Notes under the pieces: generated by a model
The model's database searches: none
What the model was told of the DNA's origin: nothing
What the model saw: only the letters and a program-made list of their open reading frames with translations
Shown here: one piece after another, positions 1 to 64,000 of the stretch
Layout: the number at the start of each line of letters is the position of its first letter
Position numbering within the stretch: position 1 is the first letter of the stretch
Position numbers and translations under genes: made by a program
From: an uncultured delta proteobacterium
Lineage (GTDB): Bacteria; Myxococcota_A; Polyangia; Palsa-1104
Assembly (NCBI GenBank): GCA_963785725.1
Contig: CAWAWS010000007.1
Location: 384,001-448,000 of the forward strand
Direction: 5' to 3'
Length of the DNA stretch: 64,000 nt

Positions 1-156
1 GATCGAGGCGAGATAGCGTTCGCGTCGCGGTCGGGCTGCACCTGCTCTCGGCGCGCGGATCCCGATCGAGCGGCCGCGACCGCGATCTCGAATGATGCCG
101 ATCGCCCGCTTCCGCTCTCGACGCTACAACCGATCGCGACGAAAGCGCCGTCGCGC

Positions 157-714
157 CTACTCGCGGTCGGTCAGCCGCTTCTCGAGATCCTCGACGCGCT
201 GGAGCAGTGCCCGCATTTCCTTCTCCAGCCCCGAGAGCGGCGACAGCGCATCGAACGTCGAGCGGATACGCTCGTCGACCTTCTTCTGCCACTCGTCGAA
301 CGTCTGCTGCGACCGCTCCAGGAACTCGCGCACGGGATGCGGCGCCGCAGGCGCAGGCGCCTCAGCCGTTGCACCCTCGACCGGCTCCGTCCCGTCTTCG
401 CCGCCTTCGCGCTTGAAGATGCCGAGCATCTTCTCGCCCGCCTGCGACGCCAGCTGCGTCATGTTGCTCGCGCCCGACTGGATGATGTTGCGCAGCGCCG
501 ACAGCGGCAAGAAGCTCTGCTTCTTCTCCTCCTCGAAGATGATCTGCGTCAGCGTAATCGCCGTCAGATCCTCCTTGGAGTTGTTGTCGACGATCTTCAC
601 ATCCTCGCCGCCGCGGATCATGTCGGCGATTTGTTCCAGCGTCACGTATCGGCTGCGCTGGGTGTCGTACAGCTTGCGGTTCGCATAACGCTTTACGACG
701 CGGGTCTCCGCCAT
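157..714 (-). CDS. PhaR-like (polyhydroxyalkanoate synthesis regulator) N-terminal DNA-binding domain protein
   Basis: N-terminus VVKRYANRKLYDTQRSRYVTLEQIADMIRGGEDVKIVDNNSKEDLT matches the PHB_acc_N signature; C-terminal coiled-coil; start set at ATG 714. Confidence 0.85.
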   Translation of the reverse strand: MAETRVVKRYANRKLYDTQRSRYVTLEQIADMIRGGEDVKIVDNNSKEDLTAITLTQIIFEEEKKQSFLPLSALRNIIQSGASNMTQLASQAGEKMLGIFKREGGEDGTEPVEGATAEAPAPAAPHPVREFLERSQQTFDEWQKKVDERIRSTFDALSPLSGLEKEMRALLQRVEDLEKRLTDRE

Positions 715-803
715 CGAATTCCCTTTCACAGTGTCGATCGCCAAGTGTCCCTCGAAGGACGCTAGCACGCGGCGTCAACCGTCGCCAGCGCGATGCGTCA
801 GAT

Positions 804-899
804 TGGTCAAACCATTAGCACGCGTTTCCGAAATTGGTTAAACCATTGCCGCGCGTTTCCCGGCAATGGTTTAACCAATCGTGGTCGCTGGTTCAACCA
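804..899. promoter_or_regulatory. Four TGGT-N3-ACCA palindromic boxes in a divergent promoter region
   Basis: Boxes start at 804, 835, 867 and 889 (spacings 31, 32, 22 bp), between divergent genes. Confidence 0.8.
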
Positions 900-933
900 T
901 TATGGTTCGTCGATCGCGTGCTACGATCATCGC

Positions 934-1680
934 GTGGACGCTGCGACCCTCGCGCGCCGACTAGTGGCGCTGCCCGCCGCCGCGATGCGCCAGGCCGCGC
1001 TGCGCGCGACGCTCGATCCGCTCGACGACGAGGCGGCGGCGCGTTTGTGCGGCGAGCTCGTGCGGCGCGGGCCCGATGGCTCCCCGTTCGATGTCGCCCT
1101 GTTGGCGCTGACGGCGCTGCTCGACTCGAACGCGCTCGGCTACGAACGGCACGCGGCGCTCTACGCGACGGCGCGCCGCCTCGACGACGAGCAGCTCAGC
1201 CTGCTCCTGTTGTCGGCGCAACCGCCGCCGCCTGGCCGTCCGCAGGCGGTCGAGTTTCCCGGGCGCGAGCTGACGCTGGGCGAGCGGAAGTCGTTGGCGC
1301 GCGGTCGGCGTCGCGAGCTGCTCGATCGACTGCTGCGCGATCCCGACGACAGCGTGCTCACGATCTTGCTCGGCAATCCACGCATCACCGAGGCGGACGT
1401 CGTGCGTCTGGCTGCGCGCCGACCGACGACGGCCGCCGCGCAGCGCACGATCCTCAGGTGCGAGCGGTTCATCGCGCGCTACGCGGTGAAGCGGGCCCTC
1501 GTGTTCAACCCCTTCACGCCGACGGATTTGGCGTCGCGCCTGCTCGTCTTGTTGGCGCGGCCCGATCAGCACGCCGTCGCCGCCGACGCGTCGCTGCACG
1601 ATACGGTGCGCGCCGCCGCGCGCGCCGCCGTGAAGCGCCCGGCGATTGGTTTGACCTTATTGCGCGGCGGAAAAGAGTAG
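934..1680 (+). CDS. Hypothetical protein (helical repeat-like C-terminal half)
   Basis: GC-rich codon usage from GTG 934; TGcTACGAT -10-like element 6 nt upstream; ERKSLAR...LLGNPRITEADVVRLAARRP. Confidence 0.65.
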   Translation: MDAATLARRLVALPAAAMRQAALRATLDPLDDEAAARLCGELVRRGPDGSPFDVALLALTALLDSNALGYERHAALYATARRLDDEQLSLLLLSAQPPPPGRPQAVEFPGRELTLGERKSLARGRRRELLDRLLRDPDDSVLTILLGNPRITEADVVRLAARRPTTAAAQRTILRCERFIARYAVKRALVFNPFTPTDLASRLLVLLARPDQHAVAADASLHDTVRAAARAAVKRPAIGLTLLRGGKE

Positions 1681-1907
1681 GCGTCATTCCGGTCAGCGTG
1701 GGCGGAGGCTGCGTTGGCGTCGCCTCGTGGTAGTCGGCACGGCAGGCGGCGCTCGTTCTCATCACGCGACACGAAGCATTGGGCACTTCCTCGTTCGACA
1801 CGGCTCTCGCCCTCGCCGCCGATTGGTTTGACCTCTGCGCGCGTCACAATCGGCTGTTCAAGGGCGAGGCTGGTTCGCTCGCGATCGAGAGGGAGCGCGC
1901 GCCCTCT

Positions 1908-2067
1908 CGCAACGCCCGGATGCACGGCTGAATCGAATACCAACGAATGGTTAAACCAATGCGCGCAGTGGGTTGCGCGCGGTCGACAGGGACAGCGAGC
2001 TCCGCGCAACGCCCGGATGTACGGCTGAATCGAATACCAAGAATAGTTAAACCAATGCGCGCAGTGG
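1908..2067. repeat. ~63-bp direct repeat (1908-1971 and 2005-2067), each carrying a box
   Basis: cgcaacgcccggatgYacggctgaatcgaataccaa(c)gaatRgttaaaccaatgcgcgcagtgg occurs twice. Confidence 0.85.
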
Positions 2068-2191
2068 TTTAACCAATGCGCGCAGCGTGAGCCAAGGCGT
2101 TGAGTGGTCAACCAGCGCGCTGAAGTAGTTAGCCAATGCGCTGAGTGGTTAGCCGGTTAGCTAATGCGCTAGGTCGTTAGCCAATGCGTTC

Positions 2192-2290
2192 ATTGGTTAA
2201 ACCAATGCGTTCATTGGTTAAACCAATGCGTTTATTGGTTAAACCAATTCGTTTATTGGTTAAACCAATGCGTTCATTGGTTAAACCATT
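2192..2290. repeat. Tandem array of five 21-bp units, each with TGGTTAAACCA; degenerate units upstream (2041-2190)
   Basis: attggttaaaccaatgcgttY repeated; boxes at 2194, 2215, 2236, 2257, 2278. Confidence 0.95.
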
Positions 2291-2308
2291 GTGCACTGAT
2301 CGGCGGGA

Positions 2309-3247
2309 CTAGAAGACGAAGGCGCCGGAGAAGCTGAGCTGGACTTGGCCGCGTGACCGGTCGGTAATTTGCGTGGGATCGACCTTGCCGCAGTCGGTGG
2401 CGCTGTCGTTGCAAAACGTGTAGGCGAATTCGCCGGTGAACGCGAGGAAGTCGTAGAGCACCCGGAAGCCGGCGAACATGCGCCAGCGAACGATCGTGTC
2501 GGGATCGGGGAATATCGTGTTGGCGTTGATGTCGTTGGAGGTCGCGCCCTGTTTGTAGCTGTCGACGGCGGGCGTCGTGTCGATGACTTCGCCGCGCACG
2601 AAGCTGAGCAGCGCGCCGGCGCCGATGTACGGATCGAGCGTGAACGTGCCGCCGACGCCGAACGACTTCGAGACGGTCGCATCCAGCGCCAGCGTCGTCA
2701 GATCGACCTCGCCCGTGCCGAGCAGGTGCGACACCGACGCGCGCACCGCCAGCGACGGCAGCGCCCAGCCGTGAAAGCCCTCGTGCAGCGCAAACTTCGC
2801 GTAGCCTTGCACCGCGTACAAATTGCTGTCGATGAGCTTCGTCGCGCCGGCGCCGACCTCGAAGCCGGGCAGCGGCCACCACAATCCTTTGCGCGCCATC
2901 ACCGAAATCGTCGACAAATAGCTCGAGGAAACGCTGGATACGCCCTGTTTCCAGTAATCGGCGTTATTCGATATCTGCGTAAATTGCGTTTCGAATGCCA
3001 ATTGAAAGCCGGAATAGCCGAGCGTATCGGCGGGCGCCAGCGGTCCCGGCGCCATCACCAGCGACAGCTCGCTCATGAGGCTCTTGTACATCGACTGCCG
3101 CGTCGGATCGGTCGGATCGTTGAACGTCCCCGGCGTCGACGGTGGGCCGATGATGCGTTCGAGCGTCAAGTCGTTGCGGTCGGCGCGCGCGCGCAAGGGC
3201 AGCGCGGCGACGGCGAATGCGCACAGACCGACGGTGAGCGCGCGCAT
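2309..3247 (-). CDS. Hypothetical exported protein, probable outer-membrane beta-barrel
   Basis: Signal peptide (ARA-D), amphipathic strands, C-terminal Phe (GAFVF). Confidence 0.7.
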   Translation of the reverse strand: MRALTVGLCAFAVAALPLRARADRNDLTLERIIGPPSTPGTFNDPTDPTRQSMYKSLMSELSLVMAPGPLAPADTLGYSGFQLAFETQFTQISNNADYWKQGVSSVSSSYLSTISVMARKGLWWPLPGFEVGAGATKLIDSNLYAVQGYAKFALHEGFHGWALPSLAVRASVSHLLGTGEVDLTTLALDATVSKSFGVGGTFTLDPYIGAGALLSFVRGEVIDTTPAVDSYKQGATSNDINANTIFPDPDTIVRWRMFAGFRVLYDFLAFTGEFAYTFCNDSATDCGKVDPTQITDRSRGQVQLSFSGAFVF

Positions 3248-3312
3248 GTCCGTCGACGAGGCTAACCGCGCGCTCTCTTGAGTGTCAAGAAACGTTGCAG
3301 TAGCGTCGGCGC

Positions 3313-4104
3313 ATGTCCTATAGCGAGATCTTGTATGAAGTGCGCGACTCGGTCGCTCGCATCACGCTCAATCGGCCCGACAAACGCAACCCGCTCGGCC
3401 CGACGACGATCGGCGAGCTTCTGCACGCGCTCGACGGCGCCAAGCGCGACGACGGCGTGCGCGTCATCGTGCTCACCGGCGCCGGCAAGGTGTTTTCGGC
3501 CGGCGGCGACCTGTCATCAATGGGTAGCGGCGGTACGCCCCTGCAAGCGAGCGGGAGTGGTTCAACCAAAGCGGGAACGTTCGTCGATCTGAACTTGGCG
3601 CTCACGCAGGTGGGCAAGCCGACCATCGCGATGGTCAATGGTCACGCGCTGGCGGGCGGGCTCGGGCTCGTCGTTGCGTGCGACGTCGCCATCGTCGCGG
3701 ACGACGCGCAGCTGGGGACGCCGGAGATCAACGTTGGGCTGTGGCCGATGATGATCATGGCGACCATCTTCCGCAACGTGCCGCGCAAGCGTGGGCTCGA
3801 GCTCATCATGACGGGCGACAAGATCTCGGCGGCGCAGGCGGCCGAGCTCGGCTTGGTCACGCGCGCCGTGCCGCGCGATCGGCTGGAGGCCGAGGTCGAT
3901 GCGCTGGCGCAGAAGCTGGCCGCGAAGTCGCCGATCGTGATGAAGCTCGGGCTGGAGGCGTTTTATCGCGTGCAGGACATGGAGTTGGAGCCGGCGCTGC
4001 AGTATCTGCAAGGGCAGCTCATGGCGGTGTTGTCGACGGAGGATGCGCGCGAGGGCTTGATGGCGTTCCTCGAGAAGCGCGCGCCGCAGTGGAAGGGGAA
4101 GTAA
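3313..4104 (+). CDS. Enoyl-CoA hydratase/isomerase family protein
   Basis: ITLNRPDKRN, FSAGGDL, GHALAGGLGLVVACD, PEINVG, AFLEKRAPQWKG. Confidence 0.95.
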   Translation: MSYSEILYEVRDSVARITLNRPDKRNPLGPTTIGELLHALDGAKRDDGVRVIVLTGAGKVFSAGGDLSSMGSGGTPLQASGSGSTKAGTFVDLNLALTQVGKPTIAMVNGHALAGGLGLVVACDVAIVADDAQLGTPEINVGLWPMMIMATIFRNVPRKRGLELIMTGDKISAAQAAELGLVTRAVPRDRLEAEVDALAQKLAAKSPIVMKLGLEAFYRVQDMELEPALQYLQGQLMAVLSTEDAREGLMAFLEKRAPQWKGK

Positions 4105-4124
4105 GCCCAGCGCCCGTTGTGCAA

Positions 4125-4360
4125 TGGTTAAACCAATTGCGGGATTGGTTTAACCATTGAATTTTCCGTTGCGTTGGCAGCAAGCGAGCAGCGGCCGCTG
4201 CGAAATTGTGGTCAGGCGGCGCGGCCGCCGTTGCGAACTTGTGGTTAGGCGGCGCGGAGGCCGCCGCGAACTTGTGGTTAGCCGCGCTGCGGCTGTCGCG
4301 AGTCGTGGTCAGACCGAGCCTTCCTCGATGGTCAAACCATTCGCCTGATTGGTTTAACCA
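4125..4360. repeat. Two 21-bp-spaced box pairs flanking three 33-bp repeats carrying TGGTYA half-sites
   Basis: Boxes at 4125/4146 and 4329/4350; gcgaaMttgtggtYa at 4200, 4233, 4266. Confidence 0.85.
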
Positions 4361-4390
4361 TTCGCGAAGCCGCCGATCGGCGGTGGAGCG

Positions 4391-5509
4391 TCAGGGCTGC
4401 GGATCGGCGCAGCAGCGGAAGCCGGTGGAGTAGTCGTGATACGTCTTGGCGTGGGCCGTCGTCGTGTAGAGGCAGCCGGGACCGTTGATCTTCGCGTCCA
4501 CGAAATAGCCGCCCTTGAAGATGCCGTCGCCGGCGCTGCTCGTGGCGTCGATCCACTCGTGCAGATTGCCGTGTAGATCGTAGATGCCCCAGCTCGACAC
4601 GCAGCGCGGAAAGCTGCCGCCGGGCGCGACGGTGTTCGGCTGGTCGTCGCAGCAGCTGCTGTTCATGTTCGCGGACGTGAATACGTCGCCGGTGCCGAAG
4701 CAGTCGTTGACGGGATTCGTCGCGCGGCCTTCGTTGCAGGCACCGGCCTGGTAGGTGTTGCCGTAGGGATAGGTCCAACCTTGCGGCCCTTGGCAGGCGG
4801 CCAGCCATTCGCTCAGCGTGCACAGTCGCTTGTGTGCGGCGGCGCAGGCGGCGGCGGCCTGCGCTTCGCTGATGTAGCCCTGCGGCTTCACGCCGTCCGC
4901 GACGACGGCGACAATGGTTGAACCTTCGGCGACCGTGTCGACGGGCTGATCGTACGGATGCGCCGTCACCGCGCCGGTCGCGTCGACGACTTCGGTCGCG
5001 GCCTCGAAGCGGTCGACGCAAACGGCGCTGGCGCTCGTGCTCGTGCCACCGCCGCCGCCGTTCGCCGTGCCGCCACCAGTTCCGCCGCCATTTGTGCCGC
5101 CGCCGCTCGAGCTGCCACTCGAACCCGCCCCGCCGCTCGAGCTGCCACTCGAACCCGCGCCGCCGCTCGAGCTGCCGCTCGAACCCGCGCCGCCGCCGCT
5201 CGAGCTGCCACTCGAACCCGCGCCGACGCCGTTCGCGCCGCCGGTTCCGCCGCCATTCGGACCCGCGCCGCCGCCATCGGCGGTCGCGCTGCCGCCGTCG
5301 GCGGCGACGAGGCTGACGCGCGCCATGCCCGCCGGACAGCCGTTGCCTGCGTCGGGCGGTGCGGCGCCGCCGTCGCTCGTCACGCCGCCGTCATGCCCGC
5401 CGCCGCCGTCGCGCGCGCTGCCGCCATCGGTCACACGCGGGCTGTGCGACCGCGAGCAATTGGTTAAACCAATCGCGACCACCCAAGCGCACACGCGAAA
5501 TCGGCGCAC
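4391..5509 (-). CDS. Lipoprotein with Gly/Ser-rich linker and C-terminal FGE-sulfatase (SUMF1-like) domain
   Basis: Lipobox-like GLTNC; CVDRFEA, KRLCTLSEWLAACQG, YDLHGNLHEW, GFRCC. Confidence 0.85.
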   Translation of the reverse strand: MRRFRVCAWVVAIGLTNCSRSHSPRVTDGGSARDGGGGHDGGVTSDGGAAPPDAGNGCPAGMARVSLVAADGGSATADGGGAGPNGGGTGGANGVGAGSSGSSSGGGAGSSGSSSGGAGSSGSSSGGAGSSGSSSGGGTNGGGTGGGTANGGGGGTSTSASAVCVDRFEAATEVVDATGAVTAHPYDQPVDTVAEGSTIVAVVADGVKPQGYISEAQAAAACAAAHKRLCTLSEWLAACQGPQGWTYPYGNTYQAGACNEGRATNPVNDCFGTGDVFTSANMNSSCCDDQPNTVAPGGSFPRCVSSWGIYDLHGNLHEWIDATSSAGDGIFKGGYFVDAKINGPGCLYTTTAHAKTYHDYSTGFRCCADPQP

Positions 5510-5549
5510 GCCTCAGGATAACGGAAGACGACTGTGCTAGGGCTAATGC

Positions 5550-6950
5550 GTGTCATTTCGCGATCGCTACGAGCCCTTCATCGCCTGGCGTTACCTCTAT
5601 CGCCCGCGGCAGAACAAGACGGTGCGCACGCTGACGCTGTGGCTGCTGGCCCTGACGCTGCTCACGCACGTCGCGGCGCTCTTCGCTCACACGCAGCTGC
5701 AGGTGGTCGGCACGGCGCTGGCGCTGCCGTCGCTGCTATCGTTCCTGTTTTGCCTGCTGCTCAACGTCTTCTCGGGATTTACGACGGTGTCGATCATTGG
5801 TGTGACCATTGGCGTGCAGGCGTTGATGGTCGTCTTGGCCGTGACCTCGGGCTTTCAGCAGGCGTTCAAGCAGAAGGTCCTCGGCGTCAACGCGCACGTC
5901 ATCGTCATGAAGTACGGCATGGACTTCGCGGAGTATCGCGACGTCATGAAGAAGGCCGAGCAGCAGCCGCACGTCAAAGCGGCGGCGCCGTTCGTGTTCA
6001 TCGAGGCGATGGTGGCGGCCGACAAATCGTTCGGCGCGATGATCAAAGGAATCGACCCGGTGCGCTCGCTGCAGGTGCTCGACGTCAAGCAGAGCCTGGT
6101 CAGCGGTCGGGTCGAGGAGCTGGCGCGGCGCGCACCGCCGAACGATGGCGGCGATCCGCTGCCGTCGGCGCTGATGGGCAAGGAGCTGGCGAAGAAGCTG
6201 CACGTCAAGCTCGGCGATCGCGTGCGCCTCGTGTCGCCGAAGATCGATCTCGACCCCGGCGCCGGGCAGCTGGCGTCGCGCGAGTTTCGGCTCGCGGGCG
6301 TGTTTTCCACGGGATTCCAAGAGTACGACAGCCGCCTCGTCTACATCAACGTCACCGACGCGCAGGCCTACACCGGCAGCGGCGACGTCGTCACCGGCGT
6401 GGAGCTCAAGCTCGACGACGTCGACAAGGCGCAAGCGGTGGCCAAGACGCTGTACGCGAATTTAGGCGGACCGCCCTATCGCGTCATCGATTGGGAGGAG
6501 CTGAACCACAACTTGTTCACGGCGCTGCGCATGCAGAAGGTGATCATCACCGTCATCTTGACGCTGATCGTGATCGTGGCGGCCTTCAACATCATCGCCG
6601 CGATGACGCTGCTCGTGATTGGTAAGACCAAAGAGATCGCGATCCTGAAGTCGATGGGCATGCGTTCGGCGGGCGTGGCGCGGCTGTTTCAGGCGGCGGG
6701 TTTGGTGATGGGCGGGCTCGGCATCACATGCGGTCTCGGCGTCGGAGCAGCGACGGTGGCGGTGCTGCGGCGCTACAATTATCAGCTCGATCCGCATGTC
6801 TATTTGATCGATCAGCTGCCGGTGAAGGTGAACGCCGACGAGGTCTTGTTGACGGCGGGAATCACGCTCGCGATCTGCTTCGTGGCGACGCTGGTTCCGG
6901 CGCTGCAAGCGGCGCGGTTGGAGCCGGTCGAGGGGCTGCGGTACGAGTAG
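5550..6950 (+). CDS. lolE: Lipoprotein-releasing ABC transporter permease, LolC/E family
   Basis: SIIGVTIGVQALMVVLAVTSGF, LIVIVAAFNII, KEIAILKSMG, PALQAARLEPVEGLRYE. Confidence 0.9.
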   Translation: MSFRDRYEPFIAWRYLYRPRQNKTVRTLTLWLLALTLLTHVAALFAHTQLQVVGTALALPSLLSFLFCLLLNVFSGFTTVSIIGVTIGVQALMVVLAVTSGFQQAFKQKVLGVNAHVIVMKYGMDFAEYRDVMKKAEQQPHVKAAAPFVFIEAMVAADKSFGAMIKGIDPVRSLQVLDVKQSLVSGRVEELARRAPPNDGGDPLPSALMGKELAKKLHVKLGDRVRLVSPKIDLDPGAGQLASREFRLAGVFSTGFQEYDSRLVYINVTDAQAYTGSGDVVTGVELKLDDVDKAQAVAKTLYANLGGPPYRVIDWEELNHNLFTALRMQKVIITVILTLIVIVAAFNIIAAMTLLVIGKTKEIAILKSMGMRSAGVARLFQAAGLVMGGLGITCGLGVGAATVAVLRRYNYQLDPHVYLIDQLPVKVNADEVLLTAGITLAICFVATLVPALQAARLEPVEGLRYE

Positions 6951-6994
6951 GCGCGCGTCGCGCGTGAAGCTCTGCTCGCCGCTTAACGTTGCAA

Positions 6995-7130
6995 TTGGGG
7001 GCGCGCGTCGGCGCTGCGAGCGTGAGCCCGCGATAAGCCATCCACCATCTTGCGCGTTCCACGGATGGCCGGCGCGACCGAGCGGAACGGCGTGGCCGAT
7101 GCTCGCTCGACCGGCCGTCAGCGACAGCCG
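6995..7130 (+). repeat. Dispersed ~150-bp element, copy 1 (most diverged)
   Basis: ttgggggcgcgcgtcggcgctgcgagcgtgagcccgcgataagcc...gatggccggcgcgaccgagcg. Confidence 0.75.
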
Positions 7131-7222
7131 ATGCGGCCACTGGCCGCCCGCGCCATCCCGCCGAGCAGCGCGACCGTACTGCTGCGTGCCCGTGCGTGCA
7201 CGATCACGCGCGCGCGCCGCCG

Positions 7223-7987
7223 CTACTGGGGCAGCTCGAACGTAAACTTATACGACTGAATGACATACGCCGCCGGCTTGCCATCCGTCGTCATCGCCGG
7301 CGTGAACTTGCACCGATGCATCAGCGTGTACTTCGCCTCTTCGTCGAGCCCATGCCCCAGCCCCGACAAGACCTTGATGGCGTGCACGTGCCCCTTCTCG
7401 TCCAGCTCGACGCGCAGCTTCACCTCGCCCTCGATGCCGAGCTGCTGCGCCTCCGCCGGATACTGCGCCATTTTACCGCACGCCTCGCCGTCGATGTCCG
7501 GCATCGTCTTGACGTAAACGTCCGACACCGGCGCGTAGGACGGCTTCGCCGGAATCGCCGACGCCGCCGGCAGCGGCACGACCGGCCCTTTGCCCGACTT
7601 CTTGGGATCGATCATCGTCGTATTGCCGACCGGCACCGCCATCGACGCGTCGCCCTCCGTCGTCGACGACATCGACACGCCGAAAATAGGCTTGGGCGGC
7701 TCTTTCGGCGGCTCCTTCGGCGGCTCGACGTTCGGCGGCGGCGTCACCGTCGGCGGCGGCGCCACGCGCTTGATCGGAATGACCTTCGGCTTCGGCGGCG
7801 GCTCGACCGGCTTCGGCGGCGGCGGCGTCACGCTCTTGACGACCGGCGCCGGCGGCGGCGGCCGCACGTCGATCTCCACCACCTTTGGCCCACGCGGCAA
7901 CGGCGGCGGCACATGCAAGAGCCCGTACGCGATGCCGACGTGCACGACGATCGCACCGGCCAACGCGACGATTTCAGAGCGCTGCAA
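7223..7987 (-). CDS. tonB: Energy transducer TonB
   Basis: N-terminal TM with VHxxI, Pro-rich linker, YPAEAQQLGIEGEVKLRVELD C-terminal domain. Confidence 0.9.
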   Translation of the reverse strand: MQRSEIVALAGAIVVHVGIAYGLLHVPPPLPRGPKVVEIDVRPPPPAPVVKSVTPPPPKPVEPPPKPKVIPIKRVAPPPTVTPPPNVEPPKEPPKEPPKPIFGVSMSSTTEGDASMAVPVGNTTMIDPKKSGKGPVVPLPAASAIPAKPSYAPVSDVYVKTMPDIDGEACGKMAQYPAEAQQLGIEGEVKLRVELDEKGHVHAIKVLSGLGHGLDEEAKYTLMHRCKFTPAMTTDGKPAAYVIQSYKFTFELPQ

Positions 7988-8004
7988 AGTCGACTCCGAG
8001 AACC

Positions 8005-8448
8005 TTACTGCGGGCTCGCGTCCGTATTGAGCGCGAACTTATGCACGCCGAGCGACTTCACGAGGTCGACGATATGGACCACGTCGCCATACGCGATGCC
8101 CTTGTCGGCGGCGATGATCGCTTGCAGATCCTTGTTCTTCGTCAGCATGTCGGGGATCAGCTTCTTGACCTTGTCCTCGTCGGTCTTCTCGCCGTTCGCA
8201 TACAGCGAGTAGCCGCCCGCGGCCTCGCGCTGCAGCGTCAGCGACAGCGTCGACTTCAGCGTCTCGTCGCCCGTCGCCGCCTTCGGCAGCTCGACCTTGA
8301 TCGACGGGTTGTTCACGATCATCGGCGCCGTCACCATGAACACGATGAGGAGCACCAGCGTAATGTCGACGAGCGGCGTGACGTTGATGTCGGCGATGGC
8401 GCCCGGCCCACCTTCGTCGTCCTCGTATTGCGTGCCGCCGCCGGCCAT
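8005..8448 (-). CDS. exbD: Biopolymer transport protein ExbD/TolR
   Basis: INVTPLVDITLVLLIVFMVTAP; IAADKGIAYGDVVHIVD. Confidence 0.95.
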   Translation of the reverse strand: MAGGGTQYEDDEGGPGAIADINVTPLVDITLVLLIVFMVTAPMIVNNPSIKVELPKAATGDETLKSTLSLTLQREAAGGYSLYANGEKTDEDKVKKLIPDMLTKNKDLQAIIAADKGIAYGDVVHIVDLVKSLGVHKFALNTDASPQ

Positions 8449-9131
8449 TACTTCGACTCCGACGGCTTGGCCGCGCCCTTCTTGCCTTCGCTCATGACGG
8501 CGCCTTCGTCGTTGCCTTTGAGCTGCGCGAGGACGATGTGGGCGAGCGCGTCGGAGTTGGCGAGCGACTGGCGCACGCGGCGGTTGAAGAAGTTGAACCC
8601 GACGACGGCCGGGATGGCGACGAGCAGGCCGACGGCCGTGGCGACGAGCGCCGACGAGATGCCGGCCATGACGACGCCGACGCCGCCCGCCTGATTCTTG
8701 GCCAGGTCATCGAACGACCGAATGATGCCGAGGACGGTGCCGAAGAGGCCGATGAAGGGCGCGTTGTTGCCGAGCGTGCCCAAGAACACGAGGTTGCGAT
8801 CGAGCCGCATGCGCTCGCGCGCCTTCTGCCCGACCATGGCTTCGGCGACGGAGTCGGGGCCGCGCTCGGCCTCGTCGAGGCCGGCGGCGACGATCAGCAT
8901 CTCCGACGCGTCCGAGCCCTTCACGCGAGCGCGCGCGTCGGCCAGGTTGCCCTTCGACAGAAAGCGACGCAGGTCGGTCTTGAGCGACTCGACGTCGATG
9001 GTGTGCGTGGCGAAGAACCAGGCGCGCTCGATCATGATGGCGACGCTGAGGATCGACAGCGCCACCAGCAGCCACAGGACCCATTCGGCGCCGAGCAGCG
9101 TGAGGGCGAGGAACTTTTCCGTAATATGCAT
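8448..9131 (-). CDS. exbB: MotA/TolQ/ExbB proton channel protein
   Basis: FLGTLGNNAPFIGLFGTVLGII; ISSALVATAVGLLVAIPA. Confidence 0.95.
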   Translation of the reverse strand: MHITEKFLALTLLGAEWVLWLLVALSILSVAIMIERAWFFATHTIDVESLKTDLRRFLSKGNLADARARVKGSDASEMLIVAAGLDEAERGPDSVAEAMVGQKARERMRLDRNLVFLGTLGNNAPFIGLFGTVLGIIRSFDDLAKNQAGGVGVVMAGISSALVATAVGLLVAIPAVVGFNFFNRRVRQSLANSDALAHIVLAQLKGNDEGAVMSEGKKGAAKPSESK

Positions 9132-9273
9132 GAGGCTCCGGTCTATATGCGAGCGCGGTTGCGCGTGGCAAGTCTAAGCGCGAACCGTTCGCCGTTCAAT
9201 TGGTGTGACGCACGACGGCCAACCCGCGTTGCACCGCGCGTAGATGTCGAAATCACTGACGAGAATTATAGGG

Positions 9274-10335
9274 TTACGAGGCGGCGGCGGGATGTGTCGG
9301 CGTGGCGCTGGGAGGTGCCACCTTTGTGACTTCTGCCAACAGCACGGTCGCGTAAGCGCCCGGCGGCAGCATGAACTCGAGCACGATCGCGTCCGCCGAG
9401 TCGCCGGCGCGCACGGCCGCCGACGCCACCGGCACCGTCAGCGGGCGACGCGTGCCTTCGGCGAGCCGGCCGAGCACGACGAAGGTCGCGGCGTCGATCT
9501 GCTCCTCGGCCAAGATCTTCTGCTCGCGCGCGCCGGCCGGCGTTTCCGGCGGCGGCGCCATCATCTTGTGGCCGAACATCGGGCCGGTCACGACGAGCGC
9601 GCGCGCCGACAGCCGCGCCTGCGCGTCCGCCAGCGACGTCGCGTCGACGGTAAAGAGGCCGCCGGTGTCGCTCTTCTTGAGCACGTCGCCTTCCAGAGCC
9701 GTCGTCATCAGCGCGTCGTCGATGCGCGCGTCCAAGAAGCGGTTGAACAGCTCCGACTGATAGGCGCTCACGAGCATGCGCTTCTCCGTCGGTGGCACGC
9801 GGCGCGTCGAGGTCAGGAGCTGCTTGCCGCGCACGGCATTGTCGCCGCGCGCGCCGAACCGCTGCGGGCCGAAGTAGTTGGGCAGCCCATCGGTGACGAG
9901 CTTGGCGACGATCGCCTGCGCGCGGGCGATCGCGTCGGGGCCGACGCCGCGCACCGTGATCGTGAAGTGGTTGCCGGCGAGGTGACCGGTGCGCAGCTTG
10001 TTGCCGTGACGCGCGGCGGCCAGCACGCGCACGCCTTCCACGGCCGTCGCCAGCGCGCGCTCGGGCTCGAGGTTGGGCAGCGAGATCCACTGTCGCGTCA
10101 GCGCTTGGCGATCTTTTTGCCCGGCGACGCCGGCTTCGTTGGGCTTGATGGCCAAGGCGCGACACATTCGCGCCACCGCTTCGGCCGTCGTCAGGCCGCG
10201 CTTTTCGATGTGCACGAACGTATGGCTGCCTTCGCCCGACGGCGAATAGGCGGGCAGCTCGTCGACGATGAAGTCCTCGGGCGTAGTCTTGGCGGCGCCG
10301 CCCGTGCCGGGCAGGTCGCGCGTGGTCAGGCGCAT
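9274..10335 (-). CDS. truD: tRNA pseudouridine(13) synthase TruD
   Basis: PEDFIVDE, AGQKDRQALTRQWIS, GHLAGNHF, PNYFGPQRFG, FMLPPGAYATVLL. Confidence 0.95.
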   Translation of the reverse strand: MRLTTRDLPGTGGAAKTTPEDFIVDELPAYSPSGEGSHTFVHIEKRGLTTAEAVARMCRALAIKPNEAGVAGQKDRQALTRQWISLPNLEPERALATAVEGVRVLAAARHGNKLRTGHLAGNHFTITVRGVGPDAIARAQAIVAKLVTDGLPNYFGPQRFGARGDNAVRGKQLLTSTRRVPPTEKRMLVSAYQSELFNRFLDARIDDALMTTALEGDVLKKSDTGGLFTVDATSLADAQARLSARALVVTGPMFGHKMMAPPPETPAGAREQKILAEEQIDAATFVVLGRLAEGTRRPLTVPVASAAVRAGDSADAIVLEFMLPPGAYATVLLAEVTKVAPPSATPTHPAAAS

Positions 10336-10342
10336 TCGGCGC

Positions 10343-10350
10343 AGTATACT
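10343..10350. promoter_or_regulatory. Symmetric -10 element (AGTATACT), putative bidirectional leaderless promoter
   Basis: TATACT on both strands, 6 nt from ATG 10357 (+) and 7 nt from ATG 10335 (-). Confidence 0.65.
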
Positions 10351-10356
10351 CAAGCG

Positions 10357-11289
10357 ATGAGGCCGCTCGTCGCAATCGTCTTCGCCGTCGCTGCCGCTGG
10401 TGTCGCCGGCGGTTGCGCGCATGCTCCGACGACGATGGCGCCGGTGGCCGCGCCCGCTGCCGACGCCGACAAGGGCGCGCATGAGCCGATCGCGCTGCCG
10501 CATCGCGTGGTCGATTGCCAATCGGGCGACGAGCTGTCCGATCGCGCGCTCGACGACAAGCTGCGCGCGGCGCGCGTCATCTACGTCGGCGAGGAGCATC
10601 CCAATCCGCACCATCACGCGGCGGAAGTGGAGGTCCTCGAGCGCACCTACGCGGCCGAGCCGTCGGTGGGGCTCGGGCTCGAGATGCTGCCGCGGACGAT
10701 GCAGGACGCGCTCGACGGCTACCTCAACGGCACGCTCGACGAAGCGGCGTTCCTAAAAGCGGTCGATTGGGAGCACACGTGGGGCTTCGACTACGGGTTC
10801 TATCGGCCGCTGCTCGAGTTCTGTCGCACGCATCATCTGCCGGTGTTCGCGCTGAACGCGCCGCCCGGGCTGGCGCACGCCATCGCCAAAGGTGGGATCG
10901 AGAGCCTGACCGACGAGCAGAAGCGCGCGCTGCCGGAGATGAAGCCGGGTCCCGAGGCGCATCGCGAGCTCGTGCGTGAGGCGTTCGCGCAGCATCCGCA
11001 CGGCAAATTCGACGCCGCCAAGTTCGAGCGCTTCTATCTGGCGCAGCTGGCGTGGGACGAGACGATGGCGGAGCGGGTGGCGGCGGCGCTGAAGACGGCG
11101 ACGGCGCCGGCGCGGCTCGTCGTCGTCGCCGGCGAAGGGCACACGCACAGCTTCGCCATTCCCGACCGCGCGCTGCGCCGTGGCGCGGCGCCCTATCTGA
11201 CGATTCTGCCGGTCTTGGACACGGACGAGGCCGACGCGCGCAGCGATCACGTCGCCGACGTCTTGTGGGTCTTGCGCACCAGCCGTTGA
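10357..11289 (+). CDS. ChaN family (heme/iron-uptake) lipoprotein
   Basis: Lipobox AGGC; VIYVGEEHPNPHHH, GLEMLPR, YRPLLEF, AQLAWDETMA, VVAGEGH. Confidence 0.85.
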   Translation: MRPLVAIVFAVAAAGVAGGCAHAPTTMAPVAAPAADADKGAHEPIALPHRVVDCQSGDELSDRALDDKLRAARVIYVGEEHPNPHHHAAEVEVLERTYAAEPSVGLGLEMLPRTMQDALDGYLNGTLDEAAFLKAVDWEHTWGFDYGFYRPLLEFCRTHHLPVFALNAPPGLAHAIAKGGIESLTDEQKRALPEMKPGPEAHRELVREAFAQHPHGKFDAAKFERFYLAQLAWDETMAERVAAALKTATAPARLVVVAGEGHTHSFAIPDRALRRGAAPYLTILPVLDTDEADARSDHVADVLWVLRTSR

Positions 11290-11632
11290 AGGAGCCGGCG
11301 CGTCGCGGATGGGCGCGGCATTCACCGAAGTCGCCGAACGCCAACGCCCTACGGATCTTGCCCGTCCTCCGACGCCACAGCGGCCGCAGTCGTTCGACGA
11401 CCCAGCGGCATTCGACGACGCGGCGGCGTGCGACGACTGCGGCGGTGTTGTTCGACGCCGCGCGGCGTTTGATGGCGCCACGGCCGCCGCAGTAGCGGCT
11501 GAAGTCGGTCGACTGCCTGCGTGCGCTCGGCGATTGTGTGCCGGCGAAGTCGGCTCGGCTTATGTCGCGCGCGTGGGCTGCTGACGCGACGCAGCGGTGT
11601 CCCCGCGGCAACATTGGGGACACTCATCGGAC

Positions 11633-12745
11633 ATGTTAAGTAAATACTTACTTCAGGGGGCGTTGCTGGCTTTGGTCGCTTCGGGCTGTGGCCCTTCGAC
11701 CGGCGGCGGCGGTGGTGGTGGCGGCAACAACGGCGGCGGCGGCGGCGCCAGCGGCGGAGGTGGCGGTCTCGGAAATGCCGGCGGTACCGGCACCGGCGGT
11801 AACGGCGGCGGCTCTAGCGGCGGCGGCATGGGCAGCGGCGGCGGCATGGGCAGCGGCGGCGGAACGGGCAGCGGCGGCGGGACGGGCAGCGGCGGTGGGA
11901 CGGGCAGCGGCGTGCTCTACGACGGCGACGGGCCCTACAGTTACACGAGCCAATCGATCGCCGTCACGAGCCCGAACGGCAGCTTCACGATCGTCGCCTA
12001 TGTGCCGTCGACGAAGGTGCTGCACGCGGTCGTCATGCTGTCGTCGGGCTTTCAGCAGCCGGCGGCGGCCTACGCGCCGTATGGCGAGCGGCTGGCGTCG
12101 TGGGGCATCGTGACGCTCCTGCGCGACGACCCGGGCGTGCTCGGCGAGAGCTACGACAAGATCGTCGCCGACCTCGGCTGGATCGTGACGACGTGGCTGC
12201 CGGCGCAGCAGACGTCGGGACCGCTGGCCGGGCTCGTCGACGCCAGCAACGTCGGGTTCGCCGGCCATTCGCGCGGCGGGCAGAACTCGCTGTTCGCGCT
12301 GGAGCAGGGCGCAAAAGGGCTGGTCCGGGCGTTCTTCGGCATCGATCCCGTCGACAGCTCGCAGAGCGGCGCCGAGGCGCGCACCAACCTGTCGACGATT
12401 GGCATTCCCACGATCTTCCTCGGCGAGACCACCGACGGTGGCGGCTGCGCGCCCACGGCCGACAATTATCAGGTCTTGTACGGCGTCGCGCCCACGCCGT
12501 CGACGCTGATCACCGTCGTCAACGCCGATCACACGATGTTCGAAGACCCGTCGAGCTGCGCGTTTTGCACGCTCTGCACCGCCGGCACCGCCAACGCGAT
12601 GACCGTGCTCGCGCAGACCAAGCGCTACCTCATGGCCTTCTTCGCCTATCAGCTGCTCGGCGACAAAGCCGTCGGGCCGACGCTCGCCGGCGCCGGCCTC
12701 GCCGCCGATGCGACGGCCGGGCTCGTGCAAACGATGTCGAAGTGA
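11633..12745 (+). CDS. Lipoprotein alpha/beta hydrolase (chlorophyllase/cutinase-like) with Gly-rich linker
   Basis: Lipobox ASGC; LASWG, GHSRGG nucleophile elbow, IDPVD, ADHTMFED. Confidence 0.8.
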   Translation: MLSKYLLQGALLALVASGCGPSTGGGGGGGGNNGGGGGASGGGGGLGNAGGTGTGGNGGGSSGGGMGSGGGMGSGGGTGSGGGTGSGGGTGSGVLYDGDGPYSYTSQSIAVTSPNGSFTIVAYVPSTKVLHAVVMLSSGFQQPAAAYAPYGERLASWGIVTLLRDDPGVLGESYDKIVADLGWIVTTWLPAQQTSGPLAGLVDASNVGFAGHSRGGQNSLFALEQGAKGLVRAFFGIDPVDSSQSGAEARTNLSTIGIPTIFLGETTDGGGCAPTADNYQVLYGVAPTPSTLITVVNADHTMFEDPSSCAFCTLCTAGTANAMTVLAQTKRYLMAFFAYQLLGDKAVGPTLAGAGLAADATAGLVQTMSK

Positions 12746-12765
12746 ACGCCTAGTTGCTGCTGCAA

Positions 12766-12906
12766 TTGGGGGCGCGCGTCGGTGCGGTGCGCGTGCGCCC
12801 GCGATAAACCAACGATCGGCGTGCCCAACTACACGATGGCCGATTCCGACGGAGCGGCCTCGCGGGCGGGCACAGCCCGCCCGCGCGAGCCCGCCGTGCC
12901 GTAAAC
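12766..12906 (+). repeat. Dispersed ~150-bp element, copy 2
   Basis: ttgggggcgcgcgtcggtgcggtgcgcgtgcgcccgcgataaacc...gatggccgattccgacggagcg...cgccgtgccgtaaacc. Confidence 0.8.
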
Positions 12907-12925
12907 CCCAACGCGACCGTCCCGA

Positions 12926-13135
12926 AATGCACGCCGCAGCCACGAATGCGCGCCGCAGCCACGAATGCGCGCCGCAGCCACGAATGCGCGCCGCAGCCAC
13001 GAATGCGCGCCGCAGCTACGAATGCGCGCCGCAGCCACGAATGCGCGCCGCAGTCACGAATACGCGCCGGCAGCTACGACATGCGCGCCGGCGGCTACGA
13101 CATGCGCACCGGCGGCCGCGGCATGCGCGCCGGTT
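12926..13135. repeat. Minisatellite: about 7-8 x 19 bp (aatgcgcgccgcagccacg) followed by ~21-bp variants
   Basis: Directly visible tandem units. Confidence 0.9.
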
Positions 13136-13140
13136 GCCGG

Positions 13141-13839
13141 CTACCCCTTCAAAATATCGAGGTACATCCGGCAGCTCTTGTTCCCCGGCTCCTCGGCCAA
13201 CACCGACTCCCACTCGGCCTTGGCCTCGTCCTTGCGCCCCAGCGAATACAAGGTCACGCCCAAATTGACCCTCGCCGGCACGTACTTCGGCGACTGCTGC
13301 TTCACCTGCTGATACTCCGCGACCGCCGCTTCCTTGTCGCCCATATCGCGCAGCGTCGCCGCCAACTTCGTCCGAATGTCGATGAACGTCGGACACAGAT
13401 CGAGCGCGCGCCGATATTCCCGCGCCGCCTCCTCGTTCATGCCGATGCCCGCATACGCGTCCGCGACCCGCGCGTGCATGTTCGCGATCTTGCCTTTCGC
13501 GAACGGGTCCAACTGCCGCGGCTGCGCCCGCGAGCGCGCGATCGCATGCGCGTAGACATCCTTCGCCTGCTGATATTTCCCGAGGTCGTTATAGGTAACG
13601 GCCAAATTCAAGGCCGCTTCCGTGTAATTCGGGTTGATCACCAGCGCCTGCTCGAACAGCTCTTGCGCCTGCGTGAAGTGGCCGTGACCGTGCTGGATGA
13701 CGCCGAGCATGTTGAACATGTCGGCGAATCCCTGATGCTCGCGCACGATCTGCTGGAGGATCGGCTCCGCCTGGTCGTACTCGCGATTCTCGTAGTGCTC
13801 ACGCGCGAGGTGCATCAGGTTACGCAGCCGTTCGTCCAT
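13141..13839 (-). CDS. Tetratricopeptide repeat protein
   Basis: Multiple TPR motifs (ALVINPNYTEAALNLAVTYNDLG; PKYVPARVNLGVTLYSLG). Confidence 0.9.
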   Translation of the reverse strand: MDERLRNLMHLAREHYENREYDQAEPILQQIVREHQGFADMFNMLGVIQHGHGHFTQAQELFEQALVINPNYTEAALNLAVTYNDLGKYQQAKDVYAHAIARSRAQPRQLDPFAKGKIANMHARVADAYAGIGMNEEAAREYRRALDLCPTFIDIRTKLAATLRDMGDKEAAVAEYQQVKQQSPKYVPARVNLGVTLYSLGRKDEAKAEWESVLAEEPGNKSCRMYLDILKG

Positions 13840-13859
13840 GAATCTCCTTTAACTTCCCG

Positions 13860-14675
13860 TCAGAGGCGCGAGCCGTACCGCTTGTCGATGAACGCGATGT
13901 AGAGCCGCGCCTTCTCCGACCGATAATCGTCGGGGTGGGTCGCAGCCAGCCGGACGAACGTCGCGCGCGCTTCGCCCGGCTTCTCCATTTTCAAATATAC
14001 GCGGCCCAACAGCAACATGATTTCCGGCTCACGCTGCGCGCCCGGATATTGGCGAATGATGCCTTCGAGCCGCCCGATCGCCGAGAACGGATGATTGTTG
14101 CGCAAGTAGAAGTCGGCCACGTACAGCTCGTGGTCGGTCAGCTTGCGGATGCACTCGCCGATGAGCTTGCGCGCTTCGATGGCGTAGTTCGTCTCGCCGT
14201 ATTGATCGGTGAACGCCGTCAGCTCGCGCAGCGCGTCGATGACCGGGCCCTGATCTTTTTCGTACGACGGCGGCAGGATGAACCAGTCGCTCGGGATCTC
14301 GCGATAGTAGCCGTAGCCGATGCGGAAGGCGCAGTAGCCGTCCTGCACGCGCTCGTTGCCGGGGTGCGCCTTGATGAAGTTCTTGTAGTCGTCGATCGCC
14401 TCGACGAACTTCTCGTGGCCGAACTCGCTGTCGGCGAGGCCGAGCTCGGCCATCGTCGCCCAGCGGCTGAAGCCGAACGTCGAGCGCACGTGGCGGAAAT
14501 ACTGCTCGGCCGTGATCCAGTTCTTCTCCTTCAGCTCCTTCACACCCTTTTCGTAGTTCTGCTGGGCAGTCGGATAGAAGTTCGGGACCGAGCGGAGGAA
14601 GCTGTTGGCTTCACCGGCACAGGCAGTGGCGAGAAAAGCCGCGAGCACAGCGGCGATGACGTTTCGGTACGACAT
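13860..14675 (-). CDS. bamD: Outer membrane protein assembly factor BamD
   Basis: Lipobox LATAC; TPR pattern AELGLADSEF...AIDDYKNFIKAHP; KDQ; HELYVADFY. Confidence 0.85.
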   Translation of the reverse strand: MSYRNVIAAVLAAFLATACAGEANSFLRSVPNFYPTAQQNYEKGVKELKEKNWITAEQYFRHVRSTFGFSRWATMAELGLADSEFGHEKFVEAIDDYKNFIKAHPGNERVQDGYCAFRIGYGYYREIPSDWFILPPSYEKDQGPVIDALRELTAFTDQYGETNYAIEARKLIGECIRKLTDHELYVADFYLRNNHPFSAIGRLEGIIRQYPGAQREPEIMLLLGRVYLKMEKPGEARATFVRLAATHPDDYRSEKARLYIAFIDKRYGSRL

Positions 14676-14736
14676 GAACGGCCAATCCTCCTCGGCAGAC
14701 CCGCGCCTGTCAAAGCAAATGGTGTACGATGCGCCG

Positions 14737-15477
14737 ATGCCGCGCCTGGTTGCCTGTCTCGCCCTCGGTCTCGTCGTCGGCTGTGCGACTACTTCGCGAA
14801 CCGAGCTGCCGCGTCCGCCCGAGCCCACGGATGGTCCGCTGCAGACGGCGGGCGCGCGCTGCGCCGGCGGCGTCTGCAAGTGCCGCCCGGTCGACGACTT
14901 CGGCCGCGGCATGGAGGGCAACACCGCCGTCGAAGGCGACGTGGCGCCGGGCAAAAAGCGCTTCGAATTCCGCACCGGACGCGGCTTCGAGAACGTGCGC
15001 GTGACGATCGACAGCCAAGGCACGCTCGTCAAAGACACGACGCAGGTCGAGCCCACGTGCGGCTACGTCGATCTGCCGCCCGGTCGTCACGCGGTCAAGC
15101 TGCGCGTCGTCGCCACCGACAAGAGCCAAGGCATTCACCCGCGCCTGCTCATCGGCGAATTCGGCGTCAAGACGACCGATTGGTACGACATCTTCGCCTT
15201 CGCCTGCGGCGCGACCGGGCCCTGCATCAAGGACGACATGAAGATCTGGCTCGACCAGGCGCGCGCCGTGCCGCGCGGCCTCTTCGACAAGTGCAGCTCG
15301 ACGCGCGTCGAGGGCTTGCGCTGGTCCGTCGAGCACTCGCCCGAGCAGACGCTGGAAGATCTGACGCTGGAGCTGGTGCTGCACGTCTATAAATTCGAGC
15401 CGCGGTTCAAGCACGGCACGCCCAGCTGCAAAGGGCTGAGCGGCGGCACCTCGGCCGAGGACGAGCTGGCGCAGTGA
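14737..15477 (+). CDS. Hypothetical Cys-containing lipoprotein
   Basis: Lipobox VVGC; GC-rich codon usage. Confidence 0.7.
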   Translation: MPRLVACLALGLVVGCATTSRTELPRPPEPTDGPLQTAGARCAGGVCKCRPVDDFGRGMEGNTAVEGDVAPGKKRFEFRTGRGFENVRVTIDSQGTLVKDTTQVEPTCGYVDLPPGRHAVKLRVVATDKSQGIHPRLLIGEFGVKTTDWYDIFAFACGATGPCIKDDMKIWLDQARAVPRGLFDKCSSTRVEGLRWSVEHSPEQTLEDLTLELVLHVYKFEPRFKHGTPSCKGLSGGTSAEDELAQ

Positions 15478-15535
15478 CGGCGAGGCTCGCCTTTCCTTGC
15501 GCCGTCAGGCGGAGGCGAGGGCCGGGGAGGCTGCG

Positions 15536-16093
15536 TTGACCGCGCGGCTTTGCGGCGCGGTCGTGCTCGTCGCGCTCCTGTCGGCGGCGTCGCCGGCGCA
15601 CGCGCAGGCGGCGGCGTGGCTGCGCGAGCGCATCAACACCGAGTGGCTGGTCGCCGCCGGCGGTTGGCGCACGGCCGTCGGCAACGACGTGCGCGCGCCC
15701 GGCTTCGACGCCGTGGCCGGCGGCGGCGAGTTCCTGATCGGCCTCGAGGTCGGCGCCGGCTTGGCCGTCATCGGCGACGGCCGCGTCCTCGTCGGCGAAG
15801 CCGGCGGGCAGACGACCTATTTCGAGGCCTTGGGCTCGGTGGCGCTGCAGCTGCGCCTCGGTCGCGTCCGGCTGCGCGCCGGTCCGGCCGCGGGCGACGT
15901 GCGCTGGCGAACCGACTCGGCCGTGCTCGCGGGCGGCTTCTTGGCCGGCTCCATCGACCTCTTTCCGCTCGGCGGCGGCCGCCTGTCGACGACGGTGAGC
16001 GTACGCCTCGACTTCGACGCCGACATCGGCGCGCGCACGCTCCTGCCCGACGATTCGCTAGCGTTGGCCCTTGGCCTCGGCCTGCGCTATTGA
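15536..16093 (+). CDS. Hypothetical exported protein (beta-rich; start uncertain)
   Basis: Signal peptide AHA-Q; C-terminal LGLGLRY typical of beta-barrels. Confidence 0.6.
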   Translation: MTARLCGAVVLVALLSAASPAHAQAAAWLRERINTEWLVAAGGWRTAVGNDVRAPGFDAVAGGGEFLIGLEVGAGLAVIGDGRVLVGEAGGQTTYFEALGSVALQLRLGRVRLRAGPAAGDVRWRTDSAVLAGGFLAGSIDLFPLGGGRLSTTVSVRLDFDADIGARTLLPDDSLALALGLGLRY

Positions 16094-16195
16094 TGCTGAC
16101 CTTCGCTCTCAAACTTCTTGGATCCGGACCCAACGCGACTCCGCGGCTGCGATTCCGGTTGCCGCGGCCCTTTGCCGAAGTGTAATCAAGGACCC

Positions 16196-18079
16196 ATGCT
16201 CGCCCATCCTGACGCCTGGGATGTCATCGTCGTCGGAGCCGGTCATGCCGGTTGCGAAGCGGCGCTGGCGGCGGCGCGATTGGGTCGACGCACGCTGCTC
16301 ATCACCGGCGACCTCGACAAATTGGCGCAGATGTCGTGCAACCCGGCCGTCGGCGGCGTCGGCAAAGGGCACCTCGTCAAAGAGATCGACGCGCTCGGCG
16401 GCGCGATGGCGCGCGTCACCGACGCCGTCGGCATTCAGTTCCGCCGGCTCAACATGTCCAAAGGGCCGGCCGTGCGCGCGACGCGCGTGCAGTGCGACAA
16501 GGCGCGTTATCGCGTCGAGATGCGCCGCGTCGTCGAAGCGCAGCCGAACCTGGATTTGCTGCAGCAAGAGGGCGCGCGACTGCTCGTCGAGAACGACGAA
16601 ATCGTCGGGCTGGAGACGACGCTGGGGCTGCGGCTGTCGGCGCGCGCGGTCATCATCACGACGGGCACGTTCTTGCGCGGTCGCATCCACGTCGGCGACG
16701 CGCAGTACGACGGCGGTCGCGCCGGCGAAGCGCCGAGCCGCGGCCTGTCGGCGTCGCTCGAGTCGCTGGGCTTTCCGCTGGCGCGCCTGAAGACGGGCAC
16801 GCCCTGTCGCCTCGACGGTCGCAGCATCGACTGGAGCCGCTTGGAGGCGCAGCCGGGCGACGTGCCGATGCCGCAATTCTCCGACGACGGCCCGGCGCCG
16901 CCGCTGGAACAGCGCAGCTGCTACATCACGTACACGACGGACGAGACGCACGCGCTCATCCGCGCCAACTTGCATCGCTCGCCGCTGTATGGTCTCGAGC
17001 GCTCGTTGACGGGGATTGGGCCGCGCTATTGCCCATCGATCGAGGACAAAGTGGTGCGCTTTGCCGACAAGGCGCGCCATCAGATCTTCCTCGAGCCCGA
17101 AGGTCTCGACACGCACGAGGTCTATCCCAACGGCATCTCGACGTCGCTGCCGGTCGATGTGCAGCTGCAGCTCATTCGCTCGATTCCCGGGCTGGAGCGC
17201 GCGCACATGATGCGGCCGGGTTACGCCGTCGAGTACGACTTCTGCGATCCGCGGCAGCTCTCCGCGACGCTCGAGACCAAGCGGGTGCGCGGGCTGTATT
17301 TGGCGGGGCAGATCAACGGCACGTCCGGCTACGAAGAGGCGGCCGTGCAGGGCTTGCTGGCGGGCGCCAACGCGGCCTTGGCGCAGCTGGGCGCGCCGCC
17401 GCTCGTGCTCGGTCGCGATCAGGCGTACGCCGGCGTGCTCGTCGACGATCTGACGACGCAAGGCACCGACGAGCCCTACCGCATGATGACGTCGCGCGCC
17501 GAGCATCGCCTGCTCTTGCGCGAGGACAACGCCGACGAGCGCTTGACGCCGCTCGGTCGCACGCTCGGCCTCGTCGACGACGCGCGCTGGACGGCGTTCT
17601 CCGCGCGCCGCGACGCGCTGGCGAGCGAGATGTCGCGGCTGCAGGGCACGACGCTCGCGCCGTCGGCCGGCGTCAACGATCGGCTGGCGGCGCTCGGCAC
17701 GTCGCCGCTCAAGAAGCCGGTGACCTTGCTCGAGCTGTTGCGCCGCCCCGAGGTCGACTATGCGACCTTGCGCCGCGGCTTCGGCGGCGTCGACGATGCG
17801 CGCGTGGCCGAGCGGACCGAGATTCGCGTCAAATATGCCGGCTACGTCGCGCGGCAGAACGAAGAGGCAGCCAAGCTGCGCTCGCTCGAGGAGCTGGCGC
17901 TGCCGGCGACGCTCGACTACGACGGCCTCGCGGGGCTCTCCCACGAAGTCAAAGAGAAGCTGGGGCGCGTGCGCCCACGTTCGATCGGACAGGCCAGCCG
18001 CATCGCCGGAGTGACCCCGGCGGCGGTTTCGATCTTGATGGTTCACTTGCGCGCTTATCGTCGAGCGGAGGGTGCATGA
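16196..18079 (+). CDS. mnmG: tRNA uridine-5-carboxymethylaminomethyl modification enzyme MnmG (GidA)
   Basis: [56 protein letters not shown]. Confidence 0.98.
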
Positions 18080-18107
18080 ACGAGCGGAATTCTTGCGCGG
18101 AGCAGTC

Positions 18108-19601
18108 ATGAAGCGGTCCATCGCGTCCCTGAGCTGTACGGCTGCTTTGTTGTCCTCGTCCGTCGCCTTCGCCGGCGGCTTCGAATATCCGGGCGCAGGC
18201 TCGGAGGCGCTCGGTCGCGGCGCGGCGTTCACCGCCAAAGCCGATGACGCCACGGCCTTTGACTACAACGTCGCCGGCTTTGCGCGTCAGCGCGGCACGC
18301 GGCTCCTGTTCGACAGCAACCTCATCTTCAACAGCTACAGCTTCCAGCGCACGGGCACCTATCCCGATGTGCCCAGCGCCAGCGTGCCTTACGGCGGGCA
18401 GCCTTTTCCGTCGGTGCACAACTCGGCCGGCCCCGGCTACGTGCCGACCGTCGGCGTCAGCACCGACTTCGGCTACTTCGATCGCTGGACGTTCGCGCTC
18501 GGCCTGTTCGCGCCCAACTCGGTCAGCACGCGCGACTACGGCACGACGGTGAAGCTGCCCAACGGCATGAGCGCGCCCTCGCCGGCGCGCTACGACATCA
18601 CGCGCATCGACACCGTCGTCGCCTATCCGACGATCGCCGCCGCCTTTCGCGCGACGCATTGGCTCGACATCGGCCTCGAGGCGTCGCTCGTCTACGCCAA
18701 CCTCGACCTCGGTAACGCGTCGCTGGTCTACATCAGCGGTGGTCCCAACGGCCTGTGCAAGAGCGTGGAAGCGGCCGCCTGCGACGGCATCACCGACATC
18801 AAGACGACGACCATCACCGGCACCGGCGCGCTCGGCCTCATGTTCCACCCGACGAGGACGATCGACATCGGCCTCAACGTGCGCCCGCAGATCAACATCA
18901 ACACCAAGGGCAAGGCCTACGCGACGGCGCCGCCGGCGCTGTCGCAGGTCGCCATCACGCCCGGCGCGGCCTCGTTCGATCTCAAGATGCCGACGGTCGT
19001 TCGCCTCGGCATCCGCTACGTGTTCAAGGCCGCGGACAACTTCGAGGTCGGCGACATCGAGCTCGACGGCGACTACGAGAACTGGAAGAACGCCGAAGGT
19101 ACCGGCGACCAGGTGAAGATCCCCGATCTCGATCCGCTGCAGAACCTCGATCCGACGATCACGCACCACTATCAGGACACGGGCTCGGTGCGCGTCGGCG
19201 GCGCGTACAACATGCGGCTGGCGGCGGGCGTGTTGACGTTCCGCGCCGGCTTCTTCTTCGACTCGGCGGCGACGAAGGACGCGGACACGCGCATCGACTT
19301 CGACACGATGGCCAAGTACGCGCCGACGGTCGGGCTCGGCTACACGGTGCGCGGCATCACGCTCAACGTCGGCTACGCGTACATCTGGGAGCCGGCGCGC
19401 AACGTCACCAACGGCGACATCCGGCTCATCAACGGCATCATCCAAGGCAACAACGACACCGTGCTCAGCCCCGGCGGCAAGCCCACCGACGTCATCAACA
19501 ACGGCTATTTTCAAGCGCACAACCAGATCTTGTCGGTCGGCTTGACGGTCGCGTTCGACGATCTGATCGGCCGTCACCGCCGCGTCATTCACTGGCAATA
19601 G
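18108..19601 (+). CDS. OmpP1/FadL family outer-membrane transporter
   Basis: AFAGGFEYPGAGSEALGRGAAFTAKADDATAFDYNVAG hatch-domain motif. Confidence 0.85.
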   Translation: MKRSIASLSCTAALLSSSVAFAGGFEYPGAGSEALGRGAAFTAKADDATAFDYNVAGFARQRGTRLLFDSNLIFNSYSFQRTGTYPDVPSASVPYGGQPFPSVHNSAGPGYVPTVGVSTDFGYFDRWTFALGLFAPNSVSTRDYGTTVKLPNGMSAPSPARYDITRIDTVVAYPTIAAAFRATHWLDIGLEASLVYANLDLGNASLVYISGGPNGLCKSVEAAACDGITDIKTTTITGTGALGLMFHPTRTIDIGLNVRPQININTKGKAYATAPPALSQVAITPGAASFDLKMPTVVRLGIRYVFKAADNFEVGDIELDGDYENWKNAEGTGDQVKIPDLDPLQNLDPTITHHYQDTGSVRVGGAYNMRLAAGVLTFRAGFFFDSAATKDADTRIDFDTMAKYAPTVGLGYTVRGITLNVGYAYIWEPARNVTNGDIRLINGIIQGNNDTVLSPGGKPTDVINNGYFQAHNQILSVGLTVAFDDLIGRHRRVIHWQ

Positions 19602-19725
19602 CCAAACGGCCGCGGGCGGCCCGTTCGCGTCGTTGTCGCTGCGCTCCGGTGCTCACGTACCAAAGCGTACGCTCCGCTCCGGTGCTCGCTCCGCCTAGCG
19701 CCCGGGCCGCCCGCGACCGTTTGGC
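19601..19725. repeat. 125-bp MITE/REP-like element with 23-bp terminal inverted repeats
   Basis: gccaaacggccgcgggcggcccg (19601-19623) vs cgggccgcccgcgaccgtttggc (19703-19725), 22/23 complementary; internal gctccggtgctc twice; lies between convergent genes. Confidence 0.75.
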
Positions 19726-19768
19726 CGCCGTGGGCGCAAGCTCAGATCACATTCGAGCTTAGTTAGAG

Positions 19769-21163
19769 TCAGGCCGCAGGAAGCCAGACAGTAAACGTCG
19801 TGCCTTGACCCTCCGACGACTCGACGCGGATGGCGCCGCCGTGGAGCTCGACGATGCGTCGCGCGATCGGCAGGCCGAGGCCGCCGCCTTGGCGCGTCGA
19901 GAACGTCTCGTCGAAGATGCGCGGCAAGTCGGCGGCGGCGATGCCGCAGCCGGTGTCGCTGACGCGCAAAGCGACGCCGCCGGCATCGGGGCGCGCGTCG
20001 AGCGTGATGCCGCCGCCGCCGTCGGTGGCTTTGACGGCGTTGAGCACCAAGTTGAGCACGACCTGTTTGAGCCGCGCGCCGTCCGCGCGCACGTGTGGCA
20101 GCAGCGGATCGCAGTGCACGGCCACGCGCACGCGCGCCGGCGACGTCATCAAGTTCACGTCGACGACCTCGTGCAAGAGCGCGTGCACGTCGACCATCGA
20201 CGGCGGCGAGCGCACTTCACGCCGCTCGACATATTCCTGCACCAGCCCGGCCACGCGCGTCGCCTCGCCGTCGATGGCGCGCGCCAGCCGCACGCGCTGC
20301 GCGTCGTCGCAGTTGGGCCGCGCGATCACCTGCGCCGCCGCGCTGATCGCCGCCAGCGGGTTGCGCACTTCGTGGGCGAAGCTCTTGGCCGACGACGCCA
20401 GCTCTTCGCGGCGCGCGCGCTCCTCCTGCTCGCGTCGCGCCGCTTCCACCTCCGACAGCTCGCGAAACACGGCCAGCGCGCCCATTCCGCCGTCGACCTC
20501 GACGCTGGCGTTGGTGAAGCCCAAGTTGCGCTCGCCGTGCTTGGTGCCGATCGTGACGCGCCGTTGTGCGGCGTCGCCGGAGACGAGGAACAAGGGCTCG
20601 CCGCCGGGCAGCGCGTCGCCGATGGTGCGGCCGAGCAGCGCGTCGGCGCTGCGCGCGAGCATGGCGCAGGCGGCCGCGTTGACCTTGACGATGACGCCGC
20701 CGCCGTCGACGACGACGAGGCCCGACGATAGATGATCGACGACGTTCTCGAGGAACGCCTGGCGCGCGCGGATCTCCTCCGACAGCCGCTGCATGCGCAA
20801 GAACACGCGCAGCTTCGCGTCGAACAGGTCGACGTTGAACGGCTTGGCGACGAAGTCGACGACGCCCAAGCCGTACGCGCGCTTGACGGTGGCGCCGTCG
20901 GTGATCGCCGAGATGACGATGATCGGCATGTCGTCGAGCTCGCGGCGCTGGCGAATGCGCTCGAGCACCGCGAAGCCGTCGAGGTTGGGCAGCACGAGAT
21001 CGAGCGTCATCAGCGCCGGTCGTCGCGCCGCCAGATGCGCCAGCGCCGAGGCGCCGTCCTTGGCCGCGACGAGATCGACGCCCAGCGGCTCGGTCAACGC
21101 ACGCAGCAGCTCGACGATGCGCTCCTCGTCTTCGCAGGCCAAAACCAGCGGCCGTGGATCCAA
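19769..21163 (-). CDS. Hybrid receiver-PAS-histidine kinase
   Basis: Receiver (LDLVLPNLDGF, KPF), PAS-like segment, H-box FAHEVRNPL, QVVLNLVLNA, DTGCGI, GGLGL. Confidence 0.92.
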   Translation of the reverse strand: MDPRPLVLACEDEERIVELLRALTEPLGVDLVAAKDGASALAHLAARRPALMTLDLVLPNLDGFAVLERIRQRRELDDMPIIVISAITDGATVKRAYGLGVVDFVAKPFNVDLFDAKLRVFLRMQRLSEEIRARQAFLENVVDHLSSGLVVVDGGGVIVKVNAAACAMLARSADALLGRTIGDALPGGEPLFLVSGDAAQRRVTIGTKHGERNLGFTNASVEVDGGMGALAVFRELSEVEAARREQEERARREELASSAKSFAHEVRNPLAAISAAAQVIARPNCDDAQRVRLARAIDGEATRVAGLVQEYVERREVRSPPSMVDVHALLHEVVDVNLMTSPARVRVAVHCDPLLPHVRADGARLKQVVLNLVLNAVKATDGGGGITLDARPDAGGVALRVSDTGCGIAAADLPRIFDETFSTRQGGGLGLPIARRIVELHGGAIRVESSEGQGTTFTVWLPAA

Positions 21164-21195
21164 ACTAAACAGCGCCTCCTCGGTAATTCAAGAGA

Positions 21196-21615
21196 TCAGG
21201 CCTCGTCGTGGTCCATCGTCGACGTGAGCGAGCCGAAATATTCGTTGAGCGCCATCAGCTGGTCGACGTCGAGGCCGGCGAACTTGACGCCCATGCCCGG
21301 CTCGTCGTCGCCGTCGTCGCTGTCCTCGGCTTCGTCTGCGCCGCGGGCGGCGATGACCCAGCGGACGTCGCCGCGCACCTCGAGCGGGCGCGACGCGGCC
21401 GGCACGCTGAGCGCAATCTGCAGCGCCGTGCCCGGCGGCGGCGGATGCGCGGTCATGATGAAGGCGCCGCCGACGCCGATGTTCTTGGTGAACGCGCGCT
21501 GCTCCTCACCGAGCTGGCCGCCGTCCAAGATGCGATAACGGACTTCCACACGGCGGCCGGGACGCGCCTTGCCGCGGAAATGCCCGCGCCGTTCGCGTTT
21601 CGACTCTGCCACCAC
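21196..21615 (-). CDS. PilZ domain protein
   Basis: ERRGHFR (RxxxR), NIGVGGAF, GDVRWV, PGMGVKF. Confidence 0.85.
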   Translation of the reverse strand: MVAESKRERRGHFRGKARPGRRVEVRYRILDGGQLGEEQRAFTKNIGVGGAFIMTAHPPPPGTALQIALSVPAASRPLEVRGDVRWVIAARGADEAEDSDDGDDEPGMGVKFAGLDVDQLMALNEYFGSLTSTMDHDEA

Positions 21616-21714
21616 GGTATTTTCGCTACAGACCGACGGAGGTGTCAAGCGACGCCGTCGTTAGCGGGTGTTGGGATTGACACTCCTGCCCGTCGCTGGC
21701 ATGGTCCAACTCCC

Positions 21715-23571
21715 GTGAAGATTCACCTCATCGGCATCTGCGGCACTGGAATGGGCCCACTGGCCGGCCTGCTCAAGGCCGCGGGCCACGATGTGCGCGG
21801 CTCCGACTCGGACGTCTATCCGCCGATGTCGACGCAGCTGGCGGAGCAGAGCATCCCGGTGATGAACGGCTACGGCGACGCCAACTTGGACTGGCAGCCG
21901 GACACGGTCGTCGTCGGCAACGTGCAGACGAAAGATCAAGTCGAGGTCAAGGCGGCGCAGGCGCGCGGGCTCAAACTGACGTCGTTTCCCGCGCTCTTGG
22001 AAGAGCTGTTCTTGACGCGGCTGCACTCGCTCGTCGTCGCGGGAACGCACGGCAAGACGACGACGTCGTCGCTGGCGGCGTCGGTGCTCGTCGACGCGCA
22101 GCGCGATCCGAGCTTCCTCGTCGGCGGCGTGCCGGTCGGCTTCGGGCGCAGCTGGCGGCTCGGCCAAGGCCCGCACTTCGTCGTCGAAGGCGACGAATAC
22201 GACACGGCCTTCTTCGACAAGGGCTCGAAGTTCCTGCATTACCAACCGAAGACGGCGATCATCACCAGCGTCGAGCTCGACCACGTCGACATCTTCGACT
22301 CGCTCGAGGCCATCAAAGACGCGTTCCGCAAGTTCGTGGCGCTGATTCCCGCGAACGGCTTGTGCGTCGTCGCCGCCGATTCACCGGGCGCGCTCGATGT
22401 GGTCAAAGACGCCAAGTGCAAGGTCGAGACGTACGTCGTGCGCGGCGCCGAGAATCCCGACGCGCAGGCCGATTGGATCGCGCGCGCCATCGCCATGCGT
22501 CCCGGCGGCCGCACGCTGTTCGAGGTCACGCACGCGGGCAAACCGTTCGGCGTCTTCGACACCGGCCTGCCCGGTGGCTACAACCTCGCCAACGCGCTCG
22601 CGGTCATCGCGTCGTGCGCGTCGCTCGGCCTGTCGCCGGAAGAGATCGGGCGCGGCATTCGTCGCTTTGCCGGCGTCAAGCGACGGCAAGAAGTGCGCGG
22701 CGTGGCGCAAGGCGTGACCGTCATCGACGACTTCGCGCACCATCCGACGGCCGTGCGCGAGACGCTGCGCGCGCTGCGTCGTCGTCATGGTGGCGGCCGG
22801 CTCATCGCCATCTTCGAGCCGCGCTCGGCGACGTCGCGGCGCGCCGTGTTCCAGAAGGATTACGCCGAGGCGTTCGCGGAAGCAGACGAGATCATCGTCG
22901 GCGCCGTCAGCCATCCCGAGAAGGCGCCGGCCAACGATCGCTTCGATCCCGAGCGGCTGGCCGCCGATCTGCGCGGCAAAGGCGTGCCCGCGCGCCACGT
23001 CAGCGACGTCGAGCAGATCGTCGCGCAAGTGGCCGAGCGCGCCGCCGCCGGCGACACCGTCGTCATCATGACGTCGGGTGGCTTCGAGGGCATCCACGAC
23101 AAGCTGTTGGCGCGGCTCGGCGACGCGGTCGTGCCGGCGCGCGCCGAAGATCTGCCGGGCGTGCGCGATCTGCTCGCGCGCACCGAGCTGCCGTTCGAAG
23201 AGCTCGACGAAGTGGTGGGCGATCTGCTCGTGATGCGCGATCCCGAGGGCCAAATCGTCGGCTGCGTGGCGATGGAGCTGCACGACGACGCCGGCCTCTT
23301 GCGCGGCTTGGCGACGGCGCCCGAACGGCGCAGCCAAGGCCTCGGCTGGATGCTCGCGGACGCGGCGCTCGGTCGCGCGCGCAGCCGCGGCGCCCGTCGC
23401 GTCTACTTGTTGACCGAGAGCGCGAGCGACTTCTTCGCCGAGAAGTTCGGCTTCCGCGCCGTGCCGACGTCGATGGTCGACGCCGCCGTGGCCGAGTCGT
23501 CGCAGTTCCGCCATGCGCCGCCCAACGCCGTCGCCATGCTCCTCGACCTGCCCGTCGACGACACGGCCTAA
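21715..23571 (+). CDS. mpl: Murein peptide ligase Mpl with fused C-terminal GNAT acetyltransferase domain
   Basis: IHLIGICGTGM, VAGTHGKTTT, EGDEYDTAFFDK, DDFAHHPTA, FEPRS; C-terminal RSQGLG and VYLLTESASDFFAEKFGF. Confidence 0.9.
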   Translation: MKIHLIGICGTGMGPLAGLLKAAGHDVRGSDSDVYPPMSTQLAEQSIPVMNGYGDANLDWQPDTVVVGNVQTKDQVEVKAAQARGLKLTSFPALLEELFLTRLHSLVVAGTHGKTTTSSLAASVLVDAQRDPSFLVGGVPVGFGRSWRLGQGPHFVVEGDEYDTAFFDKGSKFLHYQPKTAIITSVELDHVDIFDSLEAIKDAFRKFVALIPANGLCVVAADSPGALDVVKDAKCKVETYVVRGAENPDAQADWIARAIAMRPGGRTLFEVTHAGKPFGVFDTGLPGGYNLANALAVIASCASLGLSPEEIGRGIRRFAGVKRRQEVRGVAQGVTVIDDFAHHPTAVRETLRALRRRHGGGRLIAIFEPRSATSRRAVFQKDYAEAFAEADEIIVGAVSHPEKAPANDRFDPERLAADLRGKGVPARHVSDVEQIVAQVAERAAAGDTVVIMTSGGFEGIHDKLLARLGDAVVPARAEDLPGVRDLLARTELPFEELDEVVGDLLVMRDPEGQIVGCVAMELHDDAGLLRGLATAPERRSQGLGWMLADAALGRARSRGARRVYLLTESASDFFAEKFGFRAVPTSMVDAAVAESSQFRHAPPNAVAMLLDLPVDDTA

Positions 23572-24378
23572 ATGACGCCCGAGCTCGTCGTCGCGCTACG
23601 GGTTGCGCGTGAAGCGGGCGCCATCTTGCGCGCCGGCGCCGGTCGCGCCCACGCCTCGGACGCCAAGCGCACGACCATCAATCTCGTCACCGAATACGAC
23701 AAGCGCTCGGAAGCGCACGTCGTCGCCGCGTTGCGCGCCGCCTATCCCGCCGACGAGATCATCGCCGAAGAGGGCGGCGGCCACAGCGGCAGCTCCGGCC
23801 GGCGCTGGCTCGTCGATCCGCTCGACGGCACCACCAACTTCGCGCACGGCTTGCCGTTCTTCTGTGTCTCCATCGGCGTCGAGGACGCGGGCGGCGGAGT
23901 GGCCGGCGTCGTCGAGGCGCCGGCGCTCGGCTGGACCTTCTACGCCGCGCGCGGCCACGGCGCCTGGTTGGTGCAGCCGCTGCTCCACGCCGAGCCGCGC
24001 CGTCTCGCCGTCAGCGCCACCGCGACGCTCGCCGGCGCCGTGCTCGCCACCGGCTTCCCCTACGACAACGCGACCAACCCGCGCAACAACTTCGCTCAGT
24101 GGAGCGCCATCTACCCGCGCACGCAGGGCTGCCGTCGCGTCGGCGCCGCCGCGCTCGACCTGTGCATGCTCGCCGCCGGCTGGTTCGACGGCTACTGGGA
24201 GCGGCAGCTGAAGCCGTGGGATGTCGCGGCCGGCGCGCTCATCGTCACCGAAGCCGGCGGCCGCATCAGCGACTACGGCGGCGCGCCGTTCAAGAGCGAC
24301 CACGGCGAGGTCTTGGCCTCCAACGGACACGTTCACGACGAGCTCGCCGCGGCGCTCGCCGCCGTCGACGCCGGCTAG
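23572..24378 (+). CDS. suhB: Inositol monophosphatase family protein
   Basis: WLVDPLDGTTNFAHG, ATGFPYD, GAAALDL, PWDVAAG. Confidence 0.93.
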   Translation: MTPELVVALRVAREAGAILRAGAGRAHASDAKRTTINLVTEYDKRSEAHVVAALRAAYPADEIIAEEGGGHSGSSGRRWLVDPLDGTTNFAHGLPFFCVSIGVEDAGGGVAGVVEAPALGWTFYAARGHGAWLVQPLLHAEPRRLAVSATATLAGAVLATGFPYDNATNPRNNFAQWSAIYPRTQGCRRVGAAALDLCMLAAGWFDGYWERQLKPWDVAAGALIVTEAGGRISDYGGAPFKSDHGEVLASNGHVHDELAAALAAVDAG

Positions 24379-24380
24379 AC

Positions 24381-25052
24381 ATGGGCGACCTCGTCGTCCT
24401 CGGGGTCAGCGGTCGCACTTGTCGCCTCGATCTGCTGCCGCCCGAAACCGGCGACGACGGCGGCTATCGCAACGTGCTGCCCGGCTATCACACGCTGCGC
24501 GTCCTGCGCGATGACGGCCTGTGGCTGGGCCTCGATCTCTTCCTCACGCCCGATGACGATCGCGTGGCCGCCTTTCGCCTCGACGGGGATCGCTTCATCG
24601 ACGCGCGCCACGAGCCGCTGCCGCCGCGCGATCGCCGGCGCGACGTGCTGGCGCAAGCTGCCGCCGGCGCGCGCGCCTGGCAAGCCGCGACGTCCGCCCT
24701 CGACGCCGCGTTCTACGCCAATCCGCCCAAGCACCCAGAGGCGTTCAACCTGCCCGTGCTGCAGGCGATGTTCGTGCAGGTCGCCTTCTGCGAGCCCTAT
24801 CTGGCGTCGGCGAACATGACGAAGCTCGTCGCCCGCCTGGCCGAGCCCGCGCGGCTGGCCGGCGCGCCCGCGGCCGCCGTCGAGCTGGCGCGCTCGCTCG
24901 GCGCCATGGTCGCGCTCGTGCCGCGCCTCGCCGCCGACCTGCCGCTCGACGACGTCGTCGGCGCGCTCTCGGAAGTCGGCAACGCGCGCGGCGAGGTCGA
25001 CCTCATCGCCGCCGCCAGCCGCTTGCAGCTGCAGCTGTCGAAACAAAATTAA
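24381..25052 (+). CDS. Hypothetical protein
   Basis: ATG 2 nt after the suhB stop; typical codon usage. Confidence 0.6.
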   Translation: MGDLVVLGVSGRTCRLDLLPPETGDDGGYRNVLPGYHTLRVLRDDGLWLGLDLFLTPDDDRVAAFRLDGDRFIDARHEPLPPRDRRRDVLAQAAAGARAWQAATSALDAAFYANPPKHPEAFNLPVLQAMFVQVAFCEPYLASANMTKLVARLAEPARLAGAPAAAVELARSLGAMVALVPRLAADLPLDDVVGALSEVGNARGEVDLIAAASRLQLQLSKQN

Positions 25053-25077
25053 CGGATATTGAAATAATAGAAACGAA

Positions 25078-25842
25078 TCAGGTAAACGTAGCGATGACGG
25101 GCGCGTGATCGGACGGCTTGACGCCCTTGCGCGCCTCGCGGTCGATGACGCAGCTGTCGCAGCGACGGGCCAGCGACTCCGACGCGAAGATGTGGTCGAT
25201 ACGCAGCCCGCGTCCTTTGGGAAACGCCAGCATTTGATAATCCCACCACGAATAGACGCCGCCTTCGTGATGGTGCAGCCGAAATAGGTCGACCAAGCCC
25301 CAGGCGCGGATATTTTCCAGCGCTTTACGCGCGTCGATGTGAAAGAGCGTCTCTTTCTCCCACGCCACCGGGTCGTGCACGTCCTTGGCTTCGGGCGCGA
25401 CGTTGAAGTCGCCGCACAGCGCGATCTGCTCGTTGCGATCGTGCTTGTCGAGCCAGCGCCGCATGCGCGCCATCCACTGCATCTTGTATTCGAACTTGTC
25501 GCTGCCGACCGCTTGACCGTTGGGGATGTAGGCGCTGGCGATGCGCACGCCGTCGATGACCGCCGAGATCAGCCGCGCCTGCGGATCTTCGACGCCGTCG
25601 TCGAGGCCGATGCGCACGTCGGTCGCCTTCTTCAGCGACACGATGGCCACGCCGTTGTACGTCTTCTGCGCCGTGAGCACGACCTCGTAGCCGATGGCCG
25701 TGAACAGCTCCATCGGAAACTTCTCGGCCTCGACCTTGAGCTCCTGCATGCACAAGACGTCGGGCCGATTGGCCTCGAGCCACGGAATGACGCGCTCGGT
25801 GCGCGCGCGGATCGAGTTGACGTTCCAAGTGGCGATCTTCAT
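25078..25842 (-). CDS. xth: Exodeoxyribonuclease III
   Basis: MKIATWNVNSIR, QELK, YNGVA, CGDFNVAP, YSWWDY, GLRIDHI, SDHAPV. Confidence 0.97.
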   Translation of the reverse strand: MKIATWNVNSIRARTERVIPWLEANRPDVLCMQELKVEAEKFPMELFTAIGYEVVLTAQKTYNGVAIVSLKKATDVRIGLDDGVEDPQARLISAVIDGVRIASAYIPNGQAVGSDKFEYKMQWMARMRRWLDKHDRNEQIALCGDFNVAPEAKDVHDPVAWEKETLFHIDARKALENIRAWGLVDLFRLHHHEGGVYSWWDYQMLAFPKGRGLRIDHIFASESLARRCDSCVIDREARKGVKPSDHAPVIATFT

Positions 25843-25891
25843 CGGCGCGAACTTAGCAGAGCGTGCGGACGATGTTGCAGGTGAAAAAAGC

Positions 25892-26286
25892 GGGAGTGCT
25901 CGTCGGAGAGTCTAGTAAGCCGGGTTTTGTTCCGCCAAATACAGCCTGACGGCGGTGGTCATTCATCTAGGCGCGCCATTGCTGACGAGCTCGAGCGACC
26001 TGACCCGGAGGCAGCGCGACGGGCCGCCGCGATCACTTGCGTGATGCCTCCTGCTTGGTCTTGCTCCAGGTGGGGTTTGCCATGCGATCCCTGTTACCAA
26101 GGATCCGGTGCGCTCTTACCGCACCATTTCACCCTTACCACTTTCGTGGCGGTTTGTTTTCTGTGGCACTGTCCTTCGGGTCGCCCCGACCGGCCGTTGA
26201 CCGGCACCTTGCCCTGTGGAGCCCGGACTTTCCTCTCGTGGCCGAAGCCACCAGCGACCACCTCGTCTTCTCCGACGAGCACTCCC
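25892..26286 (-). ncRNA. rnpB: RNase P RNA (bacterial type A)
   Basis: Minus strand has GAGGAAAGTCCGGGCTCC, AGTGCCACAGAAA, GGGTGAAATGGTGCGGTAAGAGCGCACC, GGCAAACCCCACCTGGAGCAAG and ACAAAACCCGGCTTA; the termini pair over 18 bp; exact mature ends uncertain. Confidence 0.97.
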
Positions 26287-26323
26287 AATCGCGAAAACTG
26301 ATACTGAAGCGGTTACTTCAGTA

Positions 26324-27085
26324 TTACTTCTTGGTGCCGGCTTCTTTGCCTTCGGAGGGCGCGCCGTCGCCGGTGCCTTCCATGATCTTGTCCCAGTAGA
26401 TGATGCGGTTGCAGTTGCCGCACAGCTCGATCGAGTCGCCGCGCTGGATCATGTTGAACAGCTGCGGCGGGATGTTCATGTTGCAGCCCTGACAGGTGCC
26501 GTTCTTGACCGGCACCAGCGCCAGACCGCGCTTCATGCGGATGGCCGAGTACTTCTTGAGCACGTCGGGACGGACGCGGCCGGCGGCGACTTCGCGGCCT
26601 TTGCGCTCCTCGGCGATCTGCTTCTGCAGCTCGGCGATCTTCTCGTCCGCCGCCTTCTGCTCGGCCGCGACATGCTCCTTCAACGCCTGGAAGTCCGCCT
26701 CGTGCTGCTCGATCGACGTCTTGGCCGTCTCGACCGCACCGACGAGCTTGGAGACCTCTTCGCCGCGATCGGCCGCGTTCTTGCGCGTCGCCTGCAGCTC
26801 GCGCTCGGACGCCATGTACTCCTTGGCGTTCTTGACCGCCGCCGAGTGCTGCTTGGCGGCGATCGCGCGCTGCTCCTGCGTCTTCATGTCTTCTTCCTGA
26901 CGCTTGCGCCAGGACTCGGTGTCCGACAGCTGCGCGCGCTCGCGGTCGAGCATGGACTCGACGCGCTTGAGATCCGCGTTCATCGCCTCGAGCTTGGTCG
27001 GAAACGACTTGACCATCTGCTCGAGCTCTTGAATGCGCGCATCGTGACGTTGAAGCTCGGTCAATAAGAGCAATTGATCTTTCAA
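26324..27085 (-). CDS. C4-type zinc-ribbon domain coiled-coil protein (DUF164-like)
   Basis: Long coiled coil, then CQGCNMNIPPQ...CGNCNRIIY; AAGGAG RBS before TTG 27085. Confidence 0.92.
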   Translation of the reverse strand: MKDQLLLLTELQRHDARIQELEQMVKSFPTKLEAMNADLKRVESMLDRERAQLSDTESWRKRQEEDMKTQEQRAIAAKQHSAAVKNAKEYMASERELQATRKNAADRGEEVSKLVGAVETAKTSIEQHEADFQALKEHVAAEQKAADEKIAELQKQIAEERKGREVAAGRVRPDVLKKYSAIRMKRGLALVPVKNGTCQGCNMNIPPQLFNMIQRGDSIELCGNCNRIIYWDKIMEGTGDGAPSEGKEAGTKK

Positions 27086-27100
27086 ACCCGTTCTCCTTCG

Positions 27101-27174
<74 letters not shown>

Positions 27175-27368
27175 GAGTTCTCGTCGGTGCCGTCGGTGGT
27201 AGTTGAAATGTAGCACTTTCCGGCGGCGACGCTCGCGGACGTTAGATCGTCCTTTACGGCTTGGCAAGCGATGACCCACCTGCTTGTGACAACTATCGAA
27301 ATTAAAGCGTTGCGACGCTGCGATGTCGGCTCGAGTACAAAACGTAGGCGGCGCGGGCGTAACCAGAA

Positions 27369-27965
27369 TTACTGCAGCGCGAGATCGGCTTCGGTCAGCA
27401 GCATCTCTTTGTTGTTGATGAGCTGCACCACGCGCATCCGATACGTGTGGCCGGCGCGGAAGCCCTCTTCGGGCGACAAGGCGACGCGCGCCGCCAGCGT
27501 CTTGCCCGCTTTGAGCGGCGCTTGATACAGCGCCGTGTATTCGTGGTTGTCGATCGCGTTCGGATCTTCGAGGTCGAAGAAGATGAAGAGCGCGTTGCCG
27601 CCCCACGCCGGATGCTTGAGCGCGCCCGCCAGCTCCAGCGTCCACTGCGCGCCGCTCGACGCGGTCGAGCTGGAGCCGTCGGAGGAGGCGACCGCTTCGG
27701 CGCGCGCGAAGCGCGGCACGATCGGCGGCGCCTTGCCGCTCGTCGCCGCGACGGCCACCTCCGTCGAGGACACCGCCATCGTGTGCGAGCCGGCCGTCAG
27801 ACAGATCCCGCCCTTCACCGCGCACGGTTGGGTCGGCACGGCGAGCACCTGCAGCGGCGAGCCGCTGCCGTCGTCACCGCGTCCGCTCAGCTCGGTCGGG
27901 TCGGCCAGCGCCGCGCCCGTCGCCGTCAGTAGCATCGCCGTCACCGTTATCGCCTGTTTGAACAT
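27369..27965 (-). CDS. Hypothetical exported protein
   Basis: Signal peptide ALA-D; GAGG RBS-like site upstream. Confidence 0.7.
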   Translation of the reverse strand: MFKQAITVTAMLLTATGAALADPTELSGRGDDGSGSPLQVLAVPTQPCAVKGGICLTAGSHTMAVSSTEVAVAATSGKAPPIVPRFARAEAVASSDGSSSTASSGAQWTLELAGALKHPAWGGNALFIFFDLEDPNAIDNHEYTALYQAPLKAGKTLAARVALSPEEGFRAGHTYRMRVVQLINNKEMLLTEADLALQ

Positions 27966-28299
27966 GTGTCCGCCTCTGGTTGCACACTACTGTGAGCAAC
28001 AAACAGGCCGTTGTCTAGTCCCCCTAAATCCGCACACTTCGCTGGGACGTCTCGAGGTGGGGACAGCTGCGCATGGTCATCTGTCGCCAGTTTTGGCGGC
28101 AGCGGGCGTACAAAATCGTCACACGCGGGCGTGCAACACCTCGTTTTGCGTCGCTGTCGGCGAAGCTGGGCGGAGGCGCGTGTGGTCACGACGAGTGGCT
28201 GCGCGCGCCAGTGGCGCCGGCCGGCGGGCTGGGACAAGCTGCGGCTGCCGGCAGCGAGCGCCGGCGCGCAGTCCAACACGGTACAGACGAGGCGATGAC

Positions 28300-29133
28300 A
28301 TGATCCTAGTGACTGGAGCGACCGGTGATGTGGGCGGCGGCGTGGTGCGGCGGCTGTTGGCGGCGGGCGAGCAGGTGCGCGTGTTGGCGCGCGATCCGGC
28401 GAAAGCGGGCAAGCTCGGCGACGTCGACGTCGCCAAGGGCGATCTGCTCGATCCGGCGTCGTTCGCGGCGGCCGCCGCGGGTGCGCACAAGCTGTTTCTG
28501 ATGGCCCATGCGCGCGATCTGCCGCAAGTCGCGGCGAACGCCGTGGCCGCGGCGCAGGCGGCGGGCGTGCGTCACGTCGTCCTCTTGTCGAGCTACACGG
28601 TGGCGACGCATCCGACGACGGCGATTGGCAAGTGGCATCACTTGGCCGAGCAGGCGATCGAGAAGACGAAGCTTCAGTGGACGATGCTGCAGCCGGGTAA
28701 CTTCGCGTCCAATACGCTGCGCTGGGCCGGGTCGATCAAAGGGCAGGGCAGCGTGTTTTCGCCCGACGGCGCGACGACGAGCGCGCCCATCGATCCGGCG
28801 GACATCGCGGCCGTCGGCGCGGCGGCGTTGACCGGCAGCGGCCACGAGGGCAAGCGGTACGTGCTGACGAGCGAGCAGACGCTGACGGTGAAGGAGCAGG
28901 TGGAGACGATCGCGCGCGTCATCGGCAAGCCGATCCGCTTCGTCGACGTGCAGCCGGACGCGGCGCGCGCGGCGATGTTGAAGCTGGGGTTCGATGAGGA
29001 GCTCGTCGACGCCGTGCTCGAGCTGCGCGGCACCGCCGGCTCGCTGCAGACGACGACGGTGCGCGACGTGACGGGCAAGACGGCGCGCACGTACGAGGAG
29101 TGGGTGCGCGCCAACGCCGCGGCGTTCGCGTAG
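28300..29133 (+). CDS. NmrA-like NAD(P)H-binding oxidoreductase
   Basis: MILVTGATGDVG, VRHVVLLSS, IDPADIAAV, GHEGKRYVLT. Confidence 0.92.
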   Translation: MILVTGATGDVGGGVVRRLLAAGEQVRVLARDPAKAGKLGDVDVAKGDLLDPASFAAAAAGAHKLFLMAHARDLPQVAANAVAAAQAAGVRHVVLLSSYTVATHPTTAIGKWHHLAEQAIEKTKLQWTMLQPGNFASNTLRWAGSIKGQGSVFSPDGATTSAPIDPADIAAVGAAALTGSGHEGKRYVLTSEQTLTVKEQVETIARVIGKPIRFVDVQPDAARAAMLKLGFDEELVDAVLELRGTAGSLQTTTVRDVTGKTARTYEEWVRANAAAFA

Positions 29134-29238
29134 GCAAGACCAACGCTCAGCGTCGCGCGGTGGAAATCGCGCGACGCTGAACGCTAACGAGCAGTAGTAG
29201 TTGATGGCGAAGCTGAGCTTGATGCGCGGGCGAAGCGG

Positions 29239-31056
<1,818 letters not shown>

Positions 31057-31060
<4 letters not shown>

Positions 31061-32961
31061 CGAGAGCTTCTCCTTACAGCATTGATTCGTGCGTTCAGCG
31101 TTTCGACAAGGTCACGGTCACCGCGCTCGAGCGCGACGGTCCGCTCGTGCATGAGCGCCGGCAGGTCGGTCGGGAGGCGCATGCTGGCGATGATGGGCTC
31201 GAAGGCTTTCTTGGCGCTGTCGCCGGCAAACTCTTCGGACGATAAGGCGCGCGCGACGGCGTCGCGAATTTCCGGCGCGCAGGTCGACAAGAGCGCGGCG
31301 TCGAACTTCTGCCGCTCCTGCGCCGAGGCAACCAACGCGCGCACGGCGTCGTCCTTCAAATAGGAGAGGTCCACGCGCGGCAGGAGATCGCCGTGCTGCG
31401 CCAGGAACGCCAACAGGGCGGCGTGCGTGCGCGACAGCGGCCGCTGCACGACGACGGCCGGGCCGTCCGCCTCGGGCTCGATGGCGTCGCCGTAGTCGTC
31501 GGGATGCGGCTCGCTCGGCGGCAGCATCGTCGCCACCGCCGCCGGCGCGCCGCCGCTGGCAAACTCGAGGCGCGCGGCCGAGCCGTTGCTGCGCGGCGCC
31601 GCGTCGAAGCGGCTCGGCTGATTCGCCGTCCGCTGCTGAAAGCCGATGTTTTGCGGCGCCCGCAGCGCGCGCTGCACGAGGCCGACGTCGACGCGCAACA
31701 GCTGCGCCAGCTTGTCGATGTAGAGATCGCGCGCCAACGGATCGCGCAGCGAGCGCAACAGCGGCGCCGTCTCTTCGATCGCGGCCACGCGGCCCGGCAC
31801 CGTCGGCTCCGACGTCGACGCCACCTGCTCGAAGTAGAACTCGACCGCGTCTTGCGCGCCGTCGATGAGCGCCTGCAGCTTCGGCAGATTCGTGCGCGCC
31901 AGCTCGTCCGGATCCTGCTTTTTGCCGCCCGACGCGCGCAGCTGCGCGATCTTCAGCGGCAGCTCGGCCTCGACGAACAGGTGGATGATCTTCATCGTCG
32001 CCGCGCGGCCGGCCGGATCGGCGTCGAGCATGAGCACGACTTCGCGGGCGAAGCGCTTGAGCAGCTTGACCTGCTCGCCGGTCATGGCCGTGCCTTGCGG
32101 CGCGACCGCGTAGTCGACCCCGTGCTGATGCAAGGTCATGACGTCGAAGTTGCCCTCGACGACGAGCGCGCGACCGCCCTTGCGAATGGCGTGCTTGGCC
32201 ACGTGCAGACCGAATAGGTTTTCGCCCTTCTTGAACAAGAGGGTCTCGGGCGAATTCTTGTATTTCGGCTGATCTTCGCTGCTGATGACGCGGCCGCCGA
32301 AGCCGATGACTTCACCCATCGGCGACGTCAGCGCGTAGACGACGCGGTTGACGAAGGTATCGAAGTGCGTGCCGTTTTCGCGGCGGCGAATGAGGCCCGC
32401 GCGCTCCGACAGCTCGGCCGGCACCTTCTTCTGCTCGAGATGGCGCGCCAGCGCTTCCCAGCCGGCGGGCGCGAAGCCGACGCGAAAGGTCTCGGCCGTC
32501 TTGTCGTCGAGCCCGCGCGTCGCGAGGTAGGCGCGCGCCGCTTGCGCCGCCGGCGTCTGCAGCTGCGCGACGTAGAACGTGGCCACGAGATCGTGCAGCC
32601 GCACCAGCTTGGCGCGCTCGCTCTCGGCCGCGCGCAGCCGCTCTTCCTCGCGCGGCGAGCGCGTCGGCTCGGGCAGCTCGACGCCGGAGCGCTGCGCGAG
32701 CAGGCGCAGCGTCTCCATGAACGACTTGCCTTCGAGCTCGGAGAGGAACTTGATGACGTCGCCCGACTTGCCGCAGCCGAAGCAGTGGAAGAATTGCTTC
32801 TGCGCGTTGACGTTGAACGAGGGCGACTTCTCGTTGTGAAACGGGCATAGACCCTTGTGGTTCACGCCCGTGCGCTTGAGCGTCACGTATTCGCCGATGA
32901 CCGCGACGATATCCGTGCGGTCCCGGATCTCGGCGATTTTGTCCTCCGGGATCAAGCCCAA
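31057..32961 (-). CDS. dnaG: DNA primase
   Basis: CHC2 zinc finger [11 protein letters not shown]...[43 protein letters not shown] start at 32961 or 32955. Confidence 0.96.
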
Positions 32962-33184
32962 GCTAATACTTTCATCACGATGGGTTGCTCGGAAACGCGC
33001 GATCCTATGAAGCAAGCGGCCCCAGTCAAGGGAAAAGCGTCCGCGCGCCCGGCGAGCACGCCATACTATGTTCGGCGTCATCGGCGGAGTCAAATCGCTC
33101 GCCGTCTTTTCTGGAATGAATTCGCCGGGTGTAGCGTTCGGGCAAAAATTTTGACAGGGACGAAATCGGGGCTGAAGCTGAGGC

Positions 33185-33520
33185 ATGCTGCCTGAACGCC
33201 GATCGACGCCCCGCCGCCGCATGCGCGATATGTTGCCCGAGCGGGAGACGAAGAATCCGAAGCTGGCCGCGAGCACGGAGCTGAAGAACCTCTTGCTCTT
33301 CCTCGACGACGACGTGCGCGAATCGGGCAAGGCGCTGGTGCGCGTCGAGAAATATCTCGGCCGCACGCTGGCGCTGCTCGACGCGACCGAGGTCTCGAGC
33401 GACGACTTGCGCGAGCTCGCGAAGGAGCAGGAGATCTTCGACGATCTCCACACTCTCGTCGACACGCTTGCCTCGCTTCGCGCCCGCATGGGCAAGGTCG
33501 CCTCCTCGTTACGGCCGTAA
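33185..33520 (+). CDS. Small hypothetical helical protein (start uncertain)
   Basis: Typical codon usage; amphipathic helices. Confidence 0.6.
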   Translation: MLPERRSTPRRRMRDMLPERETKNPKLAASTELKNLLLFLDDDVRESGKALVRVEKYLGRTLALLDATEVSSDDLRELAKEQEIFDDLHTLVDTLASLRARMGKVASSLRP

Positions 33521-33648
33521 ACGCCCGTAGCGGCGGGGTATAGCAGCGTCCGGGCGGAACGCCAGCGCCGGGCGCGATCGTTTTGCCTGCTTTTCTCGGC
33601 GACGGTGTCTGCCGACCCCGCTGCCGCGCGTGCTAAAACTGGAGTCGC

Positions 33649-34371
33649 TTGACCCCAGAATCGCCCCAGAATTCGCGGCGCATCGTCGCTGAAGTGCTCG
33701 GCGTGTTCGCGCTGGCGACGGTCTTGTCGGCGCTGCTGGTGCTCGCGCCGGCGAGCTGGTCGCTCGTGCACAACAACGTGCATGCGCTGGTGGCGCTGGT
33801 GTTCATCGCGCTGCCGCAGCTCGTGTTGCCGCGACGGCAAAACATCGAGAGATACGGGTTCACCTGGCAGCCGCTGGCGCTCGGGCTGACCATCGCCGCG
33901 GTGGCGATCGTGGTCGTGCTGCCGCTGTTCGCGCTCGGCTTCGTGGCGCTGTTGCGGCTCGGCTGCGGGCATTTCCCGGAGTGGGTGCCGGGAGCGTGCT
34001 GGAAGGTGACACATCCCGTTTGGCGTCTGCCGCCGCAGTTTGCGCTGGCGGTGCCGGCGCAGCTGATCGTCGTCGGGCTGCCCGAGGAGCTGTTCTTTCG
34101 CGGCTACATCCAAGGTCGGCTCGACGACGCCTGGCCGCCGACACGTCGGTTGTTGGGCGCGCTCGTCGGTCGCGGCTACGTGCTGCAGGCGGCGCTGTTT
34201 GGGCTCGGCCACTACCTGGTGTCGTTCGAGCCGCAGATGTTGTCGCGCTTTTTCCCGGCGTTGGCGTTCGGCTGGATGTATGCGCGCACGCGCTCGATCC
34301 TCGCCGGCACGATCTTCCACGCCGCTTGCAACTTGCTCATGGCGTTCCTCAGCGCCAGCCTATTGTCGTGA
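33649..34371 (+). CDS. CPBP (Abi/CAAX) family intramembrane glutamic endopeptidase, myxosortase-like
   Basis: EELFFRGY, FGLGH, FHAACN; multiple TM segments. Confidence 0.88.
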   Translation: MTPESPQNSRRIVAEVLGVFALATVLSALLVLAPASWSLVHNNVHALVALVFIALPQLVLPRRQNIERYGFTWQPLALGLTIAAVAIVVVLPLFALGFVALLRLGCGHFPEWVPGACWKVTHPVWRLPPQFALAVPAQLIVVGLPEELFFRGYIQGRLDDAWPPTRRLLGALVGRGYVLQAALFGLGHYLVSFEPQMLSRFFPALAFGWMYARTRSILAGTIFHAACNLLMAFLSASLLS

Positions 34372-35021
34372 CTCGCGCCGCGGCGTTCTTCGACATGGAC
34401 CACACGCTTCTGCAGTGCAACACGGCCAGCTTGTGGCTGCGTTGGCTCAGGCAGCACAACGAAATCTCGATCTATCGCACGCTGCGCGCCATCGGCTGGC
34501 TGATGCAATACAAGCTGGCGGTGCTCGACATGGAATCGGTGACGGCGCGGGCGATCGCCGAGATGGCGGGGCAGTCGGAGGATGATTTGGTCGTCAAGAC
34601 GCGGGCGTTCTTCGCGGCGCAGGTGTTGACGGCGGTGGCTCCGAAGGCGCTGGAGGCGGTGAAGCGGCATCGTGACGAAGGGCACGTCATGGCGATTCTG
34701 TCGTCGTCGACGCCGTATATGGTCGAGCCGTTGGCGCAGCACTTGGGGATCGAGCACGCGATTTGTACGCGGCTGAATGTGAGCGACGGGAAGTTCGCGG
34801 GGACGCACGTGCGGCCGGCCTGTTACGGCGCGGGCAAGGTGCATTGGGCGGAGGCGTTCGCGGCGGCGAACGACGTGGATTTGCGGAGCAGCTATTTTTA
34901 TACCGACAGCTATAGCGATCTGCCGATGCTGCAGCGGGTGGGGATGGCGCGGGTGGTCAATCCGGATGCGCGGCTGAAGCGGCATGCGCGGCGCGTGGGG
35001 TGGGACGTCGATTTGTGGTGA
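34368..35021 (+). CDS. HAD-IB family hydrolase
   Basis: AAFFDMDHTL, YFYTDSYSDLPML, VVNPDARL. Confidence 0.92.
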   Translation: MTRAAAFFDMDHTLLQCNTASLWLRWLRQHNEISIYRTLRAIGWLMQYKLAVLDMESVTARAIAEMAGQSEDDLVVKTRAFFAAQVLTAVAPKALEAVKRHRDEGHVMAILSSSTPYMVEPLAQHLGIEHAICTRLNVSDGKFAGTHVRPACYGAGKVHWAEAFAAANDVDLRSSYFYTDSYSDLPMLQRVGMARVVNPDARLKRHARRVGWDVDLW

Positions 35022-35039
35022 TGCGCGCCGAGGGTGGGC

Positions 35040-35270
35040 GCGGAGTGCGCGGCGGGCGGCGCGATTGCGGGACGTGCGGCGCGATTGCGGGACGTGCGGG
35101 CGCGATTGCGGGACGAGTGGGCGCGATTGCGGGACGTGCGGGCGCGGAATGCGCGGAGTGCGGGCGCGATTGCGGGACGTGCGGCGCGATTGCGGGACGT
35201 GCGGGCGCGGAATGCGCGGCGTGCGGCGCGGAGTGCGCCGCGAGTGGCGCGATTGCGTGCTCGGCGGGCG
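35040..35270. repeat. Minisatellite of ~20-21-bp units (gcgcgattgcgggacgtgcgg and variants)
   Basis: Directly visible tandem units. Confidence 0.88.
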
Positions 35271-35311
35271 CGCATGCGCGGCGGTAGGCTCGCCGGGCCG
35301 AGCGGTCATTC

Positions 35312-35456
35312 GGTTTACGGCACGGCGAGGCCGGGCGGGCGCAGCGAGCCGGCCGCGCCCGGCCTCGCTCCGTCGGGCCGGCCATCGGCGGATCGCGCAC
35401 GACGATCGCGAGGCTTATCGCGGGCTCGGTCTCGCAGCGCCGACGTTCGCCCCCAA
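35312..35456 (-). repeat. Dispersed ~150-bp element, copy 3
   Basis: Reverse strand: ttgggggcgaacgtcggcgctgcgagaccgagcccgcgataagcc...gatggccggcccgacggagcg...cgccgtgccgtaaacc. Confidence 0.85.
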
Positions 35457-35518
35457 ACGCAACGCTAGCCGCGAGCACGACTTTTCGCGTCGCAGCGGCG
35501 CGTGGTACAAGCGCGGGC

Positions 35519-36346
35519 ATGTTGACTCCTGCCGTGGAAGCGTTGATCGCGCTGGCGATCGAAGAGGATCTCGGGCGCGGCGATGTGACGTCGGAGGCGA
35601 TCTTCGACGCGGCGGCGACGACTGCGGGCGTCATCATCGCCAAGGAGCCGCTGACGGTCGCCGGCGCGGCGGTCGCGGCGGCGGTGTTCGCGCGCGTCGA
35701 CGGCGGGACGCGCGTCGTGGTGCAAGCGGGCGACGGCAGCCGCGTGACCAAAGGTGACGGCGTCATTCGCGTCGAGGGCCGCACCCGGGCGTTGTTGGCG
35801 GCGGAGCGTACGGCGTTGAACTTCTTGCAGCGGCTGTCGGGCGTGGCCACGTTGACGCGGCAGTTCGTCGACGCCGTGGCCGGCACGCGGGCGCGCATTT
35901 GCGACACGCGCAAGACGGCGCCCGGCTGGCGCGTACTCGACAAGCTCGCCGTCGTCGCCGGCGGCGGCGTCAATCATCGCGCCGATCTGGCGAGCGGCGT
36001 GCTCATCAAGGACAACCACGTCATCGCCGCCGGCGGAGTGCGCGCGGCGGTCGAGCGGGCGCGGCAGCGGGCGCCGCATTCGTTGCGCGTCGAAGTCGAA
36101 GTGACGGAGCTGGCGCAGATCGAAGAAGCCTTGGCCGCCGGCGCCGAAGTGGTCTTGCTCGATAATATGGACGCGGCGAACGTGCGCGCGGCGGTGGGGC
36201 AGATCGCCGGCCGCGCGATCGTCGAAGTCTCGGGCGGCATCAATTTGCAGACGGTGCGCGCGTTCGCCGAGGCGGGGCCGGATCGGATCTCGGTCGGCGC
36301 GCTGACGCACTCCGCGCGCGCGGTCGACCTGTCGCTCGAGCTGTGA
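35519..36346 (+). CDS. nadC: Nicotinate-nucleotide diphosphorylase (carboxylating)
   Basis: [59 protein letters not shown]. Confidence 0.97.
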
Positions 36347-37818
36347 CCGGCAAGCGCGGCAGCGGCGGTGGTCGCGCCGGCACTGCGGGTCTCGGTGCGC
36401 GTCACGCTGGCAACGGCCGCGGCGGATCCGGCAATCGCCGCGACAATGCAGCCGGTGGTGCTGACGGCAAACGCCACAACGACGCCGGCGCCGCGGACGA
36501 CGATCGCCGAGCAGCCGGCGATGCTGACGGCAAACGCGACGACGACGCCGGCGCCACGGACGACGATCGCCGAGCAGCCGGGGATGATGACGGCAAACGC
36601 CGTGACGACGCCGGCGCCGCGGACGACGATCGCCGAGCAGCCGGCGATGCTGACGGCAAACGCCACAACGACGCCGGCGCCACGGCCGACGACCGCCGAA
36701 CCGCCGGCGACGACGCCGGCGCCGCGGACGACGACCGCCGAGCCAACCCGTCGCCGGCAGCCCCGACTCCCGCCGACGCCACGGACGACGATCGCCGCCG
36801 CACAGATTCGCCGCCGGCCGGCGCGACTCCCGTCGACGCGCTCGTCGCGCCATCGTCTTCGTCCGACGAGCGCCTGCTGCAGCTGCTGCGGGGCGCCGAC
36901 TTCGTCTCCGGCGAACACATCGCCGACCTGCTCGGCGTCTCCCGCGCCGCTGTCGGCAAGCGCGTCACCGAGCTGCGCAAACGCGGCTTTGCCATCGCCG
37001 CTACGCCACGGCGCGGCTACCGGCTCGACGGCGAACCCGATGCCCTCGACGCCGCCGTCGTGCAGCCGCGCCTTGCCACCGACTGGCTCGGCCGCGCCTG
37101 GCGCCACCTGCCGACCACTGGTTCAACCAATGACGAAGCCGCCGCGTGGGCACGGGCCGGCGCGCCGGCCGGCGCCGTCGTCGTCGCCGACGCGCAGACG
37201 CGTGGTCGCGGTCGCCTCGGGCGTCGCTGGCATTCGCCGTCGGGCGCCAGCCTCTACTTCTCGGTCGTCCTGCGCCCGCCGCTGCCGCCACATCGCGTGC
37301 CGCCGTTGACGCTCGCGGCCGGTGTCGCCGTCGCCGAAGCCTTGACCGCGCTCGACATCACGCCGCAGCTGAAGTGGCCCAACGACGTCCTCCTCGACGG
37401 CAAGAAAGTCGCCGGCATCCTCACCGAGATGAGCTCCGATTCGATCGTGTCCATCACGTCGTCGTCGGCATCGGCGTCAACCTCAACACGCGCGACTTCC
37501 CCGACGAGTTGGTCGCGATCGCCACGTCGGCGGCGTTGGTGCGCGGCCTCCCCGTCGTGCGCGCCGACTTCGCCGCCGCGTTGTGCGGCCGCTTGGAACA
37601 TTGGTTTGACCGCTTCGTCGCCGAAGGGCCGGCCGTCGTCGCAGTCGCCTGGAAGCAGCACGCCCGCATTTTCGGTCGCCGCGTTCGCGTGACCGCCGGC
37701 CGCGACATCCTCGAAGGCATCGCCGAAGATCTCGGAAGACGACGGCGCCCTTCGTCTTCGCCTCGACGATGGCCGCTCCACGCGCGTCATCGCCGGCGAA
37801 GTCACCCCATTGGTTTGA
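36343..37818 (+). CDS. birA: Bifunctional biotin ligase/repressor BirA, with repeat-derived N-terminal extension and two frameshifts (~37440, ~37735)
   Basis: [60 protein letters not shown]; then [10 protein letters not shown] in another frame; then DGALRLRL...IAGEV back in the first frame. Confidence 0.9.
36455..36790. repeat. 63-bp tandem repeat (4 copies plus partial copies) upstream of the BirA HTH
   Basis: gacggcaaacg at 36463, 36526, 36589, 36652. Confidence 0.9.
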
Positions 37819-38208
37819 CCATTCCCCACAGCGCCGCTTCGGTCGACGGTCGTGAAGTGCCCACGGGCACGATTGTGGCGTGATTCGACGTACTGCCGCG
37901 TCTCCCGCGATTCGCGAACGCGATCGTCGCAATGGTTTAACCATTGCGACTAATGGTTTAACCATTGCCGGAAGCGAGGCGCCGACCGGCGACGTCGCGT
38001 GTTCCGCAGCGCGCAGATCGCGAGAGAGCAGCTCCGCCCGCGGGGGGCGTACTAGACTGGATCGTCGAGCGTTCGGCGAATCCGGGAATCCGCGGCCATT
38101 TGAGACACGAGGGACGCGTGTCTCGGCGATTTCTTCGCTGTCTGCGCGCTCGAATTGGTTTAACCAATTCGAGCGCGCGCTCGTTCGCGAGCGCAAACAA
38201 ACGGCCGC

Positions 38209-38844
38209 CTAATGAAAGGCGTTTTCCGGCAGCGTCACGTTCTTCGCCAGCTTGGTGAAGACGATCTCTTTCTCGTCGCCGTTCGGCTCGACGAGCGCGA
38301 TCGCCCGCAACAAATGCGTCTTGCCGTCGAGTCGCAGCTCGACGCGCGCGAACGCTCGCGCCACCGTGCTCGCCGGCTTCGGCGTCAGCAGCAGCGTCGG
38401 CGCAGCCGCCGTACCGCCGCTCGCGAGCTCGTAATCCGCACGCGCCTGCGCCAGCGAGCCCGACCCCAACCACACGAGCAGCTGGTCGAAGATGGCGCGC
38501 ATCGTCGCGTCCTTGGCCAGGTCGAAGACCTGCGGCGCCGCACCCGGCGACGACAGCGTGGCTCGATTCCCGTCGAGAATCAGCGTCGAAGGATCGGGCG
38601 TCGTGTACTCCCAGCGAATTTGCCGCGGCTGCCGAAAATAGAGCTTCCCGTGCGCGACCAGCTCTTGCTTGAACAGCTTGACCCGATTCCTCTGCGTGAA
38701 CTCGCCGCTCAAGGTCGTGACGGAAGCCTTCGCCGCGTCGACCTCCTTCAGCAACGCGTCCAACGGCGGCGCTTGCGCATGTCCCATCGCCGCGATGCCC
38801 AAGATCACCCACGCAGCGACGGCAGCGAGTAATGGTTTAACCAT
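38209..38844 (-). CDS. Outer-membrane lipoprotein carrier LolA family protein
   Basis: Signal peptide MVKPLLAAV...HAQA; GEFTQR, GKLYFRQPRQIRWEYTTP, C-terminal LPENAF. Confidence 0.85.
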   Translation of the reverse strand: MVKPLLAAVAAWVILGIAAMGHAQAPPLDALLKEVDAAKASVTTLSGEFTQRNRVKLFKQELVAHGKLYFRQPRQIRWEYTTPDPSTLILDGNRATLSSPGAAPQVFDLAKDATMRAIFDQLLVWLGSGSLAQARADYELASGGTAAAPTLLLTPKPASTVARAFARVELRLDGKTHLLRAIALVEPNGDEKEIVFTKLAKNVTLPENAFH

Positions 38845-38884
38845 TCCCCCGCCCCGTCGCGCTCGCCCATACGCCGACAGCTTG

Positions 38885-39245
38885 CCAGCAGACGCAGCCG
38901 CCGCGTCCCTATTCACGCCGGCAAACGAAGTGGCTGCGTCGTCGCTCACGCCGGCAAACGCGCCGGCTGCGTCGTCGTTCAGGCTGGCAAACGAATTGGC
39001 TGCGTCCTTTTGGCCGGCAAACGAAGCGTCTGGGTCGTCGCTCAGGCTGGCAAACGAGGTGGCTGGGTCGTCGCTCAGGCTGGCAAACGAGGTGGCTGCG
39101 TCGCTGTTCAGGCTGGCAAACGAGGTGGCTGCATCGTCGTTCAGGCTGGCAAACGAGGCGGCTGCGTCGCTGTTCAGGCCGGCAAACGCGCTGACTGCGT
39201 CATCGTTCAGGCCGGCAAACGCGCTGACGGCGTCGTCGTTTACGG
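38885..39245. repeat. 33-bp tandem repeat, about 10-11 copies, between acp and lolA
   Basis: ggcaaacg at 38920, 38953, 38986, 39016, 39049, 39082, 39115, 39148, 39181, 39214. Confidence 0.92.
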
Positions 39246-39272
39246 TCGCAACCGCGCCGGTCGCGCGGTCGC

Positions 39273-39533
39273 TCACGCCGGCGGCCGGTTGGCGCCGACA
39301 TACTCCGCCAGCGCGCTCACCGACGAGAACACCTTCTTGCCGACCGCTTCGTCGGGGATGGTCACGTGATACTTACGCTCGATCGCCACCGCCAGCTCGA
39401 GCGCGTCGATGCTGTCCAGCCCCAACCCCTCCTGAAACAGCGGCGCGTCGTCGACGATCTGCTCCGCCGTGACGTCCGAAAGGTTCAAGCTGCCGATGAT
39501 CAGTTCCTTGATGTCCCGCTTTAGATCGTTCAT
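39273..39533 (-). CDS. Acyl carrier protein
   Basis: PLFQEGLGLDSIDALEL phosphopantetheine site. Confidence 0.95.
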   Translation of the reverse strand: MNDLKRDIKELIIGSLNLSDVTAEQIVDDAPLFQEGLGLDSIDALELAVAIERKYHVTIPDEAVGKKVFSSVSALAEYVGANRPPA

Positions 39534-39552
39534 TCGCCCTTTCAAGTTCGCC

Positions 39553-40263
39553 TTACGTCAGCCCGCCGTCAACTCCGAGCACCGTGCCCGTCAGATACGC
39601 GGCTCCGTCGGAGCACAGCCACGCCGCGGCCGCCGCGATTTCCTCGGCGCGACCCGGCCGGCCGAGCGGAATCGCGCGCAGTAGCTCGGCGCGCGCTTTC
39701 TCCGGCAGCGCCGCCGTCATCTCCGTTTCGACGAAGCCGGCGCACAAGCAATTCACCGTGATCTGAAAGCGCGCCACTTCTCGCGCCAGCGATCGCGTGA
39801 GCCCGATCAGCCCCGCTTTTGCCGCGCCATAATTGGTTTGACCAATACGCCCCAGCATCGCCGTCGGCGAGACGATATGCACGACGCGTCCCCAACGCCG
39901 CCCGATCATCGCTTTGATCGCCTGCTTGCCGACGAGAAATCCCGCCTTCAGATGCACCGCCAAGACGTCGTCGAAGTCTTGCTCCGGCATCATCAGCATC
40001 AGCTTGTCGCGCGTAAACCCGGCCGCGTGCACGACGACGTCGAAGCCGCGCTCGCCCTCGACGTCGAAGAGCGCCTGCACTGCCGCCGCCGAGCTAACGT
40101 CACAGCGCGCCACGGCAATGGTTGAACCATTGTCGGCGACCGCCTGCGCAGCCGCGTCATCGTGCGCGTACAGCGCCAGCACGTCGTGGCCGGCAGCAGC
40201 GAGCGCGCGCGCGATCGCTAGGCCGATGCCCTTGGTTCCCCCGGTCACTAGCGCGCGTCGCAT
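39553..40263 (-). CDS. fabG: 3-oxoacyl-ACP reductase (FabG-like SDR)
   Basis: TGGTKGIG, GQTNYGAAKAG, GFVETEMT, IPLGRPG. Confidence 0.9.
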   Translation of the reverse strand: MRRALVTGGTKGIGLAIARALAAAGHDVLALYAHDDAAAQAVADNGSTIAVARCDVSSAAAVQALFDVEGERGFDVVVHAAGFTRDKLMLMMPEQDFDDVLAVHLKAGFLVGKQAIKAMIGRRWGRVVHIVSPTAMLGRIGQTNYGAAKAGLIGLTRSLAREVARFQITVNCLCAGFVETEMTAALPEKARAELLRAIPLGRPGRAEEIAAAAAWLCSDGAAYLTGTVLGVDGGLT

Positions 40264-40332
40264 GGGTCCGCATGTATATACGTACAGCGTGGCTGCTTCA
40301 ATGGTTCAACCATTTCCGCTATCGTGCGCTCG

Positions 40333-41142
40333 ATGATCCGCGGCTGGCCTTGGGCCCGACTCGTCTTCGGCCTCGCTGTCGCCGGCAGCGTCGGCGCGAT
40401 CGTCCGCACGCTCAGCGGCGGCAACCTCCCGTGGTGGTGCTTGGCGACGATCGCGATCGCGCTCATATCCAGCATCGGCGCCGGCGTTTTCATGCTCGGC
40501 AGCGGCCTCTTCGCGCGCCCCATTCTCGCCGTCGATCCCGCGCGCGCCGGCGATCGATTGGCCATCACCTTCGACGACGGTCCCGACGAAGAGCACACGC
40601 GCGCCGTCGCTGCGCTGCTCGAGGCGCGCGGCCATCGCGGCACGTTCTTCGTCATCGGCCGCCGCGCAGCCGCGGCTCCGGCGCTCTTGGCGGAGCTCGT
40701 GCGGCGCGGCCATGGGCTCGGCAACCACTCGTTCACGCACGCCTACACGACGCCGTTCCAGCATCCGAAGCGGCTCGCCGCCGATCTGGCGCGCGCGCAG
40801 GACCTGTTTGCGCAGGCGGGCGCGCGCGTCCGCTTTTTTCGTCCGCCCGTCGGGCTGCTGTCGCCGCGCGTGGTGGAAGCGGCGCGGCGAATTGGTTTAA
40901 CCATTGTCGGCTGGAGCGCGACCGCGCGCGATGGTCGCGCGTCGACGACGGCGGCCGCGGCGGCGGCGCGGCTCATCGCGGCGGCGCGGCCAGGCGCGAT
41001 CTTGGTGCTGCACGACTCTGCCGAGCGCGGCGCGCGCGTCCCCGTCGCCGCGGCGGCGCTGGTGCCGCTGCTCGACGCGCTGGCGGCGCGCGGCTTGCGC
41101 AGCGTGACGCTCGACGAGCTCATCGGAAACGAGGAGAACTGA
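40333..41142 (+). CDS. Membrane-anchored polysaccharide deacetylase family protein
   Basis: AITFDDGP, GTFFVIG, GNHSFTH, FFRPPVG, ILVLHD. Confidence 0.92.
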   Translation: MIRGWPWARLVFGLAVAGSVGAIVRTLSGGNLPWWCLATIAIALISSIGAGVFMLGSGLFARPILAVDPARAGDRLAITFDDGPDEEHTRAVAALLEARGHRGTFFVIGRRAAAAPALLAELVRRGHGLGNHSFTHAYTTPFQHPKRLAADLARAQDLFAQAGARVRFFRPPVGLLSPRVVEAARRIGLTIVGWSATARDGRASTTAAAAAARLIAAARPGAILVLHDSAERGARVPVAAAALVPLLDALAARGLRSVTLDELIGNEEN

Positions 41143-41903
41143 TGTCCGTACGCGTGGAGAAAAATGGCGCCGTCACGACGGTGGTCTTGAGCCGCGCCGA
41201 CGTGCGCAATGCCGTCGATCGCGATCACGCAGAGGCGCTGGCCGACGCCTTTCGCCGCTTCGAGGCCGACGACGGCGCGCACGTGGCGGTGCTCTTCGGC
41301 GAAGGCGGAAACTTCTGCGCCGGCGCCGACCTGAAGGCGATGTCGGCGGGGAATCCCAACCGTGTCGAGCCGAGCGGCGACGCGCCGATGGGCCCGACGC
41401 GCTATTTGCTGCGCAAGCCGGTCATCGCCGCGGTCGCGGGCTATGCCGTCGCCGGCGGGTTGGAGCTGGCCTGTTGGTGTGACCTGCGCGTGGTCGAAGA
41501 GGACGCGGTATTCGGCGTCTTTTGCCGTCGCTGGGGTGTGCCGCTCATCGACGGCGGCACCGTGCGCTTGCCGCGGCTCATCGGCCTGTCCCGCGCGCTC
41601 GACCTGATCCTGTCCGGCCGCCCCGTCGGCGCCGCCGAAGCATTGGCGATAGGTCTGGCCAATCGGGTCGTTCCGCGCGGCGACGCGCGCGCTGCCGCCG
41701 AGGCGCTCGCCGCCGAGCTCGCGAGCCTGCCGCAGCTGTGCCTACGCAACGACCGGTTGTCGACGTACGAGCAAGCGGCGATGACGATTCCCGAGGCGCT
41801 CGACAATGAGTTCGCCCACGGCTGGACATCGCTGGCGCACGCGGCCGAAGGCATCGATCGCTTCGTCGGCGGCGCCGGTAGACACGGCGGCAAACCCCAA
41901 TAG
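41142..41903 (+). CDS. Crotonase/enoyl-CoA hydratase family protein
   Basis: FCAGADLK, GYAVAGGLELACWCD, VFCRRWGVPLIDGGTVRLPRLIG, GAGRHG. Confidence 0.94.
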   Translation: MSVRVEKNGAVTTVVLSRADVRNAVDRDHAEALADAFRRFEADDGAHVAVLFGEGGNFCAGADLKAMSAGNPNRVEPSGDAPMGPTRYLLRKPVIAAVAGYAVAGGLELACWCDLRVVEEDAVFGVFCRRWGVPLIDGGTVRLPRLIGLSRALDLILSGRPVGAAEALAIGLANRVVPRGDARAAAEALAAELASLPQLCLRNDRLSTYEQAAMTIPEALDNEFAHGWTSLAHAAEGIDRFVGGAGRHGGKPQ

Positions 41904-42459
41904 CAAATGGTTAAACCAATCCCCTAAATGGTTTAACCATTTTCGAGTGCCGCTCTTCGATTGTGGCATTCACGGAAACGGCACCGCCACCAAATCCCGA
42001 GGAATGCTTAACCATCGGAGAGATGGTTTGACTGATCGCTGTGCCGCGAAATGCGGGCTCGACGCAAAGTCGGGGGGGGGGGAGACGACGGCTGCCGCGG
42101 CGCGAGTGGCAGCGCCGGTTGTGCGCGCGTGTCGCGAGTGGCGGAAGAGGGTCGCGCCAGTCGTCAACACCTCCTCGAGCGCGTTGGCGACATTATTGGC
42201 GTTCTGATCGCGCAGCAAACGCCGAGTCGGGTATCAATGGTTAAACCAATTGTAGGAATGGTTTCACCATCGACCGTTGCCGAGAGCGGGGCGTGCTCCG
42301 AACATCGGCGGGCGCATGGCGGACACGGCGACCGTGCCGTCGGTGGGCTTCCCGCGAGCAGCTGCCGCGTGCCGCGAAGTCTGCCGCCGGCCGGACGTCG
42401 GCCGCGCGCCGAAACATCGGCCGGCGTGCGTGCGATCGTCCGCAACGCTGTAACCGTTG

Positions 42460-42564
42460 GGGCGTGCTGCGAACGTCGGAGGGCGTGCTGCGAACGTCGG
42501 AGGGCGTGCTGCGAACGTCGGAGGGCGTGCTGCGAACGTCGGAGGGCGTGCTGCGAACGTCGGA
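42460..42564. repeat. Five perfect 21-bp tandem repeats (gggcgtgctgcgaacgtcgga)
   Basis: Directly visible. Confidence 0.95.
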
Positions 42565-42656
42565 TACTGCGAAACTTCGGCCGTCTGCCTTGAGTGATTC
42601 GCGGGGACGGCCGGCGAAATAGGCCTCGATCGGCCTGGGTTTGCGGCGGGTCGTGC

Positions 42657-43646
42657 TCAGCCGGCGAGTAGCGCGGCCGCCGTCGCTGCGCCGCCGTCGT
42701 CGCCGGCACATGCGAGCGCCAGGGTGCCTTGGGCGGCGTGACTGAAGAATTCAGCGACGGCGATGAGCGGCGCCGCGCCCAATGTATTCCCGTCGCTGAC
42801 GGCGCTTCGTGCAGCGCTGGCGGCGGATGAGCCGGCATCCCATTCGCGCCCTTGCACGCGGGCGCGACGAGCGGCGGCGCCATCAGCGGGCGCAGCCAGG
42901 ACGCGCCCGAACGCGCCCGCCGGCAGATCGGCCGCCGCCAGCGTTCGCGCGATCGCGTCAGCGACGGCCGCCGCGCGCGCGCCGGCGTGAAACGCGGCCG
43001 CCGCCGCCAGCAGCCGCCCGCGTGGCGTCGCGCCCCGTCGCGCAGCATCGCCGGCTCGCTCGAGCAGCAGCGCGGCGCTGGCGTCGACCAGCGCCGCGTC
43101 GGCGTAAAGGGACGGCCCGTCCCCCGCCAAAATTCGCGTCAACAACGGCGTCGCCACCTCGGCCGCGCACACCAACACGCGGTCGGCGCGCCCACGCTCG
43201 ATCAGCGCCACTCCTTCGGCGAACGCGTCGAGCCCACTGGTCAAACCATTGCACCACGCCGTCGCCGGACCGCGTACGCCGTAGTGAATCGAGACCTCAC
43301 CGACGGGAGACGAGGGCAACGTGTACGCGAACAGGCGTGGGCTGGCGCCGAGCTGGCCGTCGCGAACCAAGCCGCGATAGTAGTCTTCGTTGGTCGCGTG
43401 GCAGCCGAAGGCGCTACCGAATACGATGGCCGTGCGCTCGCCGTCCCATTCGGGCGCAGTCGGCGCCAGCGCGCCGTCGAGCAGCGCGCCATCGCAGGCC
43501 ACGAGCGTCAGCGCGCACAGGCGATCCATGCGCGCCAGCCGTGCCTCTTTGCCGGCCCAGCGCGCCGGCGCGAGCGCGGCGCCCGGCATGACCGCAACCG
43601 CATACGCGCCCGTCACCACCACTTCGGTTCGCCGTTCTCGCGCCAT
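42657..43646 (-). CDS. Beta-ketoacyl synthase-like protein lacking the catalytic Cys (chain-length-factor-like)
   Basis: VVVTG, RMDR, SPRLFAYTLPS, VSIHYGVRGP; GLTSG where an active KS has ACASG. Confidence 0.8.
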   Translation of the reverse strand: MARERRTEVVVTGAYAVAVMPGAALAPARWAGKEARLARMDRLCALTLVACDGALLDGALAPTAPEWDGERTAIVFGSAFGCHATNEDYYRGLVRDGQLGASPRLFAYTLPSSPVGEVSIHYGVRGPATAWCNGLTSGLDAFAEGVALIERGRADRVLVCAAEVATPLLTRILAGDGPSLYADAALVDASAALLLERAGDAARRGATPRGRLLAAAAAFHAGARAAAVADAIARTLAAADLPAGAFGRVLAAPADGAAARRARVQGREWDAGSSAASAARSAVSDGNTLGAAPLIAVAEFFSHAAQGTLALACAGDDGGAATAAALLAG

Positions 43647-43670
43647 CGCCAAGGCTGTAGAGTCTACGCA

Positions 43671-45725
43671 ATGCGGCAATCGGCGTCGATTTCGAAATGG
43701 TTAAACCAATCCTTGGCGCTGTTGCTGCTCGTCGCCGCCGGCTGCAGCAGCAAGCCAGTCGGCCCGCAGGCGGTCATGCAAGCGACGACGCCGCTCGACC
43801 TGCGCCTCTTGCCCTGGCCGTCGGATGCGCTGCTCGGCGACAACGGTAAGCTGCAGGTGGCGACGCCGTTCCCCTTCGATTCGCTCGTCGAGGACAATCT
43901 GACGCAGCTGGCGGCGTCGTTGTCGGAAGCGGACGGGTTTTCGTCGACGCGTTCGATCTTCTTCCCCGTCGACGCGGATGTCGTGCTCGACGCGGGCGCC
44001 GTCGCGACCGTGGCCGACCTCGACGACGCGACGCAGACGTGGAGCTTTCCGCTCTTTTATCGCGCGCCCTACAAGCAGCTCGTGGCCATGTCGCCGCTCG
44101 GGACGTCGCTGAAAGAGCACCACAACTACGGCTGCTGGATCACGAGCGGCGTTCACGATGCCGCCGGTCACGCGCTGCGGCCGTCGCCGACGATGCACGA
44201 TGCCATCGCTGGAAAAGGGGCGTTTGGCGGCAAGGCGTCCTATCAGAAGTTGGCGCAGCGTCTCGCTTCGTTAAAGGTCAAACCATTGGCGGCGACGGCG
44301 TTCACGACGCAGACGCTGACCGGCTGGGTGCCCAAGGTGCTCGACGATTTGACGGCCATGCCGCCGGTGGCGCACTTCACGCGGCTCTTCGCCTCGTCGG
44401 ACGACCTGCAGGATCTGTTCGGCGGCCCGGTGACGACGACGCTGCCGGGCCGTCCGGCGTCGGGCGGCGTGCTGCACGATCAGATCGGCTTCGTCCTCGA
44501 AGGCACCTACGACTCGCCGCACTATCTCGCGCCGACGCCGGATGTGCTCGGGCTGTTCGACGCCGCGCAATCGGTGCAGTCGGTCAACTCCATCCCGTTC
44601 ATATTGGTCCTACCAATTCGCGGCGACTATGCGAACACGCCGGTGGCGATTTTTCAGCACGGCATCGACAGCGACCGTTCGGCGGTGCTGTCGGTCGCCA
44701 ACGACTACGCGGCGCGCGGCTACGCCGTCCTCGGCATCGACGAGCTGTGGCATGGCTCGCGACTACCGGGCAACGTCGACAAGGTGTTCAACCTCTCCGG
44801 CGCGCCCGGCAGCGACGGCATCGGCGACCCGAGCAGCGGCGGCGCGGTGTCGTGGTTCTTCGACTTCAACGGCAACTCCAGCGCCGGCATCCTGTCGCTC
44901 GACGTGCGCTGCATTCGCGACAACTTCCGCCAAGCGACCGTCGATCTCATGCAGGAAGTGCGACTCGCGCGCAGCGGTGATTTCTCGTCGCTGGCGGCGG
45001 CCGACCCGCGCTTGGCGACGCTGACCATCGACGGGGCCGATCTCGTCTATACGTCGGAGTCGTTCGGCTCGATCTTGGGCGCGATCGTCGTCGCCGTCGA
45101 TCCGATGCTCGACTCGGCCGTGCTCGACGTCGGAGGCAGCGGCATGCTGGCCGATCTCGTGCCCAATTCGCCGGAGTTCGGCCCGCGACTGGCGCCGCTC
45201 GTCTCCAACGCGTTCGATATCGACGCCGATCTCGACGATCCCGACACGCTGCCCGTGCGCGCGCAAATGTCGTTCAACCTCTTGCAGCAGGTGCTCGATC
45301 CGGCCGACGGGCTCGCGCTTTCGTCGGGGTCGACCGCGAGCAAGAGCCTATTTTTCCTGCACGACTTCGCCGACGAGACGGTGCCGAATCAGGCGGAGGA
45401 GGCCTTGGCGCGCGCGTTCGGCGCCACGCAGGTCGTGCTCGCGCAGCAGTCTCATGCGCTCACGTACGTGACGTTGCCGACGACAGCGGCGCCGTATGCC
45501 GCTTCGCCGCTGCACGCCGTCGTCGAGTTGGCCGGCGCCGGCCACGGCATGTTCACGACGCAGGAAGGCACGCACAACTATCAGTTTCCGTTTCCGCCGT
45601 TCACGATGCTGCCGGCGGTGCAGCCGTTCGACGAGCCGACCGCGTTGGCGCACGCGCTGGCGCTCGACTTCATCGACAGCGTTCGCGCCGGCGCGCCCAG
45701 CATCACCGATCCGACCGCAAATTAA
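43671..45725 (+). CDS. Lipoprotein, VolA/Pla-1-like lipase (alpha/beta hydrolase) family
   Basis: Lipobox AAGC; PWPSD, ADGFS, FQHGI, IDELWHG, RDNFRQ, SESFG elbow variant, DETVPN. Confidence 0.7.
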   Translation: MRQSASISKWLNQSLALLLLVAAGCSSKPVGPQAVMQATTPLDLRLLPWPSDALLGDNGKLQVATPFPFDSLVEDNLTQLAASLSEADGFSSTRSIFFPVDADVVLDAGAVATVADLDDATQTWSFPLFYRAPYKQLVAMSPLGTSLKEHHNYGCWITSGVHDAAGHALRPSPTMHDAIAGKGAFGGKASYQKLAQRLASLKVKPLAATAFTTQTLTGWVPKVLDDLTAMPPVAHFTRLFASSDDLQDLFGGPVTTTLPGRPASGGVLHDQIGFVLEGTYDSPHYLAPTPDVLGLFDAAQSVQSVNSIPFILVLPIRGDYANTPVAIFQHGIDSDRSAVLSVANDYAARGYAVLGIDELWHGSRLPGNVDKVFNLSGAPGSDGIGDPSSGGAVSWFFDFNGNSSAGILSLDVRCIRDNFRQATVDLMQEVRLARSGDFSSLAAADPRLATLTIDGADLVYTSESFGSILGAIVVAVDPMLDSAVLDVGGSGMLADLVPNSPEFGPRLAPLVSNAFDIDADLDDPDTLPVRAQMSFNLLQQVLDPADGLALSSGSTASKSLFFLHDFADETVPNQAEEALARAFGATQVVLAQQSHALTYVTLPTTAAPYAASPLHAVVELAGAGHGMFTTQEGTHNYQFPFPPFTMLPAVQPFDEPTALAHALALDFIDSVRAGAPSITDPTAN

Positions 45726-45762
45726 CGAGGCGCATAATGGTTAAACCAATCCAAGAAATGGT

Positions 45763-47004
45763 TTAACCATTGGCGCGAGTGAGGACGACGGCGGCGTTCG
45801 TGCCGCCGAAGCCGGACGACGTCGACAGCGCGACGCGCACGTCGGCGGCGCGCGGCGCGCCGTGCACGACGTCGAGCGCGATCTGCGGATCGATCTCACG
45901 CAGCCCAGCGGTGGGCGCGATCTGGCCGGCTTCGAGCGTGCGCACGCAGACGATCGCCTCCAACGCCGCCGCCGCGCCGAGCGTGTGGCCGAGCGCGCCC
46001 TTGACGGAATTGACCGGGATGGCCCCGGCGCGTTCGCCGAAGACGTGACGTAACGCGTGGCCTTCCATCAGATCGTTGAAGACGGTGGCGGTGCCGTGCG
46101 CGCTGACGAAGCCGACGGCGCCCGCGTCCTGGCCGGCGTCGACGAGCGCGGCCTGCATGGCGCGGGCGGCGCCGCGGCCTTCGCGGTCGGGCCCGGTCAT
46201 GTGCACGGCGTCGGCGGCGACGCCGCTGCCGTCGACGAAGGCGCGGATGCGGGCGCCGCGATCCCGCGCGTGCGGCTCGGCTTCGATGACGAGAAAGGCC
46301 GCCGCTTCGCCGAGGTTGAGACCGCGGCGGCTGCCATCGAACGGGCGACAGAGCTCGGCGTCGAGCGCTTTCAGGCAGGCGAAGCCTTGAATGACGAAGT
46401 CGTGCAGCGCGTCGGCGCCGCCGGCGAGCACGACGTCACAGCGGCCGCTGCGGATGAGCGCCAGGGCGGCGTCGATCGCGACGTTACCCGACGCGCAGGC
46501 CACCGAGGGCACGACGAGCGGGCCGCGCGCGTCGACGGCCGCGGCGACGGCTTGCGCCGGACCGGCGTAGCCCCAGCCTTGCGGCGCGCGCAGTGGTGCG
46601 GTTGATGGTTCAACCATTGCGTCGATTGGTTCAACCACTGCGCCGATTGGTTTAACCATTGACGCGCCCGCTTCGACGTCGGCGCGAACGAGCGGCAGCC
46701 ACGACGCGATGCCGCCCAGCGTCGTGCCGCAGGCGACGGCGAGCCGCGGGCCGCGCGGGACGTTGCCGGCGTCGGCGAGCGCCTCTTCCGCGGCCCAGCG
46801 CGCCAACGTCGCGGCGCGCGACGGCGCCGTCAGCGGTAAAGCTTCGACGAGCGCCACGGGGCCGACGCGCAGGCCGACGGCGCTCAGCTGCGGCTGCTCG
46901 CGCATGGCGCGCTCGCCGTCGAGCAGTGCCGTCCACAGCCGCTCGACGCCGCGGCCGAAGCCCGTTACCGCGCCCATTCCCGTGACGACCGCGCGAATGC
47001 TCAC
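45763..47004 (-). CDS. Beta-ketoacyl-ACP synthase (FabF-like) with box-derived in-frame insertion
   Basis: ACASG, CRPFD, GLNLGE, AHGTATVFND, KGALGHTLGAA, SSGFGGTN. Confidence 0.93.
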   Translation of the reverse strand: MSIRAVVTGMGAVTGFGRGVERLWTALLDGERAMREQPQLSAVGLRVGPVALVEALPLTAPSRAATLARWAAEEALADAGNVPRGPRLAVACGTTLGGIASWLPLVRADVEAGASMVKPIGAVVEPIDAMVEPSTAPLRAPQGWGYAGPAQAVAAAVDARGPLVVPSVACASGNVAIDAALALIRSGRCDVVLAGGADALHDFVIQGFACLKALDAELCRPFDGSRRGLNLGEAAAFLVIEAEPHARDRGARIRAFVDGSGVAADAVHMTGPDREGRGAARAMQAALVDAGQDAGAVGFVSAHGTATVFNDLMEGHALRHVFGERAGAIPVNSVKGALGHTLGAAAALEAIVCVRTLEAGQIAPTAGLREIDPQIALDVVHGAPRAADVRVALSTSSGFGGTNAAVVLTRANG

Positions 47005-47124
47005 GGACGCTCGCTGGCCGCCGAATGTTCCGGCTCGAGCGCGCTCACGGCCGGCTGCGGGTAGGGCGCCGTCACCGCGAGCCGTTTACCGCGCGCGCCG
47101 TCGGCGGCCCGCCATCGCAGACTG

Positions 47125-47384
47125 AGGGCCGCGCAGCCGCCGTCGCTGGCGCTGCCGGGCACTGCTGCGGCGGATTCCAGAAGTCGAGCTCTGCCGATAG
47201 TCCACCGCAAGCTCAGGGCCGCGCAGCCGCCGTCGCTGGCGTCGCCCGGCAGTGCCGGGGCTGCCGCTGCGGATTCCGGAAGTCGAGCTCCGCCGACGGC
47301 CAAACGCAGCAGGCTCACGGCGCCGTCGCCGTCGCTGGCGTCGCCGGCACTGCCCGCACCGGCTGCGGCGGATTCCAGAAGTCG
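47125..47384. repeat. Three ~90-100-bp degenerate copies that include the acyltransferase 3' end
   Basis: gccgtcgctggcg...ggattccRgaagtcga occurs three times. Confidence 0.8.
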
Positions 47385-48271
47385 AAGAAGTTGAACCATT
47401 GCTCCGGATACTGCCGCACGTACCGTTCGTACACGGCCACGATACGCGCCGTCGCCTCGCGCACGTCGGCGTCGCGATCGCTCGTATGCGCCACTTCGAT
47501 CGGCGGCTCGACGTGAAACGTACAGTGCGTGCGCGTCTGGTCGGCGATGATGAACGTCGGCAAGAGCGGCGAGCCCGTCGCGCGCGCCAACGTCGCCGGC
47601 CCCAGCGGAAACGGCGCGTCGTGCCCGCAAAACGGCAGCCGCACATGCGGCCCGCCGGTGAAGCGATCCATCTGCATCCCGACGAGCTCGCCGCGACGCA
47701 GCACGCGCGCCAGATCGAGCGTCGCGAACGGCGAGCGCGTCGTGTACACGATGCTGAATTTCTCGCGAAACTGCCGCTCCCACTCGCCGGTGCCTTGGTT
47801 CGGCTCCTCGGCCATCGCCATCGTCAGCGGCGGATAACTCTTACGCTTCATCAAGATCGGCGCGATCTGCCAAAAGCCGAGATGCCCCGTGACGACGACG
47901 GCGCCGCGCCCCTCCTGCTGCAGCTTCGTGATGTGCTCTTGCCCGAGCGTCACCGCGTCGACGGGAACCGCTTGCCCGGCGTGCAGCGCGTACATGTTGG
48001 CGATCGACTGCGCGTAGTTCACGAAGAGGCGAAAGCTGCGCGCCTTCGTCTCCAGCGGATTGGTAGGACCAATGACGCGCTCGAGATTGGCCTCGATTAC
48101 GCGCCGCGCGCGCGGCACCAACACATAGAAAATACCGGCCCAGAACGGCATCGTCGCCCGCTGCAGCGGATGCGAAATGTTGCGAATACCGGCCATCATC
48201 ACCCGGCGGTAGAACGGACCTTCGAAGCGATGGCGAAACGCTTGAGCTGCTGACTGTTTCCGACTGCGCAT
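47315..48271 (-). CDS. Lysophospholipid/lipid A (LpxL-like) acyltransferase
   Basis: VVTGHLGFWQ, VGMQMDR, FPLGPATLARATGSPL, VRQYPEQWFNFFDFW. Confidence 0.9.
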   Translation of the reverse strand: MRSRKQSAAQAFRHRFEGPFYRRVMMAGIRNISHPLQRATMPFWAGIFYVLVPRARRVIEANLERVIGPTNPLETKARSFRLFVNYAQSIANMYALHAGQAVPVDAVTLGQEHITKLQQEGRGAVVVTGHLGFWQIAPILMKRKSYPPLTMAMAEEPNQGTGEWERQFREKFSIVYTTRSPFATLDLARVLRRGELVGMQMDRFTGGPHVRLPFCGHDAPFPLGPATLARATGSPLLPTFIIADQTRTHCTFHVEPPIEVAHTSDRDADVREATARIVAVYERYVRQYPEQWFNFFDFWNPPQPVRAVPATPATATAP

Positions 48272-48289
48272 ACGGACGCGCAGTATCCC

Positions 48290-51200
48290 CTAAAGTCGTG
48301 CGGGCGTCACGTCGCGCAAGAGCAGCACGTGATCGAGCTCGATCGCCGATCCTTCGCGCTTGAGCTCGATGCGAATTGGTTTAACCATTTCTGAAATTGG
48401 TTTAACCATTCTCGCTTCCTGGTAACGCGGGCCCAACGTCAGCGGCGGCAGCGCCACGCCGTCGACGATGACCGTCAGCTGCGCGTTGTCGCCGAGGGCC
48501 CGCGCGCGCACGAGGATGACGTCGGCGCCCGCCGGCGCGACCGCGCGCAGCGACGCCGTGGGCGCGTCGAGCGTACAGCTGCTCGCGCCCAGCCACTGCT
48601 CGAGCGCGGCTTCGACGGCCGGGACGCGCCCGTGGCGACAGACGAGATCGATGCCACCGACGGTCGACGGCGGCGGCGCGGCTGGCAGCGGCGCGTCGGT
48701 GACGCGCGAGGCCTGCATGATCGGCCGCGGCGACGGGCGCGCATGCACGGGCGGACGAAAGCTGTTCGGCGCCCACGTCGTCGTCGCGACCGCGCCGAGG
48801 CGAACGAGCGCTTCGCTGGCGCGCGGCAGCGGCGGCTCGGCGGCGGCGGCCGCCGCCAGCGCGTCGACGGCACGCGCGTCGCCGGCGAGACCGAGCGCCC
48901 AGGCCAGATCGACGCGCGCGTCGTCGTGATCTTCGACGGCAAAACGATCGAGCAGAGCCCCGGCGGCGCGACGATCGCCGACTCGTCCGGCGATGCGACC
49001 GACGGAGACGTAAGCGGCGCCGCGTACGCGCGGGTCGGCGGCGACGCTCCACAAGGCGGCGACATCGCCGGCGCCGCCGACGAAGCCGAGGTAGTGCGCG
49101 GCTTCGCGCTGCAGCGCCGCGGCGGCGCTGTCGCCTTCGGCGAACGGGCGACGACAGATCGCGGCCAAGCGCGGCGCCGCGGCGTCGTCGCGCAGACGGC
49201 CGAGCATGAGGGCGGCGCGATCGCCGTAGGCATCGTCGTCGACGAGCGCGCGCAACGCGGCGCGGGCGCGCGCGTCGCTGAGCTGGCCGAGCGCGAGCGC
49301 GGCTTCGGCGCGCACGGCGGGATCGCGGTCGGCGAGCGCGGCTTGTAACGCGGCCGCGGCGGCGAAGGCTTCGCGCTCGCCGAGCTCGCGGGCGGCTTGG
49401 GCGCGCGTGGCCGCCGGCTGCGTCGGGTCGCCGAGGCGCGTCGCCAGCAGCGACGGCGGCGATTGGTTCAACCATTGGCCGAGCGCCGCGCGCAGCTCGC
49501 CGCCGACGTCGGCGTGCACATCGTAGGCATTCCGCATTTCGCGCGGATCGGACTGCAGATCGTAGAGCTCGTCGACGTCGCGGCGCAGATCGTGAATCAG
49601 CTTCCACGGCCAACGCAGCAGCATGCGACGCGTGTGCACGGCCGCGACGACGTCGCGCGGCGCCGGGTCGAGCGGCGGCAGCGGGCGGCCGTCGCCGGCG
49701 CTGGGTGGCAAGCCGGCGAGCGCGGCCAGCGTCGGGGCGACGTCGACGAGCGACACCGGCGTGGCGATCGTCACAGCCGGCAAGAGCGCGCGGCCGACGA
49801 CGGTGACGACGAGCGGCACGCGCAGCTGCTCGTCGTAGACCGAAGAGCCGTGATACGCGCCGCCATGCTCGCCGAACTCCTCGCCGTGATCGCCGGTGAT
49901 GACGAGCAAGGTCGGGCGCGCCAAATTGGTTAAACCATTAATGAGGCGAGCGAGCGCGCCATCGACGGCGGCGACTTCGGCGTCATAACGAGCCAGTGGC
50001 GGCGCATCGGCGGGCAGGCCATGCAGCTCGTAAGGCTCGTGCGGATCGAAGTAGTGGACCCACAAGAGCGAGCGCGGCTCACCATCGGCGACGAGCTGCT
50101 GCACGCGCGTCAACACGGCGTCGGTCAGCTCCTCCGCGGGCAGCGTGCGCGTGTCGACCCATTCGAAGCCGAAATGATCGTTGGCGTACGGTAGAAGTGG
50201 CCCGCCGCCGTCGAAGAAGAGGCCGGCGGGGAAGAATGCGGCCGTCAGCCAGCCTTGGGCGCGCGCGATCTGCGCCAGCGTCGGTGGGCGCGCGTCGAGG
50301 TGCGACGGGTGGTGGGCGGTGAGCAGCGCCGTGATCGACGCGGCTGTCGAGGGTGCCGTGGCGTAGGCGCGGCTGAAGGCGAGGCTGTGCGCGGTGGCTG
50401 CGGCGACGAGCGGCATGTGCTCCGGCCGCAGGCGATCGGCGCGCAACGCGTCGACGGTAACGATGACGACGTGCGCGTCGCCGAGCGGCGCGGCGGCCTG
50501 CGCCCAGATGTCGGCGAGATCGGCGTCGGCGCGGTTCAGGGGCGCAAGATTGGTTAAACCATTCGCCGCGGCGGCGGTTGCGCCGGTCGTCACGCCCGGC
50601 GCCGACGGCGCGCCGTTCTTGGCGGCCGCAGCCGTCGTCGCCGCCGGGCGAAGAGCCGTCGCAGGCTGACTCAGCGAGCGCGCGACGAATGGTTTAACCA
50701 TTGTCACGGCGTCGAGGACGAGCGCGGTAGCCGGCGCTTGCGCGTTGGCCACGAAGCGCGTGTTGGCGCTGACGTCGACGAGAGTGCGACCGGCGAGCAA
50801 GAGCAGCACGCCGGCGAAAGACGCGACGGCGGACGATCGCCAGCGACGCCAGCTGCGCCAGTCGGCGGGCAGGCGCGGCTTGGCGGCGCCGAGCGCGCAC
50901 GCGAGCGCGACGAAACCGATGGCGAGCAGCGTCGCGCGCAGCGACGGGTAGAGGCGGCGGGGCAAGAGCGCTTCGAAGGCGAGCGTCGCCGCGCCGGCGG
51001 CGGCGAGCAGGACGCGGCCGAGTGGCGCGCGGCCGACGTGGAGCCGCGCGATCGACGGCAGCAGCCACAGCGCGGCGGAGATGGTGGCGGCGAGCAGCGC
51101 CGGCGCCGCGCGGCCGAGTCGCGCTTGCGCCAGATGGGTGGACGACAGCGCGATGCCGAGTGGAATGCCGGCGACGACGGCAGCGGCGGCGCGCGCGATC

Positions 51201-51661
51201 CGATCGGCTGCGAGCGCACGCGCACGCGCAAGTGCCGACGGCGCGCCGAGCGTCGTCGGCGATGACGGATTGCGAGCGGCATCCGCGACGTCGCCAACAG
51301 CGCGCGCAACATCGTGGTCGGAAGACGCGCCGTCGCGATCGGAAAGCGCGACGTTGCGAGCGGAAGACGCGCCGTCGCGATCGGAAAGCGCGACGTCGCG
51401 AGCGGAAGACCCGACGTCGCGAACGTTGCGAGCGGAAGACGCGCCGTCGTGGTCGGATGTCGCGACCTCGCGCCTGGCACCGGCCGTGAGCGCGCGCAGC
51501 CATGGCGTGAGGAGCAGCGCCGTGCCGCAGGCCAGCGCGAACGCGCCCGACCACAACGCCGCGCGCTCGCCGACACTGGCCCAAGCGCGCCGCAGCATGA
51601 GCACGTCGACCGTCGCCACCATCGCCGCGGCCCACAGCGCCGCCCGTCGGGTCGCATGCAT
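48290..51661 (-). CDS. Membrane-anchored sulfatase-like hydrolase/transferase with C-terminal HEAT repeats
   Basis: N-terminal TMs, VTVDALRAD, LWVHYFDPHEPY, YDAEVAAVD, ITGDHGEEF, LYDLQSDP; ALADRDPAVRAEAALALG. Confidence 0.82.
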   Translation of the reverse strand: MHATRRAALWAAAMVATVDVLMLRRAWASVGERAALWSGAFALACGTALLLTPWLRALTAGARREVATSDHDGASSARNVRDVGSSARDVALSDRDGASSARNVALSDRDGASSDHDVARAVGDVADAARNPSSPTTLGAPSALARARALAADRIARAAAAVVAGIPLGIALSSTHLAQARLGRAAPALLAATISAALWLLPSIARLHVGRAPLGRVLLAAAGAATLAFEALLPRRLYPSLRATLLAIGFVALACALGAAKPRLPADWRSWRRWRSSAVASFAGVLLLLAGRTLVDVSANTRFVANAQAPATALVLDAVTMVKPFVARSLSQPATALRPAATTAAAAKNGAPSAPGVTTGATAAAANGLTNLAPLNRADADLADIWAQAAAPLGDAHVVIVTVDALRADRLRPEHMPLVAAATAHSLAFSRAYATAPSTAASITALLTAHHPSHLDARPPTLAQIARAQGWLTAAFFPAGLFFDGGGPLLPYANDHFGFEWVDTRTLPAEELTDAVLTRVQQLVADGEPRSLLWVHYFDPHEPYELHGLPADAPPLARYDAEVAAVDGALARLINGLTNLARPTLLVITGDHGEEFGEHGGAYHGSSVYDEQLRVPLVVTVVGRALLPAVTIATPVSLVDVAPTLAALAGLPPSAGDGRPLPPLDPAPRDVVAAVHTRRMLLRWPWKLIHDLRRDVDELYDLQSDPREMRNAYDVHADVGGELRAALGQWLNQSPPSLLATRLGDPTQPAATRAQAARELGEREAFAAAAALQAALADRDPAVRAEAALALGQLSDARARAALRALVDDDAYGDRAALMLGRLRDDAAAPRLAAICRRPFAEGDSAAAALQREAAHYLGFVGGAGDVAALWSVAADPRVRGAAYVSVGRIAGRVGDRRAAGALLDRFAVEDHDDARVDLAWALGLAGDARAVDALAAAAAAEPPLPRASEALVRLGAVATTTWAPNSFRPPVHARPSPRPIMQASRVTDAPLPAAPPPSTVGGIDLVCRHGRVPAVEAALEQWLGASSCTLDAPTASLRAVAPAGADVILVRARALGDNAQLTVIVDGVALPPLTLGPRYQEARMVKPISEMVKPIRIELKREGSAIELDHVLLLRDVTPARL

Positions 51662-52173
51662 GAGCTTCTTGTATCGCCGATGCAACGGCGTATGGTCAAA
51701 CCAATGGTGATGACGCCGCGCGTTGCATTCGTCGCGCCGATCGTTGCTGCGCCTGCCGCGGTCATTCGCGCGCGGAACGCGTTGTTCGCGTCGAGTGAAG
51801 GCGAGGAGGCTATGCGTGCTCCGTCGCGGCGAGCGCTCGTCTTCGCGCCGAGCGCGCGCCTTCCATTTGTAGCCGTCGCGCCGAGCGAAAGCGGAGGCCA
51901 GCCATGCGCGCGACCCGTGCTGAGCGAAGGATGTCGCGAGTGCGCGATGTGCCGAGCGCGCGATGTCGCGGGCGCGCGACGTGCCGAGCGCGGTCGTGCC
52001 GAGCGCTGGCCGTCGCCACGCGCGCCGTCGTGCCGCGCGCCGACCGTCGCCATGCCTCCACCGCCGTCGCCATGCCGCCGCCGCCGCCGCCGCCGCCGTC
52101 GCTGACGTACCCTCCGCCGCGCCCATCTCGCCGCCGCCGCCGCATTTGCCGAAAGCAGTGCTACAACGTCGGC

Positions 52174-54456
52174 GTGAACGGCCTAGAAGGACTCAACCCG
52201 GCGCAACGCGACGCCGTCCTCCACGATCGCGGCCCGCTCCTCATCCTCGCCGGCGCCGGCTCCGGCAAGACGCGCGTCATCACCTTTCGCATCGCCGAGC
52301 TCCTGCGGCGCGGCACCTGGCCCGAGCGCATCCTCGCCGTCACCTTCACCAACAAAGCCGCCGGCGAGCTGCGCGAACGCATCGAGAAGCTGACCGCCGG
52401 CCGCGCGCGCGGCATCTGGGCCGGCACCTTCCACGCCACCTGCGCGCGCCTCCTGCGCATGCACGCCGATCGCGTCGGCCTCGGGCGCGACTTCGTCATC
52501 TTCGACGACAACGACCAGCGCACCCTCGTCTCGCGCGTCTTGAAGGACCTCGGCATCGCCGATCGCTTCGCCACGCCGCGCGCCATGCTCTCGGCCATCG
52601 ACGGCGCCAAGAACCGCGGCGAAGGACCCGACGAACTACAAGGCCACGACTACTTCAGCGATCTCGTGGCGCGCGTCTATCCCGTCTATCAGCAGCGCCT
52701 CGAGCAGGCCAACGGCGTCGACTTCGGCGATCTGCTGCTCAAGTCGCTCAAGCTGTGCCGCGATCCGCAGGTCGGACCGAAGCTGGCCGACCGCTTCGAT
52801 CATGTGCTCGTCGACGAATTCCAGGATACCAATCGGGTCCAATACGACCTCGTGAACCACTTGTCGGGGCGGACGACGAACCTGTGCGTCGTCGGCGATG
52901 ACGATCAATCGATCTACAGCTGGCGCGGCGCCGACGTGCGCAACATCCTCGACTTCGAGCGCGACCATCCCGACGCGAAGACGGTCAAGCTGGAGCAGAA
53001 TTATCGCTCGACGCAGGTGATCCTCGACGCCGCCAACGCCGTCATCGCGCGCAACTTGGAGCGCAAGCAGAAGCGCCTCTTCACCGAGAAGTTGGGCGGC
53101 GAGCTGATTCGCTATCAAACGGCCGAGGATGAGCGCGCGGAGGCACAGTTCGTAGTACGAACCATTCAACGGCTGTGCATCGACGACGGCCGCGCGCCCG
53201 CCGATTTTGCCGTATTTTACCGCACGCACGCGCAGTCGCGCGCGCTCGAAGAGGCGCTGCTCGGCGCCGATCTGCCCTACGCCGTCATCGGCGGCATTCG
53301 CTTTTACGATCGCGCCGAGGTCAAGGATCTGCTGGCCTACTTGCGCGTCTTGGCCAATCCTGCCGACGAGGTCTCGCTCGAGCGCGTCATCAACAAGCCC
53401 ACGCGCGGCATCGGCGAGTCGACCTACGAGCGCGTCGTGGCGCGGGCGCGCGCCGAGTCGATCACGGTCTGGCAGGCCATGGAGTCGATCACGCGGACGG
53501 GCGACGTCGAGCTGTCGGCGGCGCCGCGCAAGAAGCTGGCCGGCTTCATCGACATGATGGACGACCTGCGCAACGAGTTCGTCAAGCATCCGGGCTCGCT
53601 GGGCGCGCTCGCCGACGCCGTGCTCGAGCGGACGCAATACCTCGAGCGGCTGGCCGCCGATGGGACGCACGAGTCGCAGGAGCGCATCGAGAACCTGCTC
53701 GAGCTCACGGGATCGATCAAAGATTACGAAGGCGAGACGTTCGCGCGCGACGGCGTGGCGCCGACGATTCACGATTACCTCGAGCAGGTGTCGCTGGTGG
53801 CGCCGTCGGATGCCGCGCAAAAAGGCGTGACGCTGATGACGGTGCATGCGGCCAAGGGCTTGGAGTTTCCGGTCGTGTTCGTGACCGGGCTCGAAGACGG
53901 CGTGTTTCCCTCGCTGCGCAACGGTGAAGATCAGGCGGCGCTGGAAGAGGAGCGGCGCCTGGCGTACGTCGCGATGACGCGCGCCGAGGAGCGGCTGTAC
54001 CTCACCAACGCGCGCGCGCGCCGGCTCTACGGTCAGGAGGCGCGGCCGTTTCGCGAGAGTCGCTTCTTGGCTGACGTTCCCGAAGCCTGCATCGAGCGGC
54101 CGGTCAATCAGCCGCGCTCGCGGCCGGCGTGGATGGAGCGCGGGCACGACGACGCCGTGGACGACGGCTTCGCCGGCGGGCAGAGCGGCCGGATCGGCGG
54201 CGGCGGCGCGGCGGCGAGCGCGCGCACGGTCGAACGCGACGGCGGCATCTCCGTCGAATACGACAGCGACGGCGGCAGCGGCGGCGAAGACGACGTCGAG
54301 GGCATCTTTCGCATGGGCCAGCGCGTGCGCCATCCGAAGTTCGGCGAAGGCGAGGTCCGCGGCTTCACCGGCTCGGGCGCCGACCTGAAATTGACCGTCT
54401 ATTTCCCGAAAGTGGGGCCGAAGACGATCGTCGCGCGCTTCGTGGAGCTCGCTTGA
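52174..54456 (+). CDS. uvrD: ATP-dependent DNA helicase UvrD/PcrA
   Basis: ILAGAGSGKT, VTFTNKAA, VDEFQDTN, VGDDDQSIYSWRGA, QNYRST, TVHAAKGLEF, EEERRLAYVAMTRA, RVRHPKFGEG. Confidence 0.96.
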   Translation: MNGLEGLNPAQRDAVLHDRGPLLILAGAGSGKTRVITFRIAELLRRGTWPERILAVTFTNKAAGELRERIEKLTAGRARGIWAGTFHATCARLLRMHADRVGLGRDFVIFDDNDQRTLVSRVLKDLGIADRFATPRAMLSAIDGAKNRGEGPDELQGHDYFSDLVARVYPVYQQRLEQANGVDFGDLLLKSLKLCRDPQVGPKLADRFDHVLVDEFQDTNRVQYDLVNHLSGRTTNLCVVGDDDQSIYSWRGADVRNILDFERDHPDAKTVKLEQNYRSTQVILDAANAVIARNLERKQKRLFTEKLGGELIRYQTAEDERAEAQFVVRTIQRLCIDDGRAPADFAVFYRTHAQSRALEEALLGADLPYAVIGGIRFYDRAEVKDLLAYLRVLANPADEVSLERVINKPTRGIGESTYERVVARARAESITVWQAMESITRTGDVELSAAPRKKLAGFIDMMDDLRNEFVKHPGSLGALADAVLERTQYLERLAADGTHESQERIENLLELTGSIKDYEGETFARDGVAPTIHDYLEQVSLVAPSDAAQKGVTLMTVHAAKGLEFPVVFVTGLEDGVFPSLRNGEDQAALEEERRLAYVAMTRAEERLYLTNARARRLYGQEARPFRESRFLADVPEACIERPVNQPRSRPAWMERGHDDAVDDGFAGGQSGRIGGGGAAASARTVERDGGISVEYDSDGGSGGEDDVEGIFRMGQRVRHPKFGEGEVRGFTGSGADLKLTVYFPKVGPKTIVARFVELA

Positions 54457-55634
54457 GGAAGCGGCTGCGCGCGCTGTGGCAGACGCTTTTGCACGAGCAT
54501 ACGGCGCCGATTCGGCTGGCGGCGGCGGTGCTCGTCGGCTGCATCGTCGGCTGCACGCCGCTGTTCGGCTTTCACATTCTGCTCTGTCTGGCGCTGGCGT
54601 TCGTGCTGCGGCTGAACAAGCTCGTCGTCTATGGCGCGGCCAATTTGTCGATTCCGCCGCTGGTGCCGTTCATCGGCTTCGCGTCGGTGCAGCTGGGTGA
54701 GCGCGCGCTGCATGGTCGCTGGCTGGCGCTTACGCGGCACGATTTTCGGCTCGATCAGGTGCGGCAGCTGGCGCGGCTCTTCTTCGTCGACTGGATGATC
54801 GGCGGCGCCATCTTGGGCACGACTATCGGTCTCGTCGCCGGCGCCATCACGTTCGCGATCTTGCGCGCGCGGCGACGTTCGGCCGACGCGCCCGGCCCGG
54901 CGGCGACGGCCGAAGACGGTGGCGTGACCGACGGCGCGGTCGCGATCGCCGGCGCCGGCCTGGTCGCCGCCGATGCCACGGACGATGGGCTGACGGCCGC
55001 CATCGAGCGCGCGCGCGACCGTTACGATGGGCTGCATCCGCGCTTCAAGTGGTACGCGCGCATGAAGTACGTGATGGATCCGGCCTATCGCGCCATCGTC
55101 GCGCGCGTGCCGGCCGGCGCCTTCGCCGTCGATCTCGGCAGCGGCCTCGGCATGCTCCCCGTGCTGCTCGGCGTCGTCGGCGGCGAGCGGCGCGCGCTCG
55201 GCGTCGAATGGGACGCCGCCAAAGTCGCCTGCGGCGTCCACGCGGCGCGCGGCCTGACCGGCGTCGACGTCGTCGCCGGCGACGCGCGCAGCTTCGCCAT
55301 CCCGCCCTGCGACGTGGTCACGCTCGTCGACATGCTCCACTATTGGGACGTCGACACGCAGCGCGCGCTCTTGGCCCGCTGCCGCGCCGCGCTCCGCCCC
55401 GGCGGCCGCCTGCTCGTCCGCGAAGGCGATCGCGCCAGGCGCGGCGGCGCCCGCTTCACGCGCGTCGTCGAGCGCGTCGTCACGCGGCTCGGCTGGAACC
55501 GCGGACCGGCCGTGCACTTCCGCGCCGTCGCCGACCTGCGCGCCGACTTGGAGGCGCTCGGCTTCACCGTCACCGTCGACGAAGTCGCCGCCCGCACGCA
55601 CCCCGGCAACGTCCTCATCGTCTGCCAAGCCTGA
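54453..55634 (+). CDS. DUF2062 membrane domain fused to a class I SAM-dependent methyltransferase
   Basis: EHTAPIRLAAAV...GCTPLFGFH...RLNK...ANLSIPP; VDLGSGLG, VDMLHY, ALRPGGRLLVRE. Confidence 0.8.
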   Translation: MRKRLRALWQTLLHEHTAPIRLAAAVLVGCIVGCTPLFGFHILLCLALAFVLRLNKLVVYGAANLSIPPLVPFIGFASVQLGERALHGRWLALTRHDFRLDQVRQLARLFFVDWMIGGAILGTTIGLVAGAITFAILRARRRSADAPGPAATAEDGGVTDGAVAIAGAGLVAADATDDGLTAAIERARDRYDGLHPRFKWYARMKYVMDPAYRAIVARVPAGAFAVDLGSGLGMLPVLLGVVGGERRALGVEWDAAKVACGVHAARGLTGVDVVAGDARSFAIPPCDVVTLVDMLHYWDVDTQRALLARCRAALRPGGRLLVREGDRARRGGARFTRVVERVVTRLGWNRGPAVHFRAVADLRADLEALGFTVTVDEVAARTHPGNVLIVCQA

Positions 55635-55654
55635 CCTCGCGGCACTTCTCGCGC

Positions 55655-55796
55655 TTGGGGGCGAACGTCGGCGCTGCGAGACCGAGCCCGAAATAAACCT
55701 CCCACACCGTTGCGCGCTCAACCGATGTCCGGCCCGACGGAGCTCCAGCTCGCGCGCGCACCGCGCGCCCGCGAGCTTCCGCCGCCGGCGCAACCC
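55655..55796 (+). repeat. Dispersed ~150-bp element, copy 4
   Basis: ttgggggcgaacgtcggcgctgcgagaccgagcccgaaataaacc...gatgtccggcccgacggagc. Confidence 0.85.
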
Positions 55797-55964
55797 GCAC
55801 GACCGATCGTCCACCGCCCGAAGCGCACGCCGCAAACCGAACGGCGGCCCACCGCCCGTCACCGCTCGGCGACCGCGAACGGCCGTCGCACCCGGCGCGG
55901 CGCCGCGAACAGCCGTCCCCCTCGCCTCACCGCGCCCCGAACGACGGCCGCGCCAGTCGCCGCG

Positions 55965-56175
55965 CCCGCGACCCCCCGCCGCATGCGCACCCGCGCCCCA
56001 GCCGCCGACCGGCGACCCCCCGCCGCCAATGCTCGACCGGCAGCCGCCCGCGCCCGTCGCCGACCGGCGACCCCCCGCCGCATGCCCGACCGGCAGCCGC
56101 CCGCGCCCGTCGCCGACCGGCGACCGCCCGTCGCATGCCCGACCGGCAGCCGCCCGCGCCCGTCGCCGACCGGCC
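55965..56175. repeat. Degenerate ~53-bp tandem repeats (cgaccggcagccgcccgcgcccgtcgccgaccggcg...)
   Basis: Three to four visible units. Confidence 0.8.
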
Positions 56176-56687
56176 TACGGCCGCCGCAACAGCGGCGCCG
56201 GATCCACCGCCCAGAACGCATGCAACGCCGGGTAAACCCCGAAGTGCAGATGCGGCGGCGTCCCGCGCGCATTGCCCGTCGTGCCCACCTGCCCCAGCAC
56301 GTCGCCGCCGTCGACCCGCTCGCCGACGCGCAGTCCCGGCCGAAACGCCTGCAAATGCGCATAATAATAAAGCCGCGCGCCGCCGCCCGCGACCCACACG
56401 ACGTTGCCGCCGAGCCGATCCTGCCCGATCCTCACGACCTCGCCGCCGCACGCCGCCACGACGGGCGTGCCGCGCTTGGCGAAGATGTCGATCCCCTGAT
56501 GCCGCCGATGCTCCGAGCGCGGCTCGCCGAACGAGCTGCGCAGCGACGCGCGCGCCACGCCGGCGACCGGCACCTGCAGCGACACCGGCGCCACGTTGCG
56601 CGCCAGCGCCCACGCCGTCCGATGCGTCACGATCAACCCCAACGCGCCGACGAACGCCGCGACCACGAGCCCGCGTTTCCACCGCAT
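56175..56687 (-). CDS. M23 family metallopeptidase
   Basis: HQGIDI (HxxxD), YYYAHL, GQVGTTGNA, HLHFG. Confidence 0.93.
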   Translation of the reverse strand: MRWKRGLVVAAFVGALGLIVTHRTAWALARNVAPVSLQVPVAGVARASLRSSFGEPRSEHRRHQGIDIFAKRGTPVVAACGGEVVRIGQDRLGGNVVWVAGGGARLYYYAHLQAFRPGLRVGERVDGGDVLGQVGTTGNARGTPPHLHFGVYPALHAFWAVDPAPLLRRP

Positions 56688-56781
56688 GTTGTTGTTACGT
56701 CAGCTGCGCCGCCCGAGCTTCCCGCGGCCCAAACGGCGAGACTTCGCGGCCGAAGACGTAAAACGGCCGCGGCAAACGGGC

Positions 56782-58044
56782 CTAATCCGGCTGCGCCACC
56801 GTCGTCACGACGAGATCGGCCTCTTGCCGCCCGCGCTGGACATGCAGCGTGATCTTGCGCCCCACGCCCGCGTTCGCCGACAGCCAACGCAGCCGCTCGG
56901 CATCGTCGACGACGACGCCGTCGAACTTCGCGATGACGTCGCCGCGCCGAATGCCCACCTTCGCCGCCGGCGAGCCCGAGACCACGGTGCCGACGAGCGC
57001 GCCCGTCGGCAGCACGATGCCGGCGCGCCGCGAATCGGCGGCATCGATCGGTCGAATGCCGATCCACGACCGCTGCACCTTGCCGAACTTCTTGAAGTCC
57101 GCGACCACCGACTTCGCCATGTCGATCGGCACCGCGAACGCCAAACCTTGCGCGCGCGCGTTGATGGCGGTGTTGATGCCGACGACGTTGCCGTGCATGT
57201 CGTAGAGCGGTCCGCCCGAGTTGCCGGGGTTGATGGCGGCGTCGGTCTGAATGAAGTCCCAATAGCCGTTGTTCATGCCGCCGAGATCGTCGCCGCGCCG
57301 GCCTTTGGCGCTGACGATGCCCGCCGTCACCGTCGACGACAGGCCGTAGGGCTCGCCGATGGCCACGACCCACTCGCCGACCTCGAGCTTGTTGCTGTCG
57401 CCCAATTCCGCCGGCACCAGATCTTTGGCGTCGATGTGCAAGAGCGCCACTTCCGTCTGCGGATCGCGGGCGACGACGCGCGCCTTGAACTGCCGCTTGT
57501 CGCTGAGCAAGACGACGATCTCGTCGGCGACGCGGCCGCCCAACTCCTCGGGCGCGACCACGTGATTGTTGGTGATGATGTCGCCGTCGCTGCTGATGAT
57601 GAAGCCGGTGCCGAGCGACTGCGCGCGCTCGTCGGGCGGCTGCACGAGCCGATAGAACGGCGAGTCCTCGCCGAACGGGAACACCGCCACCGGCCGCTGC
57701 TTGATGAGCGCGGTCGTGTGAATGTTCACCACCGACGGCATCGCCCGCTTGACCAGCTCGACGAACGACGTCGGCGCGCCCGCCACCGGCACGACCGGCT
57801 GTCCCGCCCGCGCCGGATAGACCGCCTGCCCGGGTGTCGCCACCGTCGGTGGCGCGGTCGTCGCTTCCAGCTTCTGGTCCGGCTTGCCGTCCGCCTTGGC
57901 GACGGCGAATCCGGCTTGATGCCCGTCGACGCCGACGTGCTCCGATTGCGCGTGCGACAGACGCCCGCGATCGATCAAGGCCATCGCGATGAGCGACCCG
58001 ATCCCGGCCGCGGCGACGAGGCTAACGCTTTTTCGCATCCACAT
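56782..58044 (-). CDS. HtrA/DegP-like serine protease with PDZ domain
   Basis: GTGFII, TNNHVV, FIQTDAAINPGNSGGPL, SPAAKVGIRRGDVI. Confidence 0.94.
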   Translation of the reverse strand: MWMRKSVSLVAAAGIGSLIAMALIDRGRLSHAQSEHVGVDGHQAGFAVAKADGKPDQKLEATTAPPTVATPGQAVYPARAGQPVVPVAGAPTSFVELVKRAMPSVVNIHTTALIKQRPVAVFPFGEDSPFYRLVQPPDERAQSLGTGFIISSDGDIITNNHVVAPEELGGRVADEIVVLLSDKRQFKARVVARDPQTEVALLHIDAKDLVPAELGDSNKLEVGEWVVAIGEPYGLSSTVTAGIVSAKGRRGDDLGGMNNGYWDFIQTDAAINPGNSGGPLYDMHGNVVGINTAINARAQGLAFAVPIDMAKSVVADFKKFGKVQRSWIGIRPIDAADSRRAGIVLPTGALVGTVVSGSPAAKVGIRRGDVIAKFDGVVVDDAERLRWLSANAGVGRKITLHVQRGRQEADLVVTTVAQPD

Positions 58045-58318
58045 ACTTCATCCGTAAATCGTAGAGGAGGTTTTCGATCAGCTGCGCTTCCTCTTGCGAA
58101 AGGTTGCCACGCGTCTTGTCACGCAGCATGCCCAGGATGTCGATCGTCTGCTTGGCCAGCGGCAAATTCCGCTGTCCGGCGCCCGCTTCCGGATGCGCGA
58201 GCTCGCCGAGATGCACCAGCACCGACGACGCCAACGACATCACGAACATGCCGAAGTCGAGCTCCGGCTCTTCGGTTTGCTCTGCCTGCTGCGGATCTTG
58301 CGGCTGCTCGTCGCTCAT
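58022..58318 (-). CDS. DUF1844 family protein
   Basis: FGMFVMSL...HLGE...AKQTIDILGML..KTRGNL...LYDLRMKYV. Confidence 0.85.
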   Translation of the reverse strand: MSDEQPQDPQQAEQTEEPELDFGMFVMSLASSVLVHLGELAHPEAGAGQRNLPLAKQTIDILGMLRDKTRGNLSQEEAQLIENLLYDLRMKYVDAKKR

Positions 58319-58713
58319 GTGTCCGACCTCGGGATCTCGACGGTGAGCACGCCTGCTTCCAGGCGCACGCGGCGGCGCGCGGCGTCGGCCCCGCTGGGAA
58401 GCTCGACCGCGCACTGGAATTCGCCGTAGCTGCGTTCGAGTCGGTGATAGGCCGCGCCTTCGCCGCGAAAATGGCGCGCGCCGCGCACGGTGAGCGCGCG
58501 GCCGTCGGCCTCGACGGAGACGTCGGCGTTCTCGACGCCCGGCAATTCGACGGTGACGACGATTTCGTCGTCGGTGGCGTAGACATCGGTGGCGGGCGCA
58601 AAAGGGTGCTCGATCGCGGTCGCTACACGCGCGCCGCGTTCGTCGAACAGACGATTCATGCGCTCGCGCAGTAGCGCCAGGGCACGCGTACCGTCCCAGT
58701 CGTTGACGCCCAT
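58315..58713 (-). CDS. Hsp20/alpha-crystallin small heat-shock protein
   Basis: PATDVY, VELPGV, LERSYGEF, AGVLTVEIP. Confidence 0.9.
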   Translation of the reverse strand: MGVNDWDGTRALALLRERMNRLFDERGARVATAIEHPFAPATDVYATDDEIVVTVELPGVENADVSVEADGRALTVRGARHFRGEGAAYHRLERSYGEFQCAVELPSGADAARRRVRLEAGVLTVEIPRSDT

Positions 58714-58746
58714 CGCCGGCAGTCTACGACGTCGACGCCGCTTCCG

Positions 58747-58977
58747 CTACTCGTGCGCGGCGCCGTTGGCGCCTGGGTCTTCCTCGTCGTCCTCATCGTC
58801 CAGGTCGTCGTCATCGTCGTCGACGGCCGAGAGGTCGATCGGCGCCTGCTTTCCAGCGGCGTCGGCAATGGTCTTGAGATGCTTCTCAAGGTCCTTCTTG
58901 GTAATCTGCCCCTTGCGAAAGCGGCGCTCCAGGGTTCGGACGTCCCAGAATCGCGGGTCATCCCGTTGAATAGTCAT
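58747..58977 (-). CDS. Small hypothetical protein with acidic tail
   Basis: WDVRTLERRFRKGQITKKDLEKHL; typical codon usage. Confidence 0.7.
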   Translation of the reverse strand: MTIQRDDPRFWDVRTLERRFRKGQITKKDLEKHLKTIADAAGKQAPIDLSAVDDDDDDLDDEDDEEDPGANGAAHE

Positions 58978-59231
58978 GGCGGGGCGTTAGTAGCAACGAC
59001 GGCGCGCGGTGTCAATTGCCGCAGCTTTCGTGACAGTCAGCGCCGGCCGCGTCGGTCGGGCGGAATCCGCCGTTTTCGCGGCCGCTGCCGTCGCTGCCGA
59101 TGTCTGACACACGCTAGCGCCATGCAACGAGCCCGCTCCGGCCGCATGCGGCACAAATGCGCACAAGCGACGACCGTCCGCCTCGTTCGCGGCGTGATAC
59201 CATCTATCGGTCGTCTATTTGGAGTTGTCCC

Positions 59232-59849
59232 ATGCGTAGCTTATTCGGCCTTTTGATCGCGATTTCTTCCCTCGTGTCGACCGGCTGCACGCGGGCGAAC
59301 CCCGATGCGTTCAACCTACCGCAGCAAGATCTGCTCTCGCCCGGCGGCACCGGTGGCAATGGCGGCGGATCTTCGGGCGGCGGCGTGGCCGGCGGCGGCG
59401 GCGTGGCCGGCGGCGGCGGCGTCATCGCCGGCGAGGATCTCGCCGTCACCCACGATCTCGAGGTCGAGTCGCACGACATGGCCGAGACGACGTCGGGCAT
59501 CCGCTGCGGCACGACGATCTGCAGCGCCTCGTCGAAGGACTCGTGTTGCATCACGGCCACGAGCCAGATGTGCATCGACATCAACATGACCTGCGGCACC
59601 GGCGGCGTCGTCTTCGCCTGCGACGGCCCCGAAGACTGCACCAACGCCGCGCCCGGCGACACCACGTGCTGCGGCTCGGCCGGCGCCACGACGACCGGCA
59701 AAGGCTCGACCTGCGGCAGCGCCCTCAATCCCGCCTGCGTGCCGCTGTGCCACACGCTGGACGACTGCGGCAACCTCACCGGTTACGTCGGCTGCTGCGC
59801 CGTCGCCAACACGCCTTACAGCCGCTGCAGCCGCACCGCCTGCAAATAG
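59232..59849 (+). CDS. Cys-rich lipoprotein with Gly-rich linker
   Basis: Lipobox STGC; ACDGPEDC, CC pairs. Confidence 0.75.
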   Translation: MRSLFGLLIAISSLVSTGCTRANPDAFNLPQQDLLSPGGTGGNGGGSSGGGVAGGGGVAGGGGVIAGEDLAVTHDLEVESHDMAETTSGIRCGTTICSASSKDSCCITATSQMCIDINMTCGTGGVVFACDGPEDCTNAAPGDTTCCGSAGATTTGKGSTCGSALNPACVPLCHTLDDCGNLTGYVGCCAVANTPYSRCSRTACK

Positions 59850-59915
59850 CGCACGTTCGAACCCGGCGGCGGCGGTTGGGCGACTCGCCCAAGCTGTGCT
59901 ACCTCTTTGGGCCAC

Positions 59916-60911
<996 letters not shown>

Positions 60912-60915
60912 AAAC

Positions 60916-61806
60916 ATGCTTCCGCGCGAGCTGATCAAGAAGATCCGCCGAATCGAAATCGTGACTGCGCGGCAGGCGCAGAATCAATTGGCGGGCGCTT
61001 ATCATTCGGTCTTCAAAGGGCTTGGTATGGCCTTTTCCGAAGTGCGCCAATATCAGCCGGGCGACGACGTTCGCCTTATCGACTGGAATGTCACGGCGCG
61101 TATCGGCGAGGCTTACGTCAAGCTGTTCGTCGAAGAGCGCGAGATGACGGTCATGCTGCTCGTCGACGCCTCGGGCTCGGGCGCGTTCGGCTCGCGCGAG
61201 CAGCCCAAGCGCGAAGTCGCCGCCGAAATCGCCGCGTTATTGGCATTCTCGGCGATCAAAAACAATGACCGCATCGGCCTCATCATCTTCACCGATCAAG
61301 TCGAGAAATTCGTACCGCCGAAAAAGGGAAAGAAACACGTTTTGGCGTTGATCACGGAGATTTTGACGTTTCAACCGAAGTCGAAACGAACCGATTTGCG
61401 CGTTGGTTTGGAGTTCCTCGGCAAGGTGGCGCGGCGTCGCTCGGTGGCGTTTCTCGTGAGCGACTTCATTGTCGACGGCGGCGCGCTCAAGTACGAGAAA
61501 GCGATGCGCATCGCCAAGCGTAAGCACGACTTGGTGCCGGTAACGATTACCGATCCGATGGAAGAGGAATTACCGGACGTCGGATATGTTTATTTCGAAG
61601 ACGTGGAGACGGGCGAAGTGGTCGCGTTCGATACCAGCGGACCGGGTCGCGCGCGTTATTCCAAAGCGGTCCGTAAACAGCGCGAAGAGCGCGATCAGCT
61701 ATTCAAGCGGCATTCGATGGACTTCGTGAACGTGCGCACCGATCAACCTTACGTGGCCGCGCTCGTGGCGTTCTTCCGCGCGCGCGAGCGGAGAATGCGT
61801 CACTGA
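60916..61806 (+). CDS. DUF58 domain protein
   Basis: SVFKGLGMAFSEVRQYQPGDDVRLIDWNVTAR, EEREM, FLVSDF. Confidence 0.94.
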   Translation: MLPRELIKKIRRIEIVTARQAQNQLAGAYHSVFKGLGMAFSEVRQYQPGDDVRLIDWNVTARIGEAYVKLFVEEREMTVMLLVDASGSGAFGSREQPKREVAAEIAALLAFSAIKNNDRIGLIIFTDQVEKFVPPKKGKKHVLALITEILTFQPKSKRTDLRVGLEFLGKVARRRSVAFLVSDFIVDGGALKYEKAMRIAKRKHDLVPVTITDPMEEELPDVGYVYFEDVETGEVVAFDTSGPGRARYSKAVRKQREERDQLFKRHSMDFVNVRTDQPYVAALVAFFRARERRMRH

Positions 61807-62852
61807 TGCGCGCCTGGGTCGCGGGCGCGGTGCTGCTTTTTGCGACGTTGGCGTCGGCGGCTGCGCCCGATCTCGGCGGCGACGACGCCGTCGAAGATCC
61901 GAACGCGCCGACGGTCGGCGTCTCGCTCGATCGCTCGGAGGCGCACGTCGGCGATCGCTTGACGCTGACGGTGAGCGCGGTGGCCAAAGCGGGCGTGGCG
62001 GTGACGCTGCCGCAGAAGCTCGAGCTCGGCAAGCTGGAGCTGCTCGATCGCAACGACGGCGAGCGGCTGGGGCGCGATCTCGGCGACGGGCGGCGCTCGC
62101 ATCGCTTCGTGCTCGGCGTCGCGGCCTATGAAACGGGCGAGCTGGAAGTGCCGTCGCTCGAGGTCAGCTATCTGACGCCGACGGGCGAGGTGCACACCGT
62201 CGCCACCGACCCGGTCTCGGTGTCGATCAAGCCGCTCGTGGCCGCCGACGAGCCGCATCCCGATGCGCAGCCGGAGCGGCCGACGCGCTCGGCGTTCGTC
62301 GAGGATCAGCGCGTCATTCGCGCGCTCAAGTGGAGCGGCGCCATCGCCGGCGGCCTCGTGGCGCTGGCGCTCGTCGTGTTCTTCATTCGCCGCGCGCTCA
62401 AGCGTCGACTGCCGGAAGCGGCGCTGGCGGCGCTGGCGGCGCCGGCGCGTCCGCCCGAGGAAGTGGCGATGGAGCGGCTCACCGCGCTGCGCGCCGCCGG
62501 CAACTACGGCGTCGACGGCTATCGTCCGTTCTATTTCGCGCTGGCCGAGATCGTGCGCGCGTATCTCGGCGCGCGTTACGGCTTCGACTCGATCGAGCTG
62601 ACGACGACCGAGCTGCTCGACGAGCTCACGCGCCGCGCGCCGCATCTGACGACCGACGGCGGCGAAGTGCCGCGCTTCTTGGCCGACACCGATCTCGTGA
62701 AGTTCGCCAAAGCCGGCTCGACCGAAGGCGGCGCGACGCTGGCGCTCGACGCCGCGCAAGCGATCGTGTTGTCGACGGCGGCGCCGCTCGAGCAAGTGGC
62801 GCAATCGATCTCGGGCCCGGTGCGTTTGCCACGCGAGGTGGACGGTGGATAA
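61806..62852 (+). CDS. Exported/membrane protein of the MoxR-Bat operon
   Basis: Signal peptide, Ig-like N-terminal part, TM, then IVRAYL..RY...ELTTTE...DLVKFAK. Confidence 0.8.
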   Translation: MRAWVAGAVLLFATLASAAAPDLGGDDAVEDPNAPTVGVSLDRSEAHVGDRLTLTVSAVAKAGVAVTLPQKLELGKLELLDRNDGERLGRDLGDGRRSHRFVLGVAAYETGELEVPSLEVSYLTPTGEVHTVATDPVSVSIKPLVAADEPHPDAQPERPTRSAFVEDQRVIRALKWSGAIAGGLVALALVVFFIRRALKRRLPEAALAALAAPARPPEEVAMERLTALRAAGNYGVDGYRPFYFALAEIVRAYLGARYGFDSIELTTTELLDELTRRAPHLTTDGGEVPRFLADTDLVKFAKAGSTEGGATLALDAAQAIVLSTAAPLEQVAQSISGPVRLPREVDGG

Positions 62853-63942
62853 GCGTCGCTTATTACGCGTGCTCGCGCCCTATTTGCTGACGCTGGGCAT
62901 CGCGCTGCCGTTCGTGCTCTACGGCTTGTGGACCTTGCGCGGCGACGACGTGCATTGGCGCCATCGCGGCGGCTTCCTCTTGCTGCTCGCGGTGCCGCTC
63001 GGCGCGTGGGTGTCGTTCGCGCTCGGCCGTCGCCGCGCCGGCACGCTGGCGTTTACGCGCACGCACGACTTGATGGCGACGGCGCAAGGCCCGTTCGGCT
63101 ACCTCATGCATCTGCCGCGCGCCTGTCTGCTCGTCGCCGTCGGGCTCGTGGCCGTGTCGCTGGCGCGGCCGCAGAAGCTGTCGACCGATCCGGCCGAAGT
63201 CGAAGGCATCGACATCGTCATCGCGCTCGACGTCTCCGAATCCATGCGCGAGCACGACATGGTGCCCGACCGCATCAGCGCCGCCAAACGCGTCATTCGC
63301 TCGTTCATCGATCGCAACTCGACCAACCGCATCGGCCTCGTCATCTTCGGCAAAGAGGCGTTCACGCAGTCGCCGCTGACGCTCGACACGCGCGCCGTCG
63401 GCAGCTTGCTCGACGACGTGCGCATCGGCCTCGTCGACGGCAAGGGCACCGCCATCGGCAACGCGCTCGGCACGTCGATCAACCGGCTGCGCAAATCGAC
63501 CGCGAAGTCCAAGGTCATCGTGCTCGTCACCGACGGCGACGACAACGCGTCCAAGATCGATCCGCGCAAAGCCGCCAAGTTCGCGCAGACGTTCGGCATC
63601 AAAATCTTCACCATCTTGATCGGCCGCGACGTCTTGGCCGCCGAAGCCGTGCCCGGCCAAGATCGCTTCGGCAACATGGTGCGTCCGCAGCCCGGCTTCC
63701 CGGTGAATCCCAAGCTGCTCGAGGAGATCGCCGACGCTACCGGCGGCACGCCCTTCCTCGCGACCGACACGCAGTCGCTGGAGAAGCGCTTTCAGGCGAT
63801 CATCGAGGAGCTCGATCGCTCGAAGCTGCGCGCGCAAACGCCGCATTACGCCGAGCTCTACCCGATCTTGATCGTGCCGGCGTTGATGTTGGCGCTGCTC
63901 GAGGTCCTGCTCAGCCTGACGCGCTTCCGGAGATTCCCATGA
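62845..63942 (+). CDS. vWA domain protein, BatA-like
   Basis: SLARPQ, DIVIALDVSESM (MIDAS), RIGLVIF, GTAIG, LVTDGDDN. Confidence 0.92.
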   Translation: MDKRRLLRVLAPYLLTLGIALPFVLYGLWTLRGDDVHWRHRGGFLLLLAVPLGAWVSFALGRRRAGTLAFTRTHDLMATAQGPFGYLMHLPRACLLVAVGLVAVSLARPQKLSTDPAEVEGIDIVIALDVSESMREHDMVPDRISAAKRVIRSFIDRNSTNRIGLVIFGKEAFTQSPLTLDTRAVGSLLDDVRIGLVDGKGTAIGNALGTSINRLRKSTAKSKVIVLVTDGDDNASKIDPRKAAKFAQTFGIKIFTILIGRDVLAAEAVPGQDRFGNMVRPQPGFPVNPKLLEEIADATGGTPFLATDTQSLEKRFQAIIEELDRSKLRAQTPHYAELYPILIVPALMLALLEVLLSLTRFRRFP

Positions 63943-64000
63943 CCTGGGGCGATCTGCATTTCCTCTATCTGTTGGCGCTCGTGCCGTTGCTCGTCGTCGC
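63939..64000 (+). CDS. Start of next operon gene (probably BatB-like vWA), truncated by the window edge
   Basis: ATG overlaps the previous stop; MTWGDLHFLYLLALVPLLVV. Confidence 0.6.
   Translation, partial: MTWGDLHFLYLLALVPLLVV

Follow-up and report, generated by a model that had tools for sequence, protein, structure and literature searches.

What function could be served by dozens of copies of one palindrome, crowded into two parts of a 64-kb stretch of bacterial DNA (the window) and missing from the rest of it? TGGT-N3-ACCA occurs at 49 exact sites in the window against 0.18 expected (shuffles: mean 0.18, maximum 2), with 19 sites at 804-6630 (domain A), 30 at 37119-51703 (domain B) and none elsewhere. 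An initial annotation of this DNA had listed all 49 positions correctly and had proposed that an undescribed protein coats or bridges the two domains in a centromere-like, tethering or silencing system.

The source genome (G000) contains 206 exact sites, of which 165 fall into five clusters of 5-34 kb that make up about 1% of the DNA (Table 1), so that the genome-wide comparison suggested in the initial annotation gave no null-like spread. Over these 165 clustered sites the box is a 15-base palindrome with the consensus AWTGGTTWAACCAWT. A matrix trained on them placed 148 of 149 strong hits (at least 22 bits) inside 88.5 kb of 8.89 Mb, leaving a single strong box outside the domains. The boxes are therefore domain-restricted, as had been claimed, and are not dispersed uniformly in the manner of an uptake sequence. 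They are packed with a median gap of approximately 550 bp. The size of 6 kb assigned to domain A was wrong, since A is the right end of a 34-kb domain that starts 27 kb left of the window. We saw no clear enrichment of weak half-sites below 9 bits, and the A+T shift involves other words. A scan of G000 for all spaced palindromes gave no further box domain; its hits were limited to repeats within proteins, one small array resembling operators and islands of biased composition. Rfam and ARAGORN gave no match linked to the boxes.

Table 1. Box domains of the source genome (contig coordinates, C) and features of the window (window coordinates).
Feature	Position	Strand	Boxes	Context
Domain 1	C7:356573-390620		67	Exact-site scan of G000
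Domain 2 (= domain B)	C7:421119-435693		30	Exact-site scan of G000
Box cluster	C33:40114-52835		29	Exact-site scan of G000
Box cluster	C33:59019-64006		12	Exact-site scan of G000
Domain 5	C39:304428-315866		27	Exact-site scan of G000
FadR-type GntR gene, 265 aa	C7:367773-368570	minus		In domain 1, ~15-16 kb left of window position 1
Domain A	804..6630		19	Right tip of 34-kb domain 1
Box group (804, 835, 867, 889)	804..899		4	Between divergent phaR (157-714, minus) and 238-aa gene (964-1680, plus)
Box group	1948..2288		7	Gap between convergent genes; five at 21-bp period (2194-2288)
Box in enoyl-CoA hydratase gene	3558..3568		1	Gene 3313-4104, residue 82
Two 21-bp pairs (4125/4146, 4329/4350)	4125..4360		4	Between convergent genes
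Box upstream of lolC/E and two inside it (5798, 6620)	5461..6630		3	Last boxes of domain 1
Synteny break	6950..7223			Between lolC/E and tolA-tolR-tolQ-like block
Domain B (domain 2)	37119..51703		30	
Triplet, 21-bp (7-codon) period	46606..46658		3	Variable loop of ketosynthase gene (45763-47004, minus)
21-bp pair	48377..48408		2	3' end of sulfatase gene, ~200 bp before acyltransferase-ketosynthase genes

The binder need not be an undescribed protein, because a FadR-type GntR gene sits in domain 1, outside the window. Its start codon lies inside one box, and a second box is located 21 bp upstream; this pair covers the regulator start codon in G000-G004, G010 and G012. Read as codons, the box gives MVKP, which is the N-terminus of 18 of the 20 aligned homologues. 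The protein combines an N-terminal GntR winged helix-turn-helix (PF00392, E 1.5e-21) with a C-terminal FCD domain (PF07729, E 8e-6), and the best Foldseek matches of its predicted fold are E. coli FadR and a FadR chimera, with no coiled coil or partner domain visible in the model. Fourteen genomes carry distant orthologues; nine of these have one or two boxes genome-wide and five have none, and a box lies just upstream of the regulator in seven of the nine (7/14 of all). Since the same box is found mostly just upstream of the regulator even in the genomes of distant orthologues, we predict from sequence that the GntR protein is very probably the box binder.

The FadR-subfamily character that had been claimed for the motif is supported as well, in that the A/T-rich palindrome, with three nucleotides between GT and AC, fits the subfamily consensus TKGT-N3-ACMA (PMC4494728). 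E. coli FadR, PdhR and LldR share with the present system the winged helix-turn-helix and FCD fold and an A/T-flanked TGGT-N3-ACCA palindrome, and operators over the repressor's own start and cooperative double sites are described for FadR-subfamily regulators in the same source. The differences lie in scale and setting. Here, 165 near-consensus sites fill five contiguous segments with unrelated genes, and many lie deep in genes or between convergent genes, whereas 93 control loci of distant FadR genes (at least 8 kb each, among the matches listed by metagenome and genome locus scans, most of which were such distant genes) contained 0-3 boxes each. The regulator also differs, with its box-encoded N-terminus and a family-specific basic C-terminal tail (at least five K/R in the last 10 residues), which is present in 71 of 77 full-length family proteins and 0 of 29 distant orthologues, against a genome background of 2.4%. 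The multiplication of boxes from one or two to as many as 165 suggests, on sequence grounds, that a gene regulator likely turned into a domain-coating protein.

How the boxes are placed relative to genes bears directly on this proposal. Independence from promoter position, as initially asserted, is largely borne out: 47 of the 165 clustered boxes are found deep within genes, and convergent junctions, of which 13 of 14 are boxed, form the densest class with about 45-46 boxes, compared with 14 boxes at 7 of 13 divergent junctions. The gene calls were made in this analysis and missed frameshifted genes, which inflates these intergenic counts; assembly frameshifts are present in birA and rpoD. In relatives, boxes occupy 16 of 35 divergent junctions and smaller fractions of the convergent (11 of 37) and tandem ones (23 of 96), and since divergent junctions are the most often occupied there, a promoter signal remains. 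Spacing is strict at short range. Among gaps under 60 bp, 37 of 47 are exactly 21 bp with mostly unrelated spacers, and in one genus the pair spacing is 20 bp instead (18 of 21 short gaps in G012). Long gaps showed no helical phasing at 10, 10.5 or 21 bp, and 11 bp gave p ~0.02 as one of five periods tried.

As the main alternative, though we consider it rather unlikely, the pattern could represent an over-elaborated conventional regulon. The repressor would then regulate individual genes of acyl/aryl-CoA catabolism and of a type II fatty-acid/polyketide cluster, while boxes within genes and at gene ends would act as auxiliary operators or transcription roadblocks that tighten repression and have no architectural role. 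The predicted FadR fold, the cooperative double sites known in the subfamily and the preference for divergent junctions in relatives are all compatible with such a regulon, as is the abundance of acyl/aryl-CoA genes in domains 1, 2 and 3. Domain 1 opens with kynA-kynU-ridA-ech-acad-flavin oxidoreductase-aryl-CoA ligase, with its left edge at the kynA promoter in G002, G003, G007 and G012, and also holds phaR and a second hydratase; domain 2 contains ACP, fabG and ketosynthase genes, and domain 3 an acyl-CoA dehydrogenase gene. However, the putative targets stand side by side in unbroken blocks, on both strands, and among them are an rluA-type synthase, a kinase, mltD, tatA, lolC/E, an S1-domain gene, aminopeptidases, metH, glycosyltransferases and a Tad-like cluster, and only the one strong box lies outside the domains despite 17 acyl-CoA dehydrogenase paralogue hits elsewhere. 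Rather than a few sites in promoters of related operons, we find boxes deep in genes and, most densely, in convergent gaps, among genes of mixed function. Box turnover and the lineage-specificity of whole domains also speak against a gene-by-gene regulon.

This turnover became apparent when orthologous loci were examined in relatives, as the initial annotation had recommended: boxes recur at orthologous positions and are frequently gained and lost. At least eight strict boxes were found in no more than six of 401 genomes of the class; all six belong to one family of soil myxobacteria and carry a regulator orthologue, and the maximum elsewhere is four. Within the family the number ranges from 2 to 99 strict sites per genome. 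G010 has the orthologue with its basic tail yet only eight relaxed-box matches, and G011, a fragmented assembly, has the orthologue and no strict box; the dense domain is therefore dispensable. Domain number and extent vary between close species, and the 27 boxes of domain 5 in G000 have no counterpart in any of five orthologous stretches. Boxes are also carried by genes that belong to a domain in some lineages only, such as metH (domain 4, G002-G004) and inserted genes (domain 1, G012). Of the in-gene box positions, 34 of 60 are boxed in one genome only and one in seven genomes. Gains and losses have been repeated at codon positions that tolerate boxes, and they come at a coding cost: 35 of 42 box events were beyond the synonymous reach of 13/15 matches from any boxless orthologue, and otherwise invariant residues were changed in 15 of 75 cases in boxes compared with 35 of 451 in flanks. 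Boxless orthologues match the box at approximately 6.4 of 15 positions on average, against a background of 3.5.

The last observation fits a non-architectural accretion of sites, either as a sponge that buffers or sharpens repressor dose or by molecular drive, with bound DNA being favoured in repair, recombination or transfer; we regard this as improbable. Near-consensus DUS/USS sites likewise arise by substitution from pre-matching sequence in tolerant coding positions (PMC1939737). In addition, G+C at four-fold sites is 0.89-0.92 in the boxed domains of G000, compared to ~0.95, and is also lower in those of G002 and G003, a hint of altered mutation, repair or expression, but there is no drop in G012 and nearly none in G004, both of which are boxed. 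A sponge would not require the sites to cluster or to be placed in genes at a cost. Uptake sequences occur throughout a genome, whereas the boxes are palindromic, confined to domains in ~1% of the genome, arranged in part as fixed-spacing pairs and matched to an intracellular repressor. We rejected horizontal transfer, whether of the whole of domain 2 or in short patches: the resolved domain trees (1, 2 and 5; the domain 3/4 and left-flank trees are unresolved) agree with the species tree, and flanks of boxes common to non-sister genomes show no greater similarity than sequence farther away. We also rejected the idea that boxes were copied from a master box or from a neighbour, as the spacers are not the same and, among neighbours separated by more than 60 bp, 10 of 113 are identical (9.5% expected). 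Neither result favours accretion through drive.

A further reading, which we judge very unlikely, is that the boxes mark a fixed place on the chromosome and are dedicated to segregation or division, in the way of a centromere, matS, SBS/NBS or RBM sites. The junction at 6950-7223 is, judging by gene order, derived in G000 and brings domain B within 30 kb of domain A. In G002, G003 and G004 (and in part G010), a different block, with tig-clpP among its genes, comes after lolC/E, and in G002 A and B lie on opposite chromosome arms. With five domains, and a 30-kb distance that is due to a rearrangement specific to G000, the A-B pair initially envisaged does not hold. On the putative G002 circle, whose contigs were ordered by overlap and synteny, the three domains of this genome map to about +0.97, +1.05 and -1.25 Mb relative to oriC. 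These are roughly mirror positions on the two arms, and TetR-family regulators, SlmA and RefZ, have been co-opted as landmarks likewise (10.1101/459685). However, domain 5 maps to ~0.4 Mb and an extra G012 domain to ~1.5 Mb from oriC in G002 coordinates, parS and dnaA of G002 are ~1 Mb from the domains and its dif-like site is ~2.9 Mb from domain 1, and G010 and the genomes of distant orthologues have almost no boxes. In G000, canonical parS lies ~9 kb from dnaA on contig C19 and ParB on C6, neither with a box cluster. The dif-like site, single in each of five genomes, is on a G000 contig (C26) with no boxes, and GC skew in G000 was too weak to place ori or ter. A centromere-like role is thus not borne out, in keeping with the view, already expressed at the outset, that the box is not parS.

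Comparison with known chromosome-organising systems leads in the same direction. SlmA/SBS and RefZ/RBM resemble the present case in that a transcription-factor fold reads chromosome position through many or clustered palindromes (10.1101/459685). The protein here is GntR, theirs are TetR-family; SBS are spread over the chromosome except ter, while the boxes form blocks of 5-34 kb with roughly one site every 0.5 kb, and in place of the nucleoid-occlusion pattern 148 of 149 strong sites fall within ~1% of the genome. The five RBMs occupy conserved positions according to the same source, whereas block number varies between species here. RacA/ram, RicO/ricS and MatP/matS also cluster sequence-specific sites in one region and coat or bridge DNA: 25 ram regions over ~600 kb and nine ricS over ~700 kb flank oriC, and matS marks ter (PMC4914108; 10.64898/2026.03.06.710092). 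Box domains are far denser and lie at neither ori nor ter, with none around dif, and the GntR model lacks a coiled coil. ParB/parS shares the promoter-independent clustering of palindromes, but motif and fold differ, and the genomes concerned possess a canonical parS and a ParB apart from the box system.

Mobile-element scars, palindrome-perfecting template switches or an assembly artefact, the last having been named initially as a possible undoing, are already largely refuted and have a negligible chance of explaining the boxes: some boxes do lie in 21-bp tandem arrays or in-frame insertions and the assembly contains the frameshifts noted above, but the majority of boxes within genes are 15-base replacements free of indels, the two arms vary independently of each other (complementary in 67 of 165 boxes versus 42% expected) and the flanks have no extra symmetry, pair spacers differ, no double box was found in viral contigs, and separately assembled relatives have boxes at orthologous positions, which makes an artefact very unlikely.

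Of the readings considered, the domain-coating one proposed initially best fits the dense, family-restricted boxes in genes of any function. We consider it an even call, based on sequence, that a FadR-type local self-repressor has been co-opted to coat position-defined chromosome segments. A dimer would sit on each box, and pairs two helical turns apart would bind cooperatively, perhaps with the basic C-terminal tail helping to hold or bridge DNA. The outcome might be a looped or compacted nucleoprotein domain in which transcription is dampened, and which could be released by an acyl- or aryl-CoA ligand, as the closest fold is E. coli FadR. Selection would act on box density within a segment and not on promoter position, and cooperative occupancy could recruit further boxes into the domain. 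More tentatively, and with somewhat less than even confidence, we propose that a metabolite-sensing FadR-type repressor became a sequence-programmed domain organiser that nucleates self-extending, ligand-switchable, chromatin-like domains of 5-35 kb, that selection for these rewrites the proteins of resident genes, and that the transition is ongoing (from 2 to 165 boxes), with new domains still being founded.

For the origin of chromosome-organising proteins from ordinary transcription factors, end points such as SlmA and RefZ have been the only guide. In the present case a single family, in which the DNA-binding domain is nearly invariant, offers graded steps from a lone operator through a handful of boxes to three and five domains, and binding-site selection is seen overriding protein sequence in ordinary genes. 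Our search of non-subscription literature found no report of dense GntR box domains. Searches turned up no cultured representative of the family; since the protein is small and the domains span 5-34 kb, a laboratory strain would suffice for studying the proposed coating, looping, silencing and response to a ligand.

Several features of the window illustrate the history of individual boxes. The genes under domain B boxes are birA, a lolA-like gene, ACP, a fabG-like gene, a polysaccharide deacetylase, an enoyl-CoA hydratase, two ketosynthases, a lipase-like gene, an acyltransferase and a sulfatase. At the orthologous locus we counted 15 boxes in G002, 16 plus 3 in G012 and 0-1 per fetched stretch in G003 and G004. 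The triplet in the ketosynthase loop has two boxes at the same place in G002 and none in the other relatives scored. The pair at the end of the sulfatase gene is a candidate ancestral operator, as it is also found in G002 and the corresponding interval of G010 contains a pair too. In domain A, the orthologous position of the box in the enoyl-CoA hydratase gene is boxless in six of six relatives scored, and the five-box array at 2194-2288 is of a slippage type. None of the sequencing runs listed that carry the region is an RNA run. Contigs of four soil sequencing runs cover the window region piecewise and, among the differences listed, those of two independent runs skip 31 bases, one box unit, between 808 and 840.

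In the source genome (G000; 8.9 Mb, 68% G+C), a whole-genome scan found 206 exact TGGT-N3-ACCA boxes, 165 of which lie in five clusters of 5-34 kb each on three contigs. The window corresponds to G000 C7:384001-448000. The 49 window sites of the initial annotation were all recovered at their positions, against 0.18 expected from shuffling. Its domains A and B are both box-dense; B is domain 2, and A proved to be merely the right-hand tip of the larger domain 1 (67 boxes). The clustered sites have the consensus AWTGGTTWAACCAWT. Of 149 strong matrix matches, 148 fall inside 1% of the genome; since the clustered sites themselves served to train the matrix, the count outside the clusters is the informative figure. 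A scan of spaced palindromes in G000 found no other forming comparable domains. The sole strong box beyond the five domains (contig C20:273119), in the gap between two minus-strand genes, is a possible seed or genuine distant operator. Separately, another palindrome of 18-22 bp, GATAG-N8-CTATC, occurs seven times at C39:656272-664123, with five of the copies spaced about 90 bp; these are likely to be a mobile element's operators or iterons.

The predicted binder of the boxes is a GntR-FCD protein. The start codon of its gene falls inside a box, which gives the protein an MVKP start, and there is another box 21 bp upstream; the MVKP start recurs in 18 of 20 aligned homologues and in 88 of 120 among the database matches listed. 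An AlphaFold model (pLDDT 84) finds its best structural match in E. coli FadR, and the box conforms to the FadR-subfamily operator consensus (PMC4494728). This fit, together with a FadR-like regulator in domain 1, upholds the likeness to GntR/FadR operators noted initially. Named homologues belong to Polyangia and Myxococcales. Of 31 relatives, G001-G004 and G010-G012 have a close orthologue (50-74% identity), which in G001-G004 and G012 lies within a box cluster. Judging from gene context, the ancestral state would be a local self-repressor, because the 14 genomes that carry distant orthologues hold the box 0-2 times each, directly upstream of the regulator in seven of the nine that bear it. 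A basic C-terminal tail (71/77 family proteins versus 0/29 distant orthologues) has been gained in the family; it is insufficient for box expansion, since G010 also has it.

At least eight strict boxes were found in only six of 401 genomes of the class: G000 (99), G012 (31), G001 and G002 (16 each), G003 (11) and G004 (8). Gene order around the regulator is kept in G010, yet this genome has only eight relaxed-pattern matches (three in domain 1, three in domain 2, two elsewhere). G011 carries its orthologue on a 1.8-kb contig and has zero strict boxes, and in G007 (51% complete) boxes are present and the regulator gene was not found. G002 has domains 1, 2 and 4; G012 shows domain 1 and a longer domain 2, plus boxes in a Tad-like cluster. 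G000 alone has boxes in domain 5 and in most of domain 3, although the genes there are syntenic in relatives. Genes that belong to a domain in some lineages but not in others carry boxes, metH in G002-G004 being one example. The central triplet of the box is genome-dependent (CAA/TTG in 20 of 32 in G004, TCA/TGA in 15 of 45 in G002) and differs even where this alters the residue at a shared site.

Our best reading, held at roughly even confidence, is that this repressor now serves, by co-option, as a coat for segments defined by their position. Box groups are separated by a median of 552 bp. Of 47 short gaps, 37 measure exactly 21 bp and their spacers are mostly unrelated; in G012, 18 of 21 measure 20 bp. 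Because spacing differs by genome while spacers are free, the pairs suggest spacing set by a bound protein's geometry. Cooperative pairs and looping would make new boxes worthwhile only within an existing domain, and the coat would probably be released by acyl- or aryl-CoA.

The main rival, possible but distinctly less probable, is an over-elaborated regulon with roadblock operators. Divergent junctions are the class most often occupied in six relatives (16/35), so a promoter component persists, and the boxes cover tryptophan and aryl-CoA catabolism, phaR and a type II fatty-acid/polyketide cluster. They also cover unrelated genes: RNA pseudouridine synthase, a kinase, mltD, tatA, lolC/E, aminopeptidases and glycosyltransferases. 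The 165 clustered boxes lie deep in genes (47), in tandem (50), convergent (46) and divergent (14) gaps and at gene ends (8), by our own gene calls, which miss frameshifted genes and so overstate the intergenic share; boxes occupy 13 of 14 convergent junctions, and in the six relatives 60 of 140 boxes are deep in genes. Fold, motif and autoregulation place protein and box in the FadR subfamily, whose usual promoter-centred layout the boxes do not follow; control loci of 93 distant FadR genes hold 0-3 sites each.

A sponge or molecular drive is unlikely. Boxes do accumulate in a mode similar to that of uptake sequences (PMC1939737), although here the accumulation is local.

Of 149 ungapped comparisons between orthologues, 112 lack the box; in these, box bases differ at 52% versus 27% in flanks and residues at 54% versus 31%, and box-less orthologues match about 6.4 of 15 positions on average against a background of 3.5, with a bimodal distribution. 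Among 60 in-gene positions in eight genomes, 34 have a box in a single genome and one has it in seven. Several in-gene boxes are common to non-sister genomes, and these showed no signs of transfer. Amino-acid changes were required in 35 of 42 box events, and otherwise invariant residues changed more often (20% versus 8%; Fisher p 0.002, a test that counts shared events per carrier and thus overstates independence). Gain that is repeated, costly and placed at tolerant positions inside fixed segments is best explained by selection for dense boxes. As box origins, template switching and local copying were put to the test and rejected.

A fixed segregation landmark is improbable, and the centromere-like role initially proposed finds no footing: C19 carries both dnaA and parS, C6 has ParB and C26 a dif-like site, and none of these contigs has a box cluster. 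Many palindromes likewise mark chromosome regions in the RacA, MatP, RicO, SlmA and RefZ systems (PMC4914108; 10.1101/459685; 10.64898/2026.03.06.710092), but the boxes are far denser and, set against RacA, MatP, RicO and SlmA sites, are placed differently on the chromosome. By overlap and synteny, the contigs of G002 can be joined in a circle of some 7.9 Mb on which ori and dif face each other. Measured from ori, domain 1 is then at about +0.97 Mb, domain 4 at +1.05 Mb and, on the other arm, domain 2 at about -1.25 Mb; domain 5 maps about 0.4 Mb from ori. These near-mirror positions, of few domains, give only a hint of contact between aligned arms. Rearrangements between G000 and G002 are ori-symmetric, and one joins lolC/E to the tolA block in G000, leaving A and B 30 kb apart; with five clusters, the initial two-domain system finds no support. 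That the boxes are scars or an artefact is scarcely credible. The box system is real, unusual and assembled from known parts, and a categorically new reading of it is plausible. No precedent for dense box domains turned up in a search of literature outside the subscription journals.

Features in and around the box domains
Feature	Location	Strand	Remark
GntR-FCD gene, 265 aa	within domain 1, 15-16 kb left of window		
lolC/E	window 5550-6950		77% identical second copy at G000 C26:257945
RNase P RNA	window 25901-26273	-	box-free gap between domains A and B
tRNA-Met	window 27100-27174	-	box-free gap between domains A and B
rpoD	window 29150-31053		split over reading frames
birA	window 36343-37883		split over reading frames
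LolA-like, ACP, fabG-like, polysaccharide deacetylase, two ketosynthases, acyltransferase	window 38209-48199		sub-threshold NCBIfam matches
tRNA-Gly call	window 56983-57073		inside htrA-like gene; ARAGORN only, not Rfam
FHA/coiled-coil gene, 1431 aa	G000 C33:54670-58965 (L004:4670-8962)		box-free hole between domains 3 and 4

The tRNA-Gly call is probably false, because Rfam lacks it, and the rpoD and birA frame splits are probably sequencing indels; a long low-complexity tandem repeat precedes birA. We take the genes at 38209-48199 to resemble an aryl polyene/flexirubin-type cluster. Relatives match only the N-terminal part of the FHA/coiled-coil gene. Four-fold-site G+C is reduced in the boxed domains of G000, G002 and G003 (domain 5, 0.89 versus 0.96-0.98 in box-free orthologues), a drop absent in G012 and barely present in G004. 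Coding density in the five G000 domains is low, at 0.56-0.80 versus 0.86 for the genome median, and their gaps are expanded and rich in repeats.

Follow-up and report, generated by a model that had tools for sequence, protein, structure and literature searches.

Paired palindromic boxes at a lineage-dependent distance in four chromosomal domains of a Polyangia genome, with a FadR-fold GntR regulator as candidate binder

Introduction

Why should a bacterial chromosome carry short palindromic boxes in pairs 21 bp apart, with unrelated letters between them, both within and between genes? The question arises from a window of 64,000 nucleotides (the whole stretch analysed here; contig C7, positions 384,001 to 448,000, of an uncultured delta proteobacterium, genome G000). 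An earlier note on this DNA had read the constant distance as two helical turns, selected for cooperative binding of dimers or for filament nucleation rather than produced by copying of a mobile repeat. In this study, we analysed the box, its distance rule, its distribution in G000 and in relatives, and its candidate binder.

Results

The box and its spacing

According to the logo, the conserved unit is the 15-bp palindrome AWTGGTTNAACCAWT. The earlier note had recognised the box itself but taken it as 11 bp long; at 15 bp, the supposed 10-nt spacer consists of four conserved box letters and only six free ones. In the four domains of G000, 36 of 155 adjacent box gaps measure 21 bp where 0.30 are expected, and random placement gave a maximum of 5 such gaps in 5000 draws. 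These 36 are among 52 gaps of at most 100 bp, in which every value other than 21 bp occurs at most three times, and the histogram of inter-box distances, expected to peak at 21 and 31-32 bp, shows the first peak and lacks the second. A three-turn class was rejected: gaps of 31 and 32 bp occur once each, and the 31-bp gap arose by tandem duplication. Contigs of related strains from three sequencing runs skip one 31-bp unit at this step, a soft result because the likeness is 88.

Fourteen of the 36 gaps lie in four tandem arrays and 22 in solitary pairs (the weight matrix gives 13 and 23). The arrays alone are weak proof of a spacing rule, because period-21 repeats are common anywhere in the genome (222 of 1228 tandem repeats in G000, outside the domains). 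The solitary pairs, which have unrelated 6-nt cores and no common flanks, support a conserved distance with a free spacer over the copying of a mobile repeat. The inverted 32-bp unit described for several pairs is a tendency only, 16 of the 23 solitary pairs being inverted and seven direct. The best reading of the pairs is that two dimers would cooperate side by side on each of them, with filament nucleation a possible alternative.

Sites in the window

The window contains the right end of domain 1 (1..5810; the whole domain is C7:352-390 kb) and domain 2 (37117..51705; 31 matrix matches), separated by a box-free 31-kb stretch (5820..37100; best matrix score 12.3) with exbB, truD, bamD-like, mnmG, dnaG and other genes. 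Inside domain 1 lies a PhaR-like regulator gene (PHB_acc_N; 157..714, minus strand), and the divergent gap 5' of it holds four boxes (802..901), for which steps of 31, 32 and 22 bp were correctly reported; the 31-bp step is the duplication mentioned above. A convergent gap contains a single box, a 21-bp pair (2042-2077) and an array of five boxes with 21-bp period (2192-2290), together spanning 1946..2290. An intragenic box (3556..3570) falls within an enoyl-CoA hydratase gene (3313-4104, plus strand), where six relatives have no box; two solitary 21-bp pairs (4123-4158 and 4327-4362) occupy a convergent gap in which G003 and G004 have one box; and the final boxes of the domain (5459..5810) lie 5' of and within a lolE-like gene.

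Domain 2 carries birA, a lolA-like gene, ACP, fabG, deacetylase, hydratase, two KAS, phospholipase, acyltransferase and sulfatase-HEAT genes. A solitary 21-bp pair lies past the 3' end of birA (37931..37966). The box in the fabG/deacetylase divergent gap (40300..40314) is shared with G002, is the sole site in the fabG loci retrieved from G001 and G004, and is a candidate seed operator. Two 21-bp pairs stand in a convergent gap (41906-41941 and 42236-42271), and another lies where the phospholipase and KAS genes converge, covering the ends of both (45736..45771), at 21 bp in G002 and at 20 bp in G012. Three boxes at 21 bp (46604..46660) lie in frame within the KAS gene (45763-47004, minus strand), where G002 has a pair, and a 21-bp pair in the 3' portion of the sulfatase-HEAT gene (48375..48410), also present in G002, has the in-frame reading MVKPISEMVKPI.

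All 21-bp sets listed earlier, numbered by the shorter box (2044/2065, 2194-2278 x5, 4125/4146, 4329/4350, 37933/37954, 41908/41929, 42238/42259, 45738/45759, 46606/46627/46648 and 48377/48398), agree with the sequence in every coordinate and spacer. The first box of 2044/2065 begins TAGTT, and the second box of 42238/42259 begins TGGTTTC.

Comparison among relatives

A universal two-turn rule is not supported. All 22 gaps below 25 bp are of 21 bp in six relatives, vs 18 of 21 at 20 bp in G012, which has two more pairs at 19 bp and one at 21 bp. Because G012 uses 20 bp throughout, the distance follows lineage and not a fixed two turns. Four orthologous pairs changed from 21 to 20 bp, two trees mark 20 bp as derived, and one independent 20-bp lineage was found; this pattern in the sequences suggests that pair geometry may be set in trans. 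The lineages with 21 and 20 bp represent a natural swap experiment on dimer-dimer geometry.

G000 has 123 strict boxes vs 22-35 in its congeners. The C39 domain holds 27 boxes in 12 kb, with none in any of the 10 orthologous loci retrieved from five relatives, and is new in G000; G012 carries boxes at places that are box-free in G000. At the sites of G000, the letters of relatives show a bimodal distribution (0-2 mismatches in 56 of 144, 7-11 in 70), and some intragenic boxes are kept across genera, such as C7:380300 in six of six relatives. Boxes in coding DNA arise without indels, by substitutions in register with the orthologues. Amino-acid identity amounts to 137/325 under boxes vs 486/650 in flanks, a comparison that took only relatives with at least 6 mismatches, so that identity is lowered by construction. 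The residue changes, the lack of indels and the bimodal letters suggest that the boxes are selected and not noise. Decay of silenced genes was rejected, since domain proteins are conserved like others (domain vs other genes, 36 vs 29, 28 vs 20 and 36 vs 146; p 0.97, 0.08 and 0.12). Of 147 sites in five relatives, overlap with called starts is seen at 21 and with called stops at 15, and in G007 four pairs are placed along one operon, at the upstream gap and three junctions.

The candidate binder

The likely binder, as predicted from sequence, is a GntR regulator of 265 aa encoded in domain 1 (C7:367773-368570, L003:1773-2570, minus strand), 15.4-16.2 kb before the window, whose start codon falls within a 21-bp pair, in the second box. 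First, the protein has an N-terminal GntR winged helix (PF00392, E 1.5e-21, 76.2 bits vs a cut-off of 27) and a C-terminal FCD/FadR helical domain (PF07729, 26.7 bits vs 24.3), and its structure model (pLDDT 91) has E. coli FadR as best Foldseek matches (TM 0.65-0.69). For all NCBIfam equivalogs shown, its score stays under the cut-off, as with TIGR02812 (42.2 of 249.2 bits) and NF003444 (44.4 of 189 bits); it would work at most like E. coli FadR, and we do not file it as a FadR equivalog. AWTGGTTNAACCAWT matches the palindrome TKGT-N3-ACMA described for the FadR subfamily (PMC4494728). The homodimer model scores 0.61, against 0.04 for the best of three controls, and passes a mark that, in rough counts, 20 of 30 solved pairs pass, vs 1 of 23 single chains; contacts agree between runs by at least 79% with pLDDT of at least 79, and the pass may reflect likeness to solved FadR dimers. 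In a four-copy model, confident contacts are listed only between two copies, which leaves it silent on dimer-dimer contact either way.

Second, the gene start lies inside a pair in G000-G004, G010 and G012, and likewise in 11 of 11 metagenome loci (two repeating G004 and G012), which were found by an N-terminal pattern with the upstream box not part of the query. In two other families, all six distant orthologues examined are preceded by one box-like site, immediately 5' of the gene. At least six strict boxes occur in 8 of 401 genomes of the class, and seven of these eight have a close orthologue. Counted against the assignment are G011, with an orthologue (a fragment) yet 0 strict boxes, and G007 (51% complete), where boxes were found and the orthologue was not. 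Close orthologues have a basic C-terminal tail, and the regulator has a conserved PPSARR arm at its N-terminus; this arm is not a simple ruler, because the orthologue of G010 is arm-less and both G010 pairs keep 21 bp.

Third, other proteins fit less well. PhaR is unlikely because G010 has a pair at its gntR start and no box in its phaR region, and a widespread GntR paralogue near the origin is unlikely because most box-free genomes have matches that score similarly and the 2.5 kb on either side of the gene are free of boxes. The matches listed in a protein search of the genome contigs are distant GntRs only, with 0-2 matrix matches per locus, and a conserved 293-aa neighbour has no match in NCBIfam or Pfam.

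Distribution over domains and genes

All 109 exact boxes of G000 lie within four domains, delimited after the sites had been seen, that comprise 91.5 kb or ~1% of the DNA; none lies outside. The domains measure 12-38 kb with one to two boxes per kb, and box spacing is more regular than random in half of the 10 domains tested. Tandem repeats make up 7.5% of domain DNA vs 1.1% outside, and box-encoded peptides are 76-fold enriched (31 in 20,651 domain residues vs 46 in 2.33 million).

Called genes contain 75 of 164 box loci in seven relatives, and 45 coding sites are spread evenly along genes (p 0.40). Boxes occupy 23 of 72 tandem, 16 of 30 divergent and 10 of 27 convergent gaps (convergent vs divergent, p 0.29). 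The covered genes are unrelated and include the single-copy thyA, folA, nadC, birA and yggX, and the sites are not restricted to promoters of related operons. Three of the four domains have acyl-CoA and lipid genes (aryl-CoA ligase, acyl-CoA dehydrogenases, hydratases, ACP, fabG, KAS); among the genes named in the C39 domain, there is no acyl-CoA gene.

Discussion

On balance, the boxes of the four domains are probably sites of the FadR-fold GntR of domain 1, as predicted, with auxiliary sites concentrating this regulator over the domains. The ancestor would have been a regulator with one auto-operator, and a few true operators, namely the regulator's own divergon, the tryptophan/aryl-CoA operon and the fabG divergon, may have acted as seeds. 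At distances of 20-21 bp and up to ~1 kb, bound dimers would support one another; a new box would therefore pay only near old ones, and fields would grow, shrink and sometimes arise anew regardless of genes. Surplus boxes in and between genes would serve as auxiliary sites, probably bridging, over 12-38 kb. Release of the coat would come from an effector of acyl-CoA type, by analogy with E. coli FadR, and the extra tandem duplications might be a by-product of protein-bound DNA.

More tentatively, and with rather more doubt than belief, we propose that a metabolite-switchable factor organises self-spreading, sequence-encoded chromatin-like domains in which boxes nucleate, extend over whatever genes lie next to them and are respaced together, from 21 to 20 bp, as the protein changes, with amino-acid changes as the price and with tandem duplication favoured in the coated DNA. 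Such domains would be a bacterial counterpart of heterochromatin that spreads and is reversed by a ligand, or a genome-encoded repressor hub. If true, this would show how a local repressor comes to organise chromosome domains; living stages range from a single site in other families, through 6-47, up to 123. The protein and the motif belong to a well-known family, and the unfamiliar part is their use: function-blind operator fields, rewriting of proteins, birth and loss between congeners. A literature search, largely of open-access main texts, found no such system.

Several observations count against such a coat. Site density is about tenfold higher in intergenic than in coding DNA (75 gap counts, some doubled, in 18 kb vs 45 coding sites in 114 kb). 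Divergent gaps are the class most often occupied, as operators would be. Longer-range helical phasing with period 10.7, as loops would give, has p 0.02 for all 48 gaps and loses significance (p 0.20) when only the 38 gaps with unduplicated flanks are counted. Finally, what benefit coating thyA or rluD would bring lies beyond its account.

Known systems share parts of this picture. FadR-subfamily GntRs (E. coli FadR, PdhR, LldR) likewise combine a wHTH with a helical effector domain of FadR fold, and a survey describes their TKGT-N3-ACMA palindrome in A/T flanks, auto-operators, divergons with double sites at constant distance, and 2396 sites for 634 factors, ~4 each (PMC4494728); in contrast, this genus has 22-123 strict boxes per genome, limited to domains, with about half of the loci intragenic and the genes unrelated. 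In lac, extra operators, one inside lacZ, raise the local repressor concentration by looping (PMC3592455), and GalR has been proposed to restructure the chromosome via long-range contacts (PMC5110547). However, lac has two auxiliary sites, whereas dozens exist here, lineage-labile and rewriting proteins, with a putative bridging oligomer. E. coli NanR is a GntR whose dimers cooperate side by side, dependent on spacing, through an N-terminal extension (PMC8012715) comparable to the PPSARR arm; NanR uses three direct GGTATA repeats at single operators, whereas here full palindromes stand at 20-21 bp and the arm-less orthologue keeps 21.

The strongest alternative, which we nevertheless regard as unlikely, is that boxes and pairs act as stoperator-like roadblocks, stopping RNA polymerase both ways and damping transcripts until an effector arrives, with no need for bridging. 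Many sites of one candidate repressor do crowd gene junctions (the starts, stops and G007 operon described above), at spacing evener than random in half of the domains tested, and the repressor of mycobacteriophage L5 is described as acting by roadblock; in L5 and cluster A, one repressor has >20 sites, many in short intergenic spaces (PMC9283540). L5 stoperators, however, are described as asymmetric, monomer-bound 13-mers oriented with transcription in a phage (PMC9283540), whereas here paired palindromes lie in core chromosomal genes. The gene order around the kinase of domain 1 is common to box-free relatives, unlike a prophage, and the viral contigs searched contained no pairs. Roadblocks also fit poorly with covered genes that are unrelated, in several cases single-copy housekeeping, and conserved no less than others, and they leave unexplained why new boxes occur only near old ones and why pairs in convergent gaps stand behind both stop codons.

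An ordinary FadR-type regulon of acyl-CoA/lipid genes, in which local duplication would have produced the surplus boxes as inert copies, is improbable. Lipid genes in three domains, the one operator of distant orthologues, the 14 array gaps and the excess of tandem repeats agree with it. However, coding boxes are in-register substitutions and not duplications, solitary pairs share no flanks, and the genes named in the C39 domain lack an acyl-CoA function. Several intragenic boxes are kept across genera, whereas inert intragenic PhoB sites are described as not conserved (PMC9934606).

We give only a slight chance to molecular drive, in which bound protein or a DNA-transfer bias fixes multi-box DNA without benefit to the cell. 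Comparable accumulation is familiar from the uptake sequences of Haemophilus and Neisseria. Like uptake sequences described as building up in coding DNA and shaping proteomes (PMC2817400), the boxes enrich their encoded peptides in domain proteins, and the count in G000 looks like a runaway beside its congeners. Uptake sequences are, however, genome-wide and tied to competence, whereas the boxes keep to 1% of the genome and are tied to a candidate transcription factor, a FadR-fold regulator with its own operator and no linked transfer machinery.

Slighter still is the chance of a landmark for segregation or division of the parS, matS or RefZ-motif kind, with the GntR protein co-opted as anchor. 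Sites of matS/MatP are spread over the terminus region. Clustering of palindromes regardless of promoters, for which RefZ motifs offer a described precedent (10.1101/459685), and the basic C-terminal tail speak for a landmark. An origin marker of parS/ParB type was rejected, since a canonical parS (C19:123.7 kb) lies near dnaA (C19:114 kb), parB is on C6 and the domains are on other contigs, and in G002 too parS is distant from the domains. There is no common chromosomal position, because domain 1 is ~1 Mb from parS in the 7.9-Mb genome of G002 and the C39 domain ~0.4 Mb from the origin by synteny; moreover, domains come and go between congeners. Mapping of dif and replichores in G000 with skew and known dif-like motifs identified no dif, and the skew is weak.

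Hairpin elements such as REP or terminators have a covarying stem, a U-tract or shared flanks, and were rejected here: W positions are complementary in 53 of 122 boxes of G000 and 66 of 143 of the relatives, a T-tract follows 0 of 159, and the median fold is -2 kcal/mol. An assembly artefact was rejected, the boxes being syntenic in seven relatives.

Palindromic Boxes and Their Spacing

The symmetrised logo of 159 sites in the genome under study, G000 (8.9 Mb assembly, 68% GC; the window is C7:384001-448000), gave a 15-bp palindromic box, AWTGGTTNAACCAWT, with almost no information past position 7. The box pairs and spacers named in an earlier note were all found in place. Among 155 adjacent gaps in site-bearing regions, 36 measured 21 bp start to start against 0.30 expected, 14 within four tandem arrays and 22 as solitary pairs; a weight-matrix count gave 23 solitary pairs, 16 inverted and 7 direct by their central base. 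Since a period of 21 is common among tandem repeats genome-wide (222 of 1228), the argument is carried by the solitary pairs and not by the arrays. The additional 31-32 bp class that the note had proposed dissolved, as 31-bp and 32-bp gaps occurred once each and the former is a tandem repeat, one copy of whose 31-bp unit is skipped by related strains in three of four sequencing runs (likeness 88; soft evidence). Helical phasing beyond 21 bp peaked at 10.7 bp among gaps of 22-300 bp and was significant with duplicated gaps kept (p 0.02, n = 48), not without them (p 0.20, n = 38). A selected hairpin was rejected, because covariation between the two W positions is absent and the boxes are not followed by a T-tract. 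In addition, window 38144-38178 is a 35-bp palindrome (central base excepted) centred on a box, and flanks are partly palindromic also at C7:374851.

A Candidate Binder of the Box

G000 has four GntR genes, one of them at C7:367773-368570, 16 kb ahead of the window and inside domain 1 of the box-bearing stretches. This regulator gene starts within a 21-bp pair, whose second box contains the start codon and is thereby read as MVKP. The protein exceeded the Pfam cut-offs for GntR and FCD and passed none of the NCBIfam equivalogs shown; its structure model (pLDDT 91) was closest in fold to E. coli FadR, PDB titles of its structure matches include acyl-CoA complexes, and its homologues carry source labels Polyangia or Myxococcales. 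The box agrees with the FadR-subfamily consensus given in PMC4494728. A four-copy model favoured a predicted homodimer (0.61 vs 0.04 for the best of three controls; at least 79% of contacts agreeing between runs, pLDDT at least 79), although this score may reflect likeness to solved FadR dimers; roughly 20 of 30 solved pairs reached the mark, as did roughly 1 of 23 single chains.

In a sample of 401 genomes from the class, the counts of strict boxes were 123 (G000), 47, 35, 28, 27, 22, 7 and 6 in eight genomes of the family and at most five in each of the remaining 393, which include the unpublished G331 and G363, on which alone we make no claim. With six candidates scored per genome, a close orthologue was present in seven of the eight; the exception, G007 (51% complete), had no match among its six. 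The relative G011 holds an orthologue fragment and zero strict boxes, and distant orthologues had a lone box-like site directly upstream in 6 of 6 cases. The FadR-like protein of domain 1 very probably binds the box. A GntR paralogue at C19:148331-149032, about 25 kb from parS, has comparable-score matches in most genomes of the order and no box nearby.

In loci fetched around known sites, gaps below 25 bp were 21 bp in 22 of 22 cases in G001-G004, G007 and G010, whereas in G012 18 were 20 bp, two 19 bp and one 21 bp. The spacing is 21 bp in G000 and 20 bp in G012 at four orthologous pairs, namely those at the regulator start, the ligase junction, the creatininase end and window 45738. Among 11 metagenome loci, a single 20-bp lineage was found. 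G012 was sister to G010 in the tree of the domain 1 protein kinase (support 96/99; 15 rows, without G002, whose sequence was too short, and G007, which had no match) and in a six-gene concatenated tree (support 87; six genomes, neither G001 nor G002 among them), and the 20-bp spacing is therefore derived. That so many separate pairs shifted together by one base suggests a geometry imposed in trans, for example by contact between neighbouring dimers. Cooperativity of NanR runs through an N-terminal extension, according to PMC8012715. The N-terminal arm of the G012 regulator is one residue longer; the G010 regulator has none, yet 21 bp is kept in both G010 pairs. The latter orthologue (L129:47-772, without PPSARR) is a single case, from a complete genome.

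On balance, we favour a seed-and-spread reading, in which a FadR-like dimer would bind each box and each 20-21 bp pair would seat two dimers, whose cooperation we regard as probable in its own right. Extra boxes about 1 kb apart may act as auxiliary sites lifting local occupancy, much as lac auxiliary operators, one of them inside lacZ, do (PMC3592455); because of this local effect, new boxes would be favoured only near old ones. Entire domains would become coated, probably bridged, and an acyl-CoA-type ligand would free them from the coat. Acyl-CoA is the established releasing ligand of FadR in E. coli.

Box-Bearing Domains and Their Genes

Every one of the 109 exact TGGTTWAACCA matches in G000 lay, together with 159 of the 175 looser ones, inside four stretches, delimited after the sites had been seen and totalling 91.5 kb: C7:352-390 kb (right end inside the window), C7:419-436 kb (wholly inside), C33:40-64.5 kb and C39:304-316 kb. 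Between the first two, the window has 31 kb devoid of boxes. The sole strong box elsewhere, C20:273119 (L223), which precedes an aconitase gene by about 40 bp, is possibly an ordinary operator or a new seed.

Genes were called with a purpose-made codon model, which truncated some starts in the domains. Among the 82 proteins scanned, those that could be named included a tryptophan/aryl-CoA operon, an ACP-fabG-KAS cluster, the protein kinase, RluD, a lytic transglycosylase, PhaR, peptidases, a glycosyltransferase, and the products of nadC, birA, thyA, folA and yggX, the last five single-copy in the assembly (88% complete). A cluster of type II fatty-acid/polyketide-like character lies at window 39273-47004 and 47315-48271, made up of ACP, fabG, LolA-like, deacetylase and hydratase genes, two KAS genes, a phospholipase and an acyltransferase. 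birA (window 36343-37883) is divided between two reading frames near 37440, with a 63-bp tandem repeat ahead; no other birA turned up, which makes a sequencing error likely. Boxless tandem repeats occupy gaps or gene ends of domain 2 at window 38912-39240, 42460-42564, 47164-47385 and 51318-51422. Adjoining the kinase, a conserved 293-aa protein (L003:7276-8154), present in box-free relatives too, had no match in Pfam or NCBIfam, and the C39 domain encodes a CUAEP/CCAEP-tail radical SAM protein (L009:10254-11027; NF040546, a partial match below cut-off).

In nine domain segments of four relatives (G002 excluded for frameshifts), boxes occupied 16 of 30 divergent, 10 of 27 convergent and 23 of 72 tandem gaps, and 37 of 138 genes held an internal box, the 45 such boxes being evenly spread along genes. 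Stoperator-like roadblocks, as in PMC9283540, are an unlikely account of the boxes. The boxes are not a promoter set, though intergenic DNA is about tenfold richer in sites than coding DNA. Coding boxes keep the register of their orthologues and are free of indels; they use rare codons and alter residues (for example, EPALPRPF to EPKLVKPF). Residue identity was 137/325 beneath boxes vs 486/650 in flanks, although this comparison is biased, since the relatives entering it were only those with at least six mismatches. Domain proteins are no less conserved than others. We consider an ordinary regulon accompanied by inert copies (PMC9934606) quite improbable, and molecular drive (PMC2817400) slightly less probable still. 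Of 144 ungapped alignments of relatives at G000 sites (gapped ones left out), 56 had 0-2 mismatches, 18 had 3-6 and 70 had 7-11. Sharing is patchy across the tree, and some intermediates differ only at third codon positions, the pattern that would be expected of point mutation under selection.

Gain and Loss of Box Fields

Regions that bear sites and correspond to domains 1-3 occur in G002, G003 and G004; for domains 1 and 2, G012 has them as well. Box-free relatives show the same gene order around the kinase, and the boxes were therefore superimposed on old core DNA. In G012, domain 2 exceeds its G000 extent by about 20 kb; the short loci fetched from G001 and G004 contain a single site of it, at the fabG divergon, and the roughly 29 kb fetched from G003 contain one site. 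Boxes of the C39 domain were found in G000 alone, with no match in 10 orthologous loci of five relatives, and two pairs in G012 lie near genes whose G000 counterparts (C15, C4) have none. G010, with about eight sites, has probably lost most of its boxes, given that it is sister to G012. Tandem repeats cover 7.5% of the G000 domains vs 1.1% elsewhere, an excess weaker in G002, G004 and G012 and absent in G003, and collinear gaps were longer in domains in three non-independent comparisons.

The seed-and-spread reading draws on known kinds of protein, motif and cooperative double site, and its nearest functional precedent is the chromosome-scale role proposed for GalR (PMC5110547). What appears new is the dense, labile, protein-rewriting operator field restricted to domains, for which no precedent was found in the literature searched, most subscription papers lying outside its reach.

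The domains share no common chromosome position: in G002, the positions are C2:660 kb for parS, 1.62-1.65 Mb for domain 1 and 1.71-1.72 Mb for domain 3, and synteny (20 sampled anchors) places the C39 domain about 0.4 Mb away from the origin. A division or segregation landmark (10.1101/459685) is the least probable explanation of all. The C39 domain sits in a block (G000 C39:289-326 kb) whose arrangement about the origin differs from that in G002, with matches at 0.24 and 1.04 Mb.

Follow-up and report, generated by a model that had tools for sequence, protein, structure and literature searches.

Islands of a palindromic box written into coding and intergenic DNA of uncultured myxobacteria, and a FadR-subfamily GntR protein as their probable binder

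A 15-base palindromic box, AWTGGTTNAACCAWT, is crowded into a few short islands of the genome studied here (G000), where it is written into genes and intergenic DNA alike. Coding copies use rare codons and are accompanied by amino-acid changes and in-frame insertions, neighbouring copies keep a fixed spacing of 21 bp (20 bp in one genus), and intragenic copies have been retained over long evolutionary times. The boxes are likely bound by P0001, a GntR protein encoded in one of the islands. There is, in our estimate, about an even chance that they are the operators of this FadR-subfamily regulator, joined into cooperative, bridged repressor hubs whose output is positional.

Islands, pair spacing and placement

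The genome (8.9 Mb) contains 137 strict copies of the box, from which a site matrix was built; 136 of them lie inside four islands of 12-35 kb each, together 86 kb or ~1% of the genome, so that the genome-wide distribution expected of DNA uptake sequences is not seen. Each island carries 20-60 boxes (160 sites in all four), and partial sites (11-13/14) and half-sites are enriched within them. In the 64-kb window, that is, the whole stretch of DNA analysed, the core TGGT-N3-ACCA occurs 49 times, 19 times in 804-6630 and 30 times in 37119-51703, with none between the two clusters (6630 to 37119). Outside the islands, 8.8 Mb hold 41 such cores (82 if both strands are counted), or ~0.3 expected per 64 kb. 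The first cluster is the right end of island A (802..6632), which runs ~28 kb further left of the window; the second is island B (37117..51705, or G000:C7:421-436 kb), which spans 14.6 kb from birA to past the sulfatase gene. The same pattern was seen in seven other assemblies and 15 of 26 metagenome contigs, and it is therefore not an assembly artefact.

The genes within the islands are functionally unrelated. Islands A-C carry acyl-CoA dehydrogenases, hydratases, an AMP-ligase, BirA, FabG and KS genes, and the housekeeping genes covered include birA, lolE and the thyA/folA region. The boxes are restricted regionally and irrespective of gene function, like those of MatP and SlmA, but at a scale of 12-35 kb, and they do not form the promoter-concentrated, functionally coherent regulon expected of the FadR subfamily. 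The density of long box-free tandem repeats is raised 7.7-fold in the G000 islands (20 within 86 kb, vs 262 in the rest of the genome); up to 3 kb beyond the island edges they still cover 11%, and by ~10 kb their cover has dropped to background. The islands of relatives have no such excess (0.6-3.3% cover).

Close pairs are almost uniformly spaced, at 21 bp in 36 of 37 cases in G000 (13 of them within tandem arrays) and in 22 of 22 in G001-G004, G007 and G010, and at 20 bp in 18 of 21 in G012, so that one genus differs by 1 bp. This is the helically phased, fixed spacing expected of looping repressors. The spacers of isolated pairs are unrelated; weak sites show hardly any enrichment at a distance of 21 bp from a box (5/238 in G000, 0 in congeners), and the spacing of clusters is more even than random in two of the ten islands tested. 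REP-like or terminator hairpins selected as inverted repeats were considered and rejected, there being no inverted excess in any genome.

The placement of boxes lacks promoter bias. Across seven genomes (G002 was excluded for its fragmented genes), boxes mark 24 of 49 junctions between convergent genes and 19 of 44 between divergent ones; in G000 alone, the counts are 13 of 14 convergent ends and 6 of 13 divergent gaps, and about a third of boxes (106/301) lie deep in genes. Island A has a tandem array of five boxes with a 21-bp period between convergent genes (2192..2290). In island B, the convergent ends of birA and lolA (37931..38168) hold a 21-bp pair (37933/37954) and a single box (38156), those of the hydratase and CLF-like KS genes (41906..42271) two 21-bp pairs (41908/41929 and 42238/42259), and further convergent ends (45736..45771) another 21-bp pair. 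The second box of the latter bears the stop codon of the fabF-like gene (AAT GGT TAA; 45759), and boxes likewise overlap the birA stop (TTG GTT TGA; 37809..37823, plus strand, core at 37811) and the probable lolA start (MVKP; 38831..38845, minus strand), as the first-pass annotation had described. A box in the divergent fabG/deacetylase gap (40300..40314) has a counterpart in that gap of G001, G002 and G004 and persists where the remainder of island B is box-free; it is a candidate for a true promoter operator and for the seed of the island.

Cost of the box in codons and amino acids

In 12 genes of the window, GC3 is 0.81-0.90 outside boxes vs 0.20-0.42 in box codons. The dual-coding cases that the first-pass annotation had listed in 37119-50700 all read as described when the sequence was re-inspected, and so do its boxes in the hydratase (3558) and LolE (5798, 6620). 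Its "lipase" signal peptide does contain a KWLNQ box (43698), but the lipase label finds no Pfam match in the 43671-45725 lipoprotein. It had also named a comparison that could count against it, namely the same peptides encoded outside the islands. Peptides compatible with the box (GST/GQT/GLT/VKP/VEP/VQP/W[LF]N[QH]) are written in box codons 42 times out of 62 inside islands vs 37 out of 3634 outside (Fisher p ~1e-60), with islands delimited by intergenic boxes only and genes taken genome-wide from a purpose-made hexamer gene caller, which missed some genes, plus six window genes added by hand. The peptide test, the junction counts and the codon retention described below support the annotation's proposal of DNA-level selection that is confined to the islands and that a promoter-only regulator would not explain. 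That sites arise wherever the protein tolerates them was overstated, since 20 of the 62 compatible in-island peptides, including a TGSTN in thyA, lack a box.

Its picture of conserved motifs recoded through synonymous rare codons holds for BirA, FabG GQT and LolE IGKTK, for each of which a relative keeps the peptide without the box, but most boxes fall at variable residues with amino-acid differences or in-frame insertions. Among 42 coding boxes compared with orthologues, six are purely synonymous, 25 involve amino-acid differences, five are in-frame insertions and six are shared. Amino-acid divergence is 48% at lineage-specific boxes vs 23% elsewhere, and the excess is mostly limited to the 15-mer (0.49, vs 0.27-0.29 at 8-16 nt and 0.22-0.25 beyond). 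The spelled peptides are over-represented (per 10,000 codons inside vs outside islands, VKP 6.7 vs 1.6 and W[LF]N[QH] 4.9 vs 0.05) and stand at variable residues, as is expected of uptake sequences.

The individual boxes of island B illustrate this range. The BirA peptide TGSTN (37117..37131, plus strand) is written ACT GGT TCA ACC AAT, a synonymous recoding relative to G003, which has the same peptide without the box; G000 contains probable indel errors, among them a birA frameshift whose missing base is present in a related contig. IGQTN(Y) of FabG (39832..39846, minus strand), written ATT GGT CAA ACC AAT, is synonymous relative to G004 and intact in four of five covering contigs from close relatives, and a second fabG box, NGSTI (40117..40131, minus), lies in a variable loop where orthologues have DGHVY or EGLSF. 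The deacetylase box IGLTI (40891..40905, plus) differs in amino acids from box-free orthologues (AGLQL/THLVL) and is identical in G002, where the CLF-like KS box NGLTS (43236..43250, minus) is also present. The 43671-45725 lipoprotein has KWLNQ in its N-terminal signal region (43696..43710, plus), at a position where G012 has a WLNH box, and a weaker box with central CCT, ILVLPI (44603..44617, plus), synonymous relative to G003. In the FabF-like KS gene, three boxes with a 21-nt period (46604..46660, minus) form an in-frame insertion, of which G002 has two units and five to six gapped orthologues none. A weaker box, IGPTN, lies in the lipid A-type acyltransferase gene (48059..48073, minus). 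The sulfatase gene carries a 21-bp pair at its C-terminus encoding MVKPI twice (48375..48410, minus; boxes 48377 and 48398; common to G002) and four more boxes (49462..50702, minus), QWLNQS (49464), NGLTN (49927 and 50551) and MVKP (50690); box-free orthologues have EGLAI in place of NGLTN.

Intragenic boxes are mostly kept across the genus: of 51 found in four congeners, 43 stand at the same codons in G000, the earliest branch of the genus, and of 75 box-core comparisons 32 share rare A/T third positions, vs 118 of 1282 outside. Box-free orthologous positions score 7.1/14 vs 3.9 at random; coding sites that score 9-10/14 are about as frequent as expected (146 vs 142 and 25 vs 23), so that a route from 7/14 by single steps throughout is difficult to envisage. 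No clear conversion tract was found beyond the 15-mer, nor any consistent signal of palindrome correction.

The probable binder and the turnover of islands

Neither the identity of the binder nor the birth and loss of islands had come into the view of the first-pass annotation. Island A contains the gene of P0001 (G000:C7:367773-368570, minus strand), whose Pfam matches to GntR (1.5e-21) and FCD (8e-6) both exceed the cut-off; in its predicted model (pLDDT 72.5) the best fold matches are FadR-type regulators, which are also its closest solved relatives. The box, an A/T-rich palindrome, matches the FadR-subfamily consensus TKGT-N3-ACMA as given in the cited part of PMC4494728. The start of P0001, ATG GTT AAA CCA, falls within a 21-bp box pair, and a box overlaps the regulator's own start in seven close orthologue genomes (G000-G004, G010 and G012). 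Distant homologues, in genomes without islands, have a box upstream in 11 of the 13 examined (13 of 20 returned) and look like ordinary repressors with few scattered sites. The wHTH core is almost invariant across eight orthologues. Among 401 genomes of the class, eight have at least six 15-mers and eight a close orthologue, seven having both; this co-occurrence amounts to about one evolutionary event because kin are not independent. The exceptions are G011 (86% complete, 1070 contigs), with an orthologue cut at a contig end and no strict box, and G007 (51% complete), with boxes and no orthologue found. Consensus, box at its own start and phylogenetic footprint together give good support to P0001 as the likely binder.

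Islands, restricted to one clade of uncultured myxobacteria, are born, extended and lost between species. The C39 block carries 27 boxes in G000, whereas 96 kb of the orthologous region in five relatives are free of them; nine of nine coding boxes there differ in amino acids, no lipid-metabolism gene is among its Pfam matches, and the island appears new in the G000 lineage. Island A measures 34.7 kb here vs 26 kb in congeners. Island B is down to one box in G001, G003 and G004, so that its role, whatever that be, is dispensable. Conversely, moxR and genes downstream of it, which have no box in G000, are covered with boxes in G012. Sites common to only some species may reflect gain or loss. Proteins of island A evolved on the G000 branch at 0.158 vs 0.166 for flanking genes (island B, 0.212). 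The islands of G002 lie ~1 Mb from dnaA and parS; parS-like sites and dnaA are on C19, which has no island, and the sequence of the box is different from parS.

Competing explanations and known systems

To account for these features, P0001 is predicted to bind cooperatively in this clade and to bridge neighbouring sites. Two dimers would sit next to each other at a distance of two helical turns, and clusters ~0.8-1.8 kb apart would be bridged into one hub, both with moderate support. Selection would keep adding sites near existing ones at the expense of codons and amino acids, and an isolated site elsewhere would bring no advantage; the resulting positive feedback would keep sites within islands. 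The principle would be that of the lac auxiliary operators enlarged from 2-3 sites to 20-60 per island. New sites probably arose from partial matches by stepwise substitution, and in loops and intergenic DNA also by duplication of 21 nt. The output is the least certain point: we favour a positional or structural role, in which a hub would retain the regulator and give order to the chromosome around it, over control of genes promoter by promoter. A bolder version, tentative and somewhat improbable in our view, would make an autoregulated FadR-type repressor into a self-propagating chromatin-like system, whose multi-kb hubs favour nearby new sites, nucleate, spread, rewrite the proteins under them, make duplications more frequent locally and may collapse again; if true, such hubs would be the bacterial counterpart of spreading, sequence-encoded chromatin domains.

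The same binder could have a purely transcriptional output, the islands being over-built repression units in which acyl-CoA and lipid genes are controlled from a few promoter operators (that of the regulator itself and the one in the fabG/deacetylase gap), with the other boxes auxiliary or roadblocks and the neighbours bystanders. The box at the own promoter of homologues in other families, the acyl-CoA and lipid genes of islands A-C, the FadR-type closest relatives and the surviving fabG/deacetylase box speak for it, and lac auxiliary operators raise repression both upstream and downstream (cited part of PMC3592455). We nevertheless regard it as rather doubtful in view of the new C39 island without a lipid-metabolism match, the excess at convergent ends in G000, the housekeeping genes covered and the unaccelerated evolution of island A proteins, which argues against lasting silencing. 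To our knowledge, no set of auxiliary operators is as large as 160 sites, which also counts against it. Islands might instead grow without benefit through a local drive, in which biased copying or repair of protein-bound DNA (short gene conversion between bridged boxes, slippage at stalled forks) overwrites partial matches; a non-adaptive drive of this sort has been proposed for uptake sequences. The repeat excess reaching past island edges, the swelling of island A, the gain of 27 boxes by one block in one lineage and the lacking 9-10/14 intermediates would suit it. It is unlikely given the absence of conversion tracts and palindrome correction, the retention of intragenic boxes with their rare codons across the genus, exact spacing around unrelated spacers and the ordinary repeat content of relatives' islands.

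It is quite improbable that a different protein, such as a chromosome-segregation, division-placement or DNA-uptake factor, reads the boxes and that the GntR gene merely sits in an island. Gene-independent, position-dependent sites are typical of SlmA and MatP (cited part of PMC3116907), and G011 has the GntR gene without boxes, but the upstream boxes of distant homologues, the remoteness of the G002 islands from dnaA/parS and a distribution unlike that of uptake sequences point away from such a factor. Least credible is an assembly or polishing artefact, or RNA hairpins in place of protein sites: there are indel errors in G000, and any palindrome pair can fold, but the same boxes in the same codons of independent assemblies largely refute the former, and in pairs inverted identity is no commoner than direct identity (185 vs 196 of 259 variable positions).

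As repressor hubs of P0001, the boxes would represent an undescribed way for a transcription factor to capture whole chromosome neighbourhoods. They offer a clear-cut example from nature of selection on DNA prevailing over both codon bias and protein sequence in bacteria, and the controls come with it: orthologues with and without boxes, and sister-species islands at different stages. The passage from local regulator to chromosome-organising protein and the growth of site clusters through positive feedback become testable, and the 21-bp and 20-bp genera are a ready pair for mapping the cooperative interface.

Among known systems, operators of the FadR subfamily (FadR, PdhR, LldR, GlcC; PMC4494728, cited part) share the A/T-rich palindrome, the TKGT-N3-ACMA core, the site at the regulator's own gene, described double sites at constant distance, and a wHTH with an all-helical effector domain; they were analysed there as single or double intergenic sites, unlike the 20-60 per island found here, about one-third deep intragenic, equally at convergent ends and among unrelated genes. 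Uptake sequences of Pasteurellaceae and Neisseria, in the cited part of PMC2817400, likewise build up in coding DNA, raise the frequency of the peptides they spell and favour poorly conserved residues, but number hundreds to thousands genome-wide and use preferred codons, whereas the boxes use rare codons, occupy ~1% of the genome, are paired at a fixed spacing and match the operator of a transcription factor. MatP/matS and SlmA/SBS, SlmA being a repurposed TetR-type protein, are alike in having palindromes limited to chromosome regions, many in coding DNA, with position mattering over gene; the 23 matS or 50 SlmA sites mark terminus-tied macrodomains (PMC3116907, cited part), whereas the 160 boxes fall into four islands of 12-35 kb that have no apparent relation to oriC and vary between species of one genus. 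In the lac system, O2 within the lacZ coding region raises the local repressor concentration with a gain that depends on the distance to another site, but two auxiliary sites serve one promoter, and the cited part of PMC3592455 describes no runaway spread or protein rewriting. Finally, many intragenic sites of transcription factors such as PhoB lie within genes without regulating them, and in the cited parts of 10.1101/2023.02.07.527549 and PMC6397444 such inert sites are drift-born and unconserved and are argued to be mostly unselected noise; the boxes, orders of magnitude over chance, conserved across the genus and bought with amino-acid changes, are a counter-example to that view, combining purifying selection with an amino-acid cost.

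Distribution of the boxes and islands

The source genome (8.9 Mb, 68% GC; Myxococcota, class Polyangia, from the titles of related records) carries a 15-bp palindromic box, AWTGGTTNAACCAWT, described by a matrix of 137 sites. The window (C7:384001-448000) contains 49 TGGT-N3-ACCA cores, grouped at 804-6630 and at 37119-51703 and absent from the stretch that separates the two groups. Genome-wide, 136 of the 137 copies of the strict form TGGTTNAACCA fall inside four islands of 86 kb in total, namely A (C7:356-391 kb), B (C7:421-436 kb, 30 boxes), C (C33:40-64 kb), and D (C39:304-316 kb, 27 boxes), where C numbers denote contigs. The sole perfect box elsewhere is intergenic (C20:273117-273131) and adjoins the start of a predicted gene that, from its N-terminal sequence, we take to be aconitase-like. 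Among the partial sites of the islands, a variant with ACCT for ACCA and one perfect half recurs, for example, at C7:380010, C7:385645, C33:42826, and C33:50581.

The islands contain genes for acyl-CoA and fatty-acid enzymes, a kinase, RluD, a transglycosylase, TatA, LolE, ThyA, DHFR, peptidases, a permease, and glycosyltransferases. In seven genomes, boxes are found at 24 of 49 junctions between convergent genes, at 19 of 44 between divergent ones, and at 44 of 128 between co-directional ones, and 106 of 301 boxes lie deep inside genes; the clusters themselves are spaced more evenly than random (p<0.05) in only two of ten islands. Island B includes a block conserved across the family (38209-48271), which encodes a LolA-like protein, ACP, FabG, a polysaccharide deacetylase, a ketosynthase (KS)/CLF-like pair, and a lipid A-type acyltransferase, and presumably resembles aryl-polyene-type type II PKS/FAS clusters. 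The birA gene (36874-37823) bears two frameshifts, near 37439 and at ~37730, which are probably assembly indels, a contig from run X1 having one more base at the first. Box-free tandem repeats with a period of 21-99 bp occupy gaps in or beside island B at 35036-35283, 36448-36710, 38912-39240, 42460-42564, 47164-47385, and 51318-51422.

Island A is present in the four congeners (G001-G004) and in the further relatives G007 and G012, and is weak in the relative G010. Against the 30 boxes of island B in the source genome, G002 has 14 and the other three congeners one each, while in G012 this island reaches further right, over genes that are box-free in the source genome. In five relatives, the block orthologous to island D is free of boxes, and all nine coding boxes of this island differ in residues from every aligned orthologue; a gain in the source genome is the simplest reading. 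Sites common to the source genome and G002 alone would fit either a gain or a loss. In G012, two box pairs lie in a pilus-like block, presumably Tad-type (locus L037, G012:C462:19013-23129), whose closest matches in the source genome are box-free; it is possibly a young island. A metallo-hydrolase-like gene stands between two island A genes in G001-G004, G010, and G012; it is uncalled in the source genome between C7:368635-369696 and C7:370043-370726, where boxes and repeats are found. A link to the replication origin was rejected for G002, whose islands lie ~1 Mb from dnaA and parS; the terminus was not located, GC skew and scans for KOPS/dif-like sites being uninformative.

No such islands were detected in 393 other genomes of the class Polyangia, among them G331 and G363, which are marked unpublished and on neither of which a claim rests by itself (0-5 copies of the 15-mer each), or in 300 other genomes of the phylum (0-4 copies each). 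In other families, the 11-mer core reached a maximum of 13 copies, near the reversed control, and the four genomes inspected had scattered sites.

Codon choice and amino-acid change within genes

The first-pass annotation had proposed that boxes are written inside conserved protein motifs through rare AT-rich codons, owing to selection at the DNA level that a promoter-only regulator would not require. The observation itself was confirmed. The 29 boxes of 37119-50700 comprise 18 coding ones, two over stop codons, and nine intergenic ones. Where a strict box could be reached by synonymous change alone, it is present at 36 of 43 positions in the islands (codon usage would give 1.8) and at one of 822 outside (2.1 expected). 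In a non-circular version, the island limits were redrawn using intergenic boxes alone, with genes taken from our own gene caller; of the compatible peptides, 42 of 62 within these limits and 37 of 3634 beyond them were then written with box codons, a conservative comparison because edge genes fall on the outside. Thus, the same peptides outside the islands do not use the AT-rich codons equally often, as the first-pass annotation had anticipated, and chance does not account for the boxes. No avoidance of boxes outside the islands was detected (two observed and 2.6 expected, counting both strands).

Its interpretation received partial support and was in some respects too modest. The compatible peptides are themselves in excess, the 58 kb of coding DNA in the islands holding 43 such positions where the outside rate would give ~7, which points to amino-acid change beyond mere recoding. 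Alignment of the coding boxes of islands A-D, 53 in all, with orthologues of up to 13 relatives allowed 42 to be classed; the other 11 had no orthologue of at least 45% identity in the loci compared and were left unclassed. An identical peptide in a box-free orthologue was found for six, including BirA TGSTN, FabG IGQTN, and LolE IGKTK, and here synonymous recoding stands; it does not describe most classed boxes, since 25 of the 42 differ in residues (three by one residue, 22 by two or more). Another five are inserted in frame, among them the three 21-nt units of the FabF-like KS, and six are common to all gap-free orthologues. Some of the residue differences are background divergence; at 26 lineage-specific sites, residues diverge by 48% inside the box and by ~23% away from it, and bases by 49% and 22-25%, respectively. 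The box-free orthologous positions match the consensus at 7.1 of 14 bases, against 3.9 for random sequence, and therefore boxes form at partial matches. Insertion of a mobile element was rejected, since coding boxes mostly take the place of existing codons, with no indel; one-step palindrome correction was likewise dismissed, left-right complementarity showing no consistent excess, and no long conversion tracts were seen.

Once present, boxes persist: 43 of the 51 intragenic boxes of the four congeners lie at the same codons in the source genome, which is the first branch of the genus in all three FastTree trees. At rare A/T third positions, sharing is commoner in box cores (32 of 75 comparisons) than elsewhere (118 of 1282). 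One box in a lytic transglycosylase gene is retained in seven of seven genomes, and an aminopeptidase box is retained while its peptide changes (WLNQ, WFNQ, WSNQ). Of five contigs from close relatives, four keep the fabG box intact, with variation in the adjoining bases.

Paired sites and the candidate binder

Close pairs of boxes stand 21 bp apart in 36 of 37 cases in the source genome and in 22 of 22 in G001-G004, G007, and G010; in G012 the distance is 20 bp in 18 of 21. In isolated pairs the spacers are unrelated, and identity is as high in direct as in inverted orientation. Such geometry would fit two protein dimers side by side rather than hairpins or simple duplication; a hairpin or terminator role was rejected, there being no excess of inverted over direct identity. 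Of 26 metagenome contigs, 10, from lower-GC organisms, carry a lone 21-bp pair, and the pair as such is therefore ordinary; 15 of the contigs match island A, most of them with additional boxes.

The predicted binder, P0001, is a 265-aa GntR/FCD protein encoded in island A, which models as a FadR-type regulator. Its start codon lies within a 21-bp box pair in the source genome, G001-G004, and G010, and within a 20-bp pair in G012. The box agrees with the FadR-subfamily consensus, TKGT/ACMA boxes with 3 nt separating GT and AC, as given in PMC4494728. Among 13 of 20 distant homologues examined in other families, TGGTTNAACCA lies directly upstream in 11, and four such genomes inspected have only 2-11 scattered copies each. 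Across 401 class genomes, eight have at least six 15-mers, eight have a close orthologue, and seven have both, which counts as one event rather than eight because the genomes are kin; the exceptions are G007, with boxes and no orthologue found (genome 51% complete), and G011, with the orthologue and no boxes. In the G010 regulator (L055/L111, G010:C51:28047-28772), ~15 N-terminal residues are missing after MVKPI and the tail is short and basic; G010 carries just 6-10 boxes, a single case of a truncated regulator with few boxes. In the G012 regulator, one residue is inserted in the N-terminal part and a short stretch of the C-domain is deleted. Pairs at 19 bp accompany homologues in another family.

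Accounts of the local build-up of sites

What has to be explained is why sites are favoured beside other sites and nowhere else. Cooperativity together with bridging would be the most economical one: a new site close to a hub would be occupied and would add to it, while a lone site would stay unoccupied. The principle is seen with the auxiliary operator inside lacZ (lac system; PMC3592455). Judged from sequence, we give an even chance to the islands being a structural or positional hub. Against it, coding intermediates at 9-10 of 14 matches are not enriched, weak partners at 21 bp are rare, and island B is dispensable in three congeners.

The excess of repeats hints, also against a hub, at a mutational component. 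In the source genome alone, tandem repeats, mostly box-free, enlarge the islands (cover of 7.3% against 1.3%, and 0.6-3.3% in the islands of relatives); long box-free repeats are 7.7 times denser there, the excess extending ~3 kb past the edges, and a 21-bp period is not enriched among box-free tandem repeats (7/39 against 217/1218). That the islands are an over-built repression unit seems unlikely to us, and a non-adaptive local drive slightly more so. A binder other than P0001 is very improbable, and an artefact is hardly credible.

Transcription factor sites inside genes have been interpreted as noise free of selection (10.1101/2023.02.07.527549; PMC6397444); the island boxes are not noise of this kind. 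Uptake sequences (PMC2817400) have the same kind of effect on proteins, but the island distribution here fails the test of that family. The MatP and SlmA sites (PMC3116907) are alike in the logic of position over gene, although the boxes are far denser and the scale is smaller. A full-text literature search by box sequence and by concept, in a library with few subscription papers, found no description of such islands; regulon tables, such as those of PMC4494728, could contain the motif. The protein and the box themselves agree with the FadR subfamily on every feature tested save promoter-centred placement.
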